In this document: positions 1 through 64,000 of the stretch, in pieces | Layout: each line of letters opens with the position of its first letter | How positions within the stretch are numbered: position 1 is the first letter of the stretch | IMG/VR virus record: IMGVR_UViG_3300012277_000051 | Span: 4,041-68,040 of that record | Strand: one strand, 5' to 3' | DNA from: a virus | DNA length: 64,000 bases | Notes under the pieces: generated by a model | What the model was told of the DNA's origin: nothing | What the model saw: only the letters and a program-made list of their open reading frames with translations | Database searches by the model: none | Position numbers and translations under genes: made by a program

Positions 1-565
1 AAGTCATAAGTATTATTGGGATAAAGACACATCAAGCAATATTCATTATTATAATGGTTGGAAGACAAACAAAAGTTGGTTCATTAATGAAAAGGTCATA
101 ATACCCCTTTCAAGTTGGGATTCAATATGGAATCAGTTTAGAATAAACGATTATAAGATCGTAAGAAAATTACAGGATATCGAAAAGTGCTTCAATTATC
201 TTGACGGTGGATTAACTGATGCTATTGACTTAAAAGAAACATTGGAATTCTCACAGGAGTACGGTGAGACAAGGAATATCACTCTAAAGTATTTCAACAT
301 AACATTTTATAAAAAGGGAACCTGCCATATTACATTTACTAATCCAGAACTATTAAAGAAGTTCAATATTTTCGGTTCACAGAAAAAAGGCTGGCTTCCT
401 CCTTCTTATGGTAAGAAGCAGTACAAGGACATGACATCAGAAGAAAAGGCTGTAGTAAACGAATTTGAGGGCGAGAAAGAGTATAGCAAGGTAATGAGTG
501 ACACTAAGTATTATCTATTCGACGGAAACAGCAGTATAAACTTATTAGAAGACAAGACAGCATAA
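1..565 (+). CDS. C-terminal part of a larger ORF that enters from upstream of the window; function unknown
   Basis: Open frame continuous from position 2 with no start in window; ends at the TAA at 563-565. Confidence 0.4.
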   Translation, partial: SHKYYWDKDTSSNIHYYNGWKTNKSWFINEKVIIPLSSWDSIWNQFRINDYKIVRKLQDIEKCFNYLDGGLTDAIDLKETLEFSQEYGETRNITLKYFNITFYKKGTCHITFTNPELLKKFNIFGSQKKGWLPPSYGKKQYKDMTSEEKAVVNEFEGEKEYSKVMSDTKYYLFDGNSSINLLEDKTA

Positions 566-611
566 AAGCGGATAAAAAGTAAGTTTCATTTGATGAATGG
601 AGGAAAATAAA

Positions 612-908
612 ATGATTTCAAATTTATCTCAATTAAAGAAAGCAATTAACAATGGGGCAATGTTCAAAATAATTAAACACTACATTAAGCCAGAATATGC
701 TGGACAGATAAGAAAGCCAAACAAAATTCAGACCAATGGATTATACTCTATTGTTCCAGGCGAACCAGATAACCTAGTAACCAAAGCAAATGGTGGAAGA
801 GGTTCATGGATAGAATATGGTAAAGCAAGTGATTGGACTTTTGAAAATGGAATCTGTACACAATACTGTCATGGTAGGGCTGTATGGGAAATTACAATTG
901 TAGAATAG
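612..908 (+). CDS. hypothetical protein
   Basis: ORF track 597..908; GGAGG 8 nt upstream of the ATG at 612. Confidence 0.45.
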   Translation: MISNLSQLKKAINNGAMFKIIKHYIKPEYAGQIRKPNKIQTNGLYSIVPGEPDNLVTKANGGRGSWIEYGKASDWTFENGICTQYCHGRAVWEITIVE

Positions 909-969
909 AATAAAATGCACGTTTCCTTTGGATGAGTATGTAGAATTCTGTAATATTTGTTTAATAGTA

Positions 970-998
970 TTGTAAGTAGCAACATTTTATTATAATAT
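970..998 (+). promoter_or_regulatory. sigma70-like promoter candidate (TTGTAA-N17-TAATAT) upstream of the GGDEF gene
   Basis: -35/-10 spacing read from the sequence. Confidence 0.3.
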
Positions 999-1041
999 AA
1001 CGTTAAGACTTTATTATAATATGTTTTAGGAGATTCAATAT

Positions 1042-1920
1042 ATGATTGAAAAGATAACTTTAAATAAATTACAGAAGAATTTAGATTTTTTTCATAAAAT
1101 GTATGACGTGGTACGACTTATAGATCCCATTAATAAAAGAGTAATAGAATACCGTAGCAATGGTACAGAGCAGACAAACGAAATTTGCTACTCTTATTGG
1201 GTAAGTGGACAGATTTGTGAAAACTGCGTTTCAATGAGAGCACATCGTGAACAGAAGAGTTTTATAAAATTAGAGCATAGCCCAAAGGCAGTTATACTGG
1301 TTACAGCCATACCGATAGATTCAGTCCAAGAACCCGTAGTTTTGGAGCTATTTAAAAATGCAACAGATACTATGATGATTGGCTCAGGCGAGTATAGCAA
1401 AGGAGAGGTATTATTTAATGCTGTCCAGGATATGAGCAACATGATAATCCGAGACGAACTGACATCTCTATACAATCGTAGATTTATTGAAGAACGTTTG
1501 CCGGCCGACATCGTAACTGCCGTAACTAAACAAAAACCATTGTCATTAATTTTCATAGATATCGATAATATGAAAATAACAAATGATACTTGGGGTCATC
1601 CTGCTGGAGACAAACTCTTAAAATGTGCATCGAAAATAATTCAAGGAAGTATTCGAAGTGAAACAGATTGGGTTGCTCGATACGGAGGGGATGAATTTCT
1701 AGTATGTCTAAATAATGCTAATAATGAGGCTGCACTTCGTGTTTCTAAACAGATTGAGAATAATTTTAGAAAAGCTATGCTTTCTGTAGAAGATATTGAA
1801 ATAACGATTATGGCATCACTTGGCGTAATTACAATGCCAAAGTCAGGATTAACAGCGGAAGAGCTAATAACTTTGGCCGATAAAAATATGTATGTTTCAA
1901 AAGAACTTAATAGAAGTTAA
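1042..1920 (+). CDS. GGDEF-domain diguanylate cyclase with an N-terminal Cys-rich sensor-like domain
   Basis: C-terminal domain contains RYGGDEFLV (intact GGDEF), the DIDNMKxxND and GHPAGD motifs typical of the GGDEF fold. Confidence 0.85.
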   Translation: MIEKITLNKLQKNLDFFHKMYDVVRLIDPINKRVIEYRSNGTEQTNEICYSYWVSGQICENCVSMRAHREQKSFIKLEHSPKAVILVTAIPIDSVQEPVVLELFKNATDTMMIGSGEYSKGEVLFNAVQDMSNMIIRDELTSLYNRRFIEERLPADIVTAVTKQKPLSLIFIDIDNMKITNDTWGHPAGDKLLKCASKIIQGSIRSETDWVARYGGDEFLVCLNNANNEAALRVSKQIENNFRKAMLSVEDIEITIMASLGVITMPKSGLTAEELITLADKNMYVSKELNRS

Positions 1921-1954
1921 AGAGTAAATGTGAAAATTCCATAATCTAAACTAA

Positions 1955-1988
1955 GCAATCGGAGAATATATAACCGGTTGCTTTTATT
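1955..1988 (+). terminator. rho-independent terminator (8-bp stem with one G-U pair, then a T-run)
   Basis: gcaatcgg...ccggttgc followed by ttttatt. Confidence 0.5.
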
Positions 1989-2090
1989 ATGCTTAAAATC
2001 AGATAAATAAAATACATGTTTCTTTAACTAACAATAAGAAAGGAATTGTAATATGAAAAAATTGTAAATATCAATATATGTAAGGTTAAG

Positions 2091-2119
2091 TTGACAATGG
2101 AATGGTATTATGATAATAT
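2091..2119 (+). promoter_or_regulatory. sigma70-like promoter TTGACA-N17-TAATAT for the XRE/def operon, flanked by TAAGGTTAA direct repeats
   Basis: Consensus -35; repeat copies at about 2081 and 2127. Confidence 0.45.
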
Positions 2120-2165
2120 TTTCCTGTAAGGTTAACGTTACATATAGGAAGGTAGAACAAACATA

Positions 2166-2420
2166 ATGAAAAATAAAGTTCGTCAATTGCGAGAAGTATT
2201 GGGTATGACTCAAGAACAATTGGGTGAAAAAGTAGGAACATCAAGACAGGCCATAAATGCAATTGAAACAGAAAAAAATGAGCCATCCATATGGCTTGCG
2301 CATGACATAGCACAAGTGTTCAATGTACCGATTGAAAGTGTTTTCTTATTTGAAGAAAGTGAACGAAAATCACGTGCGGATATCAGTAGGAGGTTTGCAT
2401 ATGGCACTAAGAGAAATTAG
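2166..2420 (+). CDS. XRE-family helix-turn-helix transcriptional regulator (Cro/CI-like)
   Basis: LREVLGMTQEQLGEKVGTSRQAINAIETEKNEPS HTH signature; RBS aggaagg. Confidence 0.85.
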   Translation: MKNKVRQLREVLGMTQEQLGEKVGTSRQAINAIETEKNEPSIWLAHDIAQVFNVPIESVFLFEESERKSRADISRRFAYGTKRN

Positions 2421-2859
2421 AATGGTTGATGATCAAATTTTACGCAAAGTAAGCAAACATGTTGATAAGGTTGATGATCATACTAGAGAAACTCTTAACG
2501 ATATGGTAGAGACAATGTATAATACAGAAAATGGAGGTGGATTAGCCGCGTGTCAAGTCGGTATATTGCGCCGTTTAGTTGTAATTGATATGGGCCAAGG
2601 CTTATTAAAGTTGGTTAACCCTCAAATTGTTGAATCTGAAGGAGAGCAACTGGTTATTGAGGGGTGCTTAAGCTGTCCAGGTATATGGGGCAGAGTACGG
2701 AGACCAAAAAGAGTATTAGTTAAGGCACTTGATGAAAATGGAGAAGCTATAACAATTGAGGCTTTTGATGAATTTGCAAAGTGCCTTTGCCATGAAACTG
2801 ACCATTTAGATGGAGTTTTATTTACAGATAAAATAATTGAGTATTTAGACATCAAATAG
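2401..2859 (+). CDS. def: peptide deformylase
   Basis: GGGLAACQVG (motif I), EGCLS (motif II), CHETDHLDG (HExxH motif III); start moved to the internal ATG at 2401 with an AGGAGG RBS. Confidence 0.85.
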   Translation: MALREIRMVDDQILRKVSKHVDKVDDHTRETLNDMVETMYNTENGGGLAACQVGILRRLVVIDMGQGLLKLVNPQIVESEGEQLVIEGCLSCPGIWGRVRRPKRVLVKALDENGEAITIEAFDEFAKCLCHETDHLDGVLFTDKIIEYLDIK

Positions 2860-2926
2860 TTTTCGAATTGCATTGTAGCATATAACTGCCAACTAACATA
2901 GCAGTTTTTGAATGCGGCTTTAAAAA

Positions 2927-2960
2927 CCTTCCAATGGTAGTGAGATTGGAAGGTTTTTTG
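2927..2960 (+). terminator. rho-independent terminator
   Basis: ccttccaat/attggaagg 9-bp stem then tttttt. Confidence 0.6.
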
Positions 2961-3009
2961 TGAATGCAAATTGAGACAATGAAAAATAGATTTTAAAGAG
3001 GAAAACAAA

Positions 3010-3264
3010 ATGTTAGTACAAAAACATAGAGAATATGAAAAAAGTAGTAAGGAAGGTTGTTTTTCCGTTGGTCAAAGTTTGAAAGAAATATATTCTGATT
3101 TAAATAGGTATTGTGAATTACATTCAAATAAAAGTGTTTGGTACTATATACACAAAGTCAGGCCAAGTAAGATTAATCTTCGACCAGAGTATATGATGGA
3201 AATTGAATTAATCACAAAAGAAAATAGCGGTTATATAATGATAGGATACGAAAAAGCACAATAA
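3010..3264 (+). CDS. hypothetical protein
   Basis: ORF track; RBS gaggaaa. Confidence 0.45.
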   Translation: MLVQKHREYEKSSKEGCFSVGQSLKEIYSDLNRYCELHSNKSVWYYIHKVRPSKINLRPEYMMEIELITKENSGYIMIGYEKAQ

Positions 3265-3297
3265 AAGACAGGATTTATTTAAGAAAGGAGAATAATC

Positions 3298-3492
3298 ATG
3301 GTTAAAAAAGAAAAAGTAAAAATTGTGACAGAAGATATTAGAATGGGAGGAGAAAATGGGAGTTATAAAGCTTCATCTTCTTTTGGCGGTGGATATGATG
3401 ATTTTCAATTTCCATTAACAGTATCATTTTATGAACATGGAAATTACACTGTTAGAATTGAAGGGAAGAAAGCCATTGTTGAAAAAATATAG
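3298..3492 (+). CDS. hypothetical protein
   Basis: ORF track; RBS aaggagaa. Confidence 0.45.
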   Translation: MVKKEKVKIVTEDIRMGGENGSYKASSSFGGGYDDFQFPLTVSFYEHGNYTVRIEGKKAIVEKI

Positions 3493-3540
3493 TAACATCC
3501 ATAGTTATCGGTAAACTAAAACCGTTAGAAAGGCAAGGAT

Positions 3541-3732
3541 ATGTTTGAATTACGAAACTATATCATTAATGAATTTCCAGCAGCTTTTACAACACCATAC
3601 AGTAGAGAAATGCTAGATAATATTTTAGAAGAATCTGAAAAGATTGAAAGTATAAGCGCAAGGTGTGAATGGATAAGTATGATGATTCCAGAAATCAGAT
3701 TAAATGAAATAAGGGATATTTTATTACAATAA
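3541..3732 (+). CDS. hypothetical protein
   Basis: ORF track; RBS aaggcaagg. Confidence 0.4.
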   Translation: MFELRNYIINEFPAAFTTPYSREMLDNILEESEKIESISARCEWISMMIPEIRLNEIRDILLQ

Positions 3733-3766
3733 AAAGCACATTTTATTAATAAATAAGGAGGTAATC

Positions 3767-4003
3767 ATGGCGAACACGGTTAGAAACTATGAAAATACAT
3801 ACAGTTATGGAACTGCAACACATAAGACTAAAACAACTCAATTAAATAAGTACCGTAAAATCATAGGAAGCATTTTATTATTGCTTTCTATTTTTGTACT
3901 CTTTATGCTGCCAGACCAGGACGGAAACTGGACGCTGGCAGCATTGCTGATAATTGTAAGCGCAGTTTTATTTGCACAGACCGGAGGATTAAAACATGAA
4001 TAG
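3767..4003 (+). CDS. small membrane protein (two predicted TM helices)
   Basis: Hydrophobic stretches IIGSILLLLSIFVLFML and LAALLIIVSAVLF; RBS aaggagg. Confidence 0.5.
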   Translation: MANTVRNYENTYSYGTATHKTKTTQLNKYRKIIGSILLLLSIFVLFMLPDQDGNWTLAALLIIVSAVLFAQTGGLKHE

Positions 4004-4297
4004 CGATATAAAATTTCATTACATGAAAAACAAGGAAGGGAAAATTGAAATGTATGCAAATGGTATATACATATCTACATTTGATAACTTCACGGAAATT
4101 CTCGCCTTACATAGCCTTATATCTTAATACATAGCCTTGTCGGTAATCCGAAAGGATAGGCCGTGCTGCGAAAGTAAACAAGGCATTCCCGGCAGTCTAA
4201 AAGTGATTGCTGCTTACCACGGAGAATTAGTGGTCGATCTGGCTTAGGTCACTAACCGCACATAATTAGCGGTAGATTATTATAGGAGGTGTTTCGT
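4004..4297 (+). ncRNA. about 290-nt non-coding leader with direct repeats TACATAGCCTT x2 (about 4108 and 4128) and hairpins; candidate cis-regulatory RNA or operator region
   Basis: No credible ORF on either strand; repeats 20 bp apart; hairpins ttagtg...cactaa and accgc...gcggt immediately before the RBS of the 4298 gene. Confidence 0.3.
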
Positions 4298-4486
4298 ATG
4301 GGATATGGAGAATTAGAGCAATGTAAGGACTTTGACAAGCTGAAGGCAGTGTTTGATAATGATATGCTTGGATACTGTGAAAGGCAGCTAGAGGTGTATT
4401 TAAGCGGATCTGAGGAAAGGTCAGCGGTTGTTTGTTGGTGGGAAGGTATGATGAGCACTGATGATTTTATTGAGATGTGTAGTTAA
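4298..4486 (+). CDS. hypothetical protein
   Basis: ATG 7 nt after taggaggtg; the track's 4289 GTG start overlaps the RBS. Confidence 0.45.
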   Translation: MGYGELEQCKDFDKLKAVFDNDMLGYCERQLEVYLSGSEERSAVVCWWEGMMSTDDFIEMCS

Positions 4487-4509
4487 TAGATGAGGTATGG
4501 GAGGTTATT

Positions 4510-4746
4510 ATGTTAGAAATTACAAAGAAAAATTGGAAATATATTAAAGTAAAAGGAAAGTGTCCACGTTGTGGGAATAAGGTTGCAATTGGTAGTTGCG
4601 GGTTTTATGGAGAACCTGGATCATATGAATTTCTTCCAGTTTGCACCAACGAAGATTGTGAAGAAGCATATGGATATGGTGGGACAATTAAAATAAGATT
4701 CATAAATCATAGAACGGTAAAAATAGATGGATTGTGGGAAGCATAG
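4510..4746 (+). CDS. zinc-ribbon protein (CPRCG...C...C)
   Basis: ORF track; CxxC pair; RBS gggagg. Confidence 0.45.
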   Translation: MLEITKKNWKYIKVKGKCPRCGNKVAIGSCGFYGEPGSYEFLPVCTNEDCEEAYGYGGTIKIRFINHRTVKIDGLWEA

Positions 4747-5015
4747 AGGCAGAAAAACTTTTGCTCACGAGTGCTTTTATTGGAGTAAGGTATGGTAATG
4801 AGGAAATAGGGAAATATGTTGCTATGAAGTTTAATTGGATACTTACTTTATTGAAAGGAGAATATATGAACCCAATTGATATACCGTTAAAAGAGATACG
4901 CGAATGGTTTGTTTATGCTAAAGAGTATAAATGGATTGAAAATAAATATGATATCACTAGAGAACAGATTGAAGAATGTATTCAAAGGTACGTTGAAGAA
5001 GTAATGAGCAAATAG
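4734..5015 (+). CDS. hypothetical protein (start uncertain; an internal ATG at 4866 has a better RBS)
   Basis: ORF track. Confidence 0.3.
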   Translation: MGSIEAEKLLLTSAFIGVRYGNEEIGKYVAMKFNWILTLLKGEYMNPIDIPLKEIREWFVYAKEYKWIENKYDITREQIEECIQRYVEEVMSK

Positions 5016-5043
5016 AATGCTGATTTGAAAGGAGAGTTTAAAA

Positions 5044-5202
5044 ATGACGTTCAAAAAATGGTTTAAAAAAAAATATAACCCACAAAAAGATGATGATTAT
5101 TTATTGTATAAGTATGAGTTTGATTTACTTTATCTTTCATATGTTTCATATTGTAAAGAAAAAGGTATGATATATCAAAAAGAAAGTGAAGCCTTGATGT
5201 AA
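5044..5202 (+). CDS. small hypothetical protein (52 aa), not in the ORF track
   Basis: ATG 7 nt after aaaggagag; open to the TAA. Confidence 0.3.
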   Translation: MTFKKWFKKKYNPQKDDDYLLYKYEFDLLYLSYVSYCKEKGMIYQKESEALM

Positions 5203-5246
5203 AGAGCCAACAAAAGAGATATTTTAAGGAGGAGTGATTTTGATTA

Positions 5247-5435
5247 ATGTGTACATGGTGTGATGAGTTAAACGAAGAAAAAGAGAAGATAACAACGGAT
5301 ACAATCAAGCTTTCACGTTCTGGTTATTATAATTATCGAATTCCAATATATTGCTGTCCTGTCTGTGGTGATAAGCTAAAGAAATATGAGGGATATTCGT
5401 TAGAACAGTTATTGAATGGTTGCGCGCCACAATAG
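5247..5435 (+). CDS. zinc-ribbon protein (CxxC...CPVCG)
   Basis: ORF track; RBS aaggagg. Confidence 0.45.
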   Translation: MCTWCDELNEEKEKITTDTIKLSRSGYYNYRIPIYCCPVCGDKLKKYEGYSLEQLLNGCAPQ

Positions 5436-5509
5436 GTACATATATCCACAATTTCAAATTAGAAAGGAAGTGAATTTCCAAAAGAAGAATTTTTAAGAAT
5501 AATTGATAA

Positions 5510-5545
5510 AACCCAACTACCTTGATTTTGTAGTTGGGTTTTTAT
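5510..5545 (+). terminator. rho-independent terminator upstream of the integrase; a possible attP lies in the 5450-5620 non-coding stretch
   Basis: aacccaactac...gtagttgggtt stem then ttttta. Confidence 0.55.
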
Positions 5546-5623
5546 AGTATCAAATTAATTTAACGAAATTTATTAATAAAACAATCATTTATTGCAAGTA
5601 GGATTCTGAATGGAGGTAATATC

Positions 5624-6652
5624 ATGACATACCATGAACAAAACGATATCCAGAATATAAAGAAACTCAGATGTATTATATCCTCATTGCCAGATTATTG
5701 CGAAGACTTCTTTCGAGGGATTGAGCCGAGAACTTCTTCCAAGACAAGGATTGCTTATGCAACGGATCTGAAGTTGTTTTTCGATTATCTATTCAGAAGC
5801 GGTCAAGCTTCAGACATTGATTCAATCACTCTTGATATGCTATCAAGTTTGAAAATCATAGACTTTGAAAAATATATGGAGTGGCTAAAATGTTGGACTG
5901 ATAAATCTGGTAATGAAAACGTCAACGGAGAGAAAGCTATTGCAAGAAAGTTGTCTACTTTAAAAGCCTTCTACAAATATTTTCAGCAGAACGAAAGGAT
6001 AATTACTAATTCAGCATCACTTGTGCAGCCACCAAAATTGCACGACAAAGAGATTATACGACTTGATAGCGACGAAATGAAGGCATTTATTCAGGCGGTA
6101 GAAACCGGTGGGAGTTTAAATGGTAGAGAGCGAGCCTTCTTTGAAATAACACGGAAGCGTGACCTTGCAATAATTATATTACTACTTACTACTGGAATCA
6201 GGGTATCTGAATGTGTGGGGCTAGATATTGACAATGTGGACATAAAAAATAGCGGGATCAAAGTATTTCGTAAAGGTGGAAAGGAATCTACTGTTTATTT
6301 CAGTGATGATACCAAAGAAGTATTAGAGTCTTATATAGAAGAACGGAAACAGGTGGAATCAATCAAAGGGCATGAAAATGCTCTATTTTTATCTTCACAG
6401 AACAAACGGATTTCTACCAGAAGTGTAGAGGGCATAGTTCCAAAGTATGCAAAGTTGGCAGGAATCAAGAAGAACGTTACTCCTCATACGCTGCGTAGAA
6501 GCTATGGAACAGCTCTATATAACGCTACAGGAGACATTTATCTTGTGGCTGGTACTTTGGGTCATGCAGATATCAACACCGCAAAACGGCACTATGTAGT
6601 ACTGGAAGATGAGAGAAAAAGAGATAATAGGAATGCTGTTAAATTAAGATAA
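5624..6652 (+). CDS. int: tyrosine recombinase / phage integrase (XerC/D-like)
   Basis: C-terminal HTLRRSYGTALY...LGHADINTAKRHY (R-H-R-Y catalytic motif); N-terminal SAM-like core-binding domain. Confidence 0.9.
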   Translation: MTYHEQNDIQNIKKLRCIISSLPDYCEDFFRGIEPRTSSKTRIAYATDLKLFFDYLFRSGQASDIDSITLDMLSSLKIIDFEKYMEWLKCWTDKSGNENVNGEKAIARKLSTLKAFYKYFQQNERIITNSASLVQPPKLHDKEIIRLDSDEMKAFIQAVETGGSLNGRERAFFEITRKRDLAIIILLLTTGIRVSECVGLDIDNVDIKNSGIKVFRKGGKESTVYFSDDTKEVLESYIEERKQVESIKGHENALFLSSQNKRISTRSVEGIVPKYAKLAGIKKNVTPHTLRRSYGTALYNATGDIYLVAGTLGHADINTAKRHYVVLEDERKRDNRNAVKLR

Positions 6653-6687
6653 AAGACATGTTTAATTAGAAGGGAGAAATAATAGTA

Positions 6688-6825
6688 TGAACAAGAATAA
6701 TCAGCCGGTGTTAAATCCCGGAGACAAGATAATTTATAATGAAAACGATCCGCATGTATGGTATGATAATATAAAAGAAGCACTTGAAAACGCAGGACTT
6801 ACATTGTCAAAGGAGGTAGCATAGT
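6688..6825 (+). CDS. small hypothetical protein (45 aa), not in the ORF track
   Basis: ATG after aagggagaaataatagt; plus-strand, non-overlapping. Confidence 0.3.
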
Positions 6826-7069
6826 GGCAGGACTTATTGTTATTATTTTAATCTTTGCATATTACAAATATGCAACCCGAAGGCCGAAATATGGAACACA
6901 AGAATATCTTGATTGGAAATATAAAGATATGCCAGGAGATAAGGAATATTGGAAAGCAATAGAAAAAAAGAATATGGGCTGCACATACGGTGATATTCCA
7001 ATGACTCCATCTGAAAAGGCAGCTTATAATAAAGTGGAAAAAGAAAATGGAAGATCTGGAATTGAATAA
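6824..7069 (+). CDS. small membrane-anchored protein
   Basis: GTG start after aaggaggtagcata; N-terminal TM helix. Confidence 0.4.
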   Translation: MAGLIVIILIFAYYKYATRRPKYGTQEYLDWKYKDMPGDKEYWKAIEKKNMGCTYGDIPMTPSEKAAYNKVEKENGRSGIE

Positions 7070-7080
7070 CTTTTGAACAG

Positions 7081-7106
7081 AGGACTAAGAAATTAGTCCT
7101 TTTTTC
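7081..7106 (+). terminator. rho-independent terminator
   Basis: aggactaa-gaaa-ttagtcct then ttttt. Confidence 0.65.
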
Positions 7107-7138
7107 GTGCAACAAAATATGGAAAAGGAGATGTGACT

Positions 7139-8266
7139 ATGGAAAATAGAAGCTGGAGTTATACGGTGGAAGACGTTATCAAAAGAATGAATAAGAAAAC
7201 ATTATCTTTTGACTTCCCGATCCAGAGGGAGTCGGGGCAGTGGGACAAAGAGCAGAAGAGTTTATTTATAGACACTATATTTAACGGGTACTTGGTGCCA
7301 GAAGTTTACATTATTAAGGAAGGAACCGATGATTTTTGCCCCATGTCGGTTCTTGATGGTAAGCAGAGGCTTACAACCATCTACGATTATTACAATGATG
7401 GATTTAAGTTATCAAAAGATTTAGATTCAATTACTATAAATGACTTTAGATTCGATGATGAAAAAAATAGGATTGATAATATCAAGACTTATGAAATAGC
7501 GAATAAATCGTACTCACAGCTTGACGATTCACTGAAAGAGATTTTTAAGAGTTTTAAGATTAATGCTAAATTGCTGGCAGGTTATACAGATGAGCAAGTA
7601 GAGGAACAGTTCTACAGGCTGAATAATGGTAGTGTATTTACAAAGGCACAGAAAGCCACCGTAAAACTTGGTACAGAACTTGCAGGGAAGATTAAAGAGA
7701 TTGAAGAAAATGACTTCTTTACAAATCGTGCCTGCTTTACCAATTCTCAGAAGAAACGTGGAGAGGTTACGAGCTGTATTTTACAGACGCTTATGTTGCT
7801 GACTGGATATAATTACAAGAATTTTGGGGCGAATGAAGTATTAAAATTTGCTGAATATTTTAACGAAAATCCAGACTATAAGCAACTGGAATACTGTAGT
7901 GAACTCTTTGATAAATTATTTTCGGTTCTTCCATACAGCGAAGATATTGATAAGCAATTAAAGAAAATACATATCCCTATGCTGATTATGAACCTTGACG
8001 CTATCGACGGTTTAGACGTGGACTATGAGCTTACAGATGACGAATACAAGGCGTTCTTAAACAAATGGTTTGAGGTATGGAATGAAACATCTGGATACAC
8101 TGATTTCTGTGGCACAGGCTCCACAGGCAAGTCCAAGGTGGAAGGCAGAGTTTCAATCATGACCAGGGAATTAAGGGATTATGTAATCAAATTATCTATA
8201 AAAAATGGAAACGAGGAAAATGATTATGGAGAAGAGGAAGATTTCAGAACTGAAACCGCATCCTAA
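7139..8266 (+). CDS. DUF262-family ParB/Srx-fold protein (GmrSD N-terminal-like)
   Basis: DGKQRLTT motif (the DUF262 DGQQR signature) about 75 aa from the N-terminus; ATG at 7139, 8 nt after aaaggag. Confidence 0.65.
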   Translation: MENRSWSYTVEDVIKRMNKKTLSFDFPIQRESGQWDKEQKSLFIDTIFNGYLVPEVYIIKEGTDDFCPMSVLDGKQRLTTIYDYYNDGFKLSKDLDSITINDFRFDDEKNRIDNIKTYEIANKSYSQLDDSLKEIFKSFKINAKLLAGYTDEQVEEQFYRLNNGSVFTKAQKATVKLGTELAGKIKEIEENDFFTNRACFTNSQKKRGEVTSCILQTLMLLTGYNYKNFGANEVLKFAEYFNENPDYKQLEYCSELFDKLFSVLPYSEDIDKQLKKIHIPMLIMNLDAIDGLDVDYELTDDEYKAFLNKWFEVWNETSGYTDFCGTGSTGKSKVEGRVSIMTRELRDYVIKLSIKNGNEENDYGEEEDFRTETAS

Positions 8267-9386
8267 AAATGTAGAAATCTATGGCTACAACGAAGACATA
8301 TCTGACTTGGTGGAAAAAATAAGCAGAAGCCACCGTGTTCATACGATGGTGATTAATTCAGACGGGTATATTTTGGCTGGTCATCGCCGTCATCGTGTCT
8401 GCCTGCAATTGGGAATTAAAGAAGTTGATGTTGAGATAAGAGATTTTAATTCACCAGAAGAAGAGATTGAGTTTATTATCGATGACAATGCTACTAGGGA
8501 TAAGACGGTGGAACAGAAGTCCAGAGAAGCGAAGGAACTAAAGAGAATCGAGAAGCCTTTAGCTATAAAGAGAATGGCAATTGGGGGAAAAGGCGGATTT
8601 AAAGGTACGGCGAATTCGCCGTACCTTATAGAACAAATAGAACAAGTAGATCAAGGAGAAACACGCGATATTGTTGCCCGTAAAGTAGGGCTTCGGTCAG
8701 GTAGAGAAGCTGAGAGGGCCATAACAACAGTGGAAATCATTGATAAACTCAATGAAGATGGCAGAACTGAAGATGCTGACTTGGTAAAAAGTGTCTTAAA
8801 TAATGGTTCTGTATCAGCCGCCGAAGAATTAGCCAGGAATATTGACAAGGTGGAAATTCCTGAAGACGCTATCGATTTGGTTAAGGCAGGAAAGCGCAGT
8901 CCTCACTCTTATATAGAGAAAGCTAAAGCAAAAACAAAGCAGAAGGCCCTTTCAGAGGGTGATCCCATTCAGCCTGAAACCAAGAAATGCAATTGCTGTG
9001 GTAAAGAACTTCCCCTATATGAATTTACAGGAGAGAGTAACACCTGTAGAGAATGCCGTGCTGCTAAGGACAGGGAACGTAGGTCTGGTATTTTTAAAGA
9101 TTCCATGGGTAATCTCATTGAGTATGATAAATCTATTGTCGGCAGTGATGTAATGTTAGAGGTTATTGCTGATTTGAAAAACGAGAAAGATACCAAACAA
9201 GGAATCAATTATGGGATAGAGTTTGAACTATTTTTGTCTAATCTTAATGACTACCTTTTTGCCAATCAGAAATTTATTGATGGTGCTATATTTTTGAATA
9301 TGCCATCTGATATAAAAAATAAATTCAAGGAGGAGATGACTAGATTATCGGATTTTACGCAAGTGTTAAAGAAAAATTTAAAATAA
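8220..9386 (+). CDS. ParB-like nuclease-domain protein with an internal CxxC...CxxC region
   Basis: N-terminal KPHPKN...ILAGHRRHRV (ParB N-terminal domain arginine box); overlaps the upstream gene end. Confidence 0.65.
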   Translation: MIMEKRKISELKPHPKNVEIYGYNEDISDLVEKISRSHRVHTMVINSDGYILAGHRRHRVCLQLGIKEVDVEIRDFNSPEEEIEFIIDDNATRDKTVEQKSREAKELKRIEKPLAIKRMAIGGKGGFKGTANSPYLIEQIEQVDQGETRDIVARKVGLRSGREAERAITTVEIIDKLNEDGRTEDADLVKSVLNNGSVSAAEELARNIDKVEIPEDAIDLVKAGKRSPHSYIEKAKAKTKQKALSEGDPIQPETKKCNCCGKELPLYEFTGESNTCRECRAAKDRERRSGIFKDSMGNLIEYDKSIVGSDVMLEVIADLKNEKDTKQGINYGIEFELFLSNLNDYLFANQKFIDGAIFLNMPSDIKNKFKEEMTRLSDFTQVLKKNLK

Positions 9387-9421
9387 TAATATCAAGAGGA
9401 AAAGAAAAGGAGAACGAAATT

Positions 9422-10309
9422 ATGAGAACAATGAACAAGGAAAGAGAATTAACAGTAAGGGAATTATTAAATGAGAAGCGCGGTATTCGTGCAGTTGCAA
9501 GCAAGACCATCATATCTTCTTCTGAAGAAAATATGAAAATTGAAAATGTCAAAATTATGACACTTAATACCCTTGACTTAGTCTCATCTCAGCCATATCA
9601 GAGAGATTTGGATCAGAAGAAAATCGCCCAGATTGTATCAAATTTTGATAAGCATAAACTTGGAATTCCAAAAGTAAGTTATCGAGGTGGTAAATATTAT
9701 GTTTATGATGGTCAGCACAGGATTGCGGCTCTGAGAATTATCAATGGAAATACTGATTGCCTTGTACAGTGTGAGGTACATTTTGGCTTGACCTATGAAG
9801 ATGAAGCGGCTTATTTTGCCCAGCAGTATGATGGCGCTACCAGTGTGGATTTGGTTTATAAGTGGAGAGCATGGTATGAGGCAAGAAAAGAGCCGATTTA
9901 CACCATTGTAAATAATGTAGAGAATATTGGTATTGAAGTACCATTTTCTAAGTCAAAGTCAAAGAACCGTATTATTGCATTAAAACAGCTTAATGATATG
10001 TGGAAGAAATTAGGTGCGAGGGATTCTCTGAAATTGCTTGGACTTATGAAGCAGTTTTGGGACGGCGATCAGAATACATATAACAAGAACATCATGGATG
10101 GCATGAAGGAATTTTATTTCACCTACAAGGACGAAATCAAGGAAGATGTATTCCTTAAGCAGATGAAGAAAACGAATCCTTTAAAGATTGAAGTGCGTGG
10201 TAAGTCGGATACAGTCTCTAAGGGCGGCGTGAAATTCGCAAAAGTAATTTGGGATGAATACAATTTTGGGTTACAGAAAAACCGCCTGGACTATAAATTT
10301 AAGGGCTAA
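9422..10309 (+). CDS. DGQHR-domain protein (DndB-like, ParB/Srx superfamily)
   Basis: SQPYQRDLD...YVYDGQHRIAAL motif; RBS aaggagaa. Confidence 0.6.
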   Translation: MRTMNKERELTVRELLNEKRGIRAVASKTIISSSEENMKIENVKIMTLNTLDLVSSQPYQRDLDQKKIAQIVSNFDKHKLGIPKVSYRGGKYYVYDGQHRIAALRIINGNTDCLVQCEVHFGLTYEDEAAYFAQQYDGATSVDLVYKWRAWYEARKEPIYTIVNNVENIGIEVPFSKSKSKNRIIALKQLNDMWKKLGARDSLKLLGLMKQFWDGDQNTYNKNIMDGMKEFYFTYKDEIKEDVFLKQMKKTNPLKIEVRGKSDTVSKGGVKFAKVIWDEYNFGLQKNRLDYKFKG

Positions 10310-10459
10310 TTGATTAGGGTGCATGGTCGTTAAGGCTGTGCACCTATTTATATAGAAGGAGTTTTATGAACAACTGGTTATATGTGTATTATGCATGGTG
10401 TTTGAAGTGTATTAGCGAATCTCAAACTACCCCTATTAAAATAAAAGGAGATCGTCAAA

Positions 10460-11092
10460 ATGAAAATGTCAAATCGTTTCAAAAATAACAGAGAGATTTC
10501 TTCGTACAATAACAGGAGAATTATAAATTTCAGGGATATCAACAAATGTAATGCAATTGAAATTCCGGTGGATAAGATTAAGCTATTGTATCAAATACAT
10601 ATTGATGGATTAAAGCGGTACGATGTTCAAAGAGAGGTTGCATATTATTTTATAAATGAAGAAAGGGTTGAAGGTACGATAATTGTTCATCCAGACCTTG
10701 ATGAGCCAGGGACTTACAATTTAATTACTGGTTGGAAGAATTATGTTGACGCCGATTCAATTGGACAAGACACTATTAAGGCCATTGTCGTTGACTGTAC
10801 ACGAAAAGAATTTAGGAAGATGATTGGTTGCGTTGTTCCTTATGAGTATGTAAGTACAGATGAATTAAAAGTACCGGAAGGATACGCTAAAAGCACTGTA
10901 TGCGAGGGAAAGCTAAATACTATCAGAGAGTACGCAGAACGTCACCATCAGCCTATTAAGCCTATTGTAGTGGATACTGATAATAACATTGTTGATGGGT
11001 ATGCTCAATATGTATATAATAAGGAAGCGAATGTGAAAATGTGTCAGGTTTTGAGATCTCGTAGGAATTTGGGAACTTTTGTTGGTAAGTAA
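10460..11092 (+). CDS. degenerate ParB-N-like domain protein (two ParB-like segments, arginine box lost)
   Basis: IPVDKIKL...YNLITGWKNYVDADSIGQDTIKAIVV and HQPIKPIVVDTDNNIVDGYAQY resemble the ParB N-terminal fold; RBS aaaaggag. Confidence 0.4.
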   Translation: MKMSNRFKNNREISSYNNRRIINFRDINKCNAIEIPVDKIKLLYQIHIDGLKRYDVQREVAYYFINEERVEGTIIVHPDLDEPGTYNLITGWKNYVDADSIGQDTIKAIVVDCTRKEFRKMIGCVVPYEYVSTDELKVPEGYAKSTVCEGKLNTIREYAERHHQPIKPIVVDTDNNIVDGYAQYVYNKEANVKMCQVLRSRRNLGTFVGK

Positions 11093-11161
11093 AATACATA
11101 CATGATATAATAGGGGCGGTGGGTGAGACTACTGCTTCTATTATATAGAAGGGAATGGAAT

Positions 11162-11761
11162 ATGGGATATATTATTTGGGATAAAGAAAAGGGGAAATAT
11201 ATTTCTGTTGTAGATGGTGGTTGGTTTTCTGTCGTCGACAATATAGAAAAGGCTTTTGTATGGAAAAATATCAACAAGGCCAATAACACAATATCTACAA
11301 TCAATAAGAACAAAAATTTTAAAAGACATCATCTGAATTTGGAATTAAAAGAGGTTGTGAGAGATTCTTCTACTTATGATATTGAAGATTGTGAAAATGT
11401 AAATATTGATCTTGAAGATGTGACCGATATGGTAAAAAATATATTTGATTTCACTTCAACGATTGAGAAAAGACGAGTTTATTTGAATCAAGAAATTCAG
11501 ACTTGCAGTTTGGAAATAGCAGATATTGAACATGCAGCTGAATTTTACACGTTAAGTGCCTCACAAGGATATAAACTCTATAAAATGCTTCATGATGTAA
11601 GATGTAAACGAAGAACTTGTAAGGATGAGTTGTTAATTATTGAAGCGGTACTTGAATCAAAACTTAATAGTAAGGAATTAAAGAATGTAGAAAATCGGAT
11701 AAAAGGACTTGATAAAAGGAAATATTTACCAAGGGTAGTCAATGAATTATTCGGAGTGTAA
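11162..11761 (+). CDS. hypothetical protein
   Basis: ORF track 11123..11761 with start moved to the ATG after gaagggaatggaat. Confidence 0.4.
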   Translation: MGYIIWDKEKGKYISVVDGGWFSVVDNIEKAFVWKNINKANNTISTINKNKNFKRHHLNLELKEVVRDSSTYDIEDCENVNIDLEDVTDMVKNIFDFTSTIEKRRVYLNQEIQTCSLEIADIEHAAEFYTLSASQGYKLYKMLHDVRCKRRTCKDELLIIEAVLESKLNSKELKNVENRIKGLDKRKYLPRVVNELFGV

Positions 11762-11807
11762 TTTGCAAGCAAACCTAGATTTACTTAGGAAAGAGAGGGA
11801 TGAATGA

Positions 11808-12089
11808 TTGAATTCTGTAAAGTTAAAAATAGGAAGAAATGTTTTTGATATAGATGAGAATGATGTTGTTATGGATAATGGGGCAATTATTCAAGTAATA
11901 ACCAAGAAGAGTGGGACTGGATGGAATTGGAACATACCTGTAATGAGTAAAAAATTATACGGCGATTTAAAAAAGTTGAACATTTTATATACAAATAAAG
12001 AGCTAGAAGAATATGCATCACAAAGCTATTCTTCTAAAGTAACATTATATAAATTTGATATAGAGAAGATGAAAAATGAAGGATATTAA
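11808..12089 (+). CDS. hypothetical protein (TTG start)
   Basis: ORF track; RBS aagagaggga. Confidence 0.35.
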   Translation: MNSVKLKIGRNVFDIDENDVVMDNGAIIQVITKKSGTGWNWNIPVMSKKLYGDLKKLNILYTNKELEEYASQSYSSKVTLYKFDIEKMKNEGY

Positions 12090-12291
12090 ATTTCAAGCAA
12101 TTCGACATTTAATAAGAATTATAGGAGAAAATATGGAAAAGTACATGAATGAACCGGTGGATTGCAAGTTTACCGATGAGGATATTATAAAAGAATACGG
12201 GCGATTTAATGACATTAAGAGAGTGGCGGCGGCGTTTTGTATAAAGAATAAAGTGGTGAGGCAGATTTTAAAAAGAAATGGGGTATTGTAA
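12076..12291 (+). CDS. small putative DNA-binding protein (C-terminal HTH-like segment)
   Basis: IKRVAAAFCIKNKVVRQILKRNG resembles a resolvase/sigma-type HTH. Confidence 0.35.
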   Translation: MKDIKFQAIRHLIRIIGENMEKYMNEPVDCKFTDEDIIKEYGRFNDIKRVAAAFCIKNKVVRQILKRNGVL

Positions 12292-12515
12292 TGAATCGAG
12301 TGAGGCTTGGAAATAGACTTAAAACTTTAAGAAAACAGCGTGGTTATTCCCAAGAACAACTTGCTAATCTAATTGGTGTAAGTAGATCTACTTTATCAAG
12401 ATACGAGAAAGACAAGACGAGTCCTATGATGGACGTTTTAGAGAAAATGGCAATTCATTTGGATACTACAATAACATGGCTTTGTAGTGAATTTAATTCA
12501 GAATTATTTTTGTAA
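12291..12515 (+). CDS. XRE-family HTH transcriptional regulator
   Basis: LRKQRGYSQEQLANLIGVSRSTLSRYEKDKTSP. Confidence 0.8.
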   Translation: MNRVRLGNRLKTLRKQRGYSQEQLANLIGVSRSTLSRYEKDKTSPMMDVLEKMAIHLDTTITWLCSEFNSELFL

Positions 12516-12559
12516 ATTATTGAGGAAAGTATTGTTTTAAAGGAAAAGGAGTAAACATT

Positions 12560-13252
12560 ATGAGTGGATATAAAAAAGAGCAAACAAAATTTGGTGAAAA
12601 GACAACTCATCCTGCGTACGGTATGTTATCATTTAGTAGAAGAACTGGTGGTAAAACGCCATTGTTTGGTAGCAGTATAGAACATAGAGATACAATTGCT
12701 ATGACGCTTACACATGGAGATATTACCAGAGGTCTAAACTCGGATTGGTATCATGGTAACGAAATTATTGCCGAAGTTGAAATGAGTTACTCTCAATTTG
12801 CAGAAGCAATTACCTCTATGAATATGGGAAGTGGGGTTCCTGTTACCGTGAGAAGAACTGAAAAAGACGGTAGAATTCCAGAATGCGACTTCATAAATAA
12901 AAAGGAACAATTTCAAGATGAACTAAAAGAAAGATTATCTAACGCAACTGAAATGTCTCGTTCTATAATTAAGGAAGTTCAAACGCTTTTTGATGAAAAG
13001 AAAACATTGACTAAGGCAGACAAAGTGGACATTATTAATAAACTTACGAAAGTATCTTCCGAAATAAATGGCAATATCAATTTCACTTACGAAATGTTTA
13101 ATGAACAAATGGATAAGACTGTTATGGAAGCAAAGGGAGAAATCGAAGCATTTTATCAAAATAAAGTGAATTCTATTGCGCAAGCTGCTTTAGTGGAATA
13201 TAAAGACGATTTAATTAGACTGGATAATCCAGTCGAAATTGATTTGAAATGA
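12560..13252 (+). CDS. hypothetical protein
   Basis: ORF track; RBS aaaggagtaaaca. Confidence 0.45.
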   Translation: MSGYKKEQTKFGEKTTHPAYGMLSFSRRTGGKTPLFGSSIEHRDTIAMTLTHGDITRGLNSDWYHGNEIIAEVEMSYSQFAEAITSMNMGSGVPVTVRRTEKDGRIPECDFINKKEQFQDELKERLSNATEMSRSIIKEVQTLFDEKKTLTKADKVDIINKLTKVSSEINGNINFTYEMFNEQMDKTVMEAKGEIEAFYQNKVNSIAQAALVEYKDDLIRLDNPVEIDLK

Positions 13253-13261
13253 TTATTTTAT

Positions 13262-13510
13262 ATGTGGCGGATTTATATGTGGAGATTTTTTATTGAGTTA
13301 TTCATTGAAGGTAGCTATGGTGATTTTGTAGAAGCTGCTGAAGTCCCTGGCGATGGAATACCTGTTTGTAATGATCCAGTAGTGGCAATAGATTTTGAAT
13401 CAGTTGAGGAATTAGAAGACTGGGTTGTTTACAACACATCAATAGTGAAGGGTGAATACGGTATAAAAGGGATATATTATGATGATTACTTTGAAAAAGG
13501 TAAGCATTGA
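13262..13510 (+). CDS. hypothetical protein (start uncertain)
   Basis: ORF track. Confidence 0.3.
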   Translation: MWRIYMWRFFIELFIEGSYGDFVEAAEVPGDGIPVCNDPVVAIDFESVEELEDWVVYNTSIVKGEYGIKGIYYDDYFEKGKH

Positions 13511-13526
13511 TGACAGGAGGATTAGT

Positions 13527-13706
13527 ATGAGGGATCAATTTGGAAGGGTCAATAATAAAGCACAGGCCATTAGAGACTTGGATAAGTTAAGATTGGCTAT
13601 TCTGCTTGATGATATAAAAAAGAATCCAGACAAATATCCGGACAGTAGAAATGATTGGGTAGAGTGGTTGAATGAGGATAGTGGAGACAGAGTGGATCAA
13701 TTATAA
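13527..13706 (+). CDS. hypothetical protein
   Basis: ATG after gacaggaggattagt. Confidence 0.4.
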   Translation: MRDQFGRVNNKAQAIRDLDKLRLAILLDDIKKNPDKYPDSRNDWVEWLNEDSGDRVDQL

Positions 13707-13722
13707 GGAGGAAGGAATTTAT

Positions 13723-13896
13723 ATGAAGTTTTTAGTTATTCTAACTTTTCAAGATGAAAGCAATACGTGGAATTGGTTTGATACAGAAGTAGAGGCTGTT
13801 GATTGGATTAATGGTTATGAAAAAGATTTTTCCGGACAGTATGAGGTATCTGAATTTGTAGAGGTTGATATAAAAAGAAAAATCACATTGAAATAG
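13723..13896 (+). CDS. hypothetical protein
   Basis: ATG after taaggaggaaggaatttat. Confidence 0.4.
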   Translation: MKFLVILTFQDESNTWNWFDTEVEAVDWINGYEKDFSGQYEVSEFVEVDIKRKITLK

Positions 13897-13908
13897 GAGA
13901 TTTCTTAT

Positions 13909-14214
13909 ATGAATAATTTCGAGAAACTTAGAAATGAAACGTCATCTATAGAGGGAATGGCAAAATTATTTTGTTCTCCCGGTTGGGAGGGAACTGGACG
14001 AGTATTTAGTACACATGCTGCTAAGTATTTAGAGAATATGGACGATGCGATTCAGGCAGAAGTTGATTGGTTAAAATCAGAAACTAAGGAAATGGAATTA
14101 GACGCAAACGGAGTAGAATCAATTGAGAAACATCATTGCAGCTTGTGTGGAAAATATATAGAAGAAGATAATATTTCTGTGTGTAATAGGTGTGCGTCAG
14201 AATATAAATTTTAG
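13909..14214 (+). CDS. hypothetical protein with a C-terminal CxxC...CxxC zinc ribbon
   Basis: ORF track; RBS taggagatt. Confidence 0.45.
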   Translation: MNNFEKLRNETSSIEGMAKLFCSPGWEGTGRVFSTHAAKYLENMDDAIQAEVDWLKSETKEMELDANGVESIEKHHCSLCGKYIEEDNISVCNRCASEYKF

Positions 14215-14245
14215 GATGAAATTTGAGATTAATGGAGGGAATAAG

Positions 14246-14413
14246 ATGGGAAATTTTGCATTAGAATTAAAAGATGGTAAGACTGTAGATGTGGTAAAGG
14301 TGAATGATAAAACATTTCGTACTGATATTTATGATGCTAATGGAGAGGGAGAAATTAGTGTTGAAGTTGACAGCAATACTTTTATTGAATGGGTATTATC
14401 TGGAATATGCTAA
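14246..14413 (+). CDS. hypothetical protein
   Basis: ATG after aatggagggaataag. Confidence 0.4.
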   Translation: MGNFALELKDGKTVDVVKVNDKTFRTDIYDANGEGEISVEVDSNTFIEWVLSGIC

Positions 14414-14466
14414 TAAATTCTAAGATTCAAGGACTGCTTGAAATTTACTAATGAGGGGGCTTACAT

Positions 14467-14814
14467 ATGTATATAATAAAAGATGCAAACGACAGGTATT
14501 TTGTACAGTGGATTGGTAGCACACCGGTTTTTAATGGGGATATATCTTCTGCAAAGGTACTTAATGAGAATGATGCAAATAAGGCAATAAGATCGTTGAA
14601 AATGATAATTAAAGGTAATTACGAAAAAATATTGTGCGACGAGGAATTTATAAAAAGGATGAATAGGGATAATCCTGAGTGGTATCGTCAACAGACAGAA
14701 AAAATATTAAAGCAATATAAAGAGAAGTCAAAAGAAACCCATGATTCCAATGAAGGAGCGTATTTGATATACAAACAGATTATTGACGATTTGGAGGCGG
14801 TATTATATAAGTAA
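14467..14814 (+). CDS. hypothetical protein
   Basis: ORF track; RBS gagggggc. Confidence 0.45.
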   Translation: MYIIKDANDRYFVQWIGSTPVFNGDISSAKVLNENDANKAIRSLKMIIKGNYEKILCDEEFIKRMNRDNPEWYRQQTEKILKQYKEKSKETHDSNEGAYLIYKQIIDDLEAVLYK

Positions 14815-14870
14815 TTAGGGCATTGGAGGTGAATGGTATCTCGTAGTAGGGGCCATGGCAAAACTTTTAC

Positions 14871-14943
14871 AAATAAATAAAGAAAACTGTTGACACGGTG
14901 AGAAATAAGTGATATAGTTACGTCAGAAGGAAATAAAGAAAAC
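14871..14943 (+). promoter_or_regulatory. motif-flanked promoter: AAATAAATAAAGAAAAC, then TTGACA-N17-TATAGT, then a second AAATAAAGAAAAC at the predicted transcript 5' end
   Basis: -35 at about 14890-14895, -10 at about 14913-14918; motif copies at 14871-14887 and 14931-14943. Confidence 0.6.
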
Positions 14944-14981
14944 CAAAAAACAGAATGGTATGAAAAGGAGGATATGTATAA

Positions 14982-15533
14982 GTGTCAATAGTAAAAGTGA
15001 TTGGAAATAATGTGTGTTTATTAAATAATGATAGGGTGGTTCACAGCAGGAGTATTGCGGAAACTATATATTGTGGAGAGGTGAGATATGCATATCTTCC
15101 AAAGATGCCTACTGTTGAGGGATTAAAGTTTCATATTCAAGAGAAGGCAAGACCTGTTTTGATCGTATCAAACAATGCTAATAATAGGGCTGCTAACGGA
15201 AACGTCCAGATTATTCCGTTTACATCAAAAGATAAGACCAGTTTACCAACTCATTTATCATTCAATGCAGGAGAATTTGGGCTTGCAGAGGATTCAATTT
15301 TGATGGCTGAGTGTGAGACGCAGATTCCAGCAACGTTTGTTTTTGAAAAAATTGGTGAAGTAAATGATAATAAAATCATTGAAGATATCGTCCAAACGAT
15401 AATTATTCAGCATGGGTTGTTTGCAAAACTTATGAAAAAGAGATATAATAAGTCGAATGTGAACCGATCAGTGTCTGATTATAAGGTTATCGAAGGGAGA
15501 AAACATAATGACTTCGAAAGAAATATTGGATAA
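14982..15533 (+). CDS. MazF/PemK-like endoribonuclease-fold protein with an extra C-terminal region
   Basis: RPVLIVSNNANNRAANGNVQIIPFTSK...LPTHLSF matches the PemK/MazF core; GTG start after aaggagg. Confidence 0.5.
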   Translation: MSIVKVIGNNVCLLNNDRVVHSRSIAETIYCGEVRYAYLPKMPTVEGLKFHIQEKARPVLIVSNNANNRAANGNVQIIPFTSKDKTSLPTHLSFNAGEFGLAEDSILMAECETQIPATFVFEKIGEVNDNKIIEDIVQTIIIQHGLFAKLMKKRYNKSNVNRSVSDYKVIEGRKHNDFERNIG

Positions 15534-16467
15534 TTTTTCGAAAATAGACTCAAAATCAACAACGGCAGCTAAATATATCAATGGACAGAATCCTTTTCAA
15601 TATGAGGAAGAATTTGGAGCAGACTTCATCAACTTTACTGACAAGATGATATCAGATATGTTGCTTGAGAAGAAGAGGTATTATAGATTATTCTACTTAT
15701 CGAAAGCAATAACATATTACCGTCAGTTTTATGACTACTGTATGAGTTGTGGATATATTAATTATAATCCTGTAAGTGATAATTCCATATATTTTACTTA
15801 TTCCTATATGTTGCAAAAAATTGTTAAACTCGGAAATGTAGAATTATATTCAAGAAATTATATTACGAGTAAGTGTAATGGGTTTGATGAAAATACTCCA
15901 TATTACAAGTCAATCGCCCTGTCCATCTATGAAGGGGTTAAAGACTATAACGCATTATCTAAGATAAAGTACAGTGATGTTGATTTTCAAAAAGGTACTA
16001 TTAAAGTTGCCGATGATCATATAAAAATATCAGAAGAATTGCTTCAGACATATAAAGACATGTATGATATGAATTCCTTTAAGAATATGTCAAGACAAGA
16101 ATACTTTTTATTTGATGATTCTATTGATTCTTTAATAAGACAGTTTCAGAAAAGAGGAGATGGAAAATCAAGCAATGACTTGGTTAGATTTGCAAGATTT
16201 ATGAGTTTGAAAATTGTTGAAACAGGATTAGACTGTAATTTTATTTATGACTCTGGATTGATATTTAGGTTATCAGAAATTCTTGGAAAAGAAAGATTGG
16301 TAGAAATTCTTGAATATGATAGTGGCTTAAGTAAAAAAGAAAAAATAGAGAATAATAAGGCTATGCAAGCTGCCCTTATAAAAGCAGGAAGCAATCTTCT
16401 GTGTAAAAACTTCTTGTTTGACTATAGAGTGTATGGCGTTTGTTTGAAAAATAATTTAATAAAATAA
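15508..16467 (+). CDS. hypothetical protein
   Basis: ORF track. Confidence 0.45.
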   Translation: MTSKEILDNFSKIDSKSTTAAKYINGQNPFQYEEEFGADFINFTDKMISDMLLEKKRYYRLFYLSKAITYYRQFYDYCMSCGYINYNPVSDNSIYFTYSYMLQKIVKLGNVELYSRNYITSKCNGFDENTPYYKSIALSIYEGVKDYNALSKIKYSDVDFQKGTIKVADDHIKISEELLQTYKDMYDMNSFKNMSRQEYFLFDDSIDSLIRQFQKRGDGKSSNDLVRFARFMSLKIVETGLDCNFIYDSGLIFRLSEILGKERLVEILEYDSGLSKKEKIENNKAMQAALIKAGSNLLCKNFLFDYRVYGVCLKNNLIK

Positions 16468-16514
16468 TCCTTGAGTTTAAACGTCTATTAATGGCGTTTA
16501 AATTTAAGGAACTG

Positions 16515-16531
16515 AAATAAATAAAGAAAAC
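16515..16531 (+). promoter_or_regulatory. 5'UTR copy of the AAATAAATAAAGAAAAC motif just upstream of the RBS of the 16549 gene
   Basis: Exact 17-mer, preceded by a hairpin at about 16476-16502. Confidence 0.5.
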
Positions 16532-16548
16532 CAAAATGGAGGAATATA

Positions 16549-16875
16549 ATGGCTGAAATCGTTGAAGAGATTTTAAGCAATCAATCAAGAGGTTGCATAA
16601 TTAGTATATTTACACCAACTGATAGTGATAAATACTTTATGAGAAAATATTGTGCAGCGATTAACAACAATGGTATGCATTTAATATTAAGAGATGATAA
16701 AAATAATGATTTAAGTATCAGCATTTCTATCGGTAATATTAAACTTCTGAATAAAGAGGAACTTTTTGATAATTCAATATTACTTGATTTTTTGACGGAA
16801 GACAATATTAGATATGAAATGTACATAGCCGATTCATTTTACTCAGCGGACATGCCTTTGGATCAAATGCCATAA
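16549..16875 (+). CDS. hypothetical protein
   Basis: ORF track; RBS ggagg. Confidence 0.45.
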   Translation: MAEIVEEILSNQSRGCIISIFTPTDSDKYFMRKYCAAINNNGMHLILRDDKNNDLSISISIGNIKLLNKEELFDNSILLDFLTEDNIRYEMYIADSFYSADMPLDQMP

Positions 16876-16906
16876 TTGATGGTGCATTTTTTAAAAACAT
16901 ACACAA

Positions 16907-16919
16907 AAATAAAGAAAAC
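16907..16919 (+). promoter_or_regulatory. 5'UTR copy of AAATAAAGAAAAC upstream of the 16936 gene
   Basis: Exact 13-mer followed by CAAAAG and the RBS. Confidence 0.5.
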
Positions 16920-16935
16920 CAAAAGCGAGGGTTAA

Positions 16936-17259
16936 ATGATTTCTTTCAAAGAACTAATAATGTCAAATCAATTAAAGGACATAGTTATTCATGTGGATTA
17001 TATGTCAGGTGAATGTGTGGAAGTTGATATAAAAAAATATAAGCTTTTTAAATGCGAAGAACCAGGACAAGCACTGGTGGTGGGCGATACCCCGATTCCA
17101 TCAATTAGAATATTTACAGATAATGTGGAGCTGTTGAGTAATGAAGAAATGCTGGGAAAAGTAATTGCAATAGAAGCCAGGCACAAAGATACATATTATA
17201 ACTTTTACATACATAGTGGGCTTGACTTTACGAAAACATCAATTGAAGATGTTGCTTGA
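16936..17259 (+). CDS. hypothetical protein
   Basis: ORF track; RBS gcgaggg. Confidence 0.45.
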   Translation: MISFKELIMSNQLKDIVIHVDYMSGECVEVDIKKYKLFKCEEPGQALVVGDTPIPSIRIFTDNVELLSNEEMLGKVIAIEARHKDTYYNFYIHSGLDFTKTSIEDVA

Positions 17260-17297
17260 AAATGCGTATTTTATTAGAAAAAACAGGAGGAAAGAAA

Positions 17298-17594
17298 ATG
17301 GGATATTACGGTAATAATGTCGAGCCAGAAAAGAAAATAGTAAAAATAAAGATTGAATTTGAAGCCATACCAATTAGACATATGGCTGTGCAATGCCCAG
17401 ATTGCAAAAACTGGTTTCATGGAGCCGACATTTATAAAGATGGCTGTAGCTATAAGCACGATATTTTTTGGAACGAATGTGAATGTCCAAAATGCGGAAG
17501 CCGGTTTATAGTATCGGAGAACAGCGATTTAGGTAGTGCTAATTTCCCAGAGTTTTATAAAGAATGTCTTCAGAAGAAAGAGGTGTGGGAATGA
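17298..17594 (+). CDS. zinc-ribbon protein (CPDCKNW...CECPKCG)
   Basis: Internal ATG after acaggaggaaagaaa. Confidence 0.4.
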   Translation: MGYYGNNVEPEKKIVKIKIEFEAIPIRHMAVQCPDCKNWFHGADIYKDGCSYKHDIFWNECECPKCGSRFIVSENSDLGSANFPEFYKECLQKKEVWE

Positions 17595-17833
17595 CTTTAG
17601 AAAAAGTTAACGAACTGATGGTGCTTTGTGAATTAGAGCAGTCAATCTTATGTTTGGGAAAAATTGAAGAGGCGAAAGAAGGCTACTTTGCTGATGAAAT
17701 TGAAAATCCTCGACTAGAAAAGTTCTATCGGCTACAAAACAAATACCATTATGGTTGGTATATAGCTCGTGATGATATAGATGAACAGATAGTACAGATC
17801 AATAAGTTTAAGGAGCATATTCTTAAACAATAA
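17591..17833 (+). CDS. hypothetical protein
   Basis: ATG after agaggtgtggga; overlaps the upstream stop. Confidence 0.35.
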   Translation: MTLEKVNELMVLCELEQSILCLGKIEEAKEGYFADEIENPRLEKFYRLQNKYHYGWYIARDDIDEQIVQINKFKEHILKQ

Positions 17834-17875
17834 TTGCGAACAAACTCGTGTTTGATTTAGAAAGTAGGTAATTAG

Positions 17876-19018
17876 ATGCCAATTGATGGGCGGTTAGGCT
17901 GGGATTTTAGGAGAGCTTTGGATGATAGGTTTTATGCAAGCTCTGGTATGTGTGGGAGAGATAATTATATTAAGTCATATAATTATAATCCAAAAGAATT
18001 CATTTTACATAAAATTGGAAGTGAAGATGATTTATATTTAGGCGTGGAACTTGAAATTGACGGTGGGGGAGAAGACGAAGAAAAGGCAAAACATGTTAAT
18101 AGTTGCATGAACCGGGAGCATGAGAATGTTTATTGTAAGCATGATGGTAGCCTAAACAATGGATTTGAAATAGTTACCCACCCCTGTACATTAGAATATC
18201 ATAAAGAATTGGAATATGATGAGTTGTTCTCATGGTTGATAAAAAATAAGTATCGTTCACACGATACATCTACTTGTGGGTTACATGTACATATTAACAG
18301 AACATATTTCGGCAATGATAAATTGTCTCAGGATTTGTGCATAAGCAAATTACTTTATCTGTTTGAGAAGTATTGGGACAAAGTTGAATTAGTGGCAAGA
18401 AGATCAAGTAATAAATACGCTAGAAGATTTTTACTTGAAGAAGATGAAACTCCCATCGATTTGTATGCAAAATCACAAGCTTCTGATAAATATGGTGCAA
18501 TAAATTTGAAACACAAAGATACCGTTGAGATACGAATTTTCAAAGGAACATTGAATTATAATACGTTTATTTCAACCTTGGAATTTGTGAATATTATGGC
18601 CTCAATATCTAAGCGCACTGATATTTACGAGATCCAGCTTGTTACGTGGGATAAGATTAAAGAGTGGTTTTCGGATAATCTTAATAGTTATATAGGTGAA
18701 AGAGAATCTGCTACTACGAATGAATTAAAGAATACCATTAAGTCAAATTCTAACGATCCATTCAGAAATTTTTATTACGATGGTTTTAATATGGGTATTG
18801 ACACCAGTGCTCTTGAATCTATGGTGACTACTTTATCTTCTCTCGGCTCAGAAAGTTCTACTGTGCATGAACTAACGGACGTAGAGCGAATCCAAAGAAA
18901 TATTACAGACTTAAGGAGACGTGTCAGAAGAAGCCGTAATGGTTTAGAGGAAAGAAGCATAAATAGAGAGATTGCAAGCTTGGAAGATGAACTACGGAGA
19001 ATAAGAAGGGCTATTTAA
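17876..19018 (+). CDS. putative amidoligase-like protein (glutamine-synthetase-like fold) with a C-terminal coiled coil; tentative
   Basis: GVELEIDGG...HDGSLNNGFEIVTHPCTLEY...CGLHVHIN pattern resembles the Amidoligase_2 family. Confidence 0.35.
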   Translation: MPIDGRLGWDFRRALDDRFYASSGMCGRDNYIKSYNYNPKEFILHKIGSEDDLYLGVELEIDGGGEDEEKAKHVNSCMNREHENVYCKHDGSLNNGFEIVTHPCTLEYHKELEYDELFSWLIKNKYRSHDTSTCGLHVHINRTYFGNDKLSQDLCISKLLYLFEKYWDKVELVARRSSNKYARRFLLEEDETPIDLYAKSQASDKYGAINLKHKDTVEIRIFKGTLNYNTFISTLEFVNIMASISKRTDIYEIQLVTWDKIKEWFSDNLNSYIGERESATTNELKNTIKSNSNDPFRNFYYDGFNMGIDTSALESMVTTLSSLGSESSTVHELTDVERIQRNITDLRRRVRRSRNGLEERSINREIASLEDELRRIRRAI

Positions 19019-19058
19019 AATAAAATCTTTGTTTACTAGTATGTGAAAGGAATAAAGT

Positions 19059-19274
19059 ATGGGAATAGAATGTAATAATAAAAAGTTTCCGCAAGATTGT
19101 ATTGGTTGTAGGAACTTCAGACATTTTGATATGTCAATTGACGATTACATAAATCAATGTACAAAACATAAGTGGCAGGTTGATGATAGTGATGCCTATG
19201 GGGTATTTGCAGAATTGTATTGTAGATATCAAGAAAAATGTTATGAGCCAAAAGGAGGAACATATGGGAGCTGA
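19059..19274 (+). CDS. Cys-rich hypothetical protein
   Basis: ORF track. Confidence 0.35.
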   Translation: MGIECNNKKFPQDCIGCRNFRHFDMSIDDYINQCTKHKWQVDDSDAYGVFAELYCRYQEKCYEPKGGTYGS

Positions 19275-19446
19275 TATTATTTCGGTGTTTAATCCACCGA
19301 AGGAAGAAATTCAATGTGCAGCTTGTGGGCATGTAGATGAAGTTGATAAGTTCAAAAATAGTTCAGTACATGGAAAATTTAAGATATGTCCCATATGCGG
19401 GACAGTAAGATTTTTATGTGAAGAGAATAAGGAATTTAGGAAGTGA
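19264..19446 (+). CDS. zinc-ribbon protein
   Basis: ATG after aaaggaggaacat; CAACGH...CPICG. Confidence 0.35.
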   Translation: MGADIISVFNPPKEEIQCAACGHVDEVDKFKNSSVHGKFKICPICGTVRFLCEENKEFRK

Positions 19447-19486
19447 ATTTTTAATCAAATCATTATTTGCTAAGGAGATAAAGATA

Positions 19487-19666
19487 TGTTTGATGAAAAG
19501 GAATGGAATGATAATCAGTGGATTGAAAGTGAACTTGTTCAAGATCATTTTAATATGACATTTTCCGAATGTTTTAAGGTGTTTGGATTTCATCGGCATG
19601 CAGAATGGAATAAGGCACCGTTGAACGGTCAAAGGATTACCACATATTTTAGGAGATATAAATAGT
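19487..19666 (+). CDS. small hypothetical protein (59 aa), not in the ORF track
   Basis: ATG after ctaaggagataaagat. Confidence 0.3.
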
Positions 19667-19711
19667 CAAAATTAGGATTTGCCTTAGTATCAGAAGATAG
19701 GAGATAAGTAC

Positions 19712-19987
19712 ATGAAGAGTATGCCGTATGAGATAAAACAAGAATTACGAAGTTATGCAAAATTGCAAACCAAGGCTGCCGCAAAGTATCTTAAGATACA
19801 GGAAATGATAGAGGAGTATGGGGTTCCAATCGAAAATCTCCTTGCTTGCGGGGATACTTCCTACGATGCACCACCTCAAACTGAGGGATTAGCATTTTTA
19901 AATAACTGTGAATGCAGTGACATAGAAGGAACCATTAAGGATATAGAAGATGTGTTTTTGTGGTTTATCGATAATCCACAAAACTGA
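19712..19987 (+). CDS. hypothetical protein
   Basis: ORF track; RBS aggagataag. Confidence 0.4.
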   Translation: MKSMPYEIKQELRSYAKLQTKAAAKYLKIQEMIEEYGVPIENLLACGDTSYDAPPQTEGLAFLNNCECSDIEGTIKDIEDVFLWFIDNPQN

Positions 19988-20034
19988 GATTTACATTCCA
20001 ATAGAAGGATAATTTTATATGGAAAGGGGATAAA

Positions 20035-20202
20035 ATATGCCAGACAGTACAACTAAAATAGATGATTGTGAATGCATCTACTGTTATCATGTATTTGACG
20101 GGAGAGAAGCCTGTAATGGCAATATGGATACCAGCGTTGTAGAGTGTCCGAAATGCGGCAAAGAAATGGACGTTAGCTTGTCTGTTGAGTATTTATGTTA
20201 GG
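20035..20202 (+). CDS. small zinc-ribbon protein (55 aa), not in the ORF track
   Basis: ATG after ggaaaggggataaaat; CxxC...CPKCG. Confidence 0.3.
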
Positions 20203-20220
20203 ATTTGATGGAGGACTGAA

Positions 20221-20457
20221 GTGTATAAAAATAATATCCGTTGTAAGGACTGTGAGCATCATCAAGTTATACGCTATGGGTTAAAAACAGCAACAACCCA
20301 ATACGAGGGTCATTTGTGCGGGATTGAACCAGAGGTCGGTGTGTTTGATCCAATTTATGGAGAAAAGAAAGGATATACATCATTAAGAAAGAACCATCTT
20401 AACACAAATTCTCCTAAGTGGTGTCCTAAAAAGTTACAAAGTAACAAGGGTAATTGA
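20221..20457 (+). CDS. zinc-ribbon protein (GTG start)
   Basis: ORF track; RBS gatggaggactgaa. Confidence 0.4.
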   Translation: MYKNNIRCKDCEHHQVIRYGLKTATTQYEGHLCGIEPEVGVFDPIYGEKKGYTSLRKNHLNTNSPKWCPKKLQSNKGN

Positions 20458-20483
20458 AATCATGAATTTAAAGGAGAAATAAT

Positions 20484-20837
20484 ATGGTTGGAAAATATGA
20501 AGTCGTAACTCTTTGCGGCAGTACAAGATTTAAAGATGAGTTTAATAAAATCCAGAAGCAACTTACTTTAAAAGGTTACATTGTAATTTCAGTTGGTTTA
20601 TTTGGACATAGCGGAGATGATGAGGTCTGGACGGAAGGAACAAAAGAAATGCTTGATGACATGCATAAACGGAAAATTGATATGGCAGATACTATTTTTG
20701 TCATCAATAAAGATGGATATATCGGCAAAAGTACAGAATCAGAAATAGAATATGCCGAAAGCCATGGTAAAAATATCGCATATCTAGAAAGCTGTGGGAG
20801 CTATGAGGGCGATGAAAATGCAATCAAAGGTGATTAA
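20484..20837 (+). CDS. nucleoside 2-deoxyribosyltransferase-like (flavodoxin-like fold) protein; tentative
   Basis: VVTLCGSTRF N-terminal motif and GKSTESEIEYAESHGKNIAY C-terminal motif. Confidence 0.35.
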   Translation: MVGKYEVVTLCGSTRFKDEFNKIQKQLTLKGYIVISVGLFGHSGDDEVWTEGTKEMLDDMHKRKIDMADTIFVINKDGYIGKSTESEIEYAESHGKNIAYLESCGSYEGDENAIKGD

Positions 20838-20871
20838 GTTGAATAATAAACCAGATTAAAGGTGCATTTTA

Positions 20872-21066
20872 TTGGAAAGATGGGAGGAATATATGGCTAA
20901 GACATGTGAAGAAATAATGATCAATATTGACACTGTAAAGTGCTCACGGCATAGGTATGCTGCCTGTAAGCCATGGGATGCATATGACTTAATAATGAAA
21001 CACTATGATTGTACTGATGAAACGGCAAAACAAGTTGTTAAAATGATCAAAGGAATTACCATTTGA
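20872..21066 (+). CDS. hypothetical protein
   Basis: ORF track; RBS gggagg. Confidence 0.4.
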   Translation: MERWEEYMAKTCEEIMINIDTVKCSRHRYAACKPWDAYDLIMKHYDCTDETAKQVVKMIKGITI

Positions 21067-21131
21067 ATACCAAGCGAACCAGAATATTGATATTAAATCA
21101 ATAAGGATTTGTGAATCAAGAGGATGAACAA

Positions 21132-21383
21132 TTATTCGGGTTTAATTTTATTTAGTTCATTTTTTAAATCATCAATATTTAAGCAAAGTGAACATATTTT
21201 TCTTGGTAAACCTTTTTCTGTGTTTGTCATAACATCTACAAAAACGAAACCAAGATGTTCATCAAAAGTATCTGAAAACTGTAACCAACGTTCACTTATT
21301 TCACAAGGAACATATCCAGTTCCATTTTTATTATATTCTTTCTGCTTATATGAAATAGGGAATTTTGTTATTTTATTATCCAT
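21132..21383 (-). CDS. hypothetical protein; one of only two minus-strand genes in the window
   Basis: Minus-strand ATG preceded by aggagaatactt; the overlapping plus-strand ORF 21124..21435 is low-complexity and has no RBS. Confidence 0.5.
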   Translation of the reverse strand: MDNKITKFPISYKQKEYNKNGTGYVPCEISERWLQFSDTFDEHLGFVFVDVMTNTEKGLPRKICSLCLNIDDLKNELNKIKPE

Positions 21384-21728
21384 AAGTATTCTCCTTCTAC
21401 GATTGTTTATTAGGATAATTATAAACGAAAAATGAATCAAATACAATGCCGAAAGTGCGAGGTAATTGAATACTGAAAATAAAAAGACAGATAGAGGAAG
21501 TTTGGTCGCCGACTCTACCTGTCAGTAAGCAACACCTAGCGGATAGCATGAGTGTTATTTCTAATATAACATTTCTAATGGCTTATTTCAAGCTAGTTAT
21601 TCATCAACTAAAACAATAATGAAACTCAGCTTTTATCTTACGAAAGTGAGAACAATCAAAAATATGGAAGGGACTGATTATTAATAGTACAAATACTAGA
21701 GCTGTTTGGCGGCATAGGATCACCACTA

Positions 21729-22640
21729 GTGGCATTAAGAAATCTTGGGATACCGACAAAGTCTATTGATTACGTAGAAATAGACGAAAAGGCTGTCCAG
21801 AGCTATAATGCAATGTTTGAAAATGAACTGGCATATAAAACTCAGTCTGTCGTTGGTTGGAATTTAAGGCCAGATATTTTGATTCATGGCAGCCCGTGTC
21901 AAGATTTTAGCATAGCTGGTCAGCAAAAAGGAGCCGATGAAGGCACAGAAACACGTTCAAGCTTAATGTGGGAAACAATACATATTATTCAACAAATGGG
22001 AATCTGGAAGCCTAAATATGTTATTTGGGAAAATGTAAAAAACGTGTTGAGCAAACGAATGATTCACAATTTTAATCGCTATCTGTCGGAAATGGAGAAA
22101 ATGGGGTATATTAACTCATTTGAATTGATTGATGCGAGAGATTTTGGTATCCCCCAATCAAGAGAAAGAGTATTTACCGTCAGTTCATTAAGTGAAAAGT
22201 TCGATTTTTGCAAATTGATAAGAAAACCTATGGGAAATATTTGGGGATACATTCAACCAGATAATGAGATAGATGATAGATACACAATTGTCTCACCAAG
22301 TATGCTATCAAAGATAGATCCCTATAATTACGACAATTCTCCTTTGGATAAACTTTCTGTAATTCGAGATTTTGCTATGACAATTACATGTAAGCAAGAT
22401 AGGTGTCCTAATAGTGGAATTATTCAAAAAAATAATGGCAGTTGGCGACTTCTTACAGAGTTAGAGTGCTGGAGATTGCAAGGATATTCAGATGAAGACT
22501 ACTATAACGCTCTAAAAGCCAACCCAGGAATAAGAGGAAAGAAGAATACGGCAATGTATAAACAGGCCGGTAACAGTATACCCGTACCGATTTTTGAAGC
22601 TATGTTCAGTGTTTTATTAAATGAATATATTTGTACATAA
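21729..22640 (+). CDS. DNA (cytosine-5)-methyltransferase whose motif I lies upstream of the annotated GTG; no canonical start codon
   Basis: GSPCQDFSIAGQQKG (PCQ motif IV), ENVKN (motif VI), QSRERVF (motif VIII). The in-frame upstream sequence reads LELFGGIGS (motif I, FxGxG) back to a TGA at 21675-21677 with only an ATA (21684) as a possible start; the only nearby ATG (21664) is in the +1 frame. Confidence 0.8.
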   Translation: MALRNLGIPTKSIDYVEIDEKAVQSYNAMFENELAYKTQSVVGWNLRPDILIHGSPCQDFSIAGQQKGADEGTETRSSLMWETIHIIQQMGIWKPKYVIWENVKNVLSKRMIHNFNRYLSEMEKMGYINSFELIDARDFGIPQSRERVFTVSSLSEKFDFCKLIRKPMGNIWGYIQPDNEIDDRYTIVSPSMLSKIDPYNYDNSPLDKLSVIRDFAMTITCKQDRCPNSGIIQKNNGSWRLLTELECWRLQGYSDEDYYNALKANPGIRGKKNTAMYKQAGNSIPVPIFEAMFSVLLNEYICT

Positions 22641-22659
22641 AATTAAATTTTGCTGAGAA

Positions 22660-22899
22660 ATGGAGGTAATAAAAATAAAGAAAAATATCATCAGTTTCAT
22701 CAAAAGAATTCTCGGATATTGTGATGGCTGCGGAGATTGTAAGTTTAGGTTTTTTAAATATCCGAAGAGATTCCATATGAGAACCATGTATGAAGATGAA
22801 GAATCAAATTACATAGCGTGTTGCAAAGGATATTATGAAAATGTTGTTGAACCATATTGGGACGAAAGATGGGAAGAGTATTATTCTTCCAGATTGTAG
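22660..22899 (+). CDS. Cys-rich hypothetical protein
   Basis: ORF track. Confidence 0.35.
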   Translation: MEVIKIKKNIISFIKRILGYCDGCGDCKFRFFKYPKRFHMRTMYEDEESNYIACCKGYYENVVEPYWDERWEEYYSSRL

Positions 22900-22916
22900 A
22901 GAGAAGGAGAAATATA

Positions 22917-23477
22917 ATGTTTGAAGATAAAATTACAATATTTGAAAGTGGAGATATTGTTCTTTATTCAACTGGAGGAGGTCTTAAAAGTAATATTGGT
23001 CTGATATTAAAACATAAAGATAACGGTGAGTATGCAATTTTATCGGTATACAGTTCCGCATATAAGAATATCAAAGCTGAATGGATTTCACCAATTGATA
23101 AAGTTGAAGATGTGAGAGATGAGATCACCGGTCATTATGAAAGTAAGATTCAGGAAAAACAGTTACTAATACGTAAACCAACTAGAGAAGAAAAAGACAG
23201 GGAAAAGGTTGAAAAGTACGAAGAACTTAAACGGGAAATAATGGTTGTTGCAAAAAGGCTGTCTGAATCAACCGACGACACTGATTTCGAGAATCGGTTA
23301 AAAGCAATAGCTGACATGAAGAAGAATATCTTCTCAATAGAATTGGATTGCGTTTCAGAAATTCGAAAAAATAATGGTAGAGTAAAATATGATATTCACC
23401 AGTTGATTCAGCAGAAAGAGAGTGAACTTAATAAGATCAGTGATGAGTCCATAGAAAAGGCATTTGTATTCAAATAA
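22917..23477 (+). CDS. hypothetical protein
   Basis: ATG after gagagaaggagaaatata. Confidence 0.45.
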   Translation: MFEDKITIFESGDIVLYSTGGGLKSNIGLILKHKDNGEYAILSVYSSAYKNIKAEWISPIDKVEDVRDEITGHYESKIQEKQLLIRKPTREEKDREKVEKYEELKREIMVVAKRLSESTDDTDFENRLKAIADMKKNIFSIELDCVSEIRKNNGRVKYDIHQLIQQKESELNKISDESIEKAFVFK

Positions 23478-23520
23478 TAATCACAAGTAAAACAGAGTTT
23501 AATTTAAATATGGAGGATAA

Positions 23521-23928
23521 ATGCGAAAACCAAAGGTAGATAATAAATATAACCTAAAACCAAAGGACATCCAGAACGCAACAGTTATAAACAATGACAG
23601 AATTAAGCAGTCTCCGTTTTGGAGAAACGATGTTGTAGGAGCATGGTGTTTGTCAGAAACTACTATTAAGTCGTCAGCAGACGATATGTATTGCTCATAT
23701 GATGAATACTGGATTGGATTTTATGACGAAAAATGCAAGTCTTATGCCGGAAAAATTAGATTAACCTGTTCTTCCTATGGTGGAATGTGTGGATATAATT
23801 TTAAAGAGTTCTTTAATCCAAAAGAAATTGAGAATGAATTTGATTTAGAAATTCAAGAAAAATTATTAGCTAGACTTAATTGGCTAATTGATGAAAACAT
23901 AGTTGAAATTAAGAAGGAGAACAAATAA
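23521..23928 (+). CDS. hypothetical protein
   Basis: ORF track; RBS atggaggataa. Confidence 0.45.
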   Translation: MRKPKVDNKYNLKPKDIQNATVINNDRIKQSPFWRNDVVGAWCLSETTIKSSADDMYCSYDEYWIGFYDEKCKSYAGKIRLTCSSYGGMCGYNFKEFFNPKEIENEFDLEIQEKLLARLNWLIDENIVEIKKENK

Positions 23929-24210
23929 ATGAGATATATTTCAGATGATAACAAGGTATTCAATACAGAGCAGGATTGTTTAAATCATGAGAAGGCATTG
24001 AACACAGAGAAGATTGAGCGTGAAAAGTTACTTGCTAAAAAGAATAAGCGTAGCGATGAGGTAAAGAAACTAGGCAATGATTTTATTAACCTGCATAAGA
24101 AATTCGTAGAGGATTATGGTGAAGAAATTAATTTTGATGGAGATTTAGAGTCTTTAGCTTCTTTCTATAGTAATTTTCCATTCTGGTTTAGAACAAGTAG
24201 ATTAATTTGA
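23929..24210 (+). CDS. hypothetical protein
   Basis: ORF track; RBS aaggagaacaaataa. Confidence 0.4.
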   Translation: MRYISDDNKVFNTEQDCLNHEKALNTEKIEREKLLAKKNKRSDEVKKLGNDFINLHKKFVEDYGEEINFDGDLESLASFYSNFPFWFRTSRLI

Positions 24211-24231
24211 TAAATTACGGAGGATATATAA

Positions 24232-24855
24232 ATGAACGACTACTTAAAACAGAATTTAATCAGTAGGGTTACAAAATGTTTGAAAGACGAGAATGAAAGA
24301 AACTCATCTGATTCTGAATGGAAAGCGTTGAATGTACCATTCATGATTGCACCACTGGCACAGCTATTAGAAAATCATCCGTTAAAGGATTTGGAAGATC
24401 ATCTAAAAGAGTGGAGTATTTTTGATTTGTATTATGACACAGACAAAACGGGAGGATACGGTGAAGGATCTATCAGGTTAATTACGTATAAGAGTAGCCA
24501 ATTGACATTTTCAGAAATATCAAATATTACATATGTCTTTGAGTTCATGCGAGATGAACGACCATACGGATACTGCGAATGTAATCCTAATGACGAAGAT
24601 TATAGAGAAGACAAACATTGTTGTGGACATGGATGCGATTGGGATGCTCCTGGTGTTATAGTCAAAAAAGTGCTTGATATTGCTAATCACCCATGGGAGG
24701 GTGATGAACATGATTTCTGGGAATTTGAAGATTCATTCTATAAAGTAAATGATGATTTAGAAGCGATAAAATTAGAAAAAGAACGTGCAGCTAGGAAGAA
24801 GTTTTTAGAAGAAAGTATTTTAGAAATGCAAAATGAACTTGAAAAGATAGGATAA
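24232..24855 (+). CDS. hypothetical protein
   Basis: ORF track; RBS acggaggat. Confidence 0.45.
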   Translation: MNDYLKQNLISRVTKCLKDENERNSSDSEWKALNVPFMIAPLAQLLENHPLKDLEDHLKEWSIFDLYYDTDKTGGYGEGSIRLITYKSSQLTFSEISNITYVFEFMRDERPYGYCECNPNDEDYREDKHCCGHGCDWDAPGVIVKKVLDIANHPWEGDEHDFWEFEDSFYKVNDDLEAIKLEKERAARKKFLEESILEMQNELEKIG

Positions 24856-24893
24856 AAGAACAGTTTGATTGAAAAAAGAATAGGAGAATGTAA

Positions 24894-25436
24894 ATGAAGA
24901 ATATAAAGTTACCATTAATTATTTTAGCAGGAGTTGTAGCAACAATATTACTTTGTGTATTTGGAGTACAGGGTTCTCAAAATAGAGCAATCGCTTTAGA
25001 AGAACAAGTAAACACAGCATCTTCAGATATTAAAGTCCAGGAAAAACGTAGGGTAGACCTTGTATATAACCTTGCTGATTGTGTTAAGCAGTATGACAAG
25101 CATGAGGCAGAGACGCTTACAGCTATTGTCAATGGCCGTGGTTCAACCGGTGATATTGAAAACGTAACTACAGCAATTACGGCAGTCAGCGAAGCGTATC
25201 CAGAGTTGAAGTCAAACGAAAACTATAAACAGCTTATGAATGAATTGTCTATGACTGAAAACTTGATTGCGGAATATCGTAGCAATTACAATAAGCAGAT
25301 CAAAGAATATAACAGATATGTTCGTAAATTTCTAACTAGAACGTTCTTAGATATGCTTGGTTATGAAGTGCAGTATTATACATATTTGGACTATAACGCA
25401 CCTGTTGATGCTCCACAGAATCTCTTCAAGGATTAA
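24894..25436 (+). CDS. LemA-family membrane protein
   Basis: N-terminal TM helix, then EEQVNTASSDIKVQEKRRVDLVYNLADCVKQYDKHEAETL, the LemA signature. Confidence 0.7.
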   Translation: MKNIKLPLIILAGVVATILLCVFGVQGSQNRAIALEEQVNTASSDIKVQEKRRVDLVYNLADCVKQYDKHEAETLTAIVNGRGSTGDIENVTTAITAVSEAYPELKSNENYKQLMNELSMTENLIAEYRSNYNKQIKEYNRYVRKFLTRTFLDMLGYEVQYYTYLDYNAPVDAPQNLFKD

Positions 25437-25441
25437 TTTGT

Positions 25442-26215
25442 ATGGGCAGTTATTATAGAAGAAAAAGAAACGGATTTGACTTTGGCGATTTTACTGTTAC
25501 AAAGCGAGAAATTCTTGCAAGCGTTTCAATTATAGCTATTATGATGCTCGTTGGTGTATTGATTTCTTCTAAGATTTCTATACACCAGATGGATAGGAAT
25601 GAGATTTATAACAAGGCAGTTAAAATCGAAAGCCAAGATTTATTTCAGTATGGCATGAATACCAATGTAGGTAATGCATTTGTGTATGGTGACTTGAAAG
25701 CCGTTGATACAGTTACGTATCCTGAAATTGGTGGAGAGTATATGTCTGTGGAGAAGGTTAAAGAAAGATATACCATGCATACGAGAACAGTCACTAAGAC
25801 ACGTACAAAATCTGATGGTTCCACGGAAACATACACTGAGATAGAGGAGTATTGGACTTGGGATGCAATTGATCGATGGTCAGAACATTGTAACAAAGTA
25901 ATCTTCCTGGGAATTGAATTTGATTATGGACTTATTTATAAGCCAAGTGAACGATATATAGATACACAAAAAGAATCCTACTATATAAGATATGTTTACT
26001 ATGGCAGTAGTACAGAATATACAGGAACGATTTTTACAAGTCTAAAAAATAATACAATCAATGATACATCATTTTACAATGGAAAAAAAATTGAAGAAAC
26101 TGTTGAATATCTTGAATCAGGTATAGGTGTGGTTATCTTTTGGGTGTTTTGGATTGCCTTGACTGGTGGTAGTATATTTGGTTTCTATTACTTAGATAAT
26201 AAATGGCTGGAGTAG
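25442..26215 (+). CDS. membrane protein with TM helices at both ends; likely LemA partner
   Basis: ORF track; hydrophobic N-terminal and C-terminal segments. Confidence 0.45.
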   Translation: MGSYYRRKRNGFDFGDFTVTKREILASVSIIAIMMLVGVLISSKISIHQMDRNEIYNKAVKIESQDLFQYGMNTNVGNAFVYGDLKAVDTVTYPEIGGEYMSVEKVKERYTMHTRTVTKTRTKSDGSTETYTEIEEYWTWDAIDRWSEHCNKVIFLGIEFDYGLIYKPSERYIDTQKESYYIRYVYYGSSTEYTGTIFTSLKNNTINDTSFYNGKKIEETVEYLESGIGVVIFWVFWIALTGGSIFGFYYLDNKWLE

Positions 26216-26256
26216 GAGATTTTAAGAAAAGATATATTTGCTGAGAGAAGAAAGGA

Positions 26257-27372
26257 GTGTTATTAACGAGAGTATACAAAGAGAAACAGTTTCTTATTTT
26301 TGATTATGAAGATGGAAGAACAGTGAAATATGATTTTGCAACAAAGCAATCCATTGGGATTAAGGGGAAAACAGTAAAGGATTTAAAAGGGCAACTCACT
26401 GGATTTTCATTAGAGGATCTAATTGAATGCTGTGATGATAAGAATTATGCGAGCTTTTTATATTTTGTAGTTAGAAAAGAGGATAATTACATTTCAAACA
26501 TCGGGACGATTTTAAGCCGAGTTCCAAAATATTCAATGTATGAACAATATTTTTCGGCGGGTGTTACCAATATTGCATCAAGATTAACTTATAAAATTAA
26601 TGAAGTTCCGAGGTCTTTATTGAAAATATGCAGACAACATGGAATAAAAGTGTCAGATGAATTAATTAGATATTTCAAACATAACACTGATGCAAATTTA
26701 ATTGCTTTCAACCTAGATTATATGAGCATAGGATATCAAGATGTTACAACCATGCTTACTAGAGAGTTCTGTCCCGATGGTGATTATACATCTTACTACA
26801 ACTATCTTATTGATGAATATGGGTACAGTCCGAAGGCATTATGTACTTATGTTGATGACCTAGTTACATATGAAGCGATTGGAGACGTGGGTTTTATTCT
26901 TAGAGAATTATATGATTACGCTTCTATGATGAATAAAATAAGTCCTAAATTCGATAAATACCCAAGGCATTTTTTAACCACGCATAAAATCGCCTGTAGA
27001 AACTACAATCGGCTTAGAATGGTATTTGAAGAACAGGATTTCAAAAAGATGATTAACAAATCGTATGAATGTAACATTGGAGATTATTGCTTTATATATC
27101 CAAATAGTACCAAAGAAATTAAGGAAGAAGCAGTAAAACAAAATAATTGCGTTGCATCATACATACAAAGAGTCATTGATGGTAATTGTCATATTATATT
27201 TATGAGAAAAAAGAATGAGCCAGAAGAAAGCCTTGTGACAATTGAAGTTAGGAATAACCGTATTGTTCAGGCGAAGAGACGATTTAACGACCCGGTAACA
27301 GCAGAAGATCAGGCAGTTATTAACAAATGGAACGAAAAGTTTTCAAACACAGAGAAGGAGAAAGTAGCATGA
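26257..27372 (+). CDS. PcfJ-like protein
   Basis: C-terminal NNCVASYIQRVIDGNCHIIFMRKK...LVTIEVRNNRIVQAKRRFNDPVT resembles the PcfJ family signature. Confidence 0.55.
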   Translation: MLLTRVYKEKQFLIFDYEDGRTVKYDFATKQSIGIKGKTVKDLKGQLTGFSLEDLIECCDDKNYASFLYFVVRKEDNYISNIGTILSRVPKYSMYEQYFSAGVTNIASRLTYKINEVPRSLLKICRQHGIKVSDELIRYFKHNTDANLIAFNLDYMSIGYQDVTTMLTREFCPDGDYTSYYNYLIDEYGYSPKALCTYVDDLVTYEAIGDVGFILRELYDYASMMNKISPKFDKYPRHFLTTHKIACRNYNRLRMVFEEQDFKKMINKSYECNIGDYCFIYPNSTKEIKEEAVKQNNCVASYIQRVIDGNCHIIFMRKKNEPEESLVTIEVRNNRIVQAKRRFNDPVTAEDQAVINKWNEKFSNTEKEKVA

Positions 27373-27821
27373 TTATTGAAGGAAGTAAGATTGAATTAGT
27401 TAAAGAAATGGGGCCTTTCACGAACGTAGGCGAAGTATGTGAAGTTGTAAAAGTAACGGAAGATGGAGTTATTTCATTTAAGTTTGGAAATGGAATGCAC
27501 CTTGGTTGTATGTCATATTCGGAGTATGAAACATATTTTAAACTATATGAAGAACCGAAAAAGGTTGTTAGAGAATGGACAAATTGGATAGATGCTAAGA
27601 TTAAACATCTTGGTAAGAATGGTGTTTTTGATGTAAATATCCAAACTCGGCACAATAAGAAAAAGGTGCAAATAAGAACTGTTAATAGCGGATTAAAAGG
27701 CGAAGCAACATGCTCACCGGAAGATGAGTTTGACTTTAGCGATGGATATGATTTAGCTTTGGCAAGGCTAAGAGTAAAAATGGCACAATTTGAGGCACAG
27801 GAGCTGGCCGAACTAATGTAA
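27369..27821 (+). CDS. hypothetical protein
   Basis: ATG after gagaaggagaaagtagc. Confidence 0.45.
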   Translation: MIIEGSKIELVKEMGPFTNVGEVCEVVKVTEDGVISFKFGNGMHLGCMSYSEYETYFKLYEEPKKVVREWTNWIDAKIKHLGKNGVFDVNIQTRHNKKKVQIRTVNSGLKGEATCSPEDEFDFSDGYDLALARLRVKMAQFEAQELAELM

Positions 27822-27866
27822 ATTACCATAGAACAGTACTTTGCTAACAATTTGAAGGAGGTCTAA

Positions 27867-28070
27867 ATGAATAGAGAAGATGAGCTGAAACTTGAAGCAA
27901 CTATCAAGGAAAATATGGAGAAGGTTAGATTTGAAGGATTGGCTGCTGGAGCTAAGGGGATTTCCGGTGCTATCTTAGAAATTTGTAATGATAAGAATAT
28001 CAAGAATGATACAGTCAGGATCAATAAGATCAGAGATTTCTGTGTGACAGGACTTGGATTGAAGAGATGA
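27867..28070 (+). CDS. hypothetical protein
   Basis: ORF track; RBS gaaggaggt. Confidence 0.4.
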   Translation: MNREDELKLEATIKENMEKVRFEGLAAGAKGISGAILEICNDKNIKNDTVRINKIRDFCVTGLGLKR

Positions 28071-28348
28071 GGGGCGGAATATTGAATAAATATGTAGTTA
28101 AAATCAACGGGAATAAATTTACGTCAAAAGAAAAAGCTATAAATTATGTGAATGTTTTGTTTCGAAGTGAAGAAGATGAAAAGATGAGAATACAAGAATT
28201 TGATTCTCTTACAAGAAAGGTTGTAGAACATCTGAATAAATATTATGGCGAATCACACAAATCATTAATCATGCGTATTTGTGAGAATAGAGTGCAAGTG
28301 TTTGATGAAAACGGAATTTTTATTGACAAGTGGGCTGACATATCTTAA
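28067..28348 (+). CDS. hypothetical protein
   Basis: ORF track. Confidence 0.35.
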   Translation: MRGGILNKYVVKINGNKFTSKEKAINYVNVLFRSEEDEKMRIQEFDSLTRKVVEHLNKYYGESHKSLIMRICENRVQVFDENGIFIDKWADIS

Positions 28349-28383
28349 GAAAAACATTCTTTTATAAGGAAAGGAGAAGCGCA

Positions 28384-28566
28384 ATGTTTAAAGTATATGA
28401 GAACAGGACTGAAATATATGAAAACGTTTATGCTGTGTTGGACGATGCAAATGGATATCCAAAATTTTTAATCAGGCGAGACGGTAAATGGATATGGAGA
28501 AGCGCAAAACATTATATTCCAGTAGATGAAAGTATTGAACCTGATGGTTATGAAGAAGATTGGTAA
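28384..28566 (+). CDS. hypothetical protein
   Basis: ORF track; RBS aaaggagaagcgca. Confidence 0.4.
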   Translation: MFKVYENRTEIYENVYAVLDDANGYPKFLIRRDGKWIWRSAKHYIPVDESIEPDGYEEDW

Positions 28567-28786
28567 AGTTATTATGTCCAGACGAAATGATTTCAAGAAC
28601 AATTATCAGAATGAGATGACGGCAACAGATTTGGATTGCCCTCGGTTTTATCACCCAAAATGGAGAGGTAAGGCAAAGAAGAAATTTCGTAAAATGGCAA
28701 GAGTAAGATTAAAGAATAAATTAATAAAATTGAAAGAAGGAGATAGAAAATATGACAGACCAGACAAGAGATTATATCACGCTTAA
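28526..28786 (+). CDS. hypothetical basic protein (start uncertain)
   Basis: ORF track. Confidence 0.3.
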   Translation: MKVLNLMVMKKIGKVIMSRRNDFKNNYQNEMTATDLDCPRFYHPKWRGKAKKKFRKMARVRLKNKLIKLKEGDRKYDRPDKRLYHA

Positions 28787-29000
28787 ACCGATAGCAGAAC
28801 GGTTTAAAGAGGTGGCAGCCACCATCTCCGACGATGAAATTCGTTCTCTAATTAAAGAGGAACTGAGAGAGCAGATCCGTAGCCAAGTTGAATTTGGTTC
28901 TACGATTGCAGAATGGGTTGATACGTATATGGAAGAAGACGAAATGTGTGAACTTGTAAAGGAATGCTTGGTGGGTAGCATTAAGAGAAAGTTTACGTAA
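28752..29000 (+). CDS. hypothetical protein
   Basis: ORF track; RBS aaggagatagaaaat. Confidence 0.4.
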   Translation: MTDQTRDYITLKPIAERFKEVAATISDDEIRSLIKEELREQIRSQVEFGSTIAEWVDTYMEEDEMCELVKECLVGSIKRKFT

Positions 29001-29039
29001 TTACCAGTAAATATCAATTTGCTTTTGAAAGGAGCCTAT

Positions 29040-29258
29040 ATGCCAATAAGTTATCTACATAGCGATCCGGATATTAGGGGAGAAGTCTGCCCGACTTGTG
29101 GTAGGCGGTCGTGGAGCATATATAGATGTGATGATTGTGGTAAGGTGTTTTGTAAGTATTGTAGACCTGATCTTGTAAATTCACTTGATGATGAAAGATT
29201 TGGAGATATGGAAATTAAGTGCGATTGTGGCAGTGTATCATTGTTTTTAGATGAATAG
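29040..29258 (+). CDS. zinc-ribbon protein
   Basis: ATG after aaaggagcctat; CPTCG...CDDCG...CDCG. Confidence 0.4.
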   Translation: MPISYLHSDPDIRGEVCPTCGRRSWSIYRCDDCGKVFCKYCRPDLVNSLDDERFGDMEIKCDCGSVSLFLDE

Positions 29259-29270
29259 GAGAAAATTAAA

Positions 29271-29549
29271 ATGAAGCCATTAGTATATTTTGATTTTGAA
29301 GAATTTGATGTAGACCCAAACCTTGTGTTGATTGATAAGAAGAGGTTACAGGAGATTTTAGAGGAAGTATATAATGCTGGTTTTGATGACGGTAAGAAGT
29401 CAAATATAATAACCGTCCCGGCGAGTCCGAATTGGAGATCCTCGTTGCGTGGAGATGAAGTTACATGTGGAGAGATTTACACTAACTCACCAGTCGCCAA
29501 ACGGGGTGTTACTATTACATGTGGCACTGAAACTACTAGCAATTCTTAA
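29271..29549 (+). CDS. hypothetical protein
   Basis: ORF track; RBS taggagaaaattaaa. Confidence 0.4.
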   Translation: MKPLVYFDFEEFDVDPNLVLIDKKRLQEILEEVYNAGFDDGKKSNIITVPASPNWRSSLRGDEVTCGEIYTNSPVAKRGVTITCGTETTSNS

Positions 29550-29574
29550 TTTCATTGAATATGAAAGGAGAGTG

Positions 29575-29727
29575 TTATTTTTCAATACTCTCCACATAAT
29601 CAATAAGTATTTTAACCATCAGATTATTAAGACTTCTGTTATCCTGCTCTGCCAACTCTTCCAGTTTCATTTTTAATTCTGTCGGTAAGGTAATAATTGT
29701 TCTTGTTTTGTCGCTTCCAACTGCCAT
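29575..29727 (-). CDS. ribbon-helix-helix (CopG/Arc/MetJ-like) DNA-binding protein, divergent from the TnpB-like gene
   Basis: RTIITLPTELKMKLEELAEQDNRSLNNLMVKILIDYV is a beta-strand followed by two helices, typical of RHH. Start trimmed to the internal ATG preceded by AAAAGGAG; a hairpin at about 29567-29592 overlaps the stop. Confidence 0.6.
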   Translation of the reverse strand: MAVGSDKTRTIITLPTELKMKLEELAEQDNRSLNNLMVKILIDYVESIEK

Positions 29728-29855
29728 AATATCACGCTCCTTTTTATAAGATGATATCATGATGTAAAAAATATGTCAAGGTGATATCACTTTGATGTTG
29801 ACAATGTGATGTAATAGTGATATTATAGTGATATCACTAGAGAGGAGGTGAGAAG
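29726..29855. promoter_or_regulatory. divergent control region: TTGACA-N17-TATTAT promoter for the TnpB-like gene with two perfect GTGATATCAC palindromes (about 29781-29790 and 29828-29837) plus half-site-like copies (about 29752, 29817, 29726)
   Basis: -35 at about 29798-29803, -10 at about 29821-29826; RBS agaggagg; the palindromes flank and overlap the core promoter. Confidence 0.55.
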
Positions 29856-31115
29856 ATGTTAATACAAAGAGTAGAGCAGCAAGTTATAAGGAAATCTCAT
29901 CCAAAATACAAAATAATTGATGAGATGTGTTTCAGATCAAAAGATTTATATAACTATGCAAATTACATTATTCGTCAAGAGTTTATTTGCAAAGGTAATT
30001 ACATTGGCTATTACGATATGAACAAGGAACTCAAAACACATCAGCAATACAAGGACTGCATGAGCCAACCGGCAAATTGTATCCTGAGAAATTTAGACAA
30101 AGCATGGAAATCGTATTTTGCAGCCATTAAAGATTGGAAGAAAAATCCTGGAAAATATCTCGGCATGCCAAAGTTACCCAAATATCTCCATAAAGATGGC
30201 AGATATCCTTGGATGATTCCTAATAACAGTTGCTTCTACAATGATAATGGAACGATACGCTTTAAGATATCTCGTCTTCAGGGTTATATATGGAAATCAC
30301 AATGTTTTGGCAGATTAATTCAAATACGATTCATTCCAAAAGGTTCCTGTTACGTAATGGAAATAGTATATGAAATTGAAGTGTCAGACGAAAAAGAAAC
30401 AGAATCTAAACGAATTGCTTCTATAGATATTGGTGTAGACAATCTTGTAACTATGACAAATAATATCGGCGAACAGCCAATTATTATTAACGGCAAGGGA
30501 ATCAAAAGTATTAACCAATTCTATAATAAGCAGATTGGAAAAGAGAAAAGTTTATTAAAAATCAGACATAATAAAGATTGGAGTAAGAAACTTGATAATA
30601 TTTCATTCAAGAGAAACCAAAAGATTAAAAATTACATGCACAATGCAAGCACATATATTATAAGATGGTGTTTGGAAAATAATATTGATACTTTGGTTGT
30701 AGGTCATAATAAAGAATGGAAACAAGGATCTTCTATGAATAAGAAAAGTAACCAGAAGTTTATAATGATTCCGTTTAATATGTTGTTATGGCATCTTGAA
30801 TACAAGTGCCAGAATGTGGGAATCAAATTCATTCTTACAGAAGAAAGTTATACTTCTGGAACCAGTTTTCTTGATGGAGAAGATCCGGTCAAAAAGAATT
30901 ATGATAAATCAAGAAGAGTTCAGAGAGGATTATTTAAAAGTAATTCTGGAAGATTAATCAATTCAGATGTAAATGGTTCATTGCAGATTATGAAGAAAGT
31001 ATTTCCAAATGCATTTAATGAGTGCTATGGAATAGAGGGTGTTCTAGCCCCTATGGTTATAAGTGTTGCGAAAGTAGCACGATTTACTATAAATGCAATT
31101 GAAAAATTGCAATAG
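29856..31115 (+). CDS. TnpB-like (IS200/IS605 OrfB family) protein, apparently lacking the RuvC-II glutamate and all zinc-finger cysteines; candidate nuclease-dead TldR-like regulator
   Basis: ASIDIGVDNLVT (RuvC-I Asp present); LVVGHNKEW where VEDLN is expected; TSGTSFLDG...GLFKSNSG where CxxC...CxxC is expected; SDVNGSLQI (RuvC-III-like). No adjacent TnpA. Confidence 0.75.
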   Translation: MLIQRVEQQVIRKSHPKYKIIDEMCFRSKDLYNYANYIIRQEFICKGNYIGYYDMNKELKTHQQYKDCMSQPANCILRNLDKAWKSYFAAIKDWKKNPGKYLGMPKLPKYLHKDGRYPWMIPNNSCFYNDNGTIRFKISRLQGYIWKSQCFGRLIQIRFIPKGSCYVMEIVYEIEVSDEKETESKRIASIDIGVDNLVTMTNNIGEQPIIINGKGIKSINQFYNKQIGKEKSLLKIRHNKDWSKKLDNISFKRNQKIKNYMHNASTYIIRWCLENNIDTLVVGHNKEWKQGSSMNKKSNQKFIMIPFNMLLWHLEYKCQNVGIKFILTEESYTSGTSFLDGEDPVKKNYDKSRRVQRGLFKSNSGRLINSDVNGSLQIMKKVFPNAFNECYGIEGVLAPMVISVAKVARFTINAIEKLQ

Positions 31116-31137
31116 AAGTGTAGTTTTATAGAGTTAC
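31094..31137 (+). ncRNA. candidate 3' scaffold end of a TnpB-associated guide RNA: hairpin gcaatt-gaaa-aattgc overlapping the stop, then a short tail ending at TTAC immediately before the repeated phage motif
   Basis: Position and hairpin match where TnpB omega-RNA scaffolds end; not confirmed. Confidence 0.25.
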
Positions 31138-31213
31138 AAATAAATAAAGAAAACTATTGACAAGCACCAGAATAGGTGTTATCATTATGAATGTAATGAT
31201 AAATAAAGAAAAC
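31138..31213 (+). promoter_or_regulatory. motif-flanked promoter: AAATAAATAAAGAAAAC, then TTGACA-N17-TATCAT, then AAATAAAGAAAAC at the transcript 5' end
   Basis: -35 at about 31157-31162, -10 at about 31180-31185; motif copies at 31138-31154 and 31201-31213. Confidence 0.55.
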
Positions 31214-31232
31214 CAAAAAGGAGAAATAAGCA

Positions 31233-31346
31233 ATGAAGGGAAAGAAAACAGAATTTGCATGGTTCAAAAGTATTATGAGTAAGGTGAAGAAGAACAAGCC
31301 AGAGATCGCAGCCAATGGAAAGGTTAAATGGGGAGCTGGTAAGTAG
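31233..31346 (+). CDS. small basic hypothetical protein (37 aa)
   Basis: ATG after aaaaggagaaataagca; first ORF downstream of the motif promoter. Confidence 0.25.
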   Translation: MKGKKTEFAWFKSIMSKVKKNKPEIAANGKVKWGAGK

Positions 31347-31367
31347 AGAGGAGGTAATCGATTTAAA

Positions 31368-31550
31368 ATGGGAAGATTCTTAATCTTCATAGGTGTTACA
31401 TTACTATTAATATTGTTCGGGCTAATTATTTGCTGGATTGGCAACAAAATATACATAGTTATGAAACGCGAGAACAGAAAATTTGATATTGAAAATCAAG
31501 CCTACGATAAGGCAGTTAAAGAAATCAAAAACTATAAAGGAGAAAATTAA
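31368..31550 (+). CDS. small single-TM membrane protein
   Basis: FLIFIGVTLLLILFGLIICWIG. Confidence 0.4.
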   Translation: MGRFLIFIGVTLLLILFGLIICWIGNKIYIVMKRENRKFDIENQAYDKAVKEIKNYKGEN

Positions 31551-31553
31551 TTT

Positions 31554-32453
31554 ATGAAAACAAAGATTTTTGGAGGAATGGTAATTGCGGCAGCGTTGAT
31601 CGGAGGGATTTATACGGTCATGTCATTGACTAAAATTAATCAGGGAGAAGTTGGAGTTGTTTACTCTATGGGAAGTGGTGTTCAGAAGGAAACGTTGTCA
31701 CCCGGATTTCATTTTGTTGGGCCATTCGATAAGGTGAAGGAGTTCCCAATCTCGCAGCAACAGTTGGTACTAAGCAACAACCCGTCTGACTATAACAAAA
31801 AAGAACACGCCGATTGGCACGTTGACGCTCCAGCAAATGGAGGCATGGTAAAAATGAATCTAACTATTAACTATAATTTTATGGCTGACAAAGTGGTGGA
31901 CCTCTATTCAAAATTTAACGGAATGGACGGAGAGACAATAGTCGATAATATGGTTCAGAATTCCATTATTGCATATGTTAAGGAAGTTACCCCTCAGTTT
32001 TCAGTTATGGATATTTACAGCACCAAGCGTTCCGAGGTGGGAAAGTCAATTACTGATTATCTTAATAACAAGCTTAATGACGAGTATGGAATCAATGTTT
32101 CCAGCGCATTAATTATTGATGTACAGTTAGATGAAGCATTGCAAGCAAAGATTCAGGCAAAAGAACAGGCTAAACAAGATGCAGAAAAAGCGGATTTGGA
32201 TAGACAGACAGCTCAGGCACAAGCGGAAGTATCCAAGGTAAACGCCGACACAGATGCAGAAGTTCAGAGAATTAAAGCAGAAGCTGACGCTGAAAAAACA
32301 AGAATTGCAGCTAAGGCGGAAGCCGATGCAAACGCAATGTTGAGCAATTCAATCACTCCGGAGTTAATCCAGATGAAAGAGGCCGAAGCAAGATTGAAAC
32401 ATGGTTGGGTTACTACACAGGGAGCCAGCACCGTAGTTTCTAACCCACAGTAA
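31554..32453 (+). CDS. SPFH/band-7 (stomatin/prohibitin-like) domain protein
   Basis: N-terminal TM helix, then the SPFH core and an Ala/Glu/Lys-rich coiled-coil tail. Confidence 0.8.
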   Translation: MKTKIFGGMVIAAALIGGIYTVMSLTKINQGEVGVVYSMGSGVQKETLSPGFHFVGPFDKVKEFPISQQQLVLSNNPSDYNKKEHADWHVDAPANGGMVKMNLTINYNFMADKVVDLYSKFNGMDGETIVDNMVQNSIIAYVKEVTPQFSVMDIYSTKRSEVGKSITDYLNNKLNDEYGINVSSALIIDVQLDEALQAKIQAKEQAKQDAEKADLDRQTAQAQAEVSKVNADTDAEVQRIKAEADAEKTRIAAKAEADANAMLSNSITPELIQMKEAEARLKHGWVTTQGASTVVSNPQ

Positions 32454-32610
32454 GGATATTGTATAATGAAAATTAGTTTATTTGATGGGTTCTTTGCTTT
32501 TAACATTGATTGGAAGGCAGTAGTGGCAATGTCGGCAGCGTCAGTATTAATCAATGTGTTGAGTTAATCAAATTGTGATTTTCTTGTAAAAATGGAGGTG
32601 GTTTAAAAGC

Positions 32611-32784
32611 TTGAAAGATGCTTTTATTGTTCTATTTATAGTGGTTTACGGATTTGCAGTTTTATGTCTTACTTGTTATATGACAATTACATATGGTTGG
32701 TACTGGATTTTCCTACTGCTCTTCATGAGTATTAGGTACAAAAGTAGTGGTGGTGATAATGAACCAAAGGAAGGAGAAAGTTAG
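32611..32784 (+). CDS. small two-TM membrane protein (TTG start), not in the ORF track
   Basis: GGAGGTG 10 nt upstream; hydrophobic. Confidence 0.3.
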   Translation: MKDAFIVLFIVVYGFAVLCLTCYMTITYGWYWIFLLLFMSIRYKSSGGDNEPKEGES

Positions 32785-32969
32785 TTGGCATTTCTAAAAG
32801 CATTTATAGTTAGTATGGCGATATCTGCATTCTGATATGGGCTTGAATGGAAACAGTTTAAAGAGCTTCAATGGGATAGAGAATGCGATAACGTAGTGTT
32901 TATACTATATTTTATAGTTTTATGGTATCTGTTTGCACATCAAGTTTAATATGGAAGGAGGTTGTTATT

Positions 32970-33256
32970 TGAAAAACAGCACATTTGAGAATATAGGGAT
33001 TGTAACAACAGTAATTGGAGCTGTGGCAGGAATTTTTGGTTTGCTTGTATTTGTGCCTGTTCTAACATTTGGTTTTGCATACCTTGGAGGAATGATTCTG
33101 AATTACTTTGTTGGCAATTCAGTTGTGAATGGTTTAAATCTATTATTTAATACAACCAGATTTACAAGAGATTTAATTCCTTTAACATGTGCCATCTTAG
33201 CAACTGTGGGTAGATATTTCAGAAGTTCACAGACTGTTAGCAATAAGAAGAATTAA
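32970..33256 (+). CDS. membrane protein
   Basis: TTG start after ggaaggaggt; ORF track 32933..33256. Confidence 0.4.
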
Positions 33257-33482
33257 GCAACTCATCAACAAATCAACTTACATAATGGAGGGTTTTAATA
33301 AGTTTTGCAAAAGTAGAATAATACCGTTTTCGTAGGGTAATTCGGATACCTTATTATTTTTGCACCTTTTTACAGGTTTATATAGATTTTTCATAGAGTG
33401 AGGTCATGTTATCGCTGGTGAGAGCTGGTGTTTACATAGAAAACTAATAACGATTTTAATTTATAGGAGGTACGCATAGTAC

Positions 33483-34550
33483 ATGGCAAAAGCAAGAATT
33501 TTTGATTTACCGGAGACAAAAGGAGCATTTCAGTTAAAGGGAATTGTTACAGGAACTGAGAAAGATAATTTCTTTAAGGAGAAGCAGACACGAACTAACA
33601 AGGATATGAGAACCGTAAATTTTGGTCTTACATACGATGATAAACAGACACTTTATATCAACTTACAAGGCATTGAACAGGAAAAAGTTTACTTCTCAAA
33701 AAAGGCTGAAAAGAAAGGTGAAAAGTCTGACACAGTGCCAGTTCCGTGGGAAGAAAGATTTTCATATAACAGAGAGGGATATCGCTTAATTGGTAAGAGT
33801 CTTGGAGTAAAAAAGAAGGTCGATAAAGATGGTAAGACGGTTAATGATAAGAAAACCCTTACAGACTTCGATGCTTGTAGAGAAATTAATGAAAATCTTA
33901 AAGACGGAGCAAGTGTTTTTGCTAGAGGTAATTTGGAATATAGCAGCTACAAAGATGATAAAGGAAATAAGAGAATTTCAACAAAACTTGTTCCTGGACA
34001 GATTTCACTTTGCTCTGATGTAAATTTTGATGATGATAAATACGAGAAGCAGAATGACTTCAATCAGGTAATTATCTTTATGGGAATTGATAAAGAAAAA
34101 GATGATGATGGGAAAGAAACCGGAAGATTTATTGTTGTTGCAAAAATCATTACATATTCAACAATTGAAGATGTTGAGTTCATTATTACTGACTCTAAAT
34201 TGGCACAGATGTTCAGAAAGAATTTAAAAGCCTATTATGCAATTAAAGTAAATGGGCATATGGTTTCTTCGACACAGACTGAAACAGTAAAAGATGATGA
34301 CGTTTGGGGCGAAGAAGATGATATGGAAAAGGCCCTCTCACCAAGTAAGAGAGAATTCATTATTACTGGTGCAAAAGGTACAACAATTGATAAAGAGTTA
34401 TATTCTCAGGAGAAGATTGAAGAAGCCTTGCTTAAGATTGCAAAAGCCAATAAAGCAGATGATGATTTTGGTGGAGATACGCCTAGCGGCGAATGGGGAA
34501 ATGCTTCCGATCTTGATTCAGCAGATGAAGATGGTGATGAACCCTGGTAA
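33483..34550 (+). CDS. putative phage ssDNA-binding protein with an acidic C-terminal tail ending in an aromatic residue
   Basis: C-terminus SADEDGDEPW resembles SSB and T7 gp2.5 acidic tails; sits at the head of the replication module. Confidence 0.45.
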   Translation: MAKARIFDLPETKGAFQLKGIVTGTEKDNFFKEKQTRTNKDMRTVNFGLTYDDKQTLYINLQGIEQEKVYFSKKAEKKGEKSDTVPVPWEERFSYNREGYRLIGKSLGVKKKVDKDGKTVNDKKTLTDFDACREINENLKDGASVFARGNLEYSSYKDDKGNKRISTKLVPGQISLCSDVNFDDDKYEKQNDFNQVIIFMGIDKEKDDDGKETGRFIVVAKIITYSTIEDVEFIITDSKLAQMFRKNLKAYYAIKVNGHMVSSTQTETVKDDDVWGEEDDMEKALSPSKREFIITGAKGTTIDKELYSQEKIEEALLKIAKANKADDDFGGDTPSGEWGNASDLDSADEDGDEPW

Positions 34551-34619
34551 TCAGTAAACAATAGCCGTAGAAATACGGCTTCTACAACAATAAAACGTAA
34601 ACATAAATGGAGGAAACAA

Positions 34620-35780
34620 ATGGCAAAAGCAAGAAAAGCAAGTGTAACTCAGAGCAAGTTAGGAATGATCTTATACGGACAGCAGTTTACTGGTAAATCA
34701 ACAATGGCTATGCAGTTAGCATATTTTAGACGACCTGACGGTAAGCCATTTCGGGTGTTGTATTTAGATCCTGAAACAGGTTCGATTGACGACTATTTGG
34801 GTGAACTGGAAGAAAACGGTGTAAACCTTGATAACATTTATATCGTATACACACAGTCACTTGGAGAAATCAGACAGTACATTGCTAAAGTGAAGAATAA
34901 TGAAGATTTATACGAACTTGATGATGACGGCGAAGAATCAGATGATGTCGTGGTTGATGCAGACGGTGAACCTTTCAGAGCCGACGCCATTGTAGTAGAT
35001 GGAACCACTATTCTCAATCTTACAACCAAACAGGGACTCGTTGAATTTTCAAAGAAGCGTAATAAGGTTAAGGCAGATAAAGATGGTTTAGTTGGCGATG
35101 CAAGGTTGGTAAAAATTGAAGGCGCTGGTATGGAGCTTAAGGATTACCAAACAGTAAACTTTAAAGGGCAGGACTTAATTCTTGATTTAATGGCATCTGG
35201 TGTCCATTACATAGTTACTGCAAGGGAAACGGATGAAAAAGAAACAATTAAACTTGCAGATGGAACAACTCAAAGTGTAGTAACTGGAAAAAAAATTCCC
35301 GATGGGTTCAAGGGCATGGGCCATAATGTCAAAACTGAGATTAGAATGTTCCGAGACGAAGATGGAGTTGTTTGTGCATGGGTTAAAAAGGATAGAACCC
35401 ACGTTCACGAAGACAATATCACATTGGAAGATCCTACACTTACAGATTGGCAGTCAGTAATTGATAAAACCGCAGGACGTGAAAGATTTGTTGTTAAAAA
35501 TGATCTCACAAAAGCAGTGGATATTGAACAGGATATTTACAGTAAGGAAATTCTTGGGAAGGTTGGAGAGCCGGTATCAAAAGATGCGTCGACAAGTGAA
35601 ACATCTGATAGTGATAATCTTGATTCTCTGAAAAAGGAAATTAGAGGTAAGATCAGCGGATTGTCACCCATTGCAAAAAAGGAAATGAAAGAAAAACTTA
35701 AGAACGATAACTTACCAATTGATTTTAAAAATGTAGTTGACATTGACGTTCTTAAGAAAGTTTTAGATATTTTGAATTAA
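34620..35780 (+). CDS. RecA-superfamily ATPase (Sak4/RecA-like recombination or replication ATPase) with an acidic/Ser-rich C-terminal region
   Basis: Walker A-like LYGQQFTGKST, and hhhhD Walker B candidates. Confidence 0.5.
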   Translation: MAKARKASVTQSKLGMILYGQQFTGKSTMAMQLAYFRRPDGKPFRVLYLDPETGSIDDYLGELEENGVNLDNIYIVYTQSLGEIRQYIAKVKNNEDLYELDDDGEESDDVVVDADGEPFRADAIVVDGTTILNLTTKQGLVEFSKKRNKVKADKDGLVGDARLVKIEGAGMELKDYQTVNFKGQDLILDLMASGVHYIVTARETDEKETIKLADGTTQSVVTGKKIPDGFKGMGHNVKTEIRMFRDEDGVVCAWVKKDRTHVHEDNITLEDPTLTDWQSVIDKTAGRERFVVKNDLTKAVDIEQDIYSKEILGKVGEPVSKDASTSETSDSDNLDSLKKEIRGKISGLSPIAKKEMKEKLKNDNLPIDFKNVVDIDVLKKVLDILN

Positions 35781-35783
35781 GCT

Positions 35784-36467
35784 ATGGTTTATGAAAATAT
35801 CGTTGTGAAAAGGAAGTGCGCCTGTTGTAAGACTGATGTTTTGGTATCTACAGGTAGTTTAAATGAAGCAATTTACTATGATAAAAAGACCTATCATAGT
35901 AAATGCTTTATGGAAATGTGCGAAAAAAGAAGCAAAATGAAAAGACCTGATGTTTCTGAAAAATGGAAATATGTTTTAACTACATTAGATGCAATTCGGA
36001 GTGAGTCATATGCGCATTTTGATATTGCAATTATAAAGGAAGCCATATTTTTATTTATAAAAGAAACATATGATATTTCCATTATTCCAACTTCGGTGTG
36101 GCAAAAACTAGGCAACATATATTCAGGTACATACAGAGGGATGGGGATTGGTATACCACCGGAGCATTTAATTGATATGTGGAAACAAAAGGTTGACATG
36201 TTAAATACTTTGGCAAGCAACAATATTAAAAAAGGTCGTGCAATGACTTCAGAACAGCGAATTAATTACGATCTGTCTGTATTAATAAATAAGTATGATA
36301 GGTATTTGAAATGGCTCGAAAAACAGAAAGTATTGGAGTCAGAGGAAGCAACTAATAAACAAAATGCCAGCAATATAACTCGTGTGATTATAGAAAATAA
36401 AGTACAAGAAGTAAATAAGAATAATGATGATATGGCTGATTTAGTAGATGACATATTTGATAGCTAG
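35784..36467 (+). CDS. hypothetical replication-module protein (N-terminal CxxC...C...C, acidic C-terminus)
   Basis: ORF track; its position between the ATPase and the helicase suggests a loader role, unproven. Confidence 0.4.
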   Translation: MVYENIVVKRKCACCKTDVLVSTGSLNEAIYYDKKTYHSKCFMEMCEKRSKMKRPDVSEKWKYVLTTLDAIRSESYAHFDIAIIKEAIFLFIKETYDISIIPTSVWQKLGNIYSGTYRGMGIGIPPEHLIDMWKQKVDMLNTLASNNIKKGRAMTSEQRINYDLSVLINKYDRYLKWLEKQKVLESEEATNKQNASNITRVIIENKVQEVNKNNDDMADLVDDIFDS

Positions 36468-36484
36468 GCGGTGATATGTAAAGA

Positions 36485-38044
36485 TTGGAAGATGTGAATA
36501 TTGAAAGTCCTATAGCTGTAAATAATATACAGGCTGAGATGTGCTTTGTTGGTAGTTTGTATAGCAATCCAGATTTATATGTTAGCTATGGAAATTTTAT
36601 GAGAAGCAAATATGATTTCGCAGATCCGGTAACAAGATTCTTATATGATAATTTGGAGACATATTACTTAACCTTTTCTCAGACAGTTGATGAAAAGAAG
36701 ATTAATGTGTTTATGAGTCAGAACGATGAGAGGTTAAAGGAATTTAAACATTACAAGGGCTGGAAAACCGTTCAGAGATTTATTGAGCTGGCTGACACCA
36801 ATGATGTTGATAACTATTTTAACCTTGTAAAAAAATATTCTCTTTTAAGAGAGTATGAAAAAAATGGATTCCCTGTCAATAAAATTCTAAATAGCAAAAA
36901 ATTTGATTCACTTACGGCCAATGACATTTATAGAATAATTCGTATTAAGGCAGATAAAATCAATACAGTAATTAATGCTGGAGATGAGGCTGTTGAACTA
37001 ACAAAAGACAACTCTAGTGCTGTTAATTCATACATAGATGTTCCCATGATGGGGCTATTAACCCCATGGTATTTATACAATGAAATGTTTCTTGGGCTTA
37101 CACAAGAAGATGTTATTTTGGAAGGGTTTTTATCAAATGAAGGTAAGACCAGAAAGTTAATGAAACTTGCTGCTTATGTAACATTGGTACAAAATAAAAG
37201 CTTCTTGCTTATGAGTAACGAGATGAGTGAAAAGAAACTTAGGAGCTGCTTGATTACTACTGTACTTAATAATGCTGAATTCAAGGAATTGCATGGAATC
37301 AAACTTATGAAACCAGAAAGGGAAATCGTACTTGGTGCTTATAAGGATACAGACGGTAATTTTATACGAAGAAAAATCGACGATGATGGAAAATATGCCG
37401 AGACAAAAGACGAATTTCTTAAAAGAATACAAGACAACTCAAAAGAATACTGGGATGTAATTAAGGTAAGCAATTGGATTGATGAACATGATAATGGGAA
37501 ACTGTTATTTAAAGATGTTGGAGATGATTACAGTGATAATCGTCTTGAATTTGAATTAAGGAAATATCGTGCAACATCAAATGTGATTTACTTCGGGTAT
37601 GACACCCTTAAAGGATATCGTTCTGAAGATTGGAGTGTTATAAAACAGTCGGCTACAAGACTGAAAGAAACAACGAAGGAGCTTGGAATGTCAGGATTCA
37701 TTGTTTTTCAGTTGACAGATGATACCGTATTTACAGACGTTTTTAGTCTGAGCAGTAACAACATTGCAGGAGCAAAAGGAATGAAACATGTTACTGATGC
37801 CCTGACACTTGGTAAAAAGATATCTAAAGATGAATATCATAAATATCAGATTGTAGTTGAAAATGGGACTTGGGGAGAACCCAGTACAGAAGATTTAAGT
37901 TATGAAAAGCAGTATTTCGCAATAAAGGCAGATAAGAACCGGTCTGGTGATAAGGACAAAATAATGGCGTTTGAAATAGATTTGAACTATAACATATGGA
38001 ATAATATCGGATACATAATTAGAAAACCAAAAGTTACTGAATAG
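36485..38044 (+). CDS. DnaB-like replicative DNA helicase (divergent)
   Basis: N-terminal AEMCFVGSLY (DnaB N-terminal-like) and Walker A-like GFLSNEGKTRKLMKLA. Confidence 0.65.
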   Translation: MEDVNIESPIAVNNIQAEMCFVGSLYSNPDLYVSYGNFMRSKYDFADPVTRFLYDNLETYYLTFSQTVDEKKINVFMSQNDERLKEFKHYKGWKTVQRFIELADTNDVDNYFNLVKKYSLLREYEKNGFPVNKILNSKKFDSLTANDIYRIIRIKADKINTVINAGDEAVELTKDNSSAVNSYIDVPMMGLLTPWYLYNEMFLGLTQEDVILEGFLSNEGKTRKLMKLAAYVTLVQNKSFLLMSNEMSEKKLRSCLITTVLNNAEFKELHGIKLMKPEREIVLGAYKDTDGNFIRRKIDDDGKYAETKDEFLKRIQDNSKEYWDVIKVSNWIDEHDNGKLLFKDVGDDYSDNRLEFELRKYRATSNVIYFGYDTLKGYRSEDWSVIKQSATRLKETTKELGMSGFIVFQLTDDTVFTDVFSLSSNNIAGAKGMKHVTDALTLGKKISKDEYHKYQIVVENGTWGEPSTEDLSYEKQYFAIKADKNRSGDKDKIMAFEIDLNYNIWNNIGYIIRKPKVTE

Positions 38045-38058
38045 TTGGAGGGCAGCAA

Positions 38059-39078
38059 GTGGATATTAGAGAGTTGAAAAATTATATATACGATAATCAT
38101 TATATCGAGCAAATCTTGAAGTCCATTGGTTGCCATCACATCAAGTATCATTCAAACTATTGGACTTGTGGAAACAAAGATGGTGATAATGCAAAATCAA
38201 TAGTAGTTCGTAATAATGAATTTTTAGGTTGTGATAATTATACCAGGCAAATGATAGCTACTTCAAGGGCTACTGATTTAATTGATCTAGTATGTTTTTC
38301 ACAAGATTGTTCATTTCCAGATGCCATAAATTTTATATGTAACGAGATAGGATTGTCATATTATCATGATTTTAATGAAGACATTCCTGAATGTTTCAAA
38401 ATATTAAAGTTGCTTGATGATTTGGATTCTGGGTCAATACAGCAAAATGAGGCGCCTTTAAAGAAGATTAGTGAAAACATTCTGAGTTATTACAAGCCGT
38501 ATGTCAACGATTTATTTCTTGAAGATAATATTAGTTACGAAGCGCAAAGAGAGTTTGAAATAGGATTTGATGAGGAAAGCAATAGATATACAATACCTAT
38601 TAGATCAGAATTGGGTGATTTGGTGGGGGTGAAAGGAAGGTACTTTTACAGAAATGTACCGGAAGATGAAAACAAATACATATATCTTGAACCATGTCCG
38701 AAATCAAAGATTATATATGGTTTATATAAAACCATAAAATTTATAAAAGAAACAGGAATTATATATGTAGGAGAGGCAGAGAAATTTACGCAGCAGTTAT
38801 GGTGCTATGGATACAGAAATGGCGGTAGCACCGGCGGAAAAGAGCTGTCCAATTATCAAATTGACATGCTTATTAGACTTGGAGTAAAGATATGTTTTTG
38901 TTTTGACAAAGATGTGACCAAGGAAGAATATGAAGAGTTGGCAAATAGATTTCCAGATGGAATTCCATTATTTTACATGTTTGATGAAGGTGATATTTTA
39001 AATAAGAAGGACTCTCCTTCAGATGATCCAATTAAATGGAAATATTTGCAGGAAAATAATATATACAAACTTAGATAG
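38059..39078 (+). CDS. DNA primase (zinc-binding N-terminus plus TOPRIM-like core)
   Basis: CHH...C zinc site, acidic YVGEAEKF and FDKDV TOPRIM motifs; GTG start after agttggagggcagcaa. Confidence 0.6.
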   Translation: MDIRELKNYIYDNHYIEQILKSIGCHHIKYHSNYWTCGNKDGDNAKSIVVRNNEFLGCDNYTRQMIATSRATDLIDLVCFSQDCSFPDAINFICNEIGLSYYHDFNEDIPECFKILKLLDDLDSGSIQQNEAPLKKISENILSYYKPYVNDLFLEDNISYEAQREFEIGFDEESNRYTIPIRSELGDLVGVKGRYFYRNVPEDENKYIYLEPCPKSKIIYGLYKTIKFIKETGIIYVGEAEKFTQQLWCYGYRNGGSTGGKELSNYQIDMLIRLGVKICFCFDKDVTKEEYEELANRFPDGIPLFYMFDEGDILNKKDSPSDDPIKWKYLQENNIYKLR

Positions 39079-39090
39079 AGAGGTGATTTA

Positions 39091-40857
39091 TTGCAATATA
39101 AATTATATAGCGGTGCGAAAGATAATACTCAAAACGTAGTAGACACTGTCCTTAAAAACAGGGGTATTGATGATCCTCATAAATATTTAAACCTAGATGG
39201 CAGCGTTGTAATTCCATATCAGAATCTCGATAATATCAAGGTAGCCGTGAAATTATTTATGCAAAATTTTAATGCTAAAAATAAGATTGGCATTTTGGTT
39301 GATGAAGATCCCGATGGATACTGTTCTTCTTCGACGATGTATTTGTACATTAAGGAAATGGATAAGGATTATCCAGTTGAATACATTCTACATACAAGAG
39401 CGAAAGCACATGGTTTATCTGAGGATGTTATTATACCTGATGATATTAAACTACTTATTATACCAGATGCAGGAACTAATGACGTAAATGAATGTAAGGA
39501 ACTTCATGAACGTGGAGTTGATATTTTGATATTAGATCACCACGAAAGAGAAGATGATAATCATTATGCTACGATTGTAAATAATCAAATAAGTGACAAC
39601 TATCCAAACAAAGATTTGTGTGGTGCAGGTGTTGTATATAGGTTTTTACAGGCATTGGACGATGAAAATTGGAATGAATATGCAGATAATTATTTAGACC
39701 TAGTTGCATTGGCTAACATTAGCGACGTAATGGACATGAGATCTTTTGAGACGAGATACTTTACTGATATTGGGTTACTCAACATAAAAAACAAGTGTCT
39801 GGAAGCGTTAATTAATGCGCAGGACTATAGCATGGGTGGAAAAATTAATATACATAACATTCAATGGTATATAACTCCTATATTAAATGGCATGATCCGT
39901 ATTGGTTCTTTTGAAGAAAAAGAATTACTATTCAGAGCATTTATTGAACAAGAAGAATGGTTTGAATACAAAAAACGTGCAACAAAGAATAAAGAAGCCG
40001 AAGTTATACAGGAGTCCATATATGATAGGGCTGCCAGACTATGCAAGAATGCTAAAGCCAGACAGGATAAATTAAGAGAAAAAGGAGTTAATGAGATTGT
40101 CAGTATAGTTAATAATAATTCCAATGATGACAAAATAGTCATGGAAGATGTGACAGAATTATTAGATAGTGGATTGACAGGGGTTGTTGCAATTAAAATT
40201 TCCGAATTATGTAACAAACCATGTATTTTACTAAAAAAGCATTATAATGATAAGTTGAAAAAAATGGTATATGGAGGAAGTGCCAGAAACCTTGACAATA
40301 GCCCTATTGATAGCTTCAAGGATGTAGTTAATTCTTCGAATATCATTAAAGGCAAGGGGCATCCTAATGCTTTCGGCATAGTAGATCTGGATATTAACGA
40401 CAAAGATAAGGCTTTGGATACTATAAACAACATGTTATGTGATGTTGAATATGACTCAACCTACAGGGTTGATTACATTTTAGATATTGAGAAAGTCAAC
40501 ATCCCACTAATAATGGAATTATCAAAATTTGACGATATTGTAGGTCAGGGAGTAGATGATCCTATAATTACTATAGAAAATATTATCCTGCAACGCAGTA
40601 GTATAGAAATTTTTGGTAAAAATGAAGATACTATCAGTTTCGAAATTGACGGAATAAAATACGTACTCTTTAAGTGTAAAAGCGGCAATCCTTTATATGA
40701 TTGGCTACAGAACGCATGGAATGATGAAGATAAAGTAACGATTAACTTAGTAGGTAAGCCGAGCATTAATGAATATAACGGTGTCAGGACTCCTCAAATT
40801 GTTATTGAAGATGTGCTATTAATAAACTCTGATTGTAACGATGATGAAGATTGGTAG
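39091..40857 (+). CDS. DHH-family phosphoesterase / RecJ-like ssDNA exonuclease
   Basis: DPDGYCSSS (motif I), ILDHHERED (DHH motif), GKGHPNAFG (GGGH-like motif). Confidence 0.75.
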   Translation: MQYKLYSGAKDNTQNVVDTVLKNRGIDDPHKYLNLDGSVVIPYQNLDNIKVAVKLFMQNFNAKNKIGILVDEDPDGYCSSSTMYLYIKEMDKDYPVEYILHTRAKAHGLSEDVIIPDDIKLLIIPDAGTNDVNECKELHERGVDILILDHHEREDDNHYATIVNNQISDNYPNKDLCGAGVVYRFLQALDDENWNEYADNYLDLVALANISDVMDMRSFETRYFTDIGLLNIKNKCLEALINAQDYSMGGKINIHNIQWYITPILNGMIRIGSFEEKELLFRAFIEQEEWFEYKKRATKNKEAEVIQESIYDRAARLCKNAKARQDKLREKGVNEIVSIVNNNSNDDKIVMEDVTELLDSGLTGVVAIKISELCNKPCILLKKHYNDKLKKMVYGGSARNLDNSPIDSFKDVVNSSNIIKGKGHPNAFGIVDLDINDKDKALDTINNMLCDVEYDSTYRVDYILDIEKVNIPLIMELSKFDDIVGQGVDDPIITIENIILQRSSIEIFGKNEDTISFEIDGIKYVLFKCKSGNPLYDWLQNAWNDEDKVTINLVGKPSINEYNGVRTPQIVIEDVLLINSDCNDDEDW

Positions 40858-40865
40858 GTGATTAA

Positions 40866-43800
40866 TTGTATAGTGCTTTACATAGTCATACCCATTATAG
40901 CTTGCTTGATGGGTATGCAACACCAGAAGAATACCTTAATAGAGCAAGAGAAATTGGTCTAAAAGCTTTTGCAATAACAGAGCACGGAAACGAATATAGC
41001 TGGTGTTATTTTGATAAACTGAAAGAAAAATATCCTGAAATCAAAATAATATATGGTGTTGAATTTTATGAATGTTTCGATATTAATGTTAAGGATAAGG
41101 AAAGTAAATATTTCCACCTAATTGTTCTGGCTAAGAATGAAAATGGAAGAAAGGCAATTAACAAACTTGTAACCAAATCTAATTTTGAGGGATTATATTA
41201 CAAGCCAAGAGTAGACTTGAATTGCTTTAGAGAATTGGAATGTGGCGACGATATTATAGTTACATCGGCATGTCTTGCGTCAAAGATATCACATGAATCA
41301 GACTTTAATAAGTGCCTTGAATACATAAGAGAATATAAAAATGTATTTCCCAATTTTTACCTTGAAATGCAGTCACATTCACATGTTGACCAGGAAATGT
41401 ACAATAAAAAAATATTGCAGCTTTCTCTTGATAGTAACACTCCATATGTAATAACAACTGACTCTCATGCTGCTACCAAAGAGGATTTATATTATCAGGC
41501 CAGGCATGTTCAAATAGCTCACGACACTGAAACTATGAGTGAAATATATGAGGGATGTTATTTACAGTCAGAAGAAGAAATTCATGAAATAATGGACATT
41601 CAGGTCGGGGCTGACGTTGTAGAAACCGGGTTGAGAAACACAAACGTAATAGCAGATATGATTGATGATGTGAAAATGCCGTTCCAATCTCCTAAACTAC
41701 CTACATTTCCGTTACCAAAGGAATTTGAATCAAATTATGATTATTTGAAACATCTTGTTGACGATGGTTGGTATAGGCGGGGGTTTGATAAGTTTGATGA
41801 TGTCAAGCAGAGAGAGTATAAAGAAAGAATAGATTATGAATTGAATATTATTCATACCATGGGATTTGATGGTTACTTCTTGATAGTATGGGATTTTATT
41901 AATTATGCTAGAAGTAAAGATGTAATGGTTGCCCCTGGAAGAGGTAGTTGTGCAGGTAGCTTAGTATGTTATTCCTTACATATAACAGATTTAGACCCAA
42001 TAAAATATGGCCTCATTTTTGAAAGATTCCTAAATCCAGAACGTATATCTATGCCAGATACAGATACAGATGTTTCAAATCGTGAAATCGTAATCAATTA
42101 TCTTATTGAAAAATATGGTGAAAATCGTGTTTGTCAGATTATTAATTTTTCATATATTACACCTGTTGTTGCAATTAAAGATGTTGGTAAGGTGCTTGGA
42201 TTTGGGTATACAGAAATGGATAAATTAAGCAAGAAGTTTTCATATGATACCTTCGATGAATGTTTGAAAAACAACGCTAAATTGGTGTCAGAGAATTCTA
42301 AGTACAGTGAATTATTTGATATTGCGGGGAAACTTAGCGGTAGAATAAAAACCGTTTCATGTCATGCCGGTGGCGTTGGGATAGTTGATACTGACATTTC
42401 CGACTACATGGCAATGAAACTTGGTGGTGACGGAGAGCATGTAATACAAGTTGATAAGCGGCTTATAGAGGAAATAGGAATAATTAAGTTTGATATCCTT
42501 GGAGTACAGACGTTAAATATGATTAAAGAAGCTCAGAAGGACATTGGACTGAGAGAATACGACATTAATATAAATAACCCAATTTTTGAATGTGATAGCA
42601 AATCGTATAAATTACTTTGCGATGCAATGACAAATGGGATTTTTCAGGTAGAAAGTAGTGGGATGAAAGATCTACTGTTTCGTCTTGAACCAAGCTCATT
42701 AGAAGATTTATCGGCAGTACTTGCATTATACAGACCGGATTCTATGGGGGAACTTGAAGATTATATTGAAAGAAAACATGGAAGAAAGCCAATTACATAT
42801 ATCCACCCAGATATGAAGCCTATACTTGAAACGACTTATGGCTGCTTGATTTACCAGGAACAGCTTTTAGATATTGTAAGAAAGTTCGCAGGTAGAAGTT
42901 ATGGTGGTGCTGACCTCTTCAGAAAAGCAATAGGAAAAAAGGATAAAGAATTAGTCGTTAGAGAGTCGGATAAGTTGTATCAAGAAATAATTGACAATGG
43001 TTATGATGAAAAAATTGCCAAACAGATAAGTGATGAAATGAGAGAGAAAGGAGGATATCTGTTTAATAGATCACACTCATTTAGTTATGCGGTGATATGT
43101 TTTCAAACTGCATTTTTAAAAACATATTATCCAATTTATTTCTTTAAGGCACTTTTCAACTTGAATAAAGATAAAGCAGGAATGATTAATAAATATATCA
43201 TAGATGCCAAGAATTTTAAAATTGACATTAAACCTCCCAGTATAAATAAATCTGTTGTAAACTTTTCCATATTTGAAAATGATATATTATTTGGGCTATC
43301 TGCTATTAAAGGTATTGGGGCGTCATTTGCAGAAGATATTATTACAAAAAGAGGAACAGGATTTGAATCTATGGCTGCATTTATTGATATTGTAAATCCC
43401 AAAAAGAGCCAAGTAATATCATTAATAAAATCTGGAGCGATTCCATCAAATGACAAAAAGAAAAGCTTAATTAAATATTTGAAATCGTTATATGAGCCAT
43501 TAACATTTTCGGAAGTTGTAACCTTGCCAAAATATCAGTCTCTTGTAGATGATTGGGGTATCGATATTGAAAAGTACAGAACTGGTAGCAAAAAATATGA
43601 TTATGATAAGATTACATTGCTTAGTGAATATAATAAGAAAAAACGCGAAATGTTTGATATCCAACAGGAGGAACGATACAAGAAGCATATAGATGATAAT
43701 AGTAAGTATTTAGATAACGAAGCATTCTGGGAATTTGAATCGTTACAAATTTTCATTAATAACAATCCGTTTGACAATGCCTATAATTTTATAACACCAT

Positions 43801-44096
43801 TTGAAGATATTGAAGTAGGTGACAAATGTACCATTGTAGGAATAATTGCAAAGGTTGAAAAGAAGAAAGATAGACATAAAAAACAGTTTGCATTCATTAA
43901 CATTTACTCATCGTTTGGTCTTGTAGAGGGGATTGTATGGCATACACAATTGAAAGAATATGAAGACTTGGTAAAGAAAGGACAGCAACTTGCTCTGCTT
44001 GTAAAAAAAGATGGAGAAGACAAGGTAATAGTAGAAAAGATGAAGGGGTATAACATTTGGTTGGATCAGATGCGTCAGAAAGGAGTGGCTGTTTAA
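40866..44096 (+). CDS. dnaE: DNA polymerase III alpha subunit (PHP domain, polymerase core, OB fold)
   Basis: N-terminal LHSHTHYSLLDGYATPEEY PHP motif; 1076 aa. Confidence 0.9.
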   Translation: MYSALHSHTHYSLLDGYATPEEYLNRAREIGLKAFAITEHGNEYSWCYFDKLKEKYPEIKIIYGVEFYECFDINVKDKESKYFHLIVLAKNENGRKAINKLVTKSNFEGLYYKPRVDLNCFRELECGDDIIVTSACLASKISHESDFNKCLEYIREYKNVFPNFYLEMQSHSHVDQEMYNKKILQLSLDSNTPYVITTDSHAATKEDLYYQARHVQIAHDTETMSEIYEGCYLQSEEEIHEIMDIQVGADVVETGLRNTNVIADMIDDVKMPFQSPKLPTFPLPKEFESNYDYLKHLVDDGWYRRGFDKFDDVKQREYKERIDYELNIIHTMGFDGYFLIVWDFINYARSKDVMVAPGRGSCAGSLVCYSLHITDLDPIKYGLIFERFLNPERISMPDTDTDVSNREIVINYLIEKYGENRVCQIINFSYITPVVAIKDVGKVLGFGYTEMDKLSKKFSYDTFDECLKNNAKLVSENSKYSELFDIAGKLSGRIKTVSCHAGGVGIVDTDISDYMAMKLGGDGEHVIQVDKRLIEEIGIIKFDILGVQTLNMIKEAQKDIGLREYDININNPIFECDSKSYKLLCDAMTNGIFQVESSGMKDLLFRLEPSSLEDLSAVLALYRPDSMGELEDYIERKHGRKPITYIHPDMKPILETTYGCLIYQEQLLDIVRKFAGRSYGGADLFRKAIGKKDKELVVRESDKLYQEIIDNGYDEKIAKQISDEMREKGGYLFNRSHSFSYAVICFQTAFLKTYYPIYFFKALFNLNKDKAGMINKYIIDAKNFKIDIKPPSINKSVVNFSIFENDILFGLSAIKGIGASFAEDIITKRGTGFESMAAFIDIVNPKKSQVISLIKSGAIPSNDKKKSLIKYLKSLYEPLTFSEVVTLPKYQSLVDDWGIDIEKYRTGSKKYDYDKITLLSEYNKKKREMFDIQQEERYKKHIDDNSKYLDNEAFWEFESLQIFINNNPFDNAYNFITPFEDIEVGDKCTIVGIIAKVEKKKDRHKKQFAFINIYSSFGLVEGIVWHTQLKEYEDLVKKGQQLALLVKKDGEDKVIVEKMKGYNIWLDQMRQKGVAV

Positions 44097-46358
44097 TTGT
44101 CATATGAAGAAGATGAAGTTTTTGAATTTAAGGCATTGATTACTTATGAAAGATATTATTCGGAAGATACGTCGTGGGGAGTATTTGGATTCTCCACGAA
44201 AGACGAAATTCCTCACTATGTAATACCAAGTAAATCGGAAGATGCTTTTGGAATAGAAACCAGTGGATCAAAGATGAGTACATTGTCGGGACGAATGCAA
44301 CATTTACTTGAAGGAGCGGAATATCAAGTAAAAGCTAAATACAAATTGGATAAGACTTATGGACATCAATATGTTCCTATATCCGCATATGCTTTAATTC
44401 CACAAAGCAAGGAAATGCAATTAGTGTTCTTGAAATCTTTAATAAATCCATGGATTGCAGAGAACTTATTAAATGCATACCCCAACGTTGTCAATGATGT
44501 GGCGAACGGAACTTTGAAAGATATTGATTATAGTCACGTGAAAGGTGTTAGGGAAATTACATGGAGTAGAATTAAGGAAAAGATAATTAATAACTATCTT
44601 ATTTCAGACATTGTCATGATGTTGAAACCACTGGGTGTCACATATACAATGATTAAAAAATTATTGTCAGATGAGCCTAATCCAGTACTTTTAAAAGAAG
44701 AATTGGAGAAAAACCCATATATACTTACAAGGATTAATGGACTTGGATTTAAACGGATAGATGAACTTGCTCTAAGAATGAAGCCTGATCTGGTTGACTC
44801 CACAGAACGGCTAGTTGCTTTTGTAAAATACTATTTAACAGACCTAGGTGATAGTAAGGGTCATACATGGGTTTCTAAAAAGATACTGTCAGGGGCAGTA
44901 TCAAATATTGTACCCGAGTGTAGCAATAAATTTGAATGGATGATAAATAACAGTGATTTTTTACATATAAATGAAGAGAAGATTGGGTTGAAATATTATT
45001 ATGACATAGAGATGAAAATATTCAGTATTCTTATGTCGAAAGCAATAAAGGAAACTCCAGTTGTATTAAGTAATGAAATCATAGAAAAATCTATAAATGA
45101 AGCAGAAAACGAACAAGGGTTTAAGTACGTAATTGAGCAATTAGACACTATAAATTCTACGCTTGCTAGGACTGTAAGTTTAATTACAGGTAAGGCGGGA
45201 ACCGGAAAGACTTCTATAATGAGAGCCGTAGTCAGAGCATACATGAATGGAAATTATACAATCACAGCTTCGGCGTTATCAGCTATGGCAGCACAAAGAA
45301 TTACTGAAGCAACTGGTTTTCCTGCAATGACTATTCATAGGACTCTTGGCTGTAAAGGGGTAAATGATTTTTCATTTAATATTGATAACCATATGATCAC
45401 TGATGTAGCTTTTCTTGATGAAGGTAGTATGGTGAATGCTAGTTTATTTCTTGATTGGCTTGAAGCAATAGATGACTGTACTCGTATTATAATCTCTGGT
45501 GACCATAAGCAACTTCCACCAATAGGATTTGGAAATGTATTTTCTGATTTAATTGAAATGTTTGATGACACTGTAGTAAGTAAACTTATAAAGCCCATGA
45601 GACAGGCAGAACAATCAGGTATTTTAGTTGACGCAAATCTAATACGTGATAACAAAAATCCAATTTCAGAGAAGCTACAACCGAGGATAGTCCATGGTGA
45701 ATTACAGGATATGTATTATATGTTCAGGAATAATAGACAGTCGCTTTTTGACATTGCAGTCAAAACATTCGTCAAAACAGTAGAATCAGATGGGATTGAT
45801 AATGTAGTCATTGCTGTACCAAGAAGAAAAGATTGCTTGAATAGCACTTTTGAATTAAATAAAAAGATTCAAGAAGAGTTATTACATTATGAGACGAGAG
45901 AGATATCAGGAAATGATATTGATTTCAAAATGGGCGCAAGAGTAATGCAGACCGTTAATGATTATGAGAAAAATGTATTCAATGGCGAAATCGGATACAT
46001 TACGCAAATTGATGAAAGATATGAAGGAAAAAAGAAAGAAGAGTATTGTGTGGTAACATACATTGATAATCTTGGTCATGAAAAAAATATAGAGTATATC
46101 AAGAAAGAGTTATCTGCACTGGATTTGGCATATGCGATGACAGTACATAAGTTACAGGGAGCCGGTAGGAAAATTGTAATAGGAATAATTGATAATACAC
46201 ACAGCCAGTTGTTAGATAACTGCATGTTATACACGTTGCTTACAAGAGCGAAGAAGAGATGTCTTTTACTTGCCGAACCAGATGCATTTCTTCAATGCAT
46301 TAGAAAAAGTCATAACAAGCGTAATACATGGATACAGCTTCAAAATAATATTGCTTAA
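44097..46358 (+). CDS. RecD-like SF1 DNA helicase
   Basis: Walker A GKAGTGKTS; motif VI AMTVHKLQGAGRK. Confidence 0.8.
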   Translation: MSYEEDEVFEFKALITYERYYSEDTSWGVFGFSTKDEIPHYVIPSKSEDAFGIETSGSKMSTLSGRMQHLLEGAEYQVKAKYKLDKTYGHQYVPISAYALIPQSKEMQLVFLKSLINPWIAENLLNAYPNVVNDVANGTLKDIDYSHVKGVREITWSRIKEKIINNYLISDIVMMLKPLGVTYTMIKKLLSDEPNPVLLKEELEKNPYILTRINGLGFKRIDELALRMKPDLVDSTERLVAFVKYYLTDLGDSKGHTWVSKKILSGAVSNIVPECSNKFEWMINNSDFLHINEEKIGLKYYYDIEMKIFSILMSKAIKETPVVLSNEIIEKSINEAENEQGFKYVIEQLDTINSTLARTVSLITGKAGTGKTSIMRAVVRAYMNGNYTITASALSAMAAQRITEATGFPAMTIHRTLGCKGVNDFSFNIDNHMITDVAFLDEGSMVNASLFLDWLEAIDDCTRIIISGDHKQLPPIGFGNVFSDLIEMFDDTVVSKLIKPMRQAEQSGILVDANLIRDNKNPISEKLQPRIVHGELQDMYYMFRNNRQSLFDIAVKTFVKTVESDGIDNVVIAVPRRKDCLNSTFELNKKIQEELLHYETREISGNDIDFKMGARVMQTVNDYEKNVFNGEIGYITQIDERYEGKKKEEYCVVTYIDNLGHEKNIEYIKKELSALDLAYAMTVHKLQGAGRKIVIGIIDNTHSQLLDNCMLYTLLTRAKKRCLLLAEPDAFLQCIRKSHNKRNTWIQLQNNIA

Positions 46359-46372
46359 TACGGAGGGAATGA

Positions 46373-48322
46373 ATGACAGATATCTCAAGAATCAAGGAGC
46401 TGACAAGGCTCCTGAATCACTACAGAAACGAATACTACAATAAAAATAATTCTGAAATCAGCGACCAGGAGTACGACAAACTGTTTGATGAGCTGAAACA
46501 AAAAGAAGATAAAACAGGTTTTTGCTTGGCAAATTCACCGACTCAATCAGTAGGATATTTGGTGCAGAGCAAACTACAGAAGAGTGTTCATGAATATCCG
46601 ATGTTATCCCTGGACAAAACAAAATCACCAGATGAGTTGTTGAAATTTGCTGGTGGCCGAAAATCAATTTTAATGCTGAAGTTGGACGGGCTGACCGTTT
46701 GTATTACATATGAAAATGGTGTGTTGGTTAAAGGCGAGACTCGTGGCGATGGTTTCATTGGCGAAGATATCACCGAAAATGTGAAAACATTCTGCAATGT
46801 TCCACTTACAATTCCATATAAAAAGAAACTCGTCGTGTTTGGCGAAGCAATTATTGATTACAATACATTCTATGAAATCAATGGTGAATTGTCTGATGAT
46901 AAGAAATACAAGAATCCAAGAAATCTGTGTAGTGGAACAGTAAGACAGTTGGATAGTAAAATATGTGCAGATAGAAATGTAAAATTTGTTGCTTGGAGAT
47001 TGGTTGATGGAAGCCAAAGCAATTATTTTTCTGAAAGATTGTGCGAATTAGAGTCGTATGGATTCGAAGTTGTTTCATGGAGTTTGCTTGCTGGGAATAT
47101 CGAAGAACAATTAATGAGTATGAAGAAAGACGCGGATGAAATCGGATTACCTATTGACGGCTGCGTTGTATCTTATACAGATATTTCCTACATGGAATCG
47201 CTTGGAGCCACATCGCATCATTTAAGAGGACAGCTTGCTTTTAAGTATGCAGAAGATCAGGAGTCTTCAATATTAAGAGAAATCGAGTGGTCTATGGGTA
47301 AGACTGGTAATTTAACACCTGTTGCAATATTCGATCCGGTAGAACTTGCTGGAACTACAGTCAGTCGTGCGTCCCTACATAATATCAGTATAATGAAGGA
47401 TTTAGATATCAAAGTTGGTGCTAATGTAACGGTAGTTAAGAAAAACGAGATTATACCACAGATCATCGAATGCGATGCCGATAAGTCAGACTTTGAAATT
47501 CCTGACACATGTCCAGTGTGTGGAGGTATGACTGCTATAGTCAAAGATAATAACACAGAAGTGCTTACCTGCACCAACCCTGGCTGTAAAGGAAAGTTGC
47601 TTGGTAGGCTTACACATTATTCTAGTAAAAATGCATTGAATATTGACGGGTTATCTGAAGCCACGCTAGAAAAGTTCATGGAATTAGGTTGGCTAAATCA
47701 ACTATCAGATATTTACACATTAGATTCCCATAAAGAAAAAATGGTCAAATTAGATGGTTTCGGCAAGAAATCAGCAGAGAAGTTGTTAGCAGCAATTGAA
47801 AAATCAAAGAATACTACACTTGAACGATATCTCTATGGATTATCTATCGCCCTGATTGGCAAGACGGCCAGCAAAACTATCAGTAAGCAATTCAATGGAG
47901 ATTATTCAAAATTCATCGAGGCGTTAGAAGATGGCTTTAACTTTATGCATCTCAACGATTTTGGAGCAACTATGAATAATAGTATCCATGCATGGTACGA
48001 AAAATATAGCGATTCAGGGGACGCTTATATTCCAACGCTGCTTGATTTTGAGAAGCCGAAAGCAGTTATAGTTGCTGATAATAAAAAAGATTTATCAGGA
48101 ATGGTATTTGTAATCACCGGGAACTTGACGCATTATTCCAATAGGAACGAATTGGTTGAAGCGATTGAACGACTAGGTGGTAAAGTATCAGGATCAGTAT
48201 CAGTGAAAACTACTTACCTCATCAATAATAGCCTGGAAAGTAATTCTGGGAAAAATAAAAAGGCAAAAGAACTTGGAGTGTCTATTATATCAGAAGAAGA
48301 ATTTATGTCCATGATAAAATAA
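46373..48322 (+). CDS. ligA: NAD-dependent DNA ligase
   Basis: KLDG adenylation motif (LMLKLDGLTV), Cx2C zinc finger, C-terminal BRCT domain. Confidence 0.9.
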   Translation: MTDISRIKELTRLLNHYRNEYYNKNNSEISDQEYDKLFDELKQKEDKTGFCLANSPTQSVGYLVQSKLQKSVHEYPMLSLDKTKSPDELLKFAGGRKSILMLKLDGLTVCITYENGVLVKGETRGDGFIGEDITENVKTFCNVPLTIPYKKKLVVFGEAIIDYNTFYEINGELSDDKKYKNPRNLCSGTVRQLDSKICADRNVKFVAWRLVDGSQSNYFSERLCELESYGFEVVSWSLLAGNIEEQLMSMKKDADEIGLPIDGCVVSYTDISYMESLGATSHHLRGQLAFKYAEDQESSILREIEWSMGKTGNLTPVAIFDPVELAGTTVSRASLHNISIMKDLDIKVGANVTVVKKNEIIPQIIECDADKSDFEIPDTCPVCGGMTAIVKDNNTEVLTCTNPGCKGKLLGRLTHYSSKNALNIDGLSEATLEKFMELGWLNQLSDIYTLDSHKEKMVKLDGFGKKSAEKLLAAIEKSKNTTLERYLYGLSIALIGKTASKTISKQFNGDYSKFIEALEDGFNFMHLNDFGATMNNSIHAWYEKYSDSGDAYIPTLLDFEKPKAVIVADNKKDLSGMVFVITGNLTHYSNRNELVEAIERLGGKVSGSVSVKTTYLINNSLESNSGKNKKAKELGVSIISEEEFMSMIK

Positions 48323-48335
48323 ACTTGATAGATAT

Positions 48336-48406
48336 AAATAAAGAAAACCATTGACAGGAGATTGTTATGGTGATATTATTAATTCATAGTAATAAATAAA
48401 GAAAAC
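48336..48406 (+). promoter_or_regulatory. motif-flanked promoter for the tRNA: AAATAAAGAAAAC, then TTGACA-N17-TATTAT, then AATAAATAAAGAAAAC
   Basis: -35 at about 48351-48356, -10 at about 48374-48379; motif copies at 48336-48348 and 48391-48406. Confidence 0.55.
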
Positions 48407-48432
48407 TGAAAGTGCATTAAGTTGTACTTTCT

Positions 48433-48504
48433 AGCGGTATAGTGAACAGGTTATCACGCTGAGCTTTGACCTCAGAGAAGATGGTTCGATACCATCTACC
48501 GCTG
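48433..48504 (+). tRNA. tRNA-Gln (anticodon UUG)
   Basis: Manual cloverleaf: acceptor stem agcggta/taccgct (7 bp), D-stem gtga/tcac, anticodon stem ctgag/ctcag with loop cTTTGac, T-arm gatgg-TTCGAta-ccatc, discriminator G; no encoded CCA. Confidence 0.8.
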
Positions 48505-48533
48505 TTACTAAATATAGAAGAAAGGGGATTTCG

Positions 48534-48857
48534 ATGAAATATAAAAAATCAGAATTAACAAAGTTTGCAAAGTTAGCAGCCTATGTAAATACTTCGCTGT
48601 TAAATGCCATATGTGATGCTGAATGGATCGACGGTGGCGTTGGAAATTATATTCTTCATGGAATTGCAGATGACGAAGAACCAGAAGTCCAAGAGATAGT
48701 TTGCGAAGTGGCAAAACGATTTGCGAAATACACGAAAGACTATATGTTAGCCGAACCTCAATTGAACGCCAGAACGCTAATCGATGCAGAAGATATCTTA
48801 AGAAAAATAGTTGATTGTTGCGTAGAAAATAATTGGTTCAGGAAGGAGGATTATTAA
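48534..48857 (+). CDS. hypothetical protein
   Basis: ORF track; RBS aaaggggatttcg. Confidence 0.45.
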   Translation: MKYKKSELTKFAKLAAYVNTSLLNAICDAEWIDGGVGNYILHGIADDEEPEVQEIVCEVAKRFAKYTKDYMLAEPQLNARTLIDAEDILRKIVDCCVENNWFRKEDY

Positions 48858-49030
48858 TGATTTGTGCTTTATATGGCAGCACCCATATTGAAATGGTGAA
48901 TCACTTTGAACAAGGTAAGGTTACAAGATACGGACAGTGTAAAGATTGTTATGGGAAGACTGGTGAAAAGAAAATTACATATGGTGAAGTTTTAAAGAGG
49001 GTTGAACAAGAAAGATTTGAATGCAAGTAA
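48857..49030 (+). CDS. small hypothetical protein
   Basis: ATG after ggaaggaggattatta. Confidence 0.35.
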   Translation: MICALYGSTHIEMVNHFEQGKVTRYGQCKDCYGKTGEKKITYGEVLKRVEQERFECK

Positions 49031-49067
49031 TCTGTGGTTTTATTAGAAAATTGAAAAGGAGAGATTT

Positions 49068-50153
49068 ATGGGAAGAAAATTAGCAAGTATCAAGGTTGTT
49101 TCAGAGATGATGCCTATTGATGGAAGAGATAAAATCATGCTTGGTATGGTTGATGGTTGGCAGGTAATTATAAATAAAGATCAGATTAAACAGGGAGATA
49201 AAGTTGTTTACTGTGAGATTGATTCAGTGCTCCCAGAAACAGAACAGTTTGAGTTTTTGAGAAGTAAGAAATTCAGAATCAAGACAATGAAAATGGCCGG
49301 TGTTATCAGTCAGGGTATTTGCTTCCCATTAAGTATTTTACCTCCTGGTAATTATGAGGTTGGAGATGATGTAACGGAAATCCTCGGTGTTAAACAGTAT
49401 GAAGAGACTATGGATAATGACAGGGAAGTAGAAAATGAATTTGCAAATACAGTAAAGAAATATCCGCGGTTTCTAATGAAGCAGAAGTGGTTCAGAAATT
49501 TGGTATTACCAAAGAAGCAAAATAAAGGATTTCCTTCTTTTATTAGTAAGACTGACGAAACTAGAATTCAAAATGCTCCGTTCTATTTGAAGAATAAAAC
49601 ACCATTCGTTGCTACTGAAAAGGTTGATGGGCAGAGTGGAAGCTTCTGTCTGGTAAGGCATAAGAGCAGGATTCCTTTTAAGAAAGATAGATTTGAATAC
49701 ATAGTATGCAGTCGGAATTTGAGACTTTGGAAAAAGGATAGCTCTTCTTATTGGTCTGTATCGGATAGATATGATATTGAAAATGTGTTGAGAAATCTTA
49801 TTGGCAATAAATCTTGGGTAGCCATTCAGGGCGAATGTGTCGCAAGCAATGTCCAAGGAAATAAATATAAGGTTGATAAGCCAGATTTCTACGGATTCAA
49901 TCTGATCTATCCAGAGGGGCGCGTTGACTCAGAAACAGCAGAAATTATCCTTAATAAAGAAGGATTAAAGTTTGTACCTGTAATTGATGCCAACTATATT
50001 ATGCCTGACTCGGTGAAAGAATTATTGGAGTATGCTCATGGAGAAAGCAAATTGTACCCTACCCTGAGAGAGGGTATTGTATTCAGAAGCAAAGATGGTA
50101 AGCAGAGTTTCAAGGCAGTTGATCCGTTGTTTTTGCTGAAACACGATGAGTAA
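49068..50153 (+). CDS. ATP-dependent RNA ligase (DraRnl/Rnl5-like, N-terminal OB domain plus nucleotidyltransferase)
   Basis: KVDGQSGSF (KxDG lysine-adenylation motif I) downstream of an N-terminal OB-like domain. Confidence 0.6.
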   Translation: MGRKLASIKVVSEMMPIDGRDKIMLGMVDGWQVIINKDQIKQGDKVVYCEIDSVLPETEQFEFLRSKKFRIKTMKMAGVISQGICFPLSILPPGNYEVGDDVTEILGVKQYEETMDNDREVENEFANTVKKYPRFLMKQKWFRNLVLPKKQNKGFPSFISKTDETRIQNAPFYLKNKTPFVATEKVDGQSGSFCLVRHKSRIPFKKDRFEYIVCSRNLRLWKKDSSSYWSVSDRYDIENVLRNLIGNKSWVAIQGECVASNVQGNKYKVDKPDFYGFNLIYPEGRVDSETAEIILNKEGLKFVPVIDANYIMPDSVKELLEYAHGESKLYPTLREGIVFRSKDGKQSFKAVDPLFLLKHDE

Positions 50154-50170
50154 TTTGAAAGGATATAATA

Positions 50171-50353
50171 TTGGAAATTACATACCGTAAAAGTGATGGT
50201 ATATATGACTGTTACTTAACAGATCAGGAATCCGAATTTCATTCCAAAGCCGACATTTTTACAACCAAAGCGGTATTTATGCAAAGAATGGAAGAATACT
50301 TTGATTCGGCAATGATGACATGTGTGGAGAAACAATTAAGCGAAAGGAGATAA
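50171..50353 (+). CDS. hypothetical protein
   Basis: ORF track. Confidence 0.35.
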   Translation: MEITYRKSDGIYDCYLTDQESEFHSKADIFTTKAVFMQRMEEYFDSAMMTCVEKQLSERR

Positions 50354-50357
50354 ATGC

Positions 50358-50828
50358 TTGCAATTAAGAGAGTATTTAACAAGTAATAAAATAACTATTG
50401 ATCATGATTTTAGTTCAACTACATATGGAAATCTGGAAAATGTATTGGGTAAAGAGGTGTGGATTTGTGATTACCGATGTGGTGAAGATATATTCAAGAA
50501 ACCAATTAGAAGTATTCCGCCGATAAAAGTAAAAGTATTTAATGCGGAAACGGCTCGAAAGAATATTTATTATTCACCAATTTACTTTAAAGAAATTAAA
50601 GGCGATAAAATTTTGAGTTCTGAAATTGCTCCATGTGACAATACGGGTTATCGTGGACGATCTGGAATAAGTGTTAATATATTTGAATCCGAGTCGGAGT
50701 GTCAGAGGTGTTATGGGAATCAGCTAATGAAAGCAAAAGAGCAATATGATAAGGAATTTTTAAATATCAAGTGTTTGTACGATGAAAAGATTTCTTGGAT
50801 TTTGGGACAGATTAAAGGAGGGAAATAA
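50358..50828 (+). CDS. Cys-rich hypothetical protein
   Basis: ORF track. Confidence 0.4.
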   Translation: MQLREYLTSNKITIDHDFSSTTYGNLENVLGKEVWICDYRCGEDIFKKPIRSIPPIKVKVFNAETARKNIYYSPIYFKEIKGDKILSSEIAPCDNTGYRGRSGISVNIFESESECQRCYGNQLMKAKEQYDKEFLNIKCLYDEKISWILGQIKGGK

Positions 50829-51055
50829 TGCAATGGGATAGCGACACAACCGATGAGGATATCTTGAAAGAATTTATGTCTCATTTCCCTTACGATTATA
50901 AGAATGTTGAACAGCGTAAATTTGTTTTTGATAGCTTGATGTTTAAAAGGCATTTATTAGCTGTGAGATGGCAAATTTTGAAAGACTCTATTATAGAAGA
51001 TATTGAAAAGAAAAGACGCATGATATATGAGGTCTTTAGGAGGATTATTGGATAA
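50828..51055 (+). CDS. hypothetical protein
   Basis: ORF track; RBS aaaggaggg. Confidence 0.35.
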   Translation: MQWDSDTTDEDILKEFMSHFPYDYKNVEQRKFVFDSLMFKRHLLAVRWQILKDSIIEDIEKKRRMIYEVFRRIIG

Positions 51056-51695
51056 ATATTTAAGTATTATAACAAACTTCGGCTGCCACGGTAGATGTCC
51101 GTATTGTGTAGTCAGAGAGAATGGAATCAATGTTCCTGAAACAACATTGTTTGGGCTTAGTAATTTGAAAAATGCTGTAGAAGAAACGAGAGCCAATATC
51201 ATATCTGTTTCAGGTGGTGGAGATCCACTACATAATTACAAAGAGCATAAATACTGGTATACAGAATTATTTGCAATGGTAAATAATATGGGGCTGCCGC
51301 TTGAAATGCACACCAGTTATTTAAACTCAAAATTTCCATACGAGAAATGCAAGAGAGTAGTTTACCATTTACTGACGCTTGACCAGTTAGATGAAATTAC
51401 AAAACTTGAAAAAGAAATCGTCAGAGTGGTTTATGTCGTTGAAAAGTGGATGACAAAAGACCATATTGAATACATCTATGATTATGTGCAGAGAAGCCGT
51501 GATATTGACGAATTGAGTTTCCGCCAGTTGGTAAATGGTAACTTTGAAGAAGAATATCATTTGCACGATTATCTGAAGCGGTATCACGGAAAGAAATGGC
51601 ATTACATAGAACAATGTGATTATAACGATTATTATGTTGAAGAGAAACTGTATAAGAAATTTTCGGATATAGGGAAGGAGGGTGTTAGTGTATAG
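51027..51695 (+). CDS. radical SAM domain protein
   Basis: CHGRCPYC (CxxxCxxC cluster motif) near the N-terminus and ISVSGGGDPL glycine-rich SAM motif. Confidence 0.55.
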   Translation: MRSLGGLLDKYLSIITNFGCHGRCPYCVVRENGINVPETTLFGLSNLKNAVEETRANIISVSGGGDPLHNYKEHKYWYTELFAMVNNMGLPLEMHTSYLNSKFPYEKCKRVVYHLLTLDQLDEITKLEKEIVRVVYVVEKWMTKDHIEYIYDYVQRSRDIDELSFRQLVNGNFEEEYHLHDYLKRYHGKKWHYIEQCDYNDYYVEEKLYKKFSDIGKEGVSV

Positions 51696-52089
51696 TTCAA
51701 ATTCCGAGAGCATATTTGATAAAGAATTGTTTATCGACTTTGACGAGAGTAAACGTGAATTCTTAATATATCTCATAGATCATAAGAAAAAAGTATTTGT
51801 TCCTTATATCCATCAGTATGCAATTGGATTATACGATTTTATCATGAAAAAACGTAAACAGTTTGATATTACTGCTATTGGATTATATGGCATTAGAGGT
51901 GGGATGCACTGGCTGTATGATGAACTTATTTTGTCAGGATATGTTATCTATGATAGGTCAGATATTTATGAATGGAGAATGAATTTGGATCAAAGAGTTA
52001 GGATTGTAACAAGACCTATGTATTATTACGAAGCAAAAGGATACCAACCAATGTCAGAAAAGGAGTATTTAACAGGTATAAAATGCTAG
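51682..52089 (+). CDS. hypothetical protein (GTG start)
   Basis: ORF track; RBS ggaaggagg. Confidence 0.4.
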   Translation: MLVYSSNSESIFDKELFIDFDESKREFLIYLIDHKKKVFVPYIHQYAIGLYDFIMKKRKQFDITAIGLYGIRGGMHWLYDELILSGYVIYDRSDIYEWRMNLDQRVRIVTRPMYYYEAKGYQPMSEKEYLTGIKC

Positions 52090-52121
52090 CGAATTATTGT
52101 TTTATAGTGAGGGAATTATAA

Positions 52122-52322
52122 ATGGATAATGATTTCAAAATCAATATTTACAAATGGAGAGGTGAAGATAGGGTCGATCTTGAATTATCTTTTGGCGATT
52201 ATAGACCGCCAGTTGAGTTAGGATTTGAGTCGGTTGCAATAGCAAGGGATTTTGTAAAGAAATTACAGTCAGCTGAAGTAAGAAAATTAAATGTTAAAGA
52301 GAATGGCGAGGTAGAAGAATGA
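52122..52322 (+). CDS. hypothetical protein
   Basis: ORF track; RBS gagggaatt. Confidence 0.4.
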   Translation: MDNDFKINIYKWRGEDRVDLELSFGDYRPPVELGFESVAIARDFVKKLQSAEVRKLNVKENGEVEE

Positions 52323-52558
52323 TCAGCGAGTTTAGAAATAATATTAAAGCTGAAGGCATTAATTACGAAGATTTGGAAGACTCTGGATATGATGACGGCA
52401 AAGAAATGCTGATTCCAGAAAGTGCAGTTAAGGGAATGCTGGATACTATTGAAGACGAGGTAAATAAGATTTATGCCTTGCTTGAAGATGTAGTGGGGTT
52501 ATCCGAAATTGATGAAATTAAAGAGAAACTAAAAGATTTATCTTACAAACTTTATTGA
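52319..52558 (+). CDS. acidic hypothetical protein
   Basis: ORF track. Confidence 0.4.
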   Translation: MISEFRNNIKAEGINYEDLEDSGYDDGKEMLIPESAVKGMLDTIEDEVNKIYALLEDVVGLSEIDEIKEKLKDLSYKLY

Positions 52559-52570
52559 GTAAATGTCCAA

Positions 52571-52975
52571 TTGATCAAAAAGCAAAGGAGAGTGATTATT
52601 ATTTTATTTATAGTATTTCTAATTATTTCTATACTGATTTGGCCTGTATCGGAATATTTGACCCATGTATCTATGAATAAGAATCAAAAGCTACCCTACG
52701 ACTGGTGTAACTTTAAAACATTTTTAACGGAATTCTACAAGCGATTTGAAAAGAAAGATTTTGAGTTTGACACAAAATATAAATCAATGTTTCTTAAAAC
52801 CTGGGATAACGAATCTAGGAACTATATACATAAATTATACCTTCATGCAAGCATCGTAAAGTTTGATGATAACAAATGTATGATCCTTTATCCATGGAGC
52901 TATTTCAAATATTGCAGATGGCTAAAAAATTATGGAAAAGCAAAGCGAGTCAAAAAGTTATTTACTAGAAAATGA
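52571..52975 (+). CDS. membrane-anchored hypothetical protein (start uncertain)
   Basis: ORF track; N-terminal TM helix. Confidence 0.35.
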   Translation: MIKKQRRVIIILFIVFLIISILIWPVSEYLTHVSMNKNQKLPYDWCNFKTFLTEFYKRFEKKDFEFDTKYKSMFLKTWDNESRNYIHKLYLHASIVKFDDNKCMILYPWSYFKYCRWLKNYGKAKRVKKLFTRK

Positions 52976-53000
52976 GTTATAAGGTGGTGAAAGGAGAAGA

Positions 53001-54125
53001 ATGAATAATACAGCCGAATGTTATGAATTAACGCTCACATCTAATTATGTGTCTGATTGGACTTTTAACGATGCGGTGAGAGAATTAATTCAGAATGGAA
53101 CGGATCAGGAGGTGCTTGATCCAAGTAATAAATTTGATATTACATATGATAGCAGTAATAAATCATTAAAATTGACCAATAGCAAGTCCAAGTTAAGTGT
53201 AAATACCCTTTTGTTAGGCAGAAGTAGCAAAAGCAATAACGAGGAAACTGTAGGACAATTTGGTGAAGGCTATAAAATTGCGGCGTTAGTGCTCAATCGC
53301 CTGGGTAAGACCTTTACCATTTATAATAACGAAAAGAATGAAATTTGGGAATCTAAATTTAAGAATAGCGAGAAATGGAAAGAAAAAATTCTTGCGTTCT
53401 ATGTTTCAAAGAATGAAACAAGTGATAGTGGTCTGGTAATAGAAATCAAGAATGTAAGTTACAAGGAATATTCTGATCTTGAAGAAATTTGGCTAGGGTT
53501 CTATGAATATGAAAAAATCAATACTACATATGGTGAGATATTAATTGATGAATACCAGGAGAATCTTATTTACGTAAACGGACTGAGAATAGGATTCAAT
53601 GGAGACCTAAAATACGGATACAATTTTAAACCTAAGTATATCAAATTAGAACGTGACAGAAAGACTTGCGATGGTTGGGAAGCGAAGATCACTACTTCAA
53701 AAATGCTTACTGAAGCAATGATTAACGGAGATATTAGACCGGAGAAGATACAGAAAATGATCGAAGAAGATTCTGATGATATTTATCAGATGGATATGAT
53801 AGGGGACAAAGATAAGATAAAAGAAATGCTAATTGATGCATTCGATAAGCAGAATGAAAAACCATTCTCGGTGCCAGTACATACGCAAGACGAGGTTGCA
53901 AAAGTAAAAGCTTTAGGTGGAAATCCAATTATTGTTCCATACAGAGTCTCTACATTAATAAAGTCTGAAACTGACAAGAGGATTCAGGAGCTCATTAACT
54001 TTCCAAAATCTACCGCCATGACGATAAGAGAAAGATTTGACCTATGGTTTATTTCTTACCAGGATAAATTACCAAGTAATGCAAGATTAGAGATTCGTGA
54101 ACTGATAGATAAATTAGAAATTTAA
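53001..54125 (+). CDS. GHKL-superfamily (histidine kinase/Hsp90/MutL-like) ATPase domain protein
   Basis: N-box-like AVRELIQNGTDQ and G1-box-like GQFGEGYK. Confidence 0.45.
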   Translation: MNNTAECYELTLTSNYVSDWTFNDAVRELIQNGTDQEVLDPSNKFDITYDSSNKSLKLTNSKSKLSVNTLLLGRSSKSNNEETVGQFGEGYKIAALVLNRLGKTFTIYNNEKNEIWESKFKNSEKWKEKILAFYVSKNETSDSGLVIEIKNVSYKEYSDLEEIWLGFYEYEKINTTYGEILIDEYQENLIYVNGLRIGFNGDLKYGYNFKPKYIKLERDRKTCDGWEAKITTSKMLTEAMINGDIRPEKIQKMIEEDSDDIYQMDMIGDKDKIKEMLIDAFDKQNEKPFSVPVHTQDEVAKVKALGGNPIIVPYRVSTLIKSETDKRIQELINFPKSTAMTIRERFDLWFISYQDKLPSNARLEIRELIDKLEI

Positions 54126-54163
54126 GATCAAATGATTCTTTTATGAGAAGAAAGGAAGGTTGA

Positions 54164-54529
54164 ATGAAACAGTTTAAATGTAAAAAATGTGGAAGCATAG
54201 AAGTCTTTATAAGCAAGTCTGGAAATAACACGGGACTTTATTGTTCAGATTGTGGTAAGTGGATACAGTGGCTTAATAAAGACGAAATTAGATTAGCAGA
54301 AAGACAAATAAATGAAATAAAAATCCCAAACGTACCTGTCAATAATAAGAGCCATAATAAGTATTGCGGTGTGAAAATTACATCATCAATTATCTTTAAT
54401 GAAAACGATACAAGGGATTATAAAGATATTGTTGATGAAATTGAAAATGCTATGTACAAAGTATTAGATAAGCGTGGGCATACTTTATTGTGCGGTACAG
54501 GAAAGGGGATAGCAGTTGAAGATCTTTGA
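54164..54529 (+). CDS. zinc-ribbon protein
   Basis: CKKCGS...CSDCGKW. Confidence 0.4.
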   Translation: MKQFKCKKCGSIEVFISKSGNNTGLYCSDCGKWIQWLNKDEIRLAERQINEIKIPNVPVNNKSHNKYCGVKITSSIIFNENDTRDYKDIVDEIENAMYKVLDKRGHTLLCGTGKGIAVEDL

Positions 54530-54956
54530 TTATGCAGATTTAGGTGGAAAATTCTCTTGGGATTATTCAAGGCTTGGAGTTACACCAGAATCAGACGGGA
54601 TAGCACCTATCGCCGTAACGAATAAATCTATAGAAATGGGAGACGTACTTGTTATTGATGATATAGCTTACACTGTTTCTTCCATGTCTGGTAAAGGTGA
54701 TACATATTATGCGGCCTATGTTAAAAAACTGAAGAATCAAGATATATTCATCTGTAATAAAGAGCCGGCAGATCAGAACTACAAATCAGAAATTACCTGT
54801 CCATATTGTGGCTGCGAGATCGAAAGTCGGGAGATGGACGATGAAGAAGATGATTATGAATGTGGTAACTGTGGTAGTACATTTTCTTACCAGAGACATG
54901 TGACAGTTGAATATTGTAGTCAACCAAAGTATAAGGCTGTGGCTAAGAGATTGTGA
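54516..54956 (+). CDS. zinc-ribbon protein
   Basis: CPYCGC...CGNCG. Confidence 0.4.
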   Translation: MKIFDYADLGGKFSWDYSRLGVTPESDGIAPIAVTNKSIEMGDVLVIDDIAYTVSSMSGKGDTYYAAYVKKLKNQDIFICNKEPADQNYKSEITCPYCGCEIESREMDDEEDDYECGNCGSTFSYQRHVTVEYCSQPKYKAVAKRL

Positions 54957-54964
54957 GGTGGGTG

Positions 54965-55186
54965 ATGATTTGTCCAAGGTGTGGCAATCATATAAGCGGA
55001 AATTTTGTAACAAAGAATGGGAGTATGTATGTAAATTGGTTATGCAAATGTGGGTACAACCCAGCAGAACAGACATTTGAATCTGCTATGCTAGAATCGG
55101 AGCGTAGGCTCAATGAATCATTGAAAGAATTAGAGTTAATGAGGTTACGTAATGCTCCAAGCAATAATCCGATTTACCTATGCTAA
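54965..55186 (+). CDS. zinc-ribbon protein
   Basis: ATG after gaggtgggtg; CPRCGN...CKCG. Confidence 0.4.
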   Translation: MICPRCGNHISGNFVTKNGSMYVNWLCKCGYNPAEQTFESAMLESERRLNESLKELELMRLRNAPSNNPIYLC

Positions 55187-55231
55187 ATTACCACCAAACA
55201 GATATTTTATAAGAAGAAAAGGAGAACTTGA

Positions 55232-55867
55232 ATGAGTAATAGTAGCTTATATGGAATTAGAAAAGATTGTACAGGAGAATTGATGAACGAATATGGGAAT
55301 TCGTGGTTATTTTCTCCTATCGTAATGGGGATATTACCTGATAAATATATTCCAGAGGCACTTATAACTCCATACGGATATAAGAAAAGCATTATTGGAA
55401 GTTTTGACAATGGAGAACTTTGGGGACAGACCAATAACAAAATAAATAAATGCGATAATACTCCCGATAGGATATGTTGGGAATTGAGTAATCAGCAAAT
55501 ATTCTTTACAAAAGATAAAAAGTGTATCTCTGATAGTATCAGGCAATTTGTATTAAACAATGATGAATATGATAAATCAAAAGATGACGGAATTTCGCCT
55601 CTTAAAAGAGAACATATAATCGAAAGATTTAATGATATTGCCAATGACATTGAATCGCTTGACGAAAAAGAATATCCATATTTCGTATTTAAAAATACCT
55701 CTTGTGATGACGGAGTCGAGCGTTGGTTCAGAAAATACAATGAGGAAATAGGCGAATATGAAGATAGCTCACTTAAAGACTGGAACGAATTTTTAGCTGA
55801 ATTTGTAATTATTAACAACGATAGGATTACTGAATTCATTAGTAATTTAGACTATAGTTTCACATAA
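55232..55867 (+). CDS. hypothetical protein
   Basis: ORF track; RBS aaaggagaacttga. Confidence 0.45.
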   Translation: MSNSSLYGIRKDCTGELMNEYGNSWLFSPIVMGILPDKYIPEALITPYGYKKSIIGSFDNGELWGQTNNKINKCDNTPDRICWELSNQQIFFTKDKKCISDSIRQFVLNNDEYDKSKDDGISPLKREHIIERFNDIANDIESLDEKEYPYFVFKNTSCDDGVERWFRKYNEEIGEYEDSSLKDWNEFLAEFVIINNDRITEFISNLDYSFT

Positions 55868-55893
55868 GAGCTAAAGGAGAGGTGACAGGCAAT

Positions 55894-56340
55894 ATGAGTG
55901 TAGAAGAAAAATCCAACCTGTATAACGAAACAACAAATAAGATCTTAGATCTCCTACAAGTAGTTGATGATGAACTTGGAGAGAAAGAATCTCTTTCAAT
56001 ATTATCGAGTATTCTAAGTCACTATGATTTACAAACAGCAGCCATGTTGGTCAAGGCAGGTTGCGACCCGTGTATTTTGAAAAGATGTTACGAAGATAAA
56101 CATTTTGATGAAGGCAACGAAGAAGCAGGTTTTGTTAGTCTATCAAAAATATTAAGCGATATGGAAGAAATTTTAAATTGCGACGATTCGCTTCCAGATA
56201 TTCGTTTTACAAAATTTTTGAGATTGGAAACTGATGAAGAAAAAGAAGATGAAGGTCACAGTCAGGACGTTGAATGGTTTACAGAAGATGAGAGCCATAA
56301 TATCAAAGATACATATATCGGATTTGAAGATATTTACTAG
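55894..56340 (+). CDS. acidic hypothetical protein
   Basis: ATG 12 nt after aaggagag. Confidence 0.4.
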   Translation: MSVEEKSNLYNETTNKILDLLQVVDDELGEKESLSILSSILSHYDLQTAAMLVKAGCDPCILKRCYEDKHFDEGNEEAGFVSLSKILSDMEEILNCDDSLPDIRFTKFLRLETDEEKEDEGHSQDVEWFTEDESHNIKDTYIGFEDIY

Positions 56341-56476
56341 ATGGTGTTATTTTTGTACTCAAAATTAAAGATAACATACAATATATAGTGTTGCTAAAAA
56401 TGATAGACCACAACATATAGTAACGAAATCATGATAAAATGGCTCTTTTATGGGCTATTTAAAAGGAGGATATTTA

Positions 56477-57160
56477 TTGAAAATTGAATTAACAGAAGTA
56501 TGGGGATTTAAACATGCCATAAGGGGAATGCGCAATCCCATGAATAGCTGGGATAAAAGTGATTCAGGCGAATGCAATGGTCTATGTGTTGAATGTCAAT
56601 ATCTTGATAAAAACTGTGATGTTAATGATTATATCGGAACCAATGATCTAAAACTTGCACAGCAGCTTATTAGAGCAGGTTCAGAACATCGAAAGTTTTT
56701 GCGTCAGATATTTGTATCGGTAGACATTACAGCCCCTCTCTACTGGTGGAAAGAATTTGATACATATAAGGTAGGAACAACTGCCAACTCAACGAGCACG
56801 ATGCATAAGTTGTCTACTATTCCTATTACATTGGAATGTTTTGAAACAGACGATTACTGCCCAGAAGTTTTTGTAAACGTAGAAGAGATAGATTATCTTA
56901 TTCAGTTCTTAGAATCTTTAAGGACGAAATATCTTGCCACAAAAGACAAAAGATATTGGAAAGAGTTAATTCGCTGGCTTCCAGAATCGTGGCTTCAAAC
57001 TAGAACCATCACTATGAACTATGAAAATCTATATTCAATCATTCGACATAGAAGAAATCACAAACTCACAGAATGGAGTGATTCGTTTATTGATTGGTGT
57101 AAGACACTGCCATATGCTGACGAACTGTTATTTTTGGATTTAGATAAGAAGGGAGAATAA
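56477..57160 (+). CDS. ThyX-like (flavin-dependent thymidylate synthase fold) protein lacking the canonical RHRx7S motif
   Basis: N-terminal KIELTEVWGF...IRGMRNP and IFVSVDITAPLYWWKEF align with ThyX strands, but DTYK replaces RHR; TTG start after aaaaggagg. Confidence 0.4.
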   Translation: MKIELTEVWGFKHAIRGMRNPMNSWDKSDSGECNGLCVECQYLDKNCDVNDYIGTNDLKLAQQLIRAGSEHRKFLRQIFVSVDITAPLYWWKEFDTYKVGTTANSTSTMHKLSTIPITLECFETDDYCPEVFVNVEEIDYLIQFLESLRTKYLATKDKRYWKELIRWLPESWLQTRTITMNYENLYSIIRHRRNHKLTEWSDSFIDWCKTLPYADELLFLDLDKKGE

Positions 57161-57163
57161 ATA

Positions 57164-57694
57164 TTGTTAGTGATTTTAGGAGAGTCTGCGTCAGGTAAAA
57201 GTACAGTGCAGGATATACTATGTGAAAGATATGGAATCAAAAGACTAATTACATACACTACTAGGCAACCACGCAAAGGTGAAGTTGATGGAGTAGATTA
57301 TCATTTTGTATCAGAAGAGAAATTCGACAAATTATTAAATCAGAACTTTTTCTGCGAATCTGCAACATATAACGGCTGGCATTATGGTACGGCAACTGAG
57401 GATTGCTTAAACAATAGAATTGCAGTGTTAACACCACACGGATTTAGACAAATTAAAAAAATGGTGCCAACAACTTCTTTCTATATTAACGTACCAAGAC
57501 GTGACAGGTTAATTAAAATCCTTAATCGAGGAGATAACATTGAAGAAGCGTACAGGCGGTCATTATCAGATGTAGGTATGTTTGATGGAATAGAAGAAGA
57601 GGTTGATTTTGTTGTTGATAATGATGGTTATGCCAAGTTACCAAGTCAGGTAGCTGAGGAAATAATTAATAACTATGGTTTAAAGGAGGAATAA
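57164..57694 (+). CDS. guanylate-kinase-like P-loop nucleoside monophosphate kinase
   Basis: GESASGKST P-loop and TTRQPRKGEVDGVDYHFVS (the Gmk substrate-binding signature). Confidence 0.65.
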   Translation: MLVILGESASGKSTVQDILCERYGIKRLITYTTRQPRKGEVDGVDYHFVSEEKFDKLLNQNFFCESATYNGWHYGTATEDCLNNRIAVLTPHGFRQIKKMVPTTSFYINVPRRDRLIKILNRGDNIEEAYRRSLSDVGMFDGIEEEVDFVVDNDGYAKLPSQVAEEIINNYGLKEE

Positions 57695-57695
57695 G

Positions 57696-58148
57696 ATTAT
57701 AGAAAACTTTTACACCTATCTTGCCGGGAGCATGACCACTTTCGGTGTGGATAGATATCATGAGGGAAATCAATGGAGAGAAGAAGTTAATAAAAAACTG
57801 TTCCGTATGGCGGATCTGTATGGGGCAATTAAAAAACCTGTGACGATTAATCCGAACAATCATTTCTCATTCTTGGATAACACTACATATACAAGCCAGA
57901 GAGAGATAAAAGAATTCGACTTACATAAAGCAACGAATAGCAATTTGATAATTGTCAACTTCCTCGTTCCCGTCAGCATTGTCACATCAAAGGAGATTGC
58001 CATTTGCCACGATAAGGGGATTCCGGTTATAGGATTGAACGAACAGAAGTTAGAGCTGCACCCATGGGACATTGATGATTGTAACCGGATTTTTGACGAT
58101 ATGGACGAAATGCTTGAATATGTGGTTAAGCATTACTTGATGGATTAG
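57696..58148 (+). CDS. nucleoside 2-deoxyribosyltransferase-like protein, probably initiating at ATT
   Basis: In-frame upstream extension encodes IIENFYTYLAGSM (YLAG motif); AAAGGAGG lies 6 nt before the ATT at 57696; the track's ATG at 57732 has no usable RBS. Confidence 0.4.
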   Translation: MIENFYTYLAGSMTTFGVDRYHEGNQWREEVNKKLFRMADLYGAIKKPVTINPNNHFSFLDNTTYTSQREIKEFDLHKATNSNLIIVNFLVPVSIVTSKEIAICHDKGIPVIGLNEQKLELHPWDIDDCNRIFDDMDEMLEYVVKHYLMD

Positions 58149-58176
58149 GGGAGGTAATAGTATTTCAACCTGTATT

Positions 58177-58545
58177 ATGGGATACGAAAATGGGCCAAGA
58201 AATCTAAAGATTGGTTTCATGGGGTATAACACCAAATTAACATATGATCTGTTTAAATGGTTTTGTGACAACAATCATGAGAATATAGTAGACGGTGAAT
58301 TCAGAAAGAACAATTCATGGGTTAAATTTAAAGACGGAACTGTAGTAATTCCGATTATATCATCGTCGCATCTAAGAGGAGAAAAAATTGATCAGCTTAT
58401 TTTATGTGACGATGAACGATGGGAAATATATAGAAAGCGATATGACGATATTAGCCTTACGAGATTAACAAGTATGTCCATTACAAATGTGCCTGATGAA
58501 TTTCAGATAATTGAATGTTTATACGACATAGACATTGATGAGTAA
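58177..58545 (+). CDS. hypothetical protein
   Basis: ORF track. Confidence 0.4.
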   Translation: MGYENGPRNLKIGFMGYNTKLTYDLFKWFCDNNHENIVDGEFRKNNSWVKFKDGTVVIPIISSSHLRGEKIDQLILCDDERWEIYRKRYDDISLTRLTSMSITNVPDEFQIIECLYDIDIDE

Positions 58546-58594
58546 AAGCTAAGTAAACGAAGATTTTATAGTAACTGTTGAAAAAATAAGAATA

Positions 58595-58639
58595 AGGAGT
58601 AAAGAGGTTTGGTCGGCCAATAAACGTGCGTTTACTCCT
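58595..58639 (+). promoter_or_regulatory. hairpin sequestering a Shine-Dalgarno sequence (aggagtaaa ... tttactcct, 9-bp stem) upstream of the Dam-like methyltransferase
   Basis: Perfect inverted repeat enclosing the only SD in this leader. Confidence 0.45.
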
Positions 58640-58649
58640 GTGATAACAC

Positions 58650-59360
58650 ATAAAATACGTTGGAAGTAAAAGTAGGATAGGTAAAGATATTGCACCAATA
58701 ATCCAGAAATTTATTGATGACAATAAAATTAATACATATTACGAACCGTTTGTTGGCGGTGCAAACATGATCGATAAGATCAGGTGCAAATATCGAATAG
58801 GAAACGATAGTAATGAATATCTTATTCAGTTTTGGAAGCAAATTCAGGAAGGGTGGAATCCTTTGGATATAAATATGACAAAGGATTTTTACACAAAAGT
58901 AAAAGATAATAAGGATAGTTACCCAAAACATATTGTGGCCCTTGCAGGACTGTGTGCCACATACAACGCTAAATGGTTTGGAGGGTACGCTGGAATTGTG
59001 CATACAAAAATTGGAACAGAACGAAATTATTACGACGAGGCTGTTAGAAACGTAATAAACCAAAAAGAATTTGTTCAAGATGTAGAGTTCACTTGTATGA
59101 ACTATCTTAACACTATATATATGAACGCCGTTATTTACTGTGATCCTCCATACAAGGGGACAACAAAATATAAAGACGACTTTAATCATGATGAATATTG
59201 GGATTGGGTCAGAACAATGAGTAAGGACAACATAGTGATTTGCAGTGAATATGAAGCACCTGAAGACTTTGATTGTATTTGGAGCAAAGAATTAACAACA
59301 ACCCTAGATAAGAATAGTCGTAGTAAATCGGTAGAAAAATTATTCATGTTGAAAAATTGA
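58650..59360 (+). CDS. DNA N6-adenine methyltransferase (Dam-like) with no canonical start codon
   Basis: DPPY (motif IV) and YYEPFVGGA (motif I). The in-frame upstream extension KYVGSKSRIGKDIAPIIQ (Dam N-terminal motif X) runs right up to TGA-TAA at 58641-58646, with only an ATA at 58650 available as a start. Confidence 0.7.
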   Translation: MKYVGSKSRIGKDIAPIIQKFIDDNKINTYYEPFVGGANMIDKIRCKYRIGNDSNEYLIQFWKQIQEGWNPLDINMTKDFYTKVKDNKDSYPKHIVALAGLCATYNAKWFGGYAGIVHTKIGTERNYYDEAVRNVINQKEFVQDVEFTCMNYLNTIYMNAVIYCDPPYKGTTKYKDDFNHDEYWDWVRTMSKDNIVICSEYEAPEDFDCIWSKELTTTLDKNSRSKSVEKLFMLKN

Positions 59361-59397
59361 GAAAAGGGTTATTTTATCAAGAAAAGGAGAAACAAAA

Positions 59398-59934
59398 ATG
59401 ATTGAGAAATTAATACAAATTGCAAATGAAGAATACGATGGTCATTTTACTTTATTAAAATTTACTAGAGATTATGGCTGTTGTTTTGGAACTTTGGATG
59501 AGACTCTCTTATCTAGCAGTTTAATGTCACACAGTACAACAATTGAAGAAACAATTAGAAAGTGTATTGATAATCGAACAAATTCTGGTGATATTGCAAG
59601 AATGAAAAGCAATAAGATGATAACTATAACAGACATTAATGGAAATTCATCAATATTATTTCCAGAAGATGAAGTGAAGATAGTGATGAAGAATGGGAAG
59701 GAAAGATTCGGAGAGTATTTAGGGGAGTGTACTAAATATAGAGAACATGGGCATTGGTATTTCACGTTGGATTCTCACGACCCGGAAAGTTATTGTGATT
59801 ATGCCGATAAAAGAGGGTCTAATAAATATCTTACGATTTATGAAAACAAAAAAGCTAAAACATCGAGCATTGATGAATCAAACATTAATAACATTATTGT
59901 GGTTAAGCATTGTGGAAAGAAATTAAGTAAATGA
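59398..59934 (+). CDS. hypothetical protein
   Basis: ORF track; RBS aaaaggagaaacaaaa. Confidence 0.45.
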   Translation: MIEKLIQIANEEYDGHFTLLKFTRDYGCCFGTLDETLLSSSLMSHSTTIEETIRKCIDNRTNSGDIARMKSNKMITITDINGNSSILFPEDEVKIVMKNGKERFGEYLGECTKYREHGHWYFTLDSHDPESYCDYADKRGSNKYLTIYENKKAKTSSIDESNINNIIVVKHCGKKLSK

Positions 59935-59964
59935 GATTTCTATTAGTTTAATGAAAGGAAAAAT

Positions 59965-60102
59965 ATGATTATTAGATATATCAGGACTTTATTTTGCAAG
60001 CATGATTTTGAACATGTTAGACATGTGGCTTTTTCAACTGGTGATGTTGACGTTTTTATGTGTAAGAAATGTGGTTGGATAAGAAAAATAAAAGTGTTTT
60101 GA
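59965..60102 (+). CDS. small zinc-ribbon-like protein (46 aa), not in the ORF track
   Basis: ATG after aaaggaaaaat. Confidence 0.25.
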   Translation: MIIRYIRTLFCKHDFEHVRHVAFSTGDVDVFMCKKCGWIRKIKVF

Positions 60103-60149
60103 TGTCAAATAGACAACAACGAAAGGATTAAAGAGTGAATAATTTTTAG

Positions 60150-60386
60150 ATGGTAACAACGGTAAACGAGTTAATCTCTGAACTTCAGAGAATCAAGGAC
60201 AACGGCCATGGACATACGTGGATTCTGTATGAGAGTGGTAATGCAACTGACAACAATGACAGAGTAATTGACGGTATTATTAGGAAGCCAATCGGATTTG
60301 ATGAAGGAAATAGCTTTTATTATGTACTGTGTGGCAGTGAAGCCGGTAAAGGCTGTATGAAATATACTCGTGAAAAATCACGTTAA
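60150..60386 (+). CDS. hypothetical protein
   Basis: ORF track. Confidence 0.4.
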   Translation: MVTTVNELISELQRIKDNGHGHTWILYESGNATDNNDRVIDGIIRKPIGFDEGNSFYYVLCGSEAGKGCMKYTREKSR

Positions 60387-60417
60387 TATAGATATTATAT
60401 GAGAGAAGGAGTAATTA

Positions 60418-60612
60418 ATGGTAAAGATTTATACCACACATTGTCCACAATGTAGAGTGTTAGAAAAATTGCTAATGGACAAAAAGATTGAATTTGAAAC
60501 TGTTGAAGACATAGAACTCATGAAAAATAAAGGAATAATGTCGGTTCCCCAATTAGAAATTGGTGGAGAGTTGATGAATATGCGTAAAGCAATGAAATGG
60601 ATTAATGAATAA
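60418..60612 (+). CDS. nrdH: glutaredoxin-like NrdH redoxin
   Basis: CPQC active site 8 aa from the N-terminus; 64 aa; directly upstream of nrdD. Confidence 0.65.
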   Translation: MVKIYTTHCPQCRVLEKLLMDKKIEFETVEDIELMKNKGIMSVPQLEIGGELMNMRKAMKWINE

Positions 60613-60630
60613 GACAATTGGAGGATATTA

Positions 60631-62454
60631 ATGCTAGATAATTACAGAAAGTATATAAACTTTATCACTAAATATAAGAAAGCTGTTAATGCTGCAAGTG
60701 GAAGCGAAGTAGATTCGAACGCGAATGTAGAGAATAAAAATATTACAACTATGTATGGAGAGTTGTTTAAAAAGGATTCGATTAATGTAAATAGACTTTT
60801 AATGCATGATAAACTCACTGAACTATATGGAGAAGATTTTGCTAATGAATATATTAGACAGATCCTTTCTCATGAGATTTATCGGAATGATGAAACAAGT
60901 TTGTTCCCATATTGCGTAAGTATTACCATGTATCCATTCCTATTTAACGGATTGGAAAGTATTGGAGGCATTTCGGCTGCTCCAAAGAATCTTGATTCAT
61001 TTTGCGGATCATTTGTAAATCTAGTATTTGCTATTGCCTCACAATTTGCCGGTGCGGTATCAACTCCAGAATGGCTTACATATATGGATTACTTCATTCG
61101 AAAAGAATACGGCGATGACTACTATTTAAAATCAGATAGTATTGTGACAAATAACGTTCCTCTCAGTCAGAAAACTATTAAAAGCACGATTGAAGACAAA
61201 TTCCAACAGGTGGTATATTCATTAAATCAGCCAGCGGCTGCGAGGAATTTTCAGTCAGTCTTTTGGAATATTGCAGATTTTGATGAACCGTATTTCAATG
61301 GCATATTTGATAGCTTCGTTTTCCCAGACGGTACAGAACCAAAGTGGGAGAGCGTCTCATGGCTGCAAAAGCACTTTATGAAATGGTTTAATGAAGAAAG
61401 ATTGAAGAAAGTTTTGACATTCCCGGTTGAAACTATGAATCTGCTTAACAACGGGAAAGAGTATGAAGATAAAGAGTGGTTCGAATTTTCAACTGAAATG
61501 TATGCTAAAGGCCATTCGTTCTTTACGTATACAAGTGATAGCGTTGATTCATTGGCATCATGCTGTAGACTAAGAAATGAATTACAAGACAACTCATTCT
61601 CATATACCCTGGGCGCAGGTGGAGTATCAACCGGATCTAAGGGTGTTATAACAATTAACATTAACAGATTAGTCCAAGATGCAGTAAAGAACGGAGAAGA
61701 CATTGGAGACAAGGTTTCTTTGCAGGTAGAAAAAATTCATAAATATTTATACGCATGGAATGAGATATTAAAAGAAGATTATAAGTCAAAGATTCTTCCA
61801 ATTTATGACGCAGGGTTTATATCATTAGGCAAACAGTTTTTGACGGTGGGCATCAATGGCTTTGTTGAGGGAGCTGAGTTTTTGGGAATTGAACCAACAG
61901 TAAACGATGAATACATAAAATATGGGGAAACGATTTTAAAGCCAATTTATGACATCAATAAGAGGGACAAGACTGACGACATCATGTATAACTGCGAATT
62001 TATTCCAGCTGAAAACCTCGGAGTTAAGAATGCCAAATGGGATAAGGAAGACGGATATTTTGTGCCAAGAGACTGTTATAACAGTTACTTTTATAGGGTA
62101 GAAGATGAATCGATAAATATTGTTGATAAATTTAAATTGCATGGAAGGCAGTTTACAAAGTACTTAGACGGAGGTAGCGCCTTACATGGGAATTTAAACG
62201 AACATTTGTCTCAGGCTCAATACAAAATTTTGCTTTTAGATGCCGTAAAAACTGGATGTAATTATTTCACTTTCAACATTCCAAATACCGTTTGTAACAA
62301 GTGCGGTCATATTAGCAAACACAGGCTTGAAAAATGTGAGAATTGTGGCAGTGACGATCTTGATTATATTACTAGAATTATAGGCTACCTAAAGAGAGTG
62401 TCAAAATTCTCAGAACAAAGGCAGAGTGAAGCGAGAGAAAGATATTATGAGTAG
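60631..62454 (+). CDS. nrdD: anaerobic ribonucleoside-triphosphate reductase (class III)
   Basis: C-terminal CNKCGH...CENCG zinc site and the glycyl-radical motif TRIIGYL. Confidence 0.85.
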   Translation: MLDNYRKYINFITKYKKAVNAASGSEVDSNANVENKNITTMYGELFKKDSINVNRLLMHDKLTELYGEDFANEYIRQILSHEIYRNDETSLFPYCVSITMYPFLFNGLESIGGISAAPKNLDSFCGSFVNLVFAIASQFAGAVSTPEWLTYMDYFIRKEYGDDYYLKSDSIVTNNVPLSQKTIKSTIEDKFQQVVYSLNQPAAARNFQSVFWNIADFDEPYFNGIFDSFVFPDGTEPKWESVSWLQKHFMKWFNEERLKKVLTFPVETMNLLNNGKEYEDKEWFEFSTEMYAKGHSFFTYTSDSVDSLASCCRLRNELQDNSFSYTLGAGGVSTGSKGVITININRLVQDAVKNGEDIGDKVSLQVEKIHKYLYAWNEILKEDYKSKILPIYDAGFISLGKQFLTVGINGFVEGAEFLGIEPTVNDEYIKYGETILKPIYDINKRDKTDDIMYNCEFIPAENLGVKNAKWDKEDGYFVPRDCYNSYFYRVEDESINIVDKFKLHGRQFTKYLDGGSALHGNLNEHLSQAQYKILLLDAVKTGCNYFTFNIPNTVCNKCGHISKHRLEKCENCGSDDLDYITRIIGYLKRVSKFSEQRQSEARERYYE

Positions 62455-62914
62455 ACCACTAAAGTTTATTGGCTTTTCAGTTGTTTGCCAAGAGGTTCCT
62501 GATGAAATTTCTATTGCTATTAATATAAGTGATTGTCCCTACAAATGTAGGGGCTGTCACAGCAAATTTCTATGGGAGTACAATGGGGAACTGTTGTTAG
62601 AAAAACTACAGGATATTATATCGAAATACAAAGAACTTGTGACATGTGTTTGTTTTATGGGTGGAGATCAAAACGAATATGAACTAATTGAAGCTTTTAA
62701 AATCACAAAATCTAATAATTTAAAAACCTGTCTTTACACTGGTAACGATGATATTGAGAACACAAACAAGTATCTTCCATTATTAGATTATGTAAAAATA
62801 GGACGATATGATGAGTCTTTAGGTGGACTTAACTTCGAGAATACCAATCAAAGGTTTTTTGTGGTTAACAATGGTGAATTAACGGATTTAACAAAGACAT
62901 TCATAAAGAATTAA
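62447..62914 (+). CDS. nrdG: anaerobic RNR activating enzyme (radical SAM)
   Basis: CPYKCRGCHS cluster motif; overlaps the nrdD stop. Confidence 0.8.
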   Translation: MSRPLKFIGFSVVCQEVPDEISIAINISDCPYKCRGCHSKFLWEYNGELLLEKLQDIISKYKELVTCVCFMGGDQNEYELIEAFKITKSNNLKTCLYTGNDDIENTNKYLPLLDYVKIGRYDESLGGLNFENTNQRFFVVNNGELTDLTKTFIKN

Positions 62915-62929
62915 TAGAAAGGCAGTTAA

Positions 62930-63076
62930 ATGAAAACCACAAGTGAATGCAGTAAATGTAAGCATTGTGAAATTGACGATTCGGATAAGAAAAAATGGAT
63001 TATCACATGTAAACTTACAAATAAAAAATATGTGTATGGACAGAATATTCCATGCGATGAAAAGATTGAACGATAA
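62930..63076 (+). CDS. small Cys-rich hypothetical protein (48 aa), not in the ORF track
   Basis: Plus-strand ORF with a weak RBS. Confidence 0.2.
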   Translation: MKTTSECSKCKHCEIDDSDKKKWIITCKLTNKKYVYGQNIPCDEKIER

Positions 63077-63087
63077 GGAGGAAGTTA

Positions 63088-63681
63088 ATGACAGTAAACG
63101 ATAACGAGTTATTATGGGCAAAAGTTAAACCGGCTGCAATTATTCCAACAAAGAGAACTGAAGATGCTGGATATGATATTTATCCTTGCTTTGAAGAGGA
63201 CTATATTATAGTCCCCACTCATGAAACGAGATTAATTCCAACAGGAATTGCAAGTGCGTTTTCAAATGATTATGTTGCCGTATTAAAAGAGAGGGGATCT
63301 ACAGGGACAAAAGGAATCGCCCAGAGATCAGGAATTTTAGATTCAGGGTTCCGCAATGAGTGGTTTGTGCCTATTACAAATGCCTCCAATAGAGAGTTGA
63401 TTATTTCAAAACTTTCAATTGCTGAGTTAATTAATAAATATTCTATGTCAGATGATGAAGGAGATAAATATATTCTTGATGGAAAGGTGAGGGTTTATTT
63501 GGATTTTGGAGAGTTTACCAAAGAACAGGATCTTCCAACTATCTATTCATATTCTAAAGCAATTTGTCAGGCGCTAATTTTACCAGTTCCAAAGATGAAC
63601 TCAAAAGAAATCTCATATGAGGAATTAAAATCAGTTACCAGCGAACGAGGTATGGGAATGCTTGGTAGCAGCAACAAATAA
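63088..63681 (+). CDS. dut: dUTPase
   Basis: DAGYDIY (motif I), ERGSTGTKG (motif II), GILDSGFRNE (motif III). Confidence 0.85.
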   Translation: MTVNDNELLWAKVKPAAIIPTKRTEDAGYDIYPCFEEDYIIVPTHETRLIPTGIASAFSNDYVAVLKERGSTGTKGIAQRSGILDSGFRNEWFVPITNASNRELIISKLSIAELINKYSMSDDEGDKYILDGKVRVYLDFGEFTKEQDLPTIYSYSKAICQALILPVPKMNSKEISYEELKSVTSERGMGMLGSSNK

Positions 63682-63778
63682 TGAGCAAACGTCTATGGTT
63701 GCAAACATAGGCTTTACATAAATTATTAAAAAACTATAGGATACCGGTATCCTTCAAATCATAAATTTGGAGGATTAT

Positions 63779-64000
63779 AATGAGAAAATTAATAACAGTA
63801 GGTATGACATCATTCTGTCTCGCCTTCACGATGCCCATGGCAACATGGGCGAATAATATAGAAGAAACCGTTACCACGGCACAGGAAAATGTAGCTACGA
63901 CAACTAAATATTGCAATGCAAACAATGTAAATATCAGAAAAGACCCAAATATAGAATCAGAAATTATAGGCCAAGCCTTTTTAAATACAAGTTTTGAAGT
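63779..64000 (+). CDS. secreted protein with a signal peptide and SH3b-like domain (N-terminal part; continues past the window)
   Basis: MRKLITVGMTSFCLAFTMPMATWA signal peptide; NVNIRKDPNIESEIIGQAF is SH3b-like; RBS ggaggatta. Confidence 0.5.

Follow-up and report, generated by a model that had tools for sequence, protein, structure and literature searches.

A predicted sensor-regulated diguanylate cyclase gene carried as an apparent moron by a large phage-like element of Clostridia

Near one end of the stretch analysed here (64,000 nucleotides, hereafter the window) lies an open reading frame (ORF) whose product ends in a GGDEF domain, and the locus raises three linked questions: whether the product is a working diguanylate cyclase (DGC), whether the gene belongs to a phage, and what a phage would gain from it. 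The ORF (1042..1920, plus strand) is complete, starts with ATG and encodes a protein of 292 aa that contains WVARYGGDEFLV; a predicted PAS-like sensor with a cysteine triad is followed by a helical linker and the GGDEF diguanylate cyclase domain. In the reading that we consider probable, the product is a diguanylate cyclase under the control of its own sensor, and its gene is moron cargo of a large temperate phage of gut-type, Lachnospiraceae-like Clostridia. Such cargo is not without precedent, since phage- and mobile-element-borne diguanylate cyclases have already been documented. GGDEF genes were found in 66 IMG/VR loci, jumbo-size contigs among them, and in 116 GenBank phage records, and a phage-carried GGDEF gene is thus not unusual in itself. 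A single-sequence search of IMG/VR retrieved no close relatives of this particular protein, and a family-profile search was needed to find them. Separately, a scan of genome contigs returned mostly generic ARYGGDEF matches with little family-specific content.

Catalytic domain and inhibitory site

The catalytic domain (residues 137-291; 1450..1914, plus strand) was delimited from profile matches, alignments with DosC and a Thermotoga DGC, and the conserved columns of the family. The Pfam GGDEF profile PF00990 matches residues 137-291 over profile positions 3-159 of 161 (E=1.1e-39; 136 bits against a cutoff of 23.8) and TIGR00254 matches at E=2.6e-44 (150.9 bits against a cutoff of 37.4); by these scores, the assignment to the GGDEF domain is far above chance level. 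The best sequence matches in the PDB are DosC (E=2.5e-25) and the Thermotoga DGC, and the domain is modelled with a pLDDT above 90 in the full-length structure prediction.

The catalytic residues are all present, namely D173, K178, N181, D190, G215-G216-D217-E218-F219, K287 and R291. The A-site GGDEF motif (residues 215-219; nt 1684-1698, plus strand) is invariant in 27 of 27 family members. On the same strand, alignment assigns Mg2+ binding to D173 (nt 1558-1560) and guanine binding to N181 (nt 1582-1584) and D190 (nt 1609-1611), and the predicted phosphate-binding residues are K287 (nt 1900-1902), which is invariant in the family, and R291 (nt 1912-1914), a position occupied by K or R in most of it. 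We take D173 and K178 to be the equivalents of PleD D327, the Mg2+-binding Asp at the start of beta1, and K332, the transition-state Lys; N181 and D190 presumably correspond to the guanine-specifying N335 and D344, and K287 and R291 to K442 and R446 of the C-terminal helix. The segment FIDIDNMK, which holds D173 and K178, aligns with DVDKFK of DosC, and the segment NDTWGHPAGD, which holds N181 and D190, with NDTWGHNTGD, in which the same N and D are found; all four residues are invariant in the family. The one departure in this region is a Met in place of the usual Phe of the DxDxFK motif (DIDNMK), a position at which other family members have Phe or Leu. The ratio of nonsynonymous to synonymous changes (dN/dS) between the ORF and its homologs on mobile elements is 0.11-0.13, with values of 0.06-0.18 for the sensor and GGDEF domains taken separately and about 0.1 in each; both domains are under purifying selection. 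The initial annotation had proposed an intact GGDEF diguanylate cyclase on a phage. The core of this holds up: the Mg2+-, guanine- and phosphate-binding residues are all retained, the catalytic residues are invariant across the family, and the surroundings of the gene are phage-like. The product is probably an intact and active diguanylate cyclase.

The inhibitory (I-) site is non-canonical. In HMMER alignments, R205-S-E-T-D209 (1654..1668, plus strand) has one residue inserted relative to the RxxD of DosC (RS-SD) and of the Thermotoga enzyme (RR-SD), so that the protein has RxxxD and lacks the canonical RxxD five residues upstream of GGDEF. The consensus of the family at this site is IRxxxDW, and two distant viral members (L018 and L019) retain RRTD. 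An RxxD inhibitory site is common in diguanylate cyclases and is not needed for membership of the class. With RxxxD in its place, feedback inhibition by the product would probably be weak or absent. Compared with PleD, WspR, DosC/DgcO and Thermotoga TM1788, the protein likewise has a full-length GGDEF domain behind an N-terminal sensor and a connecting helix, and its A-site and the residues that bind Mg2+, guanine and phosphate are identical; it differs in the I-site, in being encoded by a phage-borne gene, and in its sensor, which is not a REC, globin, CZB or annotated PAS domain but a PAS-like domain with a CX9CX2C motif.

The sensor domain and its cysteine triad

The N-terminal part had been described as a Cys-rich, sensor-like domain of about 150 aa. 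Its sensor-like character is borne out, but it is smaller (residues 1 to about 110, followed by a linker of about 20 aa) and not Cys-rich, as the whole protein has only three cysteines, C49, C59 and C62. The domain (1042..1371, plus strand) has no sequence match in Pfam or in the PDB (a PDB profile search gave nothing below E=0.25). The structure model predicts the topology alpha1-beta1-beta2-beta3-[Cys loop]-alpha2-beta4-beta5-beta6, and on the basis of this model the domain is a divergent, uncharacterised PAS-like fold. The helix predicted between the two domains (residues 119-136; 1396..1449, plus strand) comes from the secondary structure of the full-length model and, by analogy with other sensor-GGDEF proteins, is presumed to serve in dimerisation and signalling.

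The three cysteines form a CX9CX2C triad (1186..1227, plus strand; C49 at nt 1186-1188, C59 at nt 1216-1218 and C62 at nt 1225-1227), which does not vary among 27 family members and reaches 97% conservation in a diverse set of 150 representatives. In the same 150 sequences R25 and E102 are 100% conserved, and a search for a conserved His or a fourth Cys found none. The loop that carries the triad, between beta3 and alpha2, is the least confident part of the model (pLDDT below 50). The triad is a candidate metal, Fe-S or redox site. Members of the sensor family were collected by an exhaustive HMMER profile search, a word-index search with the N-terminal 125 aa being unusable. The family comprises about 1,100 clusters and is nearly always fused to GGDEF, as in 9 of 10 atypical-length proteins tested. 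At times the module is also fused to Spo0E-like or LuxR-type modules.

A mechanistic precedent is provided by NreB, in which a PAS domain holds a three-Cys Fe-S cluster (PMC13478379). The Bacillus licheniformis protein binds [2Fe-2S] through three cysteines (CX2CX11C) and that of Staphylococcus carnosus binds [4Fe-4S] through CX2CX11CX2C, so that three cysteines without a fourth ligand from the protein can hold a sensing cluster. The sensor described here shares with NreB a PAS-type fold, as predicted, and a few conserved cysteines clustered in the region that separates the N- from the C-terminal beta-strands; it differs in the order and spacing of the motif (CX9CX2C), in its output, which is GGDEF instead of a histidine kinase, and in that any binding of a cofactor is here an inference. 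The PDB profile search detected no sequence similarity between the sensor domain and the NreB PAS domain. Homology of the NreB type was rejected on both motif and sequence; the sensor is consequently not classed as NreB-like, and NreB serves as a mechanistic analogy only. A broader reading, which we put forward tentatively and regard as possible but short of likely, is that the CX9CX2C PAS-like module represents a class of sensors not described before, which bind a cofactor (Fe-S or metal) or act as thiol switches and are dedicated to c-di-GMP synthesis in anaerobic Firmicutes, and that temperate phages have captured it repeatedly, so that a prophage may couple the redox, oxygen, sulfide or iron state of its host to motility, adhesion or sporulation or to the exclusion of other phages.

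A mobile unit and its likely time of action

The gene sits in a unit of about 1.1 kb (910-1998) that turns up repeatedly, both on unrelated phage backbones and where prophage and chromosome meet. Homology with locus L003 is limited to 910-1998 and that with L001 to 895-3010, the flanks being different. Two further loci have the GGDEF gene as the sole gene in common with the window: in L085, an unrelated phage, a copy with 81% identity comes after a cassette of XkdX, holin and endolysin genes, and in L087 a copy with 71% identity lies between a prophage with a DnaE-type polymerase and the host ispF-cysS-sigH genes. In the cultivable Konateibacter massiliensis (L002; LT860099.1) a copy with 78% identity is found beside an integrase and a tRNA fragment, the latter at about 363.7 kb, and copies with 72% and 68% identity occur in ordinary chromosomal contexts of Clostridia. 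From this distribution, the GGDEF gene behaves as a moron, that is, a self-contained accessory gene.

The left mosaic boundary, at about 910, is marked by the shared motif AAAATGCACGTTT (912-924), and the region from there to the start codon (910..1041, plus strand) is conserved in an alignment of the window, L001, L003, the Konateibacter locus, L085 and L087 and not in the chromosomal copy from Caproiciproducens (L088), so that the promoter-like region is common to the copies on mobile elements only. It contains, on the plus strand, a promoter-like -35 TTGTAA (970-975) and -10 TATAAT (991-996) spaced 15 nt apart, two direct copies of the 12-nt repeat TTATTATAATAT (987-998 and 1011-1022), of which the latter includes another TATAAT, and a ribosome-binding site AGGAG (1028-1032). 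Downstream of the ORF, a terminator-like hairpin (1953..1992, plus strand) consists of a 10-bp stem, AAGCAATCGG (1953-1962) paired with CCGGTTGCTT (1974-1983), an 11-nt loop and the following UUUUAUUAU; the segment 1921-2010 folds at -15.5 kcal/mol (z=-2.1). The right boundary, at about 1998, is the end of the homology with L003. The promoter and terminator that the initial annotation had given the gene are thus only partly upheld: a conserved promoter-like element and a hairpin with a U-tract do flank the ORF, but the consensus scanner called neither, the promoter because its 15-nt spacer is non-optimal and the hairpin because its loop exceeds 8 nt, and both calls rest on manual reading, conservation across loci and folding. 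The further claim that this is the first gene of a regulatory block is not sustained. Upstream of the unit lies a left-edge protein (597-908). The next cassette downstream (2166..2859, plus strand), in which a gene for an XRE-type HTH protein (2166-2420) overlaps one for a peptide deformylase (2401-2859), has a strong promoter-like site of its own (TTGACA-17-TAATAT with TG, 2091-2119) and is present in L001 and absent from L003, which shares 910-1998; the GGDEF unit is monocistronic and moves independently of this cassette.

A Clostridia chromosome is the most likely source of the gene, which plausibly left it through imprecise excision of a prophage and would then have been exchanged among phages. 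A compositional anomaly as a mark of recent transfer was considered and rejected: the GC content of the gene (0.349) and its GC3 (0.273) match those of the phage (0.341 for the window and GC3 of 0.27-0.35 for phage core genes), so that composition gives no sign of recent acquisition.

In the proposed mechanism, two monomers would pair through the sensor and the linker and thereby bring together two GTP-loaded GGDEF domains, which would form c-di-GMP; the Cys triad, by binding a metal or Fe-S cofactor or acting as a thiol switch, would make this synthesis track redox, oxygen, sulfide or metal status. Driven by its own putative promoter in the lysogen, the gene would raise host c-di-GMP, a case of lysogenic conversion. 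The partners that such a signal might have in the element were sought, as the initial annotation had suggested. Among the about 120 ORFs of the window there is no PilZ, EAL or HD-GYP protein and no second GGDEF protein, and no c-di-GMP-I or -II (GEMM-I/GEMM-II) riboswitch was found in the whole window by an Rfam scan at gathering thresholds or at E<=1, or in positions 1-6000 by a permissive scan at E<=10. The region 4004-4297, previously put forward as a structured leader that might bind c-di-GMP, folds no better than shuffled sequences (z=-1.1). L001 and L003 both conserve the 3' half of this region (4115-4300), and no compensatory changes were found there across the three sequences; as it also has no riboswitch match, the region was rejected as a c-di-GMP element. 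Since the window holds no effector, the signal would act through the riboswitches and receptors of the host, which in Clostridia typically turn down flagellar motility and favour pili, adhesion and aggregation. Raised c-di-GMP would then alter colonisation behaviour and possibly the surface receptors used by competing phages.

Alternatively, the enzyme may act in lytic infection or upon induction, as part of an early takeover that floods the cell with c-di-GMP and so arrests motility or division, remodels the envelope, or interferes with, or acts as a decoy for, cyclic-nucleotide-based defence. The region around the gene, with its small ORFs, does look early; in relatives an antirepressor lies upstream of the gene, and the replication module is encoded on the same strand; the degenerate I-site would permit unrestrained synthesis; a RelA/SpoT-type alarmone synthetase encoded a few kb away in L003 suggests a theme of nucleotide-messenger manipulation; and the GGDEF genes on jumbo-size contigs would fit as well. 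We nevertheless judge this unlikely. A promoter-like region and a terminator-like hairpin belong to the gene itself, and in other phages it is found at prophage ends or after the lysis cassette, the classical positions of morons expressed in lysogeny. A conserved sensor under strong purifying selection argues for conditional signalling and against a blunt takeover. As for defence, c-di-GMP is, to our knowledge, not a typical signal of CBASS, Pycsar or Thoeris, the window yielded neither a sponge nor a nuclease partner, and nothing was found that ties the gene to cyclic-nucleotide immunity, a link raised at the outset.

Phage surroundings and relation to known systems

The assignment of the cyclase to a temperate phage depends on what surrounds it. 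The window has about 97 co-oriented ORFs that make up a replication and nucleotide-metabolism arm, with DnaB, primase, RecJ, a DnaE-type polymerase, an exoV/Dda helicase, NAD and RNA ligases, NrdD/NrdG, dUTPase, guanylate kinase, a tRNA and many families known only from PHROG; matches to PHROG profiles are strong for RecJ (E=5.7e-150), the polymerase (1e-282), exoV (2.6e-147) and the ligase (3.4e-176). The polymerase is 62-76% identical to proteins of IMG/VR viral contigs of up to 158 kb, and tblastn with the RecJ and PcfJ-like sequences gives its best matches in SPbeta-like phages, Geobacillus virus E3 and the Clostridioides difficile phiCD211 group. A tyrosine recombinase is encoded at 5624-6652. 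Locus L084 matches the window over 10.9 kb at 100% identity and carries a 440-aa integrase followed by a tRNA 3'-end sequence at 0.7-2.8 kb beyond the right edge of the window, and a cell-wall hydrolase is encoded just beyond that edge. With the SPbeta/phiCD211/phiCDIF1296T-like siphoviruses of Firmicutes the element shares a DnaE-type polymerase, a RecJ/YorK-like exonuclease, NrdDG, dUTPase and a PcfJ-like protein, as well as a genome size class of more than 100 kb, integrases and a wealth of accessory genes; the window proteins are, however, only 36-47% identical to theirs, and there is no nucleotide-level match in positions 1-12000, for which a megablast search of GenBank phages found nothing. 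We infer that the window comes from a large temperate phage of the SPbeta/phiCD211 type; by the same sequence comparisons its lineage is new, being known only from metagenomes and IMG/VR contigs.

The 64-kb window has no capsid, portal, tail, terminase, packaging or lysis genes, about 188 kb more of the contig lying outside it, so that its phage identity depends on relatives and gene content, and the description of the cyclase as phage-encoded stands on that footing, with the viral relatives on one side and no capsid, portal or terminase gene in the window on the other. The absence of such genes would also suit a chromosome, megaplasmid or integrative and conjugative element (ICE) in which the GGDEF protein would do ordinary signalling work for the cell. 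By far the most members of the family are bacterial, and some close ones lie in plain chromosomal contexts; the ParB-, ParM- and PcfJ-like proteins, a faint TrwB-like match, a PemK toxin and an IS605 TnpB, all encoded in the window, occur on plasmids and ICEs as well; and relatives of the polymerase with 32-38% identity are found on Clostridium plasmids. This origin seems improbable to us, because the 64 kb of co-oriented genes, from the polymerase, nucleases and ligases to NrdDG, dUTPase, guanylate kinase and the tRNA, constitute a signature of large Firmicutes phages, and because SPbeta-like phages, phiCD211-like phages and IMG/VR viral contigs give the best matches. Even the best plasmid match of the polymerase, a 203-kb plasmid of C. 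botulinum, is one that we take to be a c-st-type phage-plasmid. The copy with 81% identity adjoins holin, endolysin and XkdX genes, and in the window element genes lie on both sides of the GGDEF gene, with the mosaic boundaries typical of phage morons. Finally, a GGDEF domain that does not make c-di-GMP in vivo, being either a degenerate receptor or scaffold or a Hypr-type cyclase for cGAMP or c-di-AMP, would accord with the altered I-site and with the Met of DIDNMK (Phe or Leu in other members), but is very improbable given a full-length, high-scoring profile match, catalytic and guanine-specifying residues that are all present and invariant, and, at the position where, from what is known of PleD and GacA, we take a Ser to mark cGAMP-making Hypr enzymes (PleD D344), the Asp of canonical DGCs (D190), on which the Hypr reading was rejected.

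As a phage-borne, sensor-regulated diguanylate cyclase, the protein joins several comparable cases. Bordetella phage LK3 encodes a DGC and its lysogens over-produce biofilm (PMC8471281); in Escherichia coli, dgcX always adjoins lambdoid prophages, and hitchhiking by specialised transduction has been proposed (PMC4287979). These systems, together with Pseudomonas Yuavirus, Bacillus phage SP-15 and a Klebsiella prophage, share with the present locus a cyclase in or beside a temperate phage, a prophage-end or accessory position and a proposed conversion towards biofilm; identity to them is at most 40% and confined to the GGDEF domain, and both the Clostridia host lineage and the sensor are different. 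Where DGCs are carried by ICEs and genomic islands, they change biofilm formation, motility and resistance to phages in the recipient (PMC10672970). The DgcK and DgcL proteins of SXT/R391 and Dgc137 of Vibrio alginolyticus VPII likewise are DGCs borne by mobile elements, from which the present case differs in the type of element, the phylum and the domain architecture.

If the enzyme is active in lysogens, the phage would directly set a master lifestyle signal, motile versus sessile and possibly linked to sporulation, in Clostridia of the gut and of anaerobic digesters, and its control would be conditional, through a sensor of its own. Lysogenic conversion would then work, in a concrete and testable case, through control of a second messenger, and in a group about which next to nothing of this kind is known. 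The recurrent position at prophage/chromosome junctions shows how phages pick up and trade host signalling genes. The most interesting part of the protein is its N-terminal domain, which defines a sensor family that is large, lacks annotation and has a nearly invariant Cys triad. In a 2022 census, the table of oxygen and redox sensors lists heme, flavin, hemerythrin and disulfide only, and the terms 'iron-sulfur' and 'Fe-S' never occur; the ligand of the Cys-triad sensor would be a new input to the sensory repertoire of c-di-GMP signalling.

Expression signals and signalling partners

The open reading frame encoding the GGDEF protein (positions 1042-1920, + strand, ATG start, 292 aa) lies where the initial annotation had placed it, and, taken as a whole, the data are probably best explained by a sensor-gated diguanylate cyclase (DGC) that is carried by a phage and acts in the lysogen. 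The core of the initial interpretation, an intact cyclase fused to a sensor on a phage-like element, is retained, and the regulatory block, the riboswitch and the link to immunity are abandoned.

About 110 nt 5' of the start codon are kept among the mobile-element copies of the gene and not in the chromosomal copy of Caproiciproducens. This conserved stretch contains a promoter-like element (TTGTAA at 970-975 and TATAAT at 991-996, with a 15-nt spacer), a duplicated TTATTATAATAT and an AGGAG (1028-1032). On the 3' side of the gene, a 10-bp hairpin with a U-tract (1953-1962/1974-1983) has a folding energy of -15.5 kcal/mol (z=-2.1). A simple consensus scanner called neither element because of the 15-nt spacer and the 11-nt hairpin loop, and therefore the promoter and terminator are rated as plausible rather than demonstrated.

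Rfam scans of the window, at the gathering threshold and under permissive settings, found no riboswitch of the c-di-GMP-I or c-di-GMP-II class, and PHROG and Pfam scans of its approximately 120 ORFs, which included the partners suggested initially, found no PilZ, EAL, HD-GYP or second GGDEF domain, so that any signal must act via host receptors. The predicted fold of the proposed c-di-GMP-binding leader (4004-4297) is no more stable than that of shuffled sequences (z=-1.1), and the leader has no Rfam match. Its 3' half belongs to a hairpin-rich, GC-richer leader of about 170 nt (4115-4300, + strand), directly upstream of a small ORF (4289-4486), that is highly conserved in two related contigs (L001 and L003), apparently above the flanking coding DNA. 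It has no Rfam match, the three sequences compared show no compensatory changes, and it may represent either a small RNA or a cis-regulatory RNA of no known class. A sub-threshold match to the Streptococcus sRNA SpF36 immediately 5' of the tyrosine recombinase gene (5504-5558, + strand; 37 bits, with the gathering cutoff at 48; E=0.006 when 6 kb were scanned) is probably a hairpin or terminator and not a true homolog.

In Clostridia, c-di-GMP works largely via riboswitches, with flagella repressed and pili and adhesins induced, as known from C. difficile. In the lysogen, the gene would be transcribed from its own promoter and the level of c-di-GMP would rise. The alternative that the cyclase serves lytic-phase takeover or anti-defence appears unlikely; a link to cyclic-nucleotide-based immunity had been suggested initially and was dropped, as none was found.

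A mobile cassette in temperate phages of Clostridia

Three related loci were aligned to the window. In L001, the protein is identical, the nucleotide match is confined to 895-3010 (99.4%) and the upstream sequence is unrelated. L003, from a 160-kb contig, encodes a protein with 89% identity and matches the window only at 910-1998, the alignment resuming at 3501, and the chromosome of Konateibacter massiliensis (78% protein identity) matches at 955-1915 (79% nucleotide identity). The XRE-HTH/peptide deformylase pair (2166-2859) is absent from L003, which retains 910-1998 without it; the GGDEF gene is accordingly an independently mobile unit, not the first gene of a regulatory block. The genes of the pair overlap (XRE-type HTH, 2166-2420; deformylase, 2401-2859, Pfam Pep_deformylase E=4e-43; both + strand) and are preceded by a strong promoter-like site at 2091-2119. 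This phage-borne deformylase cassette occurs in the window and L001 and is missing in L003, and in Caproiciproducens the chromosomal GGDEF homolog likewise has a deformylase gene about 1.2 kb away (L088 8365-8775).

In two further loci, the GGDEF gene is the sole content shared with the window: in a different phage (L085), an 81% copy is located about 4.5 kb downstream of a cassette of XkdX, r1t-type holin and M15 endolysin, and in L087 a 71% copy separates a prophage with a 1,077-aa DnaE-type polymerase from the host ispF-cysS-mrnC-rlmB-sigH cluster. In Konateibacter, the order is NrdD through dUTPase, Hydrolase_2, integrase, a tRNA 3' fragment (GTGGGTTCGAGTCCCATCGGAAGC; L002 9660-9760), the GGDEF gene and host-like genes (TspO, PdaC, MCP, ABC transporter). 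A 55% copy in Aminipila is flanked by three serine recombinases and, at its opposite end, by MatE/EamA genes, and chromosomal copies in ordinary neighborhoods were found in L171 (72%) and Caproiciproducens (68%). As judged from these comparisons, the gene is an independently mobile cassette (moron) carried by temperate phages of Clostridia. It does not differ from the phage in GC or GC3. The gene is found repeatedly where prophage meets host, and its chromosomal copies (72%, 68%) are interleaved with phage-borne ones (100-71%); both observations fit a scenario in which the gene would have been captured by imprecise excision and then traded among phages; the same capture route has been proposed for E. 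coli dgcX, which sits beside lambdoid prophages (PMC4287979).

Some 97 plausible genes of the element that carries the cassette are on the + strand, the opposite strand being almost empty. A single tRNA, tRNA-Gln (anticodon TTG; 48432-48505, + strand), is flanked by the genes for DNA ligase and RNA ligase. PHROG and Pfam scans identified genes for replication and repair (DnaB-like helicase, primase, RecJ-like exonuclease, exoV/Dda-like helicase, NAD-dependent DNA ligase, and a DnaE-type polymerase of 1,076 aa) and nucleotide metabolism (RNA ligase, NrdD/NrdG, glutaredoxin, guanylate kinase, dUTPase), along with two methyltransferase types, ParB-like proteins, a PcfJ-like protein, a PemK toxin, an IS605-type TnpB and a tyrosine recombinase. 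A megablast of 1-12000 gave no nucleotide-level match among GenBank phages. The polymerase is at most 38% identical to those of annotated phages and plasmids and 62-76% identical to those of IMG/VR viral contigs of up to 158 kb; the RecJ-like protein is nearest to Geobacillus virus E3 and SPbeta-like phages (36-38%) and the PcfJ-like protein to the 131-kb C. difficile phages phiCD211/phiCDIF1296T (47%). The final 10.9 kb is matched at 100% identity by a Logan contig (L084), which continues after the dUTPase at the window end with a cell-wall hydrolase (SH3_3/Hydrolase_2), a 440-aa integrase and, on the minus strand at the contig end, a truncated tRNA 3' end (GGATTTGAACCTGCGAC), likely an att site (L084 10693-12763, 0.7-2.8 kb beyond the right edge). 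Gene content, relatives and this continuation together indicate a large temperate phage of the SPbeta/phiCD211 kind, present as a prophage or possibly a phage-plasmid.

The gene could instead belong to a chromosome, a plasmid or an ICE and not be phage cargo. The ordinary neighborhoods of some homologs agree with this, and the scans found no virion or packaging genes within the 64-kb window, which is part of a 252-kb contig, so that the phage identity assumed initially is inferred from gene content and relatives; we consider this alternative unlikely, at about one chance in ten.

Phage-borne DGCs are already a known kind. GGDEF proteins were found in 116 GenBank phage records and 66 IMG/VR loci; Bordetella phage LK3, whose lysogens are hyper-biofilm formers, and Pseudomonas Yuavirus carry them (PMC8471281), and DGCs on ICEs and genomic islands change biofilm, motility and phage resistance (PMC10672970). 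Such proteins are thus not rare, and the window gene adds to a documented kind.

Several other genes of these elements deserve mention. An IS605/IS200-family OrfB (TnpB-like, Cas12f1-like TNB domain) is inserted at 29856-31115 (+ strand). A guanylate kinase gene and a glutaredoxin/NrdD/NrdG/dUTPase cluster occupy 57164-57694 and 60418-63681 (+ strand); the kinase could supply the GTP pool, and no link to the cyclase was found. Pfam families within 1-20000 include a PemK/MazF-type toxin, a GmrSD_N restriction-endonuclease-like domain, DUF6551, DUF4942 (242-565) and an amidoligase-like protein (17876-19018), and those within 20000-36500 include LemA, an SPFH/Band_7 protein, SSB and a C-5 cytosine methylase (21729-22640). 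In L003, the accessory region with the GGDEF gene also encodes, about 6 kb farther upstream, a 367-aa RelA_SpoT-domain protein of the small-alarmone-synthetase type (2972-4075, - strand), which is, by its predicted domain, a second nucleotide-messenger enzyme on the phage lineage.

The catalytic domain

The GGDEF site noted initially is intact (WVARYGGDEF). The protein matches Pfam GGDEF (PF00990) over residues 137-291 (profile positions 3-159 of 161, E=1.1e-39) and TIGR00254 (E=2.6e-44), and among PDB sequences it is most similar to genuine cyclases, with E. coli DosC first (E=2.5e-25), followed by Thermotoga DGC, WspR and PleD. Catalytic residues were read from these alignments, a 27-member family alignment and coordinate mapping, with positions assigned to PleD numbering from what is established for PleD and DosC. 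The Mg2+ residue D173, K178, the guanine residues N181 and D190, the A-site G215-G216-D217-E218-F219 and the phosphate residue K287 are invariant in the family; the phosphate residue R291 is present at a position that is K or R in most members. By alignment, every catalysis-relevant position is in place. Serine at the position equivalent to D190 marks hybrid, cGAMP-making GGDEF domains, and since this residue is Asp, c-di-GMP is the expected product; a non-cyclase or hybrid-product enzyme is considered very improbable. The inhibitory site, R205-S-E-T-D209, has a one-residue insertion (RxxxD) relative to the RxxD of DosC and TmDGC, and as RxxxD is the family consensus, the enzyme may show little or no classical product inhibition.

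Against four homologs, of which three are mobile-element copies and one is the chromosomal copy in L171, the window copy has a dN/dS of 0.11-0.13 overall, 0.06-0.13 for the sensor and 0.09-0.18 for the cyclase, so both halves are kept functional. On these sequence criteria, the protein joins an intact cyclase to a conserved, PAS-like sensor with a Cys triad and is under purifying selection.

The Cys-triad sensor family

An exhaustive HMMER search over 1.84 billion cluster representatives identified 1,092 proteins with this sensor at E<=1e-3 (535 at E<=1e-10), mainly in Clostridia and relatives. Among the best 150 of the 1,092, the triad cysteines are each 97% conserved, R25 and E102 100%, and P29, K76, W53, N61 and P91 94-99%, with no conserved fourth Cys or His. 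The sensor is dedicated to c-di-GMP cyclases, given that GGDEF is retained in 9 of the 10 atypical-length proteins checked, the tenth having a receiver domain instead. Some of the nine contain additional GerE/LuxR HTH, Spo0E-like or PocR+AraC modules; such additions are Spo0E-like (N- or C-terminal), GerE/LuxR HTH (C-terminal) or PocR+AraC (N-terminal) in P0148, P0184, P0188, P0175, P0199, P0206 and P0242. Spo0E-like is a sporulation phosphatase module, and these architectures hint at ties of the family to sporulation control and transcription. Two IMG/VR contigs (L018, L019) encode a distant member in which the triad is present and the I-site is the canonical RRTD.

Two GTP-loaded GGDEF domains would meet through dimerization of the sensor and linker, and the triad would hold a metal or Fe-S cofactor, or act as a thiol switch, through which redox, O2, sulfide or metal status would gate the cyclase. 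Cofactor binding is plausible given B. licheniformis NreB, whose PAS domain holds a sensing [2Fe-2S] cluster on three cysteines only (PMC13478379); however, the NreB motif is CX2CX11C, in contrast to CX9CX2C here, and the two lack sequence similarity, so NreB serves as an analogy and does not imply membership. In a 2022 census of c-di-GMP sensory inputs, the terms "iron-sulfur" and "Fe-S" occur nowhere, and heme, flavin, hemerythrin and disulfide mechanisms are the sole entries in its table of oxygen/redox sensors (PMC8846402). As far as could be found in the literature, the CX9CX2C PAS-like family is apparently undescribed. That it represents a new cofactor-based class, captured by phages to tie host redox state to lifestyle control, is a tentative proposal that we consider somewhat doubtful, and this sensor family is the part of the finding most deserving follow-up.

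Follow-up and report, generated by a model that had tools for sequence, protein, structure and literature searches.

A 13-bp element at early promoters of an SPbeta-like prophage of the Lachnospiraceae, and a candidate recombinase-fold repressor that may bind it

The DNA described here (hereafter the window) is a 64-kb stretch of a viral genome that, judged by gene order and similarity, is SPbeta-like. The genes YorF (PF27337)-YorG-(H)-YorI-YorJ-YorK-YorL follow the SPbeta type of order, tblastn matches the window to SPbeta yorI-yorL, and related genomes carry genes for a YonO-like RNA polymerase (with a homologue in the relative L211) and for a tail tube protein resembling YomU. Among characterised DNA polymerases the nearest shares only 35 % identity, and no near-identical counterpart of the region turned up in phage and plasmid collections. 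Three promoters in the window each lie between two copies of a 13-bp motif (cassettes 1, 2 and 3) and two further copies (s3 and s4) stand singly; these features, with the genes around the first cassette, are as follows.

14875..14887, + strand: upstream motif copy of cassette 1, ending 2 nt before the -35; the extended form TTACAAATAAATAAAGAAAAC starts at 14867
14890..14918, + strand: sigma-A promoter of cassette 1, TTGACA-17-TATAGT with TG extension
14931..14943, + strand: downstream motif copy of cassette 1, 12 nt after the -10, at about +5 to +18 of the transcript
14982..15533, + strand: PemK/MazF-like gene, 183 aa (PF02452, 7.9e-11), first gene of the cassette-1 operon
15508..16467, + strand: gene for p319, an MrpR/YopR/SroF-like integrase-fold protein without catalytic residues, the proposed motif-binding repressor
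16468..16510, + strand: 18-bp perfect hairpin directly after the p319 stop, with no T-tract (dG -24.3, z -5.4)
16519..16531, + strand: single motif copy s3, 6 nt before the SD of the gene 16549-16875; a proposed roadblock or 'stoperator'-like site
16549..16875, + strand: small gene p108, directly downstream of p319, of no known family
16907..16919, + strand: single motif copy s4, 7 nt before the SD of the gene 16936-17259
16936..17259, + strand: small gene p107, 98-99 % conserved in motif-carrying relatives
31142..31154, + strand: upstream motif copy of cassette 2, an exact match
31157..31185, + strand: promoter of cassette 2, TTGACA-17-TATCAT with TG extension
31201..31213, + strand: downstream motif copy of cassette 2, 15 nt after the -10 and 6 nt before the SD
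48336..48348, + strand: upstream motif copy of cassette 3, 14 nt after the ligase stop codon
48351..48379, + strand: promoter of cassette 3, TTGACA-17-TATTAT with TG extension
48394..48406, + strand: downstream motif copy of cassette 3, followed by a hairpin and then tRNA-Gln (48432-48505)

Cassette 1 (14875-14943) precedes the PemK/MazF-like gene and the p319 gene, which places the element in the own promoter of the putative repressor operon. The 3′ end of the PemK/MazF-like gene overlaps the p319 start, this endoribonuclease-like protein appears to be translationally coupled to the candidate repressor, and the pairing is kept in L209 and close relatives. The hairpin at 16468-16510 is a probable operon boundary, and L209 has an equivalent one after its p319 homologue. 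The promoter of cassette 2 heads a small gene (31233-31346), the SPFH gene and the YorF-YorL-like replication genes. The original prediction, made from the letters alone, named the MazF/PemK-like, SPFH, tRNA-Gln and TnpB-like genes correctly; the key neighbour that it overlooked is the candidate MrpR/SroF-type repressor gene in the operon of the first cassette. We note that p107 occupies the place where SPbeta and phi3T have the antirepressor Sar, a correspondence of position only; neither p107 nor p108 showed similarity to the solved Sar/YopT structures in the PDB. No intergenic LexA box was found in the window, the one match being an intragenic chance match. In the distant p319-family members L210 and L211, a promoter and GAAC-N4-GTTC lie just downstream of the candidate repressor gene.

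A search of the whole window for the 13-mer AAATAAAGAAAAC returned the eight exact copies originally predicted (starting at 14875, 14931, 16519, 16907, 31142, 31201, 48336 and 48394). All are on the + strand and all are non-coding, a class of DNA that makes up 8.5 % of the window and holds 8/8 copies; the coding overlap reported for the copy at 31201 is with a spurious ORF. The motif is not a random product of the A-rich composition, since shuffling gives an expectation of 0.03 copies and none of 100 shuffles reaches eight. Copies with one or two mismatches are at background level (10 extra matches, 18 in all, against 12.4 expected), and the 13-mer is therefore all-or-none, present exactly or not at all. 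It forms the core of a longer element of about 17-19 bp, aaatAAATAAAGAAAACYR; the extended form AATAAATAAAG was counted four times, in agreement with the four extended copies first noted. The motif is asymmetric and non-palindromic, every copy is co-oriented with transcription, and it is the only noteworthy multi-copy repeat family in the window. The earlier judgement that it is not a CRISPR array is upheld.

The promoters at 14890, 31157 and 48351 all have the form TTGACA-17-TGnTATNNT, that of a sigma-A promoter with an extended -10; few other sequences in the window combine such a -10 with an 11/12 match. As predicted, the upstream copies adjoin the -35, with a gap of 2 nt in all three cassettes; the downstream 13-mers begin 12, 15 and 14 nt after the -10 in cassettes 1, 2 and 3, rather than the 6-12 nt first estimated, and the start-to-start spacings of the paired copies are 56, 59 and 58 nt in the same order. 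Four cassettes can be compared (these three and a fourth present in relatives), and they share the motif, the -35 and the extended -10 alone, with unrelated spacers. A mobile promoter cassette with a 13-bp target duplication was considered and rejected because the inner sequences are unrelated.

The upstream copies are A-rich and span -50 to -38, the position of an UP element, and the earlier suggestion that the motif is such an element holds for the position of these copies and fails for all the others. The proximal UP consensus is AAAAAARNR, and AAAGAAAAC fits it at 7/9 positions; moreover, AAAAATAAAGAAAAC-NN-TTGACA occurs singly, about as often as expected by chance, in unrelated promoters of Firmicutes and phages, and A-rich initial transcribed regions are common. 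One could thus suppose that no dedicated factor is involved, the upstream copies being UP elements and the rest reflecting shared cassette ancestry under selection for strong expression. This leaves unexplained, however, the recurrence of the motif after the -10 and at the promoterless s3 and s4, as well as the zero count of degenerate copies and the invariance of the motif amid drifting adjacent bases; outside the hexamers, furthermore, the cassettes share nothing else. We consider it very unlikely.

Five of the eight copies lie downstream of a -10 or have no promoter, as opposed to the interval of -40 to -60 in which A/T-rich UP elements are found, and no convincing -35/-10 was found before s3 (16519) or s4 (16907), which stand just before an RBS as originally described. 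Predicted 5′ leaders likewise hold five copies, in three cases 6-7 nt before the SD. The motif is unpaired in every predicted leader fold, folding revealed no boxB-like hairpin at the motif in any of these leaders, and an Rfam search gave the tRNA as its sole match. A nut/put-type antitermination site, one of the functions first proposed, is discarded on these grounds. A function of the motif in RNA, either as a processing or stability leader (the target of the PemK/MazF-like endoribonuclease or of RNase Y) or as a ribosome standby or enhancer site, would accord with the positions of the leader copies and their unpaired state, with the strong hairpin ahead of s3 and with the adjacent MazF-like gene. 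Known MazF sites, however, are 3-7 nt long, short by comparison with the invariant 13 nt here, and there is no RNA rationale for three copies upstream of a -35 at a fixed 2 nt. One leader copy precedes a tRNA and no ORF, and the motif is therefore not simply a translation element. In SPbeta, moreover, the same placements are protein-bound DNA sites by ChAP-seq (PMC10516654), and a function in RNA seems to us quite unlikely. The original proposal was of a phage-specific element read at both the DNA and RNA levels; the operator part of it stands, and the RNA-level part gains no support from a motif that is unstructured in the leaders.

In relatives that share 75-95 % nucleotide identity, the motif is invariant at orthologous sites (0 of 104 columns), whereas 81 of 400 columns vary in the flanks (Fisher p = 2e-9). 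For the upstream copies in relatives, which came from a motif search, exactness is partly ascertained; at five sites outside the search pattern, 0 of 65 motif columns vary. The invariant core is 13-14 bp. We regard the motif as real, and its placement, orientation and conservation as established. The relatives have ten copies compared with eight in the window, and their fourth cassette, which drives a ParB-N-like gene, lies on the opposite strand along with its genes. Extension to the left of the window led to L197, a mosaic relative without the motif, and a scan of genome contigs for the motif with TTGACA gave single chance matches only.

Among the motif-carrying relatives p319 is 96-99 % identical throughout, compared with 81-85 % identity in the integrase. 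In lineages whose p319 homologues are 43 % and 33 % identical, the elements differ in sequence and keep the arrangement, with one copy 2 nt upstream of the -35, another about 10 nt beyond the -10, and a spacing of 56. The elements of ASBs410 match the window motif at 9/13 positions and each other at 10-11/13, and two p319 homologues only 37 % identical to each other carry similar elements. As far as these sequences indicate, the co-variation of element and p319 across lineages is loose.

The relatives also bear on the earlier suggestions of a guide target and of co-variation with the TnpB-like gene. That gene ends 27 nt before cassette 2, but it is absent from every motif-carrying relative; the 5′ flanks of the motif vary, with no conserved TAM-like flank, and the sequence at the omega-RNA guide position (about 31116-31135) has no second copy in the window. 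A site for phage transcription machinery might instead be envisaged, since SPbeta-like phages encode YonO, with a homologue in L211, and either a YonO-like polymerase or a phage sigma factor could be its reader. The early and replication genes behind the motif, however, are already served by consensus sigma-A promoters, and the window yielded no gene for a polymerase or sigma factor. That the motif serves either as such a site or as a target of TnpB RNA guides is highly improbable.

p319 has an integrase (tyrosine-recombinase) fold and has lost the catalytic residues. Y-E-G-V stands at the Arg-I position, Y-D-S-G replaces HxxR, and there is no conserved His, Arg or Tyr column across 35 members of the family, which comprises about 40 clusters at 50 % identity. 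The AlphaFold model used was built from an alignment, the single-sequence model (pLDDT 42) being useless. No Pfam match was obtained for p319 at E <= 0.01, including MrpR_N_CB and MrpR_C_cat, whereas YopR scores 484 bits against the MrpR models; with 12-17 % identity to MrpR/SroF, p319 is a remote relative only of these proteins.

By ChAP-seq, MrpR occupies the SPBRE at about 10 promoters of SPbeta (PMC10516654). The target of SroF is an asymmetric A-tract box of 26 bp, which the protein binds as a monomer and of which it reads 24 bp, with sites genome-wide (bioRxiv 10.1101/2025.11.27.690993). In repressors of this type a recombinase fold has become a monomeric reader of long A-tract boxes. 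In the SPbeta sequence itself the SPBRE is co-oriented with transcription and lies before the -35 at aimR, after the -10 just before the SD at yopV and yopM, and on both sides of one promoter at yonX. We think it likely that the 13-mer is the operator of the prophage master repressor, and that this is most probably p319, acting in the manner of MrpR/YopR/SroF; we infer its binding to the motif, and repression by that binding, from homology, adjacency and analogy. Against p319 stands the size of the invariant core, 13-14 bp compared with the 24 bp read by SroF.

The motif could also be the DNA operator of some other regulator, whether a ParB/KorB-like protein, an HTH protein, the Xer-like recombinase (5624-6652) or a host factor. 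p319 is a putative binder, several ParB-like genes lie in the window and cassette 4 drives a ParB-N-like gene, and the recombinase at 5624 is conserved in motif-carrying relatives. The operators of ParB/KorB and HTH proteins are usually palindromic, however, and the motif is not; no family other than that of p319 is known to recognise asymmetric A-tract boxes in monomeric form, and the p319 gene lies inside the cassette 1 operon. A regulator other than p319 is thus unlikely. The recombinase, with its catalytic residues complete, is an ordinary Xer/Int protein; as an MrpR analogue it was rejected, being catalytically intact, matching Pfam Phage_integrase and having no similarity to YopR. The XRE HTH protein at 12291 (YonR-like) was rejected as the binder because it is missing from motif-carrying relatives, and a GmrSD-like protein (7133-8266) was rejected as the repressor.

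If p319 is the repressor, then in a lysogen one p319 monomer would sit at -50 to -38, against the -35 and filling the UP-element position, and a second at about +5 to +20, and both together would shut each strong early sigma-A promoter. The operons so controlled would be those for repressor/PemK, replication and tRNA/nucleotide metabolism, with a fourth, leftward operon in relatives, and p319 would be negatively autoregulated, since its gene sits behind cassette 1. The hairpin, s3 and s4, following the p319 stop, could form roadblocks barring read-through into downstream lytic genes. We give little credence to a double duty of the motif, in which the 13 nt that serve as DNA operator would also be read in RNA, at the start of all early transcripts and ahead of the two genes that follow the repressor gene, for example by the PemK/MazF-like endoribonuclease, as a second, post-transcriptional lock on lytic genes. 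In a weaker version of this reading, s3 and s4 may be true transcription roadblocks ('stoperators') formed by a recombinase-fold protein, for which, if true, no precedent has been described in the MrpR/SroF family.

Repressors of the SroF/MrpR type have so far been reported only from Bacillus SPbeta-like (arbitrium) phages and have been called unique among phage repressors. Our observations suggest that large prophages of gut and anaerobe Lachnospiraceae are governed on the same principle, by homologues so diverged that they lie beyond current family models. By analogy, they most likely extend a Bacillus-phage control system to gut Clostridia rather than define a new kind of element. The locus offers a concrete candidate operator/repressor pair, a simple rule for finding early promoters and immunity groups in Lachnospiraceae prophages, and a natural set of repressors with differing box specificities for comparison or reuse.

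Compared with known systems, the upstream copies resemble UP elements in being A-rich at -50 to -38, but the identical sequence also occurs after the -10 and at promoterless sites, and exact invariance over 13 nt is no property of UP elements. The sites of mycobacteriophage L5 lie in short intergenic gaps and in one orientation relative to transcription. Like those of L5/L1 gp71, the element described here is a 13-bp asymmetric site in many near-identical copies, and s3 and s4 resemble L5 stoperators in length (13 bp), in their single orientation, in their short intergenic gaps and in having no -35/-10, their roadblock role being putative. L5 has about 30 sites, however, compared with eight here (ten in relatives), and gp71 is an HTH protein unrelated to p319; no gp71-like HTH repressor was found, the only XRE HTH protein near the cassettes being the one missing from motif-carrying relatives. 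The L5 sites both repress early promoters and stop elongating transcripts (PMC1934351). The operators of P1 C1, phi105 and P2 C are non-palindromic, as is the motif, and are dispersed (P1) or form direct repeats round a promoter (P2 and phi105) (PMC1934351, PMC2995052), but these repressors have HTH-type folds and other spacing rules, and none is homologous to p319.

The closest likeness is to MrpR/YopR/SroF of SPbeta and phi3T: a catalytically dead protein of tyrosine-recombinase fold and about 320 aa, paired here with an asymmetric, A-tract-rich element that, like SPBRE and Phi3TRE, occurs at several dispersed early promoters, co-oriented with transcription, and can precede the -35, follow the -10 immediately ahead of the SD, or do both (as at SPbeta yonX). 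An element in the repressor's own operon and an SPbeta-like replication module are further points in common. The differences are that the host here belongs to the Clostridia (Lachnospiraceae) and theirs is Bacillus, that p319 is missed by the Pfam MrpR models at its 12-17 % identity, and that the window showed neither arbitrium genes nor a LexA box nor a recognisable Sar. The element differs from SPBRE and the SroF box in sequence and in its 13-bp core, compared with a 15-bp MEME motif and a 26-bp box; the p319 gene is paired with a PemK/MazF-like gene; and the two-copy arrangement, an exception in SPbeta, is here the rule.

The 13-mer AAATAAAGAAAAC is a real, functional-looking cis element. 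Eight exact copies, each on the + strand, lie in the window just where the original prediction had located them, and the A-rich composition does not account for them, since dinucleotide-preserving shuffles give an expectation of 0.03. Ten further matches with one or two mismatches (about 12 expected) are in coding sequence or chance-like; mismatched copies being no commoner than expected, the motif is exact in an all-or-none way. None of the eight copies is in coding DNA; 8.5 % of the window is non-coding, and the motif families are its top direct repeats. The sites are as follows.

14875, + strand: cassette 1 (motif copy, sigma-A promoter, motif copy)
16519, + strand: single copy s3, 5′ of the p108 gene (16549-16875)
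16907, + strand: single copy s4, 5′ of the p107 gene (16936-17259)
31142, + strand: cassette 2
48336, + strand: cassette 3

Within each cassette one copy stops 2 nt 5′ of the -35 of a TTGACA-17-TGnTATNNT promoter, and these promoters rank among the very few 11/12 matches of the window. The second copy expected after each -10 is present, at 12, 15 and 14 nt in cassettes 1, 2 and 3 respectively rather than at the suggested 6-12 nt. The copies at 16519 and 16907 lie 6-7 nt 5′ of ribosome-binding sites with no credible -35/-10, as anticipated. When the cassettes are aligned, nothing beyond the -35, the extended -10 and the pair of motif copies is shared; the spacers are unrelated, and the cassettes are therefore not simple duplicates. 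A role as UP element only, which would suit the three copies beside a -35 but covers just those, is very improbable; an RNA-level role for the leader copies is somewhat less so, though still unlikely, as it accounts neither for the copies fixed 2 nt 5′ of the -35 nor for the copy preceding the tRNA. Two other window promoters have an operator on either side, each with a different, palindromic site, which fits a DNA-level reading of the motif. Separately, we note that TGTAAGGTTAA occurs twice at 2079-2142, flanking a TTGACA-17-TAATAT promoter upstream of an 84-aa HTH_3 gene (2166-2420); the second copy lies within the imperfect palindrome TGTAAGGTTAACGTTACA, and this repeat is probably a classical autoregulated operator.

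Relatives were recovered by pattern scans, and include two ~115-kb IMG/VR contigs, one of them a Lacrimispora sphenoides prophage, and metagenomic fragments with 75-95 % nucleotide identity. They share the three cassettes and two single sites, and have a fourth cassette, on the other strand, from which a ParB-N-like gene and others are driven; the orientation of the motif thus follows transcription. At orthologous sites none of 104 motif columns is variable, against 81 of 400 in the flanks, a count biased by the location of upstream copies through searches for the motif itself; at five sites outside the search pattern the figure is 0/65. In the related stretch L203 the fourth cassette drives the ParB-N-like gene together with two others, of 283 and 603 aa, and upstream of the cassette is a ~1.3-kb non-coding repeat-rich stretch (8300-9500), possibly an origin or partition region. 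The mosaic junctions that separate relatives lie at promoter cassettes or next to them (window 29552-31110 and 31356-32454; related stretch L185, 1-10000): homology restarts about 30 nt 5′ of cassette 2, for example, and L. sphenoides differs in its replication module but not in its ligase or cassette 3. The conserved cassettes may serve as recombination linkers. Another related phage has an array of 27-nt tandem repeats within a DUF7666 gene (L191, 1283-1530).

The suggested guide target, checked against the TnpB-like gene, fails: no relative has that gene or the RHH gene divergent from it. Homology with the relatives restarts at 31110; the presumed omega-RNA guide (about 31116-31135), which occurs once in the window, is therefore a sequence other than the motif. 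Nut-like (and with it the proposed antitermination site) and phage-polymerase-promoter readings failed their defining tests, as did a CRISPR array, which the original prediction had rightly discounted. The TnpB-like gene (29570-31115; 419 aa, OrfB_IS605 and TNB, no TnpA) has its own consensus promoter between two GTGATATCAC palindromes, and the 56-aa RHH gene likewise has its own promoter; the module looks less like a plain IS than like a TnpB that is regulated and possibly domesticated.

All window genes are on the + strand, with the following content.

Replication: YorF-like SSB, Sak4-like ATPase, DnaB, primase, RecJ, PolIII-alpha
Other enzymes: RecD-like helicase, NAD-ligase, RNA ligase, NrdD, dUTPase
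Rest: ParB-like proteins, Xer-like recombinase, PemK/MazF-like, TnpB-like, tRNA-Gln

No close relative was found among deposited phages or plasmids; through homologues of its ligase the element can be placed as a prophage in L. sphenoides and, at a greater distance, in Clostridium sp. ASBs410. The replication module of SPbeta, a Bacillus phage, has the same gene order, YorF-YorG-(H)-YorI-YorJ-YorK-YorL, and distant relatives of the window encode proteins like YonO (RNA polymerase) and YomU (tail tube). On gene order and content, therefore, the phage is a distant SPbeta-like prophage of Lachnospiraceae. One distant relative encodes, beside its repressor region (L211, 6919-8997), a YonO-like single-subunit RNA polymerase of 692 aa that matches Pfam RdRP (PF05183), further support for regarding the group as SPbeta-like. 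The prophage also carries the following genes, the last lacking in close relatives.

1042-1920, + strand: GGDEF diguanylate cyclase
2323-2859, + strand: peptide deformylase
24894-25436, + strand: LemA family
31554-32453, + strand: SPFH/Band-7

The candidate repressor is p319 (319 aa, 15508-16467), encoded by the second gene behind cassette 1, which overlaps the PemK-like gene. Pfam MrpR models matched none of the window ORFs scanned, and the Pfam scan gave no family for p319. The protein is 96-99 % identical in all motif-bearing relatives, compared with 81-85 % for the integrase. An exhaustive HMMER search yielded a small family of proteins of about 310-330 aa, whose profile matches Xer recombinases among PDB sequences and aligns with SPbeta YopR (hhalign probability 92 %, E 6.4e-7, 219 columns). 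An AlphaFold model from the alignment (pLDDT 95.7, pTM 0.90) retrieves phi3T SroF and SPbeta MrpR/YopR first with Foldseek, then XerA, Tn1549 Int, XerD and Cre. The first catalytic Arg position reads Y-E-G-V and the HxxR position Y-D-S-G, and the family alignment, built from cluster representatives only, shows no column of conserved His, Arg or Tyr. This makes p319 a catalytically dead integrase-fold protein of the SroF/MrpR type. A binder other than p319 is unlikely; no better candidate was found. The Xer-like protein (5624-6652) is an ordinary, catalytically intact integrase, and the XRE HTH gene at 12291, though SPbeta YonR-like, is missing from motif-bearing relatives; both were rejected. 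The p319 stop codon is followed directly (16468-16510) by an 18-bp perfect hairpin without a T-tract (dG -24 kcal/mol, z -5.4), and a hairpin occupies the matching place in a distant relative (L209, about 10970-10996). Invariably, and even where the proteins are just 43 % identical, a PemK/MazF-like gene runs into the start of the SroF-like repressor gene (window, 14982-15533 / 15508-16467; L209, 9514-10963). The first product of the SPbeta repressor operon, YopM, acts on the host MazE/MazF system; together the two observations suggest that repressors of this type recur in association with MazF toxins.

More distant lineages carry other elements. L209 encodes a homologue 43 % identical to p319, with the PemK pairing kept, behind a promoter with GTTACATATTAAAC 2 nt 5′ of the -35 and GTTACAAATGAAATTAAAAC 11 nt 3′ of the -10, and has a hairpin and related element 5′ of the gene after the repressor. 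The L211 homologue (33 %) lies beside a promoter with TAATGTATTTAAAAC 2 nt 5′ of TTGACT and TAATGTATTTAAAAT 10 nt 3′ of the -10, spaced 56 nt apart. The ASBs410 orthologues of cassettes 2 and 3 have GAAWWTAHAAACC at a spacing of 58, their downstream copies being identical over 17 nt. The lineages thus differ in their element yet keep the geometry. Co-variation with the repressor is loose: A-rich elements resemble each other by chance, those of the window and ASBs410 agreeing at 9/13 positions, and similar elements lie beside two homologues that share just 37 % identity. In two distant family members a consensus promoter and LexA box of its own precede the gene after the repressor, as described for the phi3T/SPbeta antirepressor gene sar.

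L210, about 1200-1270: promoter and LexA box GAACAAACGTTC
L211, about 10965-11030: promoter and LexA box GAACGGATGTTC

The window has no LexA box of this kind, motif copies occupying the place after the repressor gene, and no similarity of p107 or p108 to solved Sar/YopT structures was found.

The SPbeta master repressor MrpR (YopR, SroF) has a tyrosine-recombinase fold and is inactive as a recombinase. Promoters extracted from the SPbeta sequence give as its repeated element, SPBRE, approximately ACAAATACAAAWAATATGTATA, an asymmetric A-rich sequence that in every case points the same way as the gene downstream and is placed as follows.

aimR: just 5′ of the -35
yonP, yorZ, yosX, yorE: over the spacer and -10
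yopV, yopM: 3′ of the -10, directly 5′ of the SD
yonX: both sides of one promoter (element, TTGATT...TATAAT, element, SD)

SroF of phi3T binds as a monomer, wrapping a 26-bp asymmetric box with two A-tracts at sites scattered across the genome, and Sar is a small, LexA-controlled antirepressor encoded one ORF 3′ of the repressor gene (10.1101/2025.11.27.690993).

The statistics, placement, orientation and conservation of the motif, the fold of p319 and its loss of catalytic residues, and the SPbeta parallel together are best explained if the motif set represents operators of a diverged SroF/MrpR-family repressor, and p319 a newly recognised, highly diverged member of that family, in a kind of system already known. 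At each early promoter, monomers of p319 would occupy the element copies at -50 to -38 and about +5 to +20, occluding the UP/-35 region and blocking escape or early elongation. The p319 gene would be autoregulated via cassette 1, and the hairpin with s3 and s4 would keep read-through of the repressor operon from the downstream genes. The double-sided layout at SPbeta yonX is the same architecture as that of the window cassettes, and the role proposed for the hairpin and s3/s4 would resemble that of the mycobacteriophage L5 'stoperators'.

Follow-up and report, generated by a model that had tools for sequence, protein, structure and literature searches.

TnpB enzymes with a rearranged RuvC-II motif have been described as the RIIr branches (Altae-Tran et al. 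2023, PMC10691335) and as 'TnpB2', for example TvTnpB, together with the Fanzors (Jiang et al. 2023, PMC10530073). They have a Gly at RuvC-II and an alternative Glu after beta-5, ~45 residues downstream; rearranged-Glu TnpB and Fanzor enzymes cut DNA and cannot do without the alternative Glu (PMC10530073). For the rearranged clades activity and mobility are predicted, some of their branches were reported to be virus-specific, and loss of the zinc finger was reported in some large TnpB branches (PMC10691335). In TldRs acidic RuvC residues are gone, and often the C-terminal RuvC/zinc-finger part as well (Wiegand et al., 10.1101/2023.11.30.569447). In archaeal RHH/MazE-TnpB pairs the RHH gene lies upstream on the same strand, the RuvC-III Asp is changed to His, and the pairs have been read as toxin-antitoxin systems (Altae-Tran et al. 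2023, PMC10691335).

The locus analysed here lies in a 64,000-nt stretch of phage DNA (the window; positions 4,041 to 68,040 of IMG/VR record IMGVR_UViG_3300012277_000051), and all coordinates below refer to this whole stretch. Its composition is Firmicutes-like (34% GC), a bacterial phage setting, and megablast of the locus region against GenBank phages returned no match. We read the locus, with a probability of roughly 0.55, as an RHH-gated TnpB-omega-RNA cassette whose predicted role is that of a homing or inter-phage competition nuclease. With the rearranged clades it shares the Gly at RuvC-II, the Asp of RuvC-I and that of RuvC-III, an omega-RNA over the 3' end of the gene and a flank-derived guide, and its alternative Glu lies 47 residues downstream. 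Unlike them, it has no zinc finger, TnpA or left end, the unit consists of ORF plus scaffold, and it sits behind an RHH-operator module. TldRs resemble it in being phage-borne and transposase-less, with one adjacent guide RNA and a stable non-transposon gene partner; here, however, the triad is rearranged but conserved, the C-terminus is complete, and the guide matches its own flank only and no distant promoter. The archaeal pairs have in common with it a small RHH, a non-canonical TnpB site and a long 3' region suited to a guide, whereas the present locus belongs to a bacterial phage, its RHH gene is divergent, palindromic operators lie on two promoters, and D371 is retained.

We searched the window for the parts of the nuclease cassette and its right flank, with the following result.

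29856–31115, plus strand: TnpB-family predicted RNA-guided nuclease gene, 419 aa, RuvC-II-rearranged and zinc-finger-less (Pfam, NCBIfam, AF2, Foldseek)
30993–31117, plus strand: omega-RNA scaffold of six helices over the 3' end of the gene (RNAalifold with pair counts, cmsearch)
31003–07/31028–32 and 31037–39/31049–51: examples of scaffold helices, besides the terminal hairpin
31096–31111, plus strand: terminal hairpin GCAATTGAAAAATTGC
31111–31117, plus strand: conserved anchor AATAGAA, the scaffold end
31118–31137, plus strand: putative flank-derived guide GTGTAGTTTTATAGAG(TTAC) (boundary mapping; length and use inferred)
31138–31213, plus strand: resident phage promoter cassette, outside the TnpB element (promoter scan, TnpB-less relatives)
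31138–31154, 31157–62, 31180–85 and 31199–31213: within that cassette, the 17-mer, the –35, the –10 and a second motif copy, which an RBS follows

The 419-aa ORF had been annotated from the start as a TnpB/OrfB homolog, and the profile searches agreed: it matched OrfB_IS605 (E 1.6e-20) and Cas12f1-like_TNB in Pfam and, at 178 bits, guided_TnpB in NCBIfam, all over the cut-offs. A profile search was required, as phmmer with the single protein against PDB sequences gave nothing relevant. The AF2 model (pLDDT 90.1, with residues 412–419 below 50) had Cas12f, ISDra2 TnpB and Fanzor2 as its top Foldseek matches (E 1e-13 to 1e-17). We recovered the three motifs that the initial annotation had listed, IDIGV (D191), VVGHN (G283-H284-N285) and NSDVNGS (D371), as well as the absence of Cys between residues 330 and 371, which holds for this protein and its close group. 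What did not stand was the reading of both features as degeneration, and with it the label 'catalytically degenerate, TldR-like'. G283 and N285 were invariant in 57 diverse relatives, D191, G283 and D371 were invariant family-wide, and a Glu at position 330 was present in 56 of the 57 and in 29/29 sequences. E330 lies 47 residues after G283 and, in the model, directly past a predicted strand (324–328). The Gly, invariant across the family and paired with this second, conserved Glu, does not point to decay; in the alignment the active site matches the published rearranged RuvC-II configuration. The zinc finger is likewise absent family-wide, with 0–2 Cys at residues 330–371 in all 57 relatives. 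The C-terminus is full length, without truncation. With the usual stop codon of the hairpin loop lost, the reading frame continues for its final 14 codons into the omega-RNA scaffold; relatives terminate at ...VINVA*. The family comprises more than 6900 close homologs and 5303 clusters at 50% identity, is common in 100–250-kb phage contigs and occurs in cultured phages as well. Judged from sequence, the protein is most likely active as an RNA-guided DNA endonuclease.

A scaffold-like hairpin at the 3' end of the gene had also been claimed, and GCAATTGAAAAATTGC was confirmed as the last helix of a larger structure. Over 36 loci, 97.2% of cells were paired, compared to 78.6% in shuffles. Among 17 close loci, 98.8% were paired over 29 pairs (82.7% when shuffled), and 18 of these pairs had compensatory changes; the covariation included synonymous sites within the ORF, supporting a guide-RNA scaffold. 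In cmsearch the scaffold scored 131.9 bits with all helices intact and was the sole copy in the window, while an Rfam scan of 29000–32000 gave chance-level matches only, with no family fitting the scaffold. A mini-hairpin of the anchor, an N6 loop and TTTYN was 80% paired, compared to 77% in shuffles. The OrfB_IS605/TNB domains and fold, the structured omega-RNA and the flank-derived guide are those of an OMEGA system, although the C4 zinc finger between RuvC-II and RuvC-III and the IS200/IS605 ends with TnpA are absent.

The right boundary of the element was placed at 31117 on two grounds. TnpB-less relatives (L200–202) share sequence with the window from 31116/31118 on, and 36 pairs of cassettes in other contexts, 87–99.7% identical, diverge at an offset of 0 to +2 past the anchor. 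Since the element ends at 31117, the guide would be 31118–31137 and not the 17-mer that starts at 31138. The initial annotation had placed the 17-mer immediately after the hairpin and let the guide match this repeated promoter motif; in fact 26 nt (AATAGAAGTGTAGTTTTATAGAGTTAC, 31112–31137) lie between them. The guide 16-mer GTGTAGTTTTATAGAG is unique in the window, and the only other match within 3 mismatches, at 48984, is within chance expectation. The guide region includes the family-typical TTTYA at +7 to +11, where TTTYN is conserved across flanks. We considered a second model, with TTTYA as the last part of the element and a guide that starts at 31129 and overlaps the 17-mer. That TTTYN is conserved at +7 to +11, that L015 and L018 diverge only past TTTYN, and that the left junction of the window has TTTCA would agree with it, and BLAST alone leaves room for a hypervariable N6 inside the element. 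We rejected this model as improbable because TnpB-less relatives natively carry GTGTAG followed by TTTTA and near-identical cassettes differ in N6. A TTTYA upstream of the gene was considered as a left-end TAM and dropped for its inconsistent position, and an unbiased hairpin-plus-motif anchor finder was discarded because it chose the wrong motif in many loci.

At the left, homology stopped at the start codon in 59 pairs, including copies that are 88–92% identical, so that the conserved unit is confined to the stretch between start codon and scaffold end. This bears on the strongest alternative, namely that the locus is an ordinary non-autonomous IS200/IS605-type TnpB, mobilised by a host TnpA in trans, without a function at the level of the phage and with the RHH gene as an unrelated neighbour. 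The huge size of the family and its many contexts would suit such an element, as would the canonical OMEGA layout of omega-RNA and flank-derived guide; the conserved TTTYN near the ends hints at sequence-specific insertion, and at L234/L238 such a cassette has itself received a canonical IS605 TnpB whose left end forms a hairpin. However, the left end is missing here, and no TnpA was found nearby: the genes called between –10 kb and +4 kb included zero Pfam matches to a Y1 or serine transposase, which upholds the earlier statement that TnpA is absent; conventional IS ends are absent as well. Each exact protein variant occurs in one fixed phage context and not in multiple copies, the cassette is always co-oriented within phage operons, and the RHH-operator-promoter module recurs upstream of several different TnpB lineages, with operator positions conserved across the homologous loci. 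We consider the IS explanation unlikely.

The control region upstream of the cassette contains the following features.

29553–29574, no strand assigned: left junction of the variable slot for RHH and TnpB (L202, a relative lacking TnpB, is homologous up to 29552)
29567–73 and 29587–93: inverted repeat GGAGAGT/ACTCTCC across the RHH stop codon (read from sequence)
29575–29727, minus strand: RHH gene (CopG-like, RHH_5), 50 aa, MAVGSDKTR... (Pfam RHH_5, E 1.7e-7)
29751–29837, no strand assigned: back-to-back divergent promoters with operators (promoter scan, 11/12 matches each)
29751–29760: palindrome ATGATATCAT
29779–29751, minus strand: RHH promoter, mirror TTGACA-N17-TATCAT, –35 at 29779–29774 and –10 at 29756–29751 (promoter scan)
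29781–29790 and 29828–29837: palindromes GTGATATCAC (exact match)
29798–29826, plus strand: TnpB promoter, TTGACA-N17-TATTAT with TG extension, –35 at 29798–29803 and –10 at 29821–29826 (promoter scan)

The divergent RHH gene, the TTGACA-N17-TATTAT promoter and the two GTGATATCAC palindromes had all been noted before and were recovered by Pfam, promoter scan and exact search, respectively; the two exact sites (29781 and 29828) are the only ones in the 64 kb. A 61-aa ORF call for RHH is probably too long, and 50 aa is preferred, because 50 aa is the length given by homologs and by the L001 gene call and the more upstream ATG sits 5' to the predicted RHH promoter. RHH homologs of 50–55 aa lie divergent from TnpB genes at L036, L039, L240, L236 and L221–228, and the promoter/operator layout is repeated at these loci and at L234, with the operator sequence covarying with the RHH. 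This supports the earlier proposal of a gene behind an RHH-controlled divergent promoter. With its Pfam RHH_5 domain and palindromes at both promoters, the RHH protein is predicted to bind DNA and to act as an autorepressor and as the repressor of the TnpB promoter. The inverted repeat across its stop codon may be a terminator; a hairpin spanning the RHH stop codon is also present in L221–228. We lean towards regarding 29553–29855 as a portable RHH repressor/operator/promoter module and 29856–31117 as the TnpB cassette, in a large phage genome where both occupy a variable slot.

The RHH protein could also have TnpB itself as its target, in the manner of an antitoxin and not solely as a DNA-binding protein. 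The pair would then form a toxin-antitoxin-like or defence/exclusion module, in which RHH neutralises TnpB and freed TnpB kills the cell or degrades DNA. Such a hypothesis has been published for the archaeal RHH-TnpB pairs, the RHH protein has a weak RelB-like antitoxin match (E 6e-4, 20 bits, under the cut-off of 50), and the pair with an identical RHH was found in at least three differing flanking contexts. Yet the two genes are divergent and not operonic, and palindromic operators on both promoters indicate transcriptional control. At L039 the RHH module also stands opposite a CRISPR-like array, and at L229 opposite a PAPS-reductase operon without TnpB, and the RuvC-III Asp-to-His change of the archaeal clade is missing here. 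We regard an antitoxin-like arrangement as decidedly improbable.

The third explanation concerns the 17-mer, which is truly repeated at phage promoters, as first reported: we found three exact copies and five with 1–2 mismatches, all on the plus strand, where 0.28 were expected by chance. A nuclease-dead, TldR-like protein with a guide matching this 17-mer could regulate several phage promoters. The protein lacks the zinc finger and the canonical RuvC-II Glu, TnpA is absent, the gene is under repressor control, and the guide's own target abuts the UP/–35 region of the downstream promoter, all of which would fit. But a Gly with an alternative Glu across thousands of relatives is a configuration shown to be active, D191 and D371 are intact, and the C-terminus is not truncated as in TldRs; the 17-mer begins only after the guide, and the window has no second copy of the guide's TAM-proximal part. 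In addition, the same promoter cassettes, in several copies, are conserved in contigs from two related ~115-kb phages without TnpB at the syntenic site (relatives absent from the best 79 TnpB loci found in IMG/VR). Since they are conserved in TnpB-less relatives, the 17-mer cassettes appear independent of this TnpB, and we incline to the view that the 17-mer is the phage's own promoter element, merely adjacent to the insertion point. RNA-guided regulation of these promoters is therefore very unlikely. Finally, we give scarcely any credence to a decaying, non-functional remnant: the usual stop codon is lost, 14 low-confidence residues are added and the cassette is a single copy in the 64-kb window, but the ORF is full length with every family-invariant residue retained, the scaffold helices are intact, the promoter and RBS agree with consensus sequences, and an identical copy was found in a second sample.

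The homing or competition reading draws on the relatives without the cassette. TnpB presence is patchy among related phages, and the target seed is conserved in cassette-less relatives, with phages of the L200–202 type matching the first 13 guide positions. The natural site in L200 reads CAAGCAAA up to the junction and GTGTAGTTTTATAAACTTAG after it, and that in L201 has AAGAAAA before the junction. In L202 the junction is preceded by ATAGAA, which equals the cassette's own 3' end, and we counted this against our reading, as it bears on the distinction of self from non-self. Also counted against it were the left flanks of the TnpB-less relatives, which are unlike that of the window, so that homing would depend on homology arms further away. 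Searches for an empty site via neighbouring proteins were uninformative (Band_7 led to unrelated prophages only and a 92-aa neighbour to zero matches).

Some related TnpBs, 43–54% identical to this one, adjoin mini-arrays whose spacers perfectly match other viral contigs, which fits a role in mobile-element conflict. Array-linked and RHH-linked TnpBs are ~92% identical over the first ~500 nt only and 68% over the full length. The window itself contains no repeats or CRISPR array, as a type V CRISPR-Cas system would have, and an anti-repeat (tracr) scan in L033 recovered nothing but the complement of the array itself. Among other observations on the relatives, some have a second, outward-facing omega-RNA behind RHH, and in others a scaffold-like remnant stands as a leader before 36-nt type-II-like repeats with 30-nt spacers; matches of the 30-nt spacers in viral contigs adjoin a 5' CCAAA/GGAA flank.

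The RHH-gated cassette would operate as follows. On entry into a cell both divergent promoters would fire; RHH would build up, occupy the GTGATATCAC operators, which lie to either side of the –35 and overlap the –10/+1, and shut off its own gene and TnpB, which would produce a pulse of nuclease. Transcription through the 3' end of the gene would make an omega-RNA whose guide, at its end, copies the neighbouring phage DNA (31118 to about 31137). The TnpB-omega-RNA complex would cut related genomes that have the site but lack the cassette, and the outcome would be gene conversion (homing) or exclusion of a competitor. Large phages are known to carry free-standing homing endonuclease genes, such as T4 seg/mob, and some restriction-modification systems are regulated by controller (C) proteins. 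By analogy with the former, a nuclease gene lies here between conserved phage genes, is patchy among relatives and has its cognate target in gene-less relatives; by analogy with the latter, the timing of nuclease expression would fall to a small DNA-binding protein that regulates itself. Target recognition here would be by RNA and not by protein, and the likeness to both is one of function and not of homology.

More tentatively, the locus may represent a class in large Firmicute phages, in which transposase-less TnpB-omega-RNA cassettes, bounded precisely by start codon and scaffold end and set on a portable RHH platform, serve as RNA-guided weapons or homing genes between related phages and capture stages on the way from omega-RNA to CRISPR. 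The locus bears on two questions, what roles TnpB has outside canonical IS200/IS605 elements and how array-guided Cas12 arose from fixed-guide TnpB. Were the locus merely a non-autonomous IS, the finding would be ordinary. As we read it, the locus and its relatives provide a testable system, with a zinc-finger-less effector of 405–419 aa whose active site is rearranged, a scaffold of ~120 nt and an RHH on/off switch, natural targets in sister phages, and close relatives with mini-arrays. The effector, if active, would be a small candidate genome editor.

The locus at 29575-31115 consists of a TnpB-family gene and a small RHH gene transcribed divergently from consensus promoters.

Predicted features of the RHH-TnpB locus
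29575..29760, minus strand, small ORF with an RHH_5 match (ORF call and domain match)
29779-29751, minus strand, RHH promoter TTGACA-N17-TATCAT (promoter scan)
29798-29826, plus strand, TnpB promoter TTGACA-N17-TATTAT with TG extension (promoter scan)
29856..31115, plus strand, TnpB-family ORF of 419 aa (ORF call)

The 419-aa ORF matched Pfam OrfB_IS605 (E 1.6e-20) and Cas12f1-like_TNB, and scored 178 bits against NCBIfam guided_TnpB (cut-off 100). It had >6900 homologs at E<1e-5 in a 5.8-billion-protein set, many 72-80% identical, and matched 5303 cluster representatives (clusters at 50% identity). Relatives were found at 79 IMG/VR loci (best matches), mostly on contigs of 60-250 kb, and homologs 38-47% identical are labelled 'transposase' in Bacillus phage G (gp662), Nodularia and Staphylococcus phages and Lak megaphages. 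Across 57 aligned representatives, down to 34% identity, D191, G283, N285, K289, S334 and D371 were invariant, E330 was present in 56 (29/29 in a separate close set), and the E330-D371 segment held 0-2 cysteines in each relative. Since G283 and the absence of the zinc finger are family-wide, neither reflects recent decay of the window TnpB. Profile-to-PDB alignment placed G283/N285 facing 'EDL' of Cas12f and EESYTS facing 'DPQYTSQ'. In the AF2 model (pLDDT 90.1), whose Foldseek matches were Cas12f, ISDra2 TnpB, ISFba1 TnpB and mimivirus Fanzor2, E329/E330 come right after residues 324-328, which form strand five of the RNase H fold.

Large TnpB clades have the RuvC-II Glu changed to Gly with an alternative Glu compensating; they are predicted to be active and are as mobile as other clades, some RuvC-II-rearranged branches are virus-specific, and some branches lack the zinc finger (Altae-Tran et al., PMC10691335). 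All Fanzors and TnpBs without the canonical Glu keep a conserved Glu ~45 residues away, which is needed for cleavage (ApmFNuc E467A), and TvTnpB, a rearranged TnpB, performs TAM-dependent DNA cleavage (Jiang et al., PMC10530073). The G283-to-E330 spacing here is 47 residues, and activity is predicted by likeness. We read the site as the family's normal rearranged RuvC, with E330 replacing the canonical Glu in a predicted E330-D191-D371 geometry. The degenerate, TldR-like site proposed in the initial annotation does not fit these invariant residues: TldRs have lost acidic residues and often have a truncated C-terminus, whereas the window protein shows neither. The position of the window's ATG is ATA, ATT or ACG in many close homologs (at loci L090, L011, L109, L012, L020, L015, L017, L013, L092, L091, L100, L093 and L095) with a normal upstream RBS, which suggests non-canonical, probably weak, translation initiation for these nuclease genes.

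tblastn alignments of close relatives continued past stop codons near the TnpB 3′ end (for example, ...VINAA*VV*FTINV... aligned to ...VISVAKVARFTINA... in the window), and conservation there therefore acts at the nucleotide level. In an RNAalifold structure of 36 loci (47-100% protein identity), 97.2% of cells were paired compared to 78.6% in shuffles, with 89 double-change cells compared to 24; sliding the structure by 1-3 columns lowered pairing to 28-55%. One pair covaried between two synonymous codon positions in the ORF, TTC/TTT with GGG/GGA (18 C-G, 16 U-A, 2 others). Among the 17 closest loci, six helices with 29 pairs were 98.8% paired vs 82.7%, and 18 of the 29 pairs showed compensatory changes. 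The covariance model scored 30993-31117 at 131.9 bits and hit nothing else in the window and nothing in the TnpB-less relatives; no Rfam family matched. At its end, the scaffold always had a hairpin of variable stem and then a conserved heptamer (close group, AATAGAA; others, AATGAAT or AATAAAT). The guide-RNA scaffold suspected earlier at the 3′ end was thus borne out, and the covariation argues that this end encodes a bona fide omega-RNA. In relatives, a scaffold hairpin carries the usual TAA stop in its loop (GTAGCGTAAGTTGCA). The window has GAAA instead (31071-31115), and its ORF therefore extends 14 codons into the scaffold, to TAG within CAATAG, with pLDDT <50 there.

A promoter-motif search of IMG/VR returned contigs of two ~115-kb phages and one fragment (L200-L202), syntenic with the window in many segments at 76-95% nucleotide identity and with neither RHH nor TnpB at the syntenic site. 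Homology to them stopped on the left at 29552 and restarted on the right at 31110/31116.

Right junctions in the window and its TnpB-less relatives
Window: ...TTGCAATAGAA GTGTAGTTTTATAGAGTTAC AAATAAATAAAG
L202: ...ACCACAATAGAA GTGTAGTTTTATAAACTTAG AAATAAATAAAG
L201: ...CACAAGAAAA GTGTAG...
L200: ...CACAAGCAAA GTGTAG...

The L202 5′ flank (ATAGAA) is the same as the cassette's own 3′ end. In 36 cassette pairs (87-99.7% identical over the last 600 nt), homology was lost at offset 0 to +2 past the heptamer; L033/L089, for instance, are 99.7% identical and diverge just past it. Because of the TnpB-less junctions and, independently, these 36 pairs, we place the right end of the element at 31117, followed by a putative flank-derived guide, GTGTAGTTTTATAGAG(TTAC), at 31118-31133(37). 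An end after TTTYA (+7..+11), with the guide from 31129, is less likely. The guide 16-mer occurred once in the window, and one 2-mismatch match (48984) was within chance expectation. Guide positions 1-13 were identical in the TnpB-less relatives, with mismatches at 14, 16 and 20.

After the scaffold, ~85% of related loci had a hypervariable N6 and then TTTYN at +7..+11 (31124-31128 in the window), lengthened to TTTCNTTNGGA in a more distant group. The window's TnpB-less relatives have the motif natively, which points to a feature of the target site; it might also form a small hairpin with the heptamer anchor or pair, as an anti-Shine-Dalgarno sequence, with the RBS downstream. In L030 and L032, whose cassettes are 95% identical, a ~320-bp insertion lay precisely at the scaffold/guide boundary (L030 4233/4241; L032 4233-4562), which may be a rearrangement hotspot.

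In 59 pairs of relatives with 88-92% nucleotide identity over the start of the gene, homology broke off at offset -4 to +3 relative to the start codon, and their upstream modules were unrelated: L036 has an RHH cassette, L034, L035, L038 and L086 have a tiny ORF (MYQNCCKK), and L033 and L089 have a CRISPR-like array. The conserved unit therefore appears to be ORF plus scaffold without a transposon left end, which sets it apart from IS200/IS605 elements. As noted initially, no TnpA was nearby: no gene called between -10 kb and +4 kb had a TnpA-type domain. Every exact protein variant looked up sat in a single fixed phage context, in the same orientation as its neighbours. Left flanks of the window and the TnpB-less relatives differed. 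Between a conserved gene upstream and the conserved promoter, the window carries RHH+TnpB (29553-31117), where sister phages have unrelated minus-strand genes (L202 6329-7010; L200 ~8300-8800); this slot is a cargo-exchange site.

The initial annotation had the guide matching a repeated 17-mer, AAATAAATAAAGAAAAC, directly after the terminal hairpin (31096-31111). In fact, 26 nt lie in between, and the 17-mer starts at 31138, outside a 16-nt guide and immediately past a 20-nt guide. Three exact copies of it and five near ones occurred, none of them on the minus strand (0.28 expected).

Promoter cassette and motif sites
14871-14943, plus strand, 17-mer 2-3 nt upstream of a TTGACA -35
16515-16531, plus strand, 5′-UTR-type copy only
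16903-16919, plus strand, 5′-UTR-type copy only
31138-31213, plus strand, 17-mer 2-3 nt upstream of a TTGACA -35
48332-48406, plus strand, 17-mer 2-3 nt upstream of a TTGACA -35

The cassette reads 17-mer, 2-3 nt, TTGACA, N17, -10, ~12 nt, a second (A)ATAAATAAAGAAAAC, CAAAA and RBS, the second copy lying ~58 nt downstream in the 5′ UTR, directly before CAAAA and the RBS. The UTR-only copies follow terminator-like hairpins. Both related ~115-kb phages had four cassette copies each and retained the cassette at the syntenic site without TnpB there. By this comparison, the 17-mer is a promoter element that belongs to the phage itself, the TnpB cassette merely lying upstream of one copy, and the proposed RNA-guided promoter circuit falls away. 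The 17-mer cassette probably combines an UP-like element with a leader motif, or serves to bind a phage regulator.

We favour a 50-aa RHH protein (29575..29727) over a 61-aa one, because homologs are 50-55 aa, the gene call on L001 (an identical contig from a second sample) is 50 aa, and the upstream ATG lies 5′ of the RHH -10. Between the back-to-back promoters, one exact copy of GTGATATCAC separates the -35 boxes, and the other overlaps the region just past the TnpB -10; these copies (29781 and 29828) were the only ones in 64 kb. RHH homologs were encoded divergently upstream of TnpB at L036, L039, L240 and L236, whose TnpBs share 53%, 52%, 75% and 52% identity, respectively, with the window TnpB; at L039 an array lies between the RHH promoter and TnpB, and the L240 TnpB belongs to an abundant 415-aa cluster. 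RHH P0274 (70% identical, 159 members) was always divergent from another, canonical zinc-finger TnpB (494 aa); this pair had at least three different outer flanks and therefore moves together. RHH P0275 faces a PAPS-reductase operon without TnpB. All these loci shared the order RHH start, -10, -35, operator 1, TTGACA, operator 2 at -10, and the putative operator varied together with the RHH.

Putative operators
Window: GTGATATCAC
L036: GTGTATCAC / GTGATACAC
L039: GTGATAACAC
L221: GTGGTATCAC
L240: GTTATATAAC

By analogy with CopG/Arc-type repressors, the RHH would bind these operators. The RHH module appears to be a portable regulator that has repeatedly become linked to TnpB genes, and the recurrent layout with operators changing with the RHH supports the autoregulated repressor control of TnpB suggested initially.

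At L036 (2590-2692, minus strand), a second complete omega-RNA scaffold lay behind the RHH gene on the RHH's own strand, with a TnpB C-terminal coding remnant, anchor AATGAAT and then ccgata ATTCC. It scored 35.4 bits, the same as the scaffold behind L036's own TnpB, giving this unit guide RNAs facing outward at both ends; the window had no such second scaffold behind its RHH. In L234 (967-2343) and L238 (9-1216), the RHH module matches the L236 one exactly and is followed by a rearranged-type TnpB cut past codon 9 (MKVTRVERN*), then by a canonical IS605-type TnpB with HTH_OrfB domain, zinc finger and hairpin left end; L234 additionally carries an HNH gene. One TnpB element has inserted into another.

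Relatives 43-54% identical to the window TnpB had CRISPR-like mini-arrays immediately upstream (L029-L033, L083 and L089, ~2780-2990; L039, 2780-3005; L047, L052-54, L076-78). These share a leader and 36-nt repeats like type II-A (GTTTTAGAGCTATGTAATTTTAATTAGTAATAAACC), and hold 1-3 spacers (30-31 nt), which vary from phage to phage; the last repeat is truncated and overlaps the TnpB RBS. For three spacers, other viral contigs (L204-220, L231) contained perfectly matching protospacers, whose 5′ flanks were CCAAA, CCAAA and GGAA; two target contigs differed precisely at positions -1 and -2. The arrays may be used by TnpB or by a host Cas9. The leader (L033 2707-2792; L039 ~2690-2780) matched the omega-RNA model weakly (17 bits, E 0.45) and has GGATAGTGGGCGTGGGTTTTGTCC, similar to GGGATAGTGGATGCAGGTTCACATCC of the scaffold. 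The mini-arrays may have arisen beside an omega-RNA remnant.

The TnpB family and its rearranged active site are already known. The literature searched did not yield the start-codon-to-scaffold cassette structure, a divergent RHH platform common to different TnpB lineages, the mini-arrays, the L036 double scaffold, the TTTYN flank, non-ATG starts, the promoter cassette, the lost loop stop, the L234/L238 nesting, the L030/L032 insertion, the exchange slot or the array leader likeness.

Among other explanations, a plain non-autonomous IS has a fairly low probability, weakened by the lack of a left end and by the repeated association with an RHH. A toxin-antitoxin pair, as proposed for archaeal RHH/MazE-TnpB, fits poorly with divergent genes, putative operators on the promoters and an RHH module that also faces loci without TnpB. 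A dead relic is unlikely, since the ORF, the scaffold and the promoters show no damage and a second sample holds an identical copy. The nuclease-dead TldR model fails: the active site is rearranged, not lost, the guide position excludes the 17-mer, and the 17-mer is apparently independent of this TnpB.

We believe the most likely mechanism is that of an RHH-controlled, RNA-guided nuclease, based on the conserved rearranged-triad TnpB, the covarying omega-RNA, the position of the flank-derived guide, the repressor-promoter architecture, and the patchy presence in sister phages with the guide seed conserved where the cassette is absent. On entry, both divergent promoters would fire, and the RHH would then turn both off. 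TnpB-omega-RNA would cut relatives without the cassette just upstream of the conserved promoter, and cutting would favour gene conversion or exclusion, an outcome similar to that of free-standing homing endonucleases of large phages and to TnpB-mediated transposon retention (Meers et al.).
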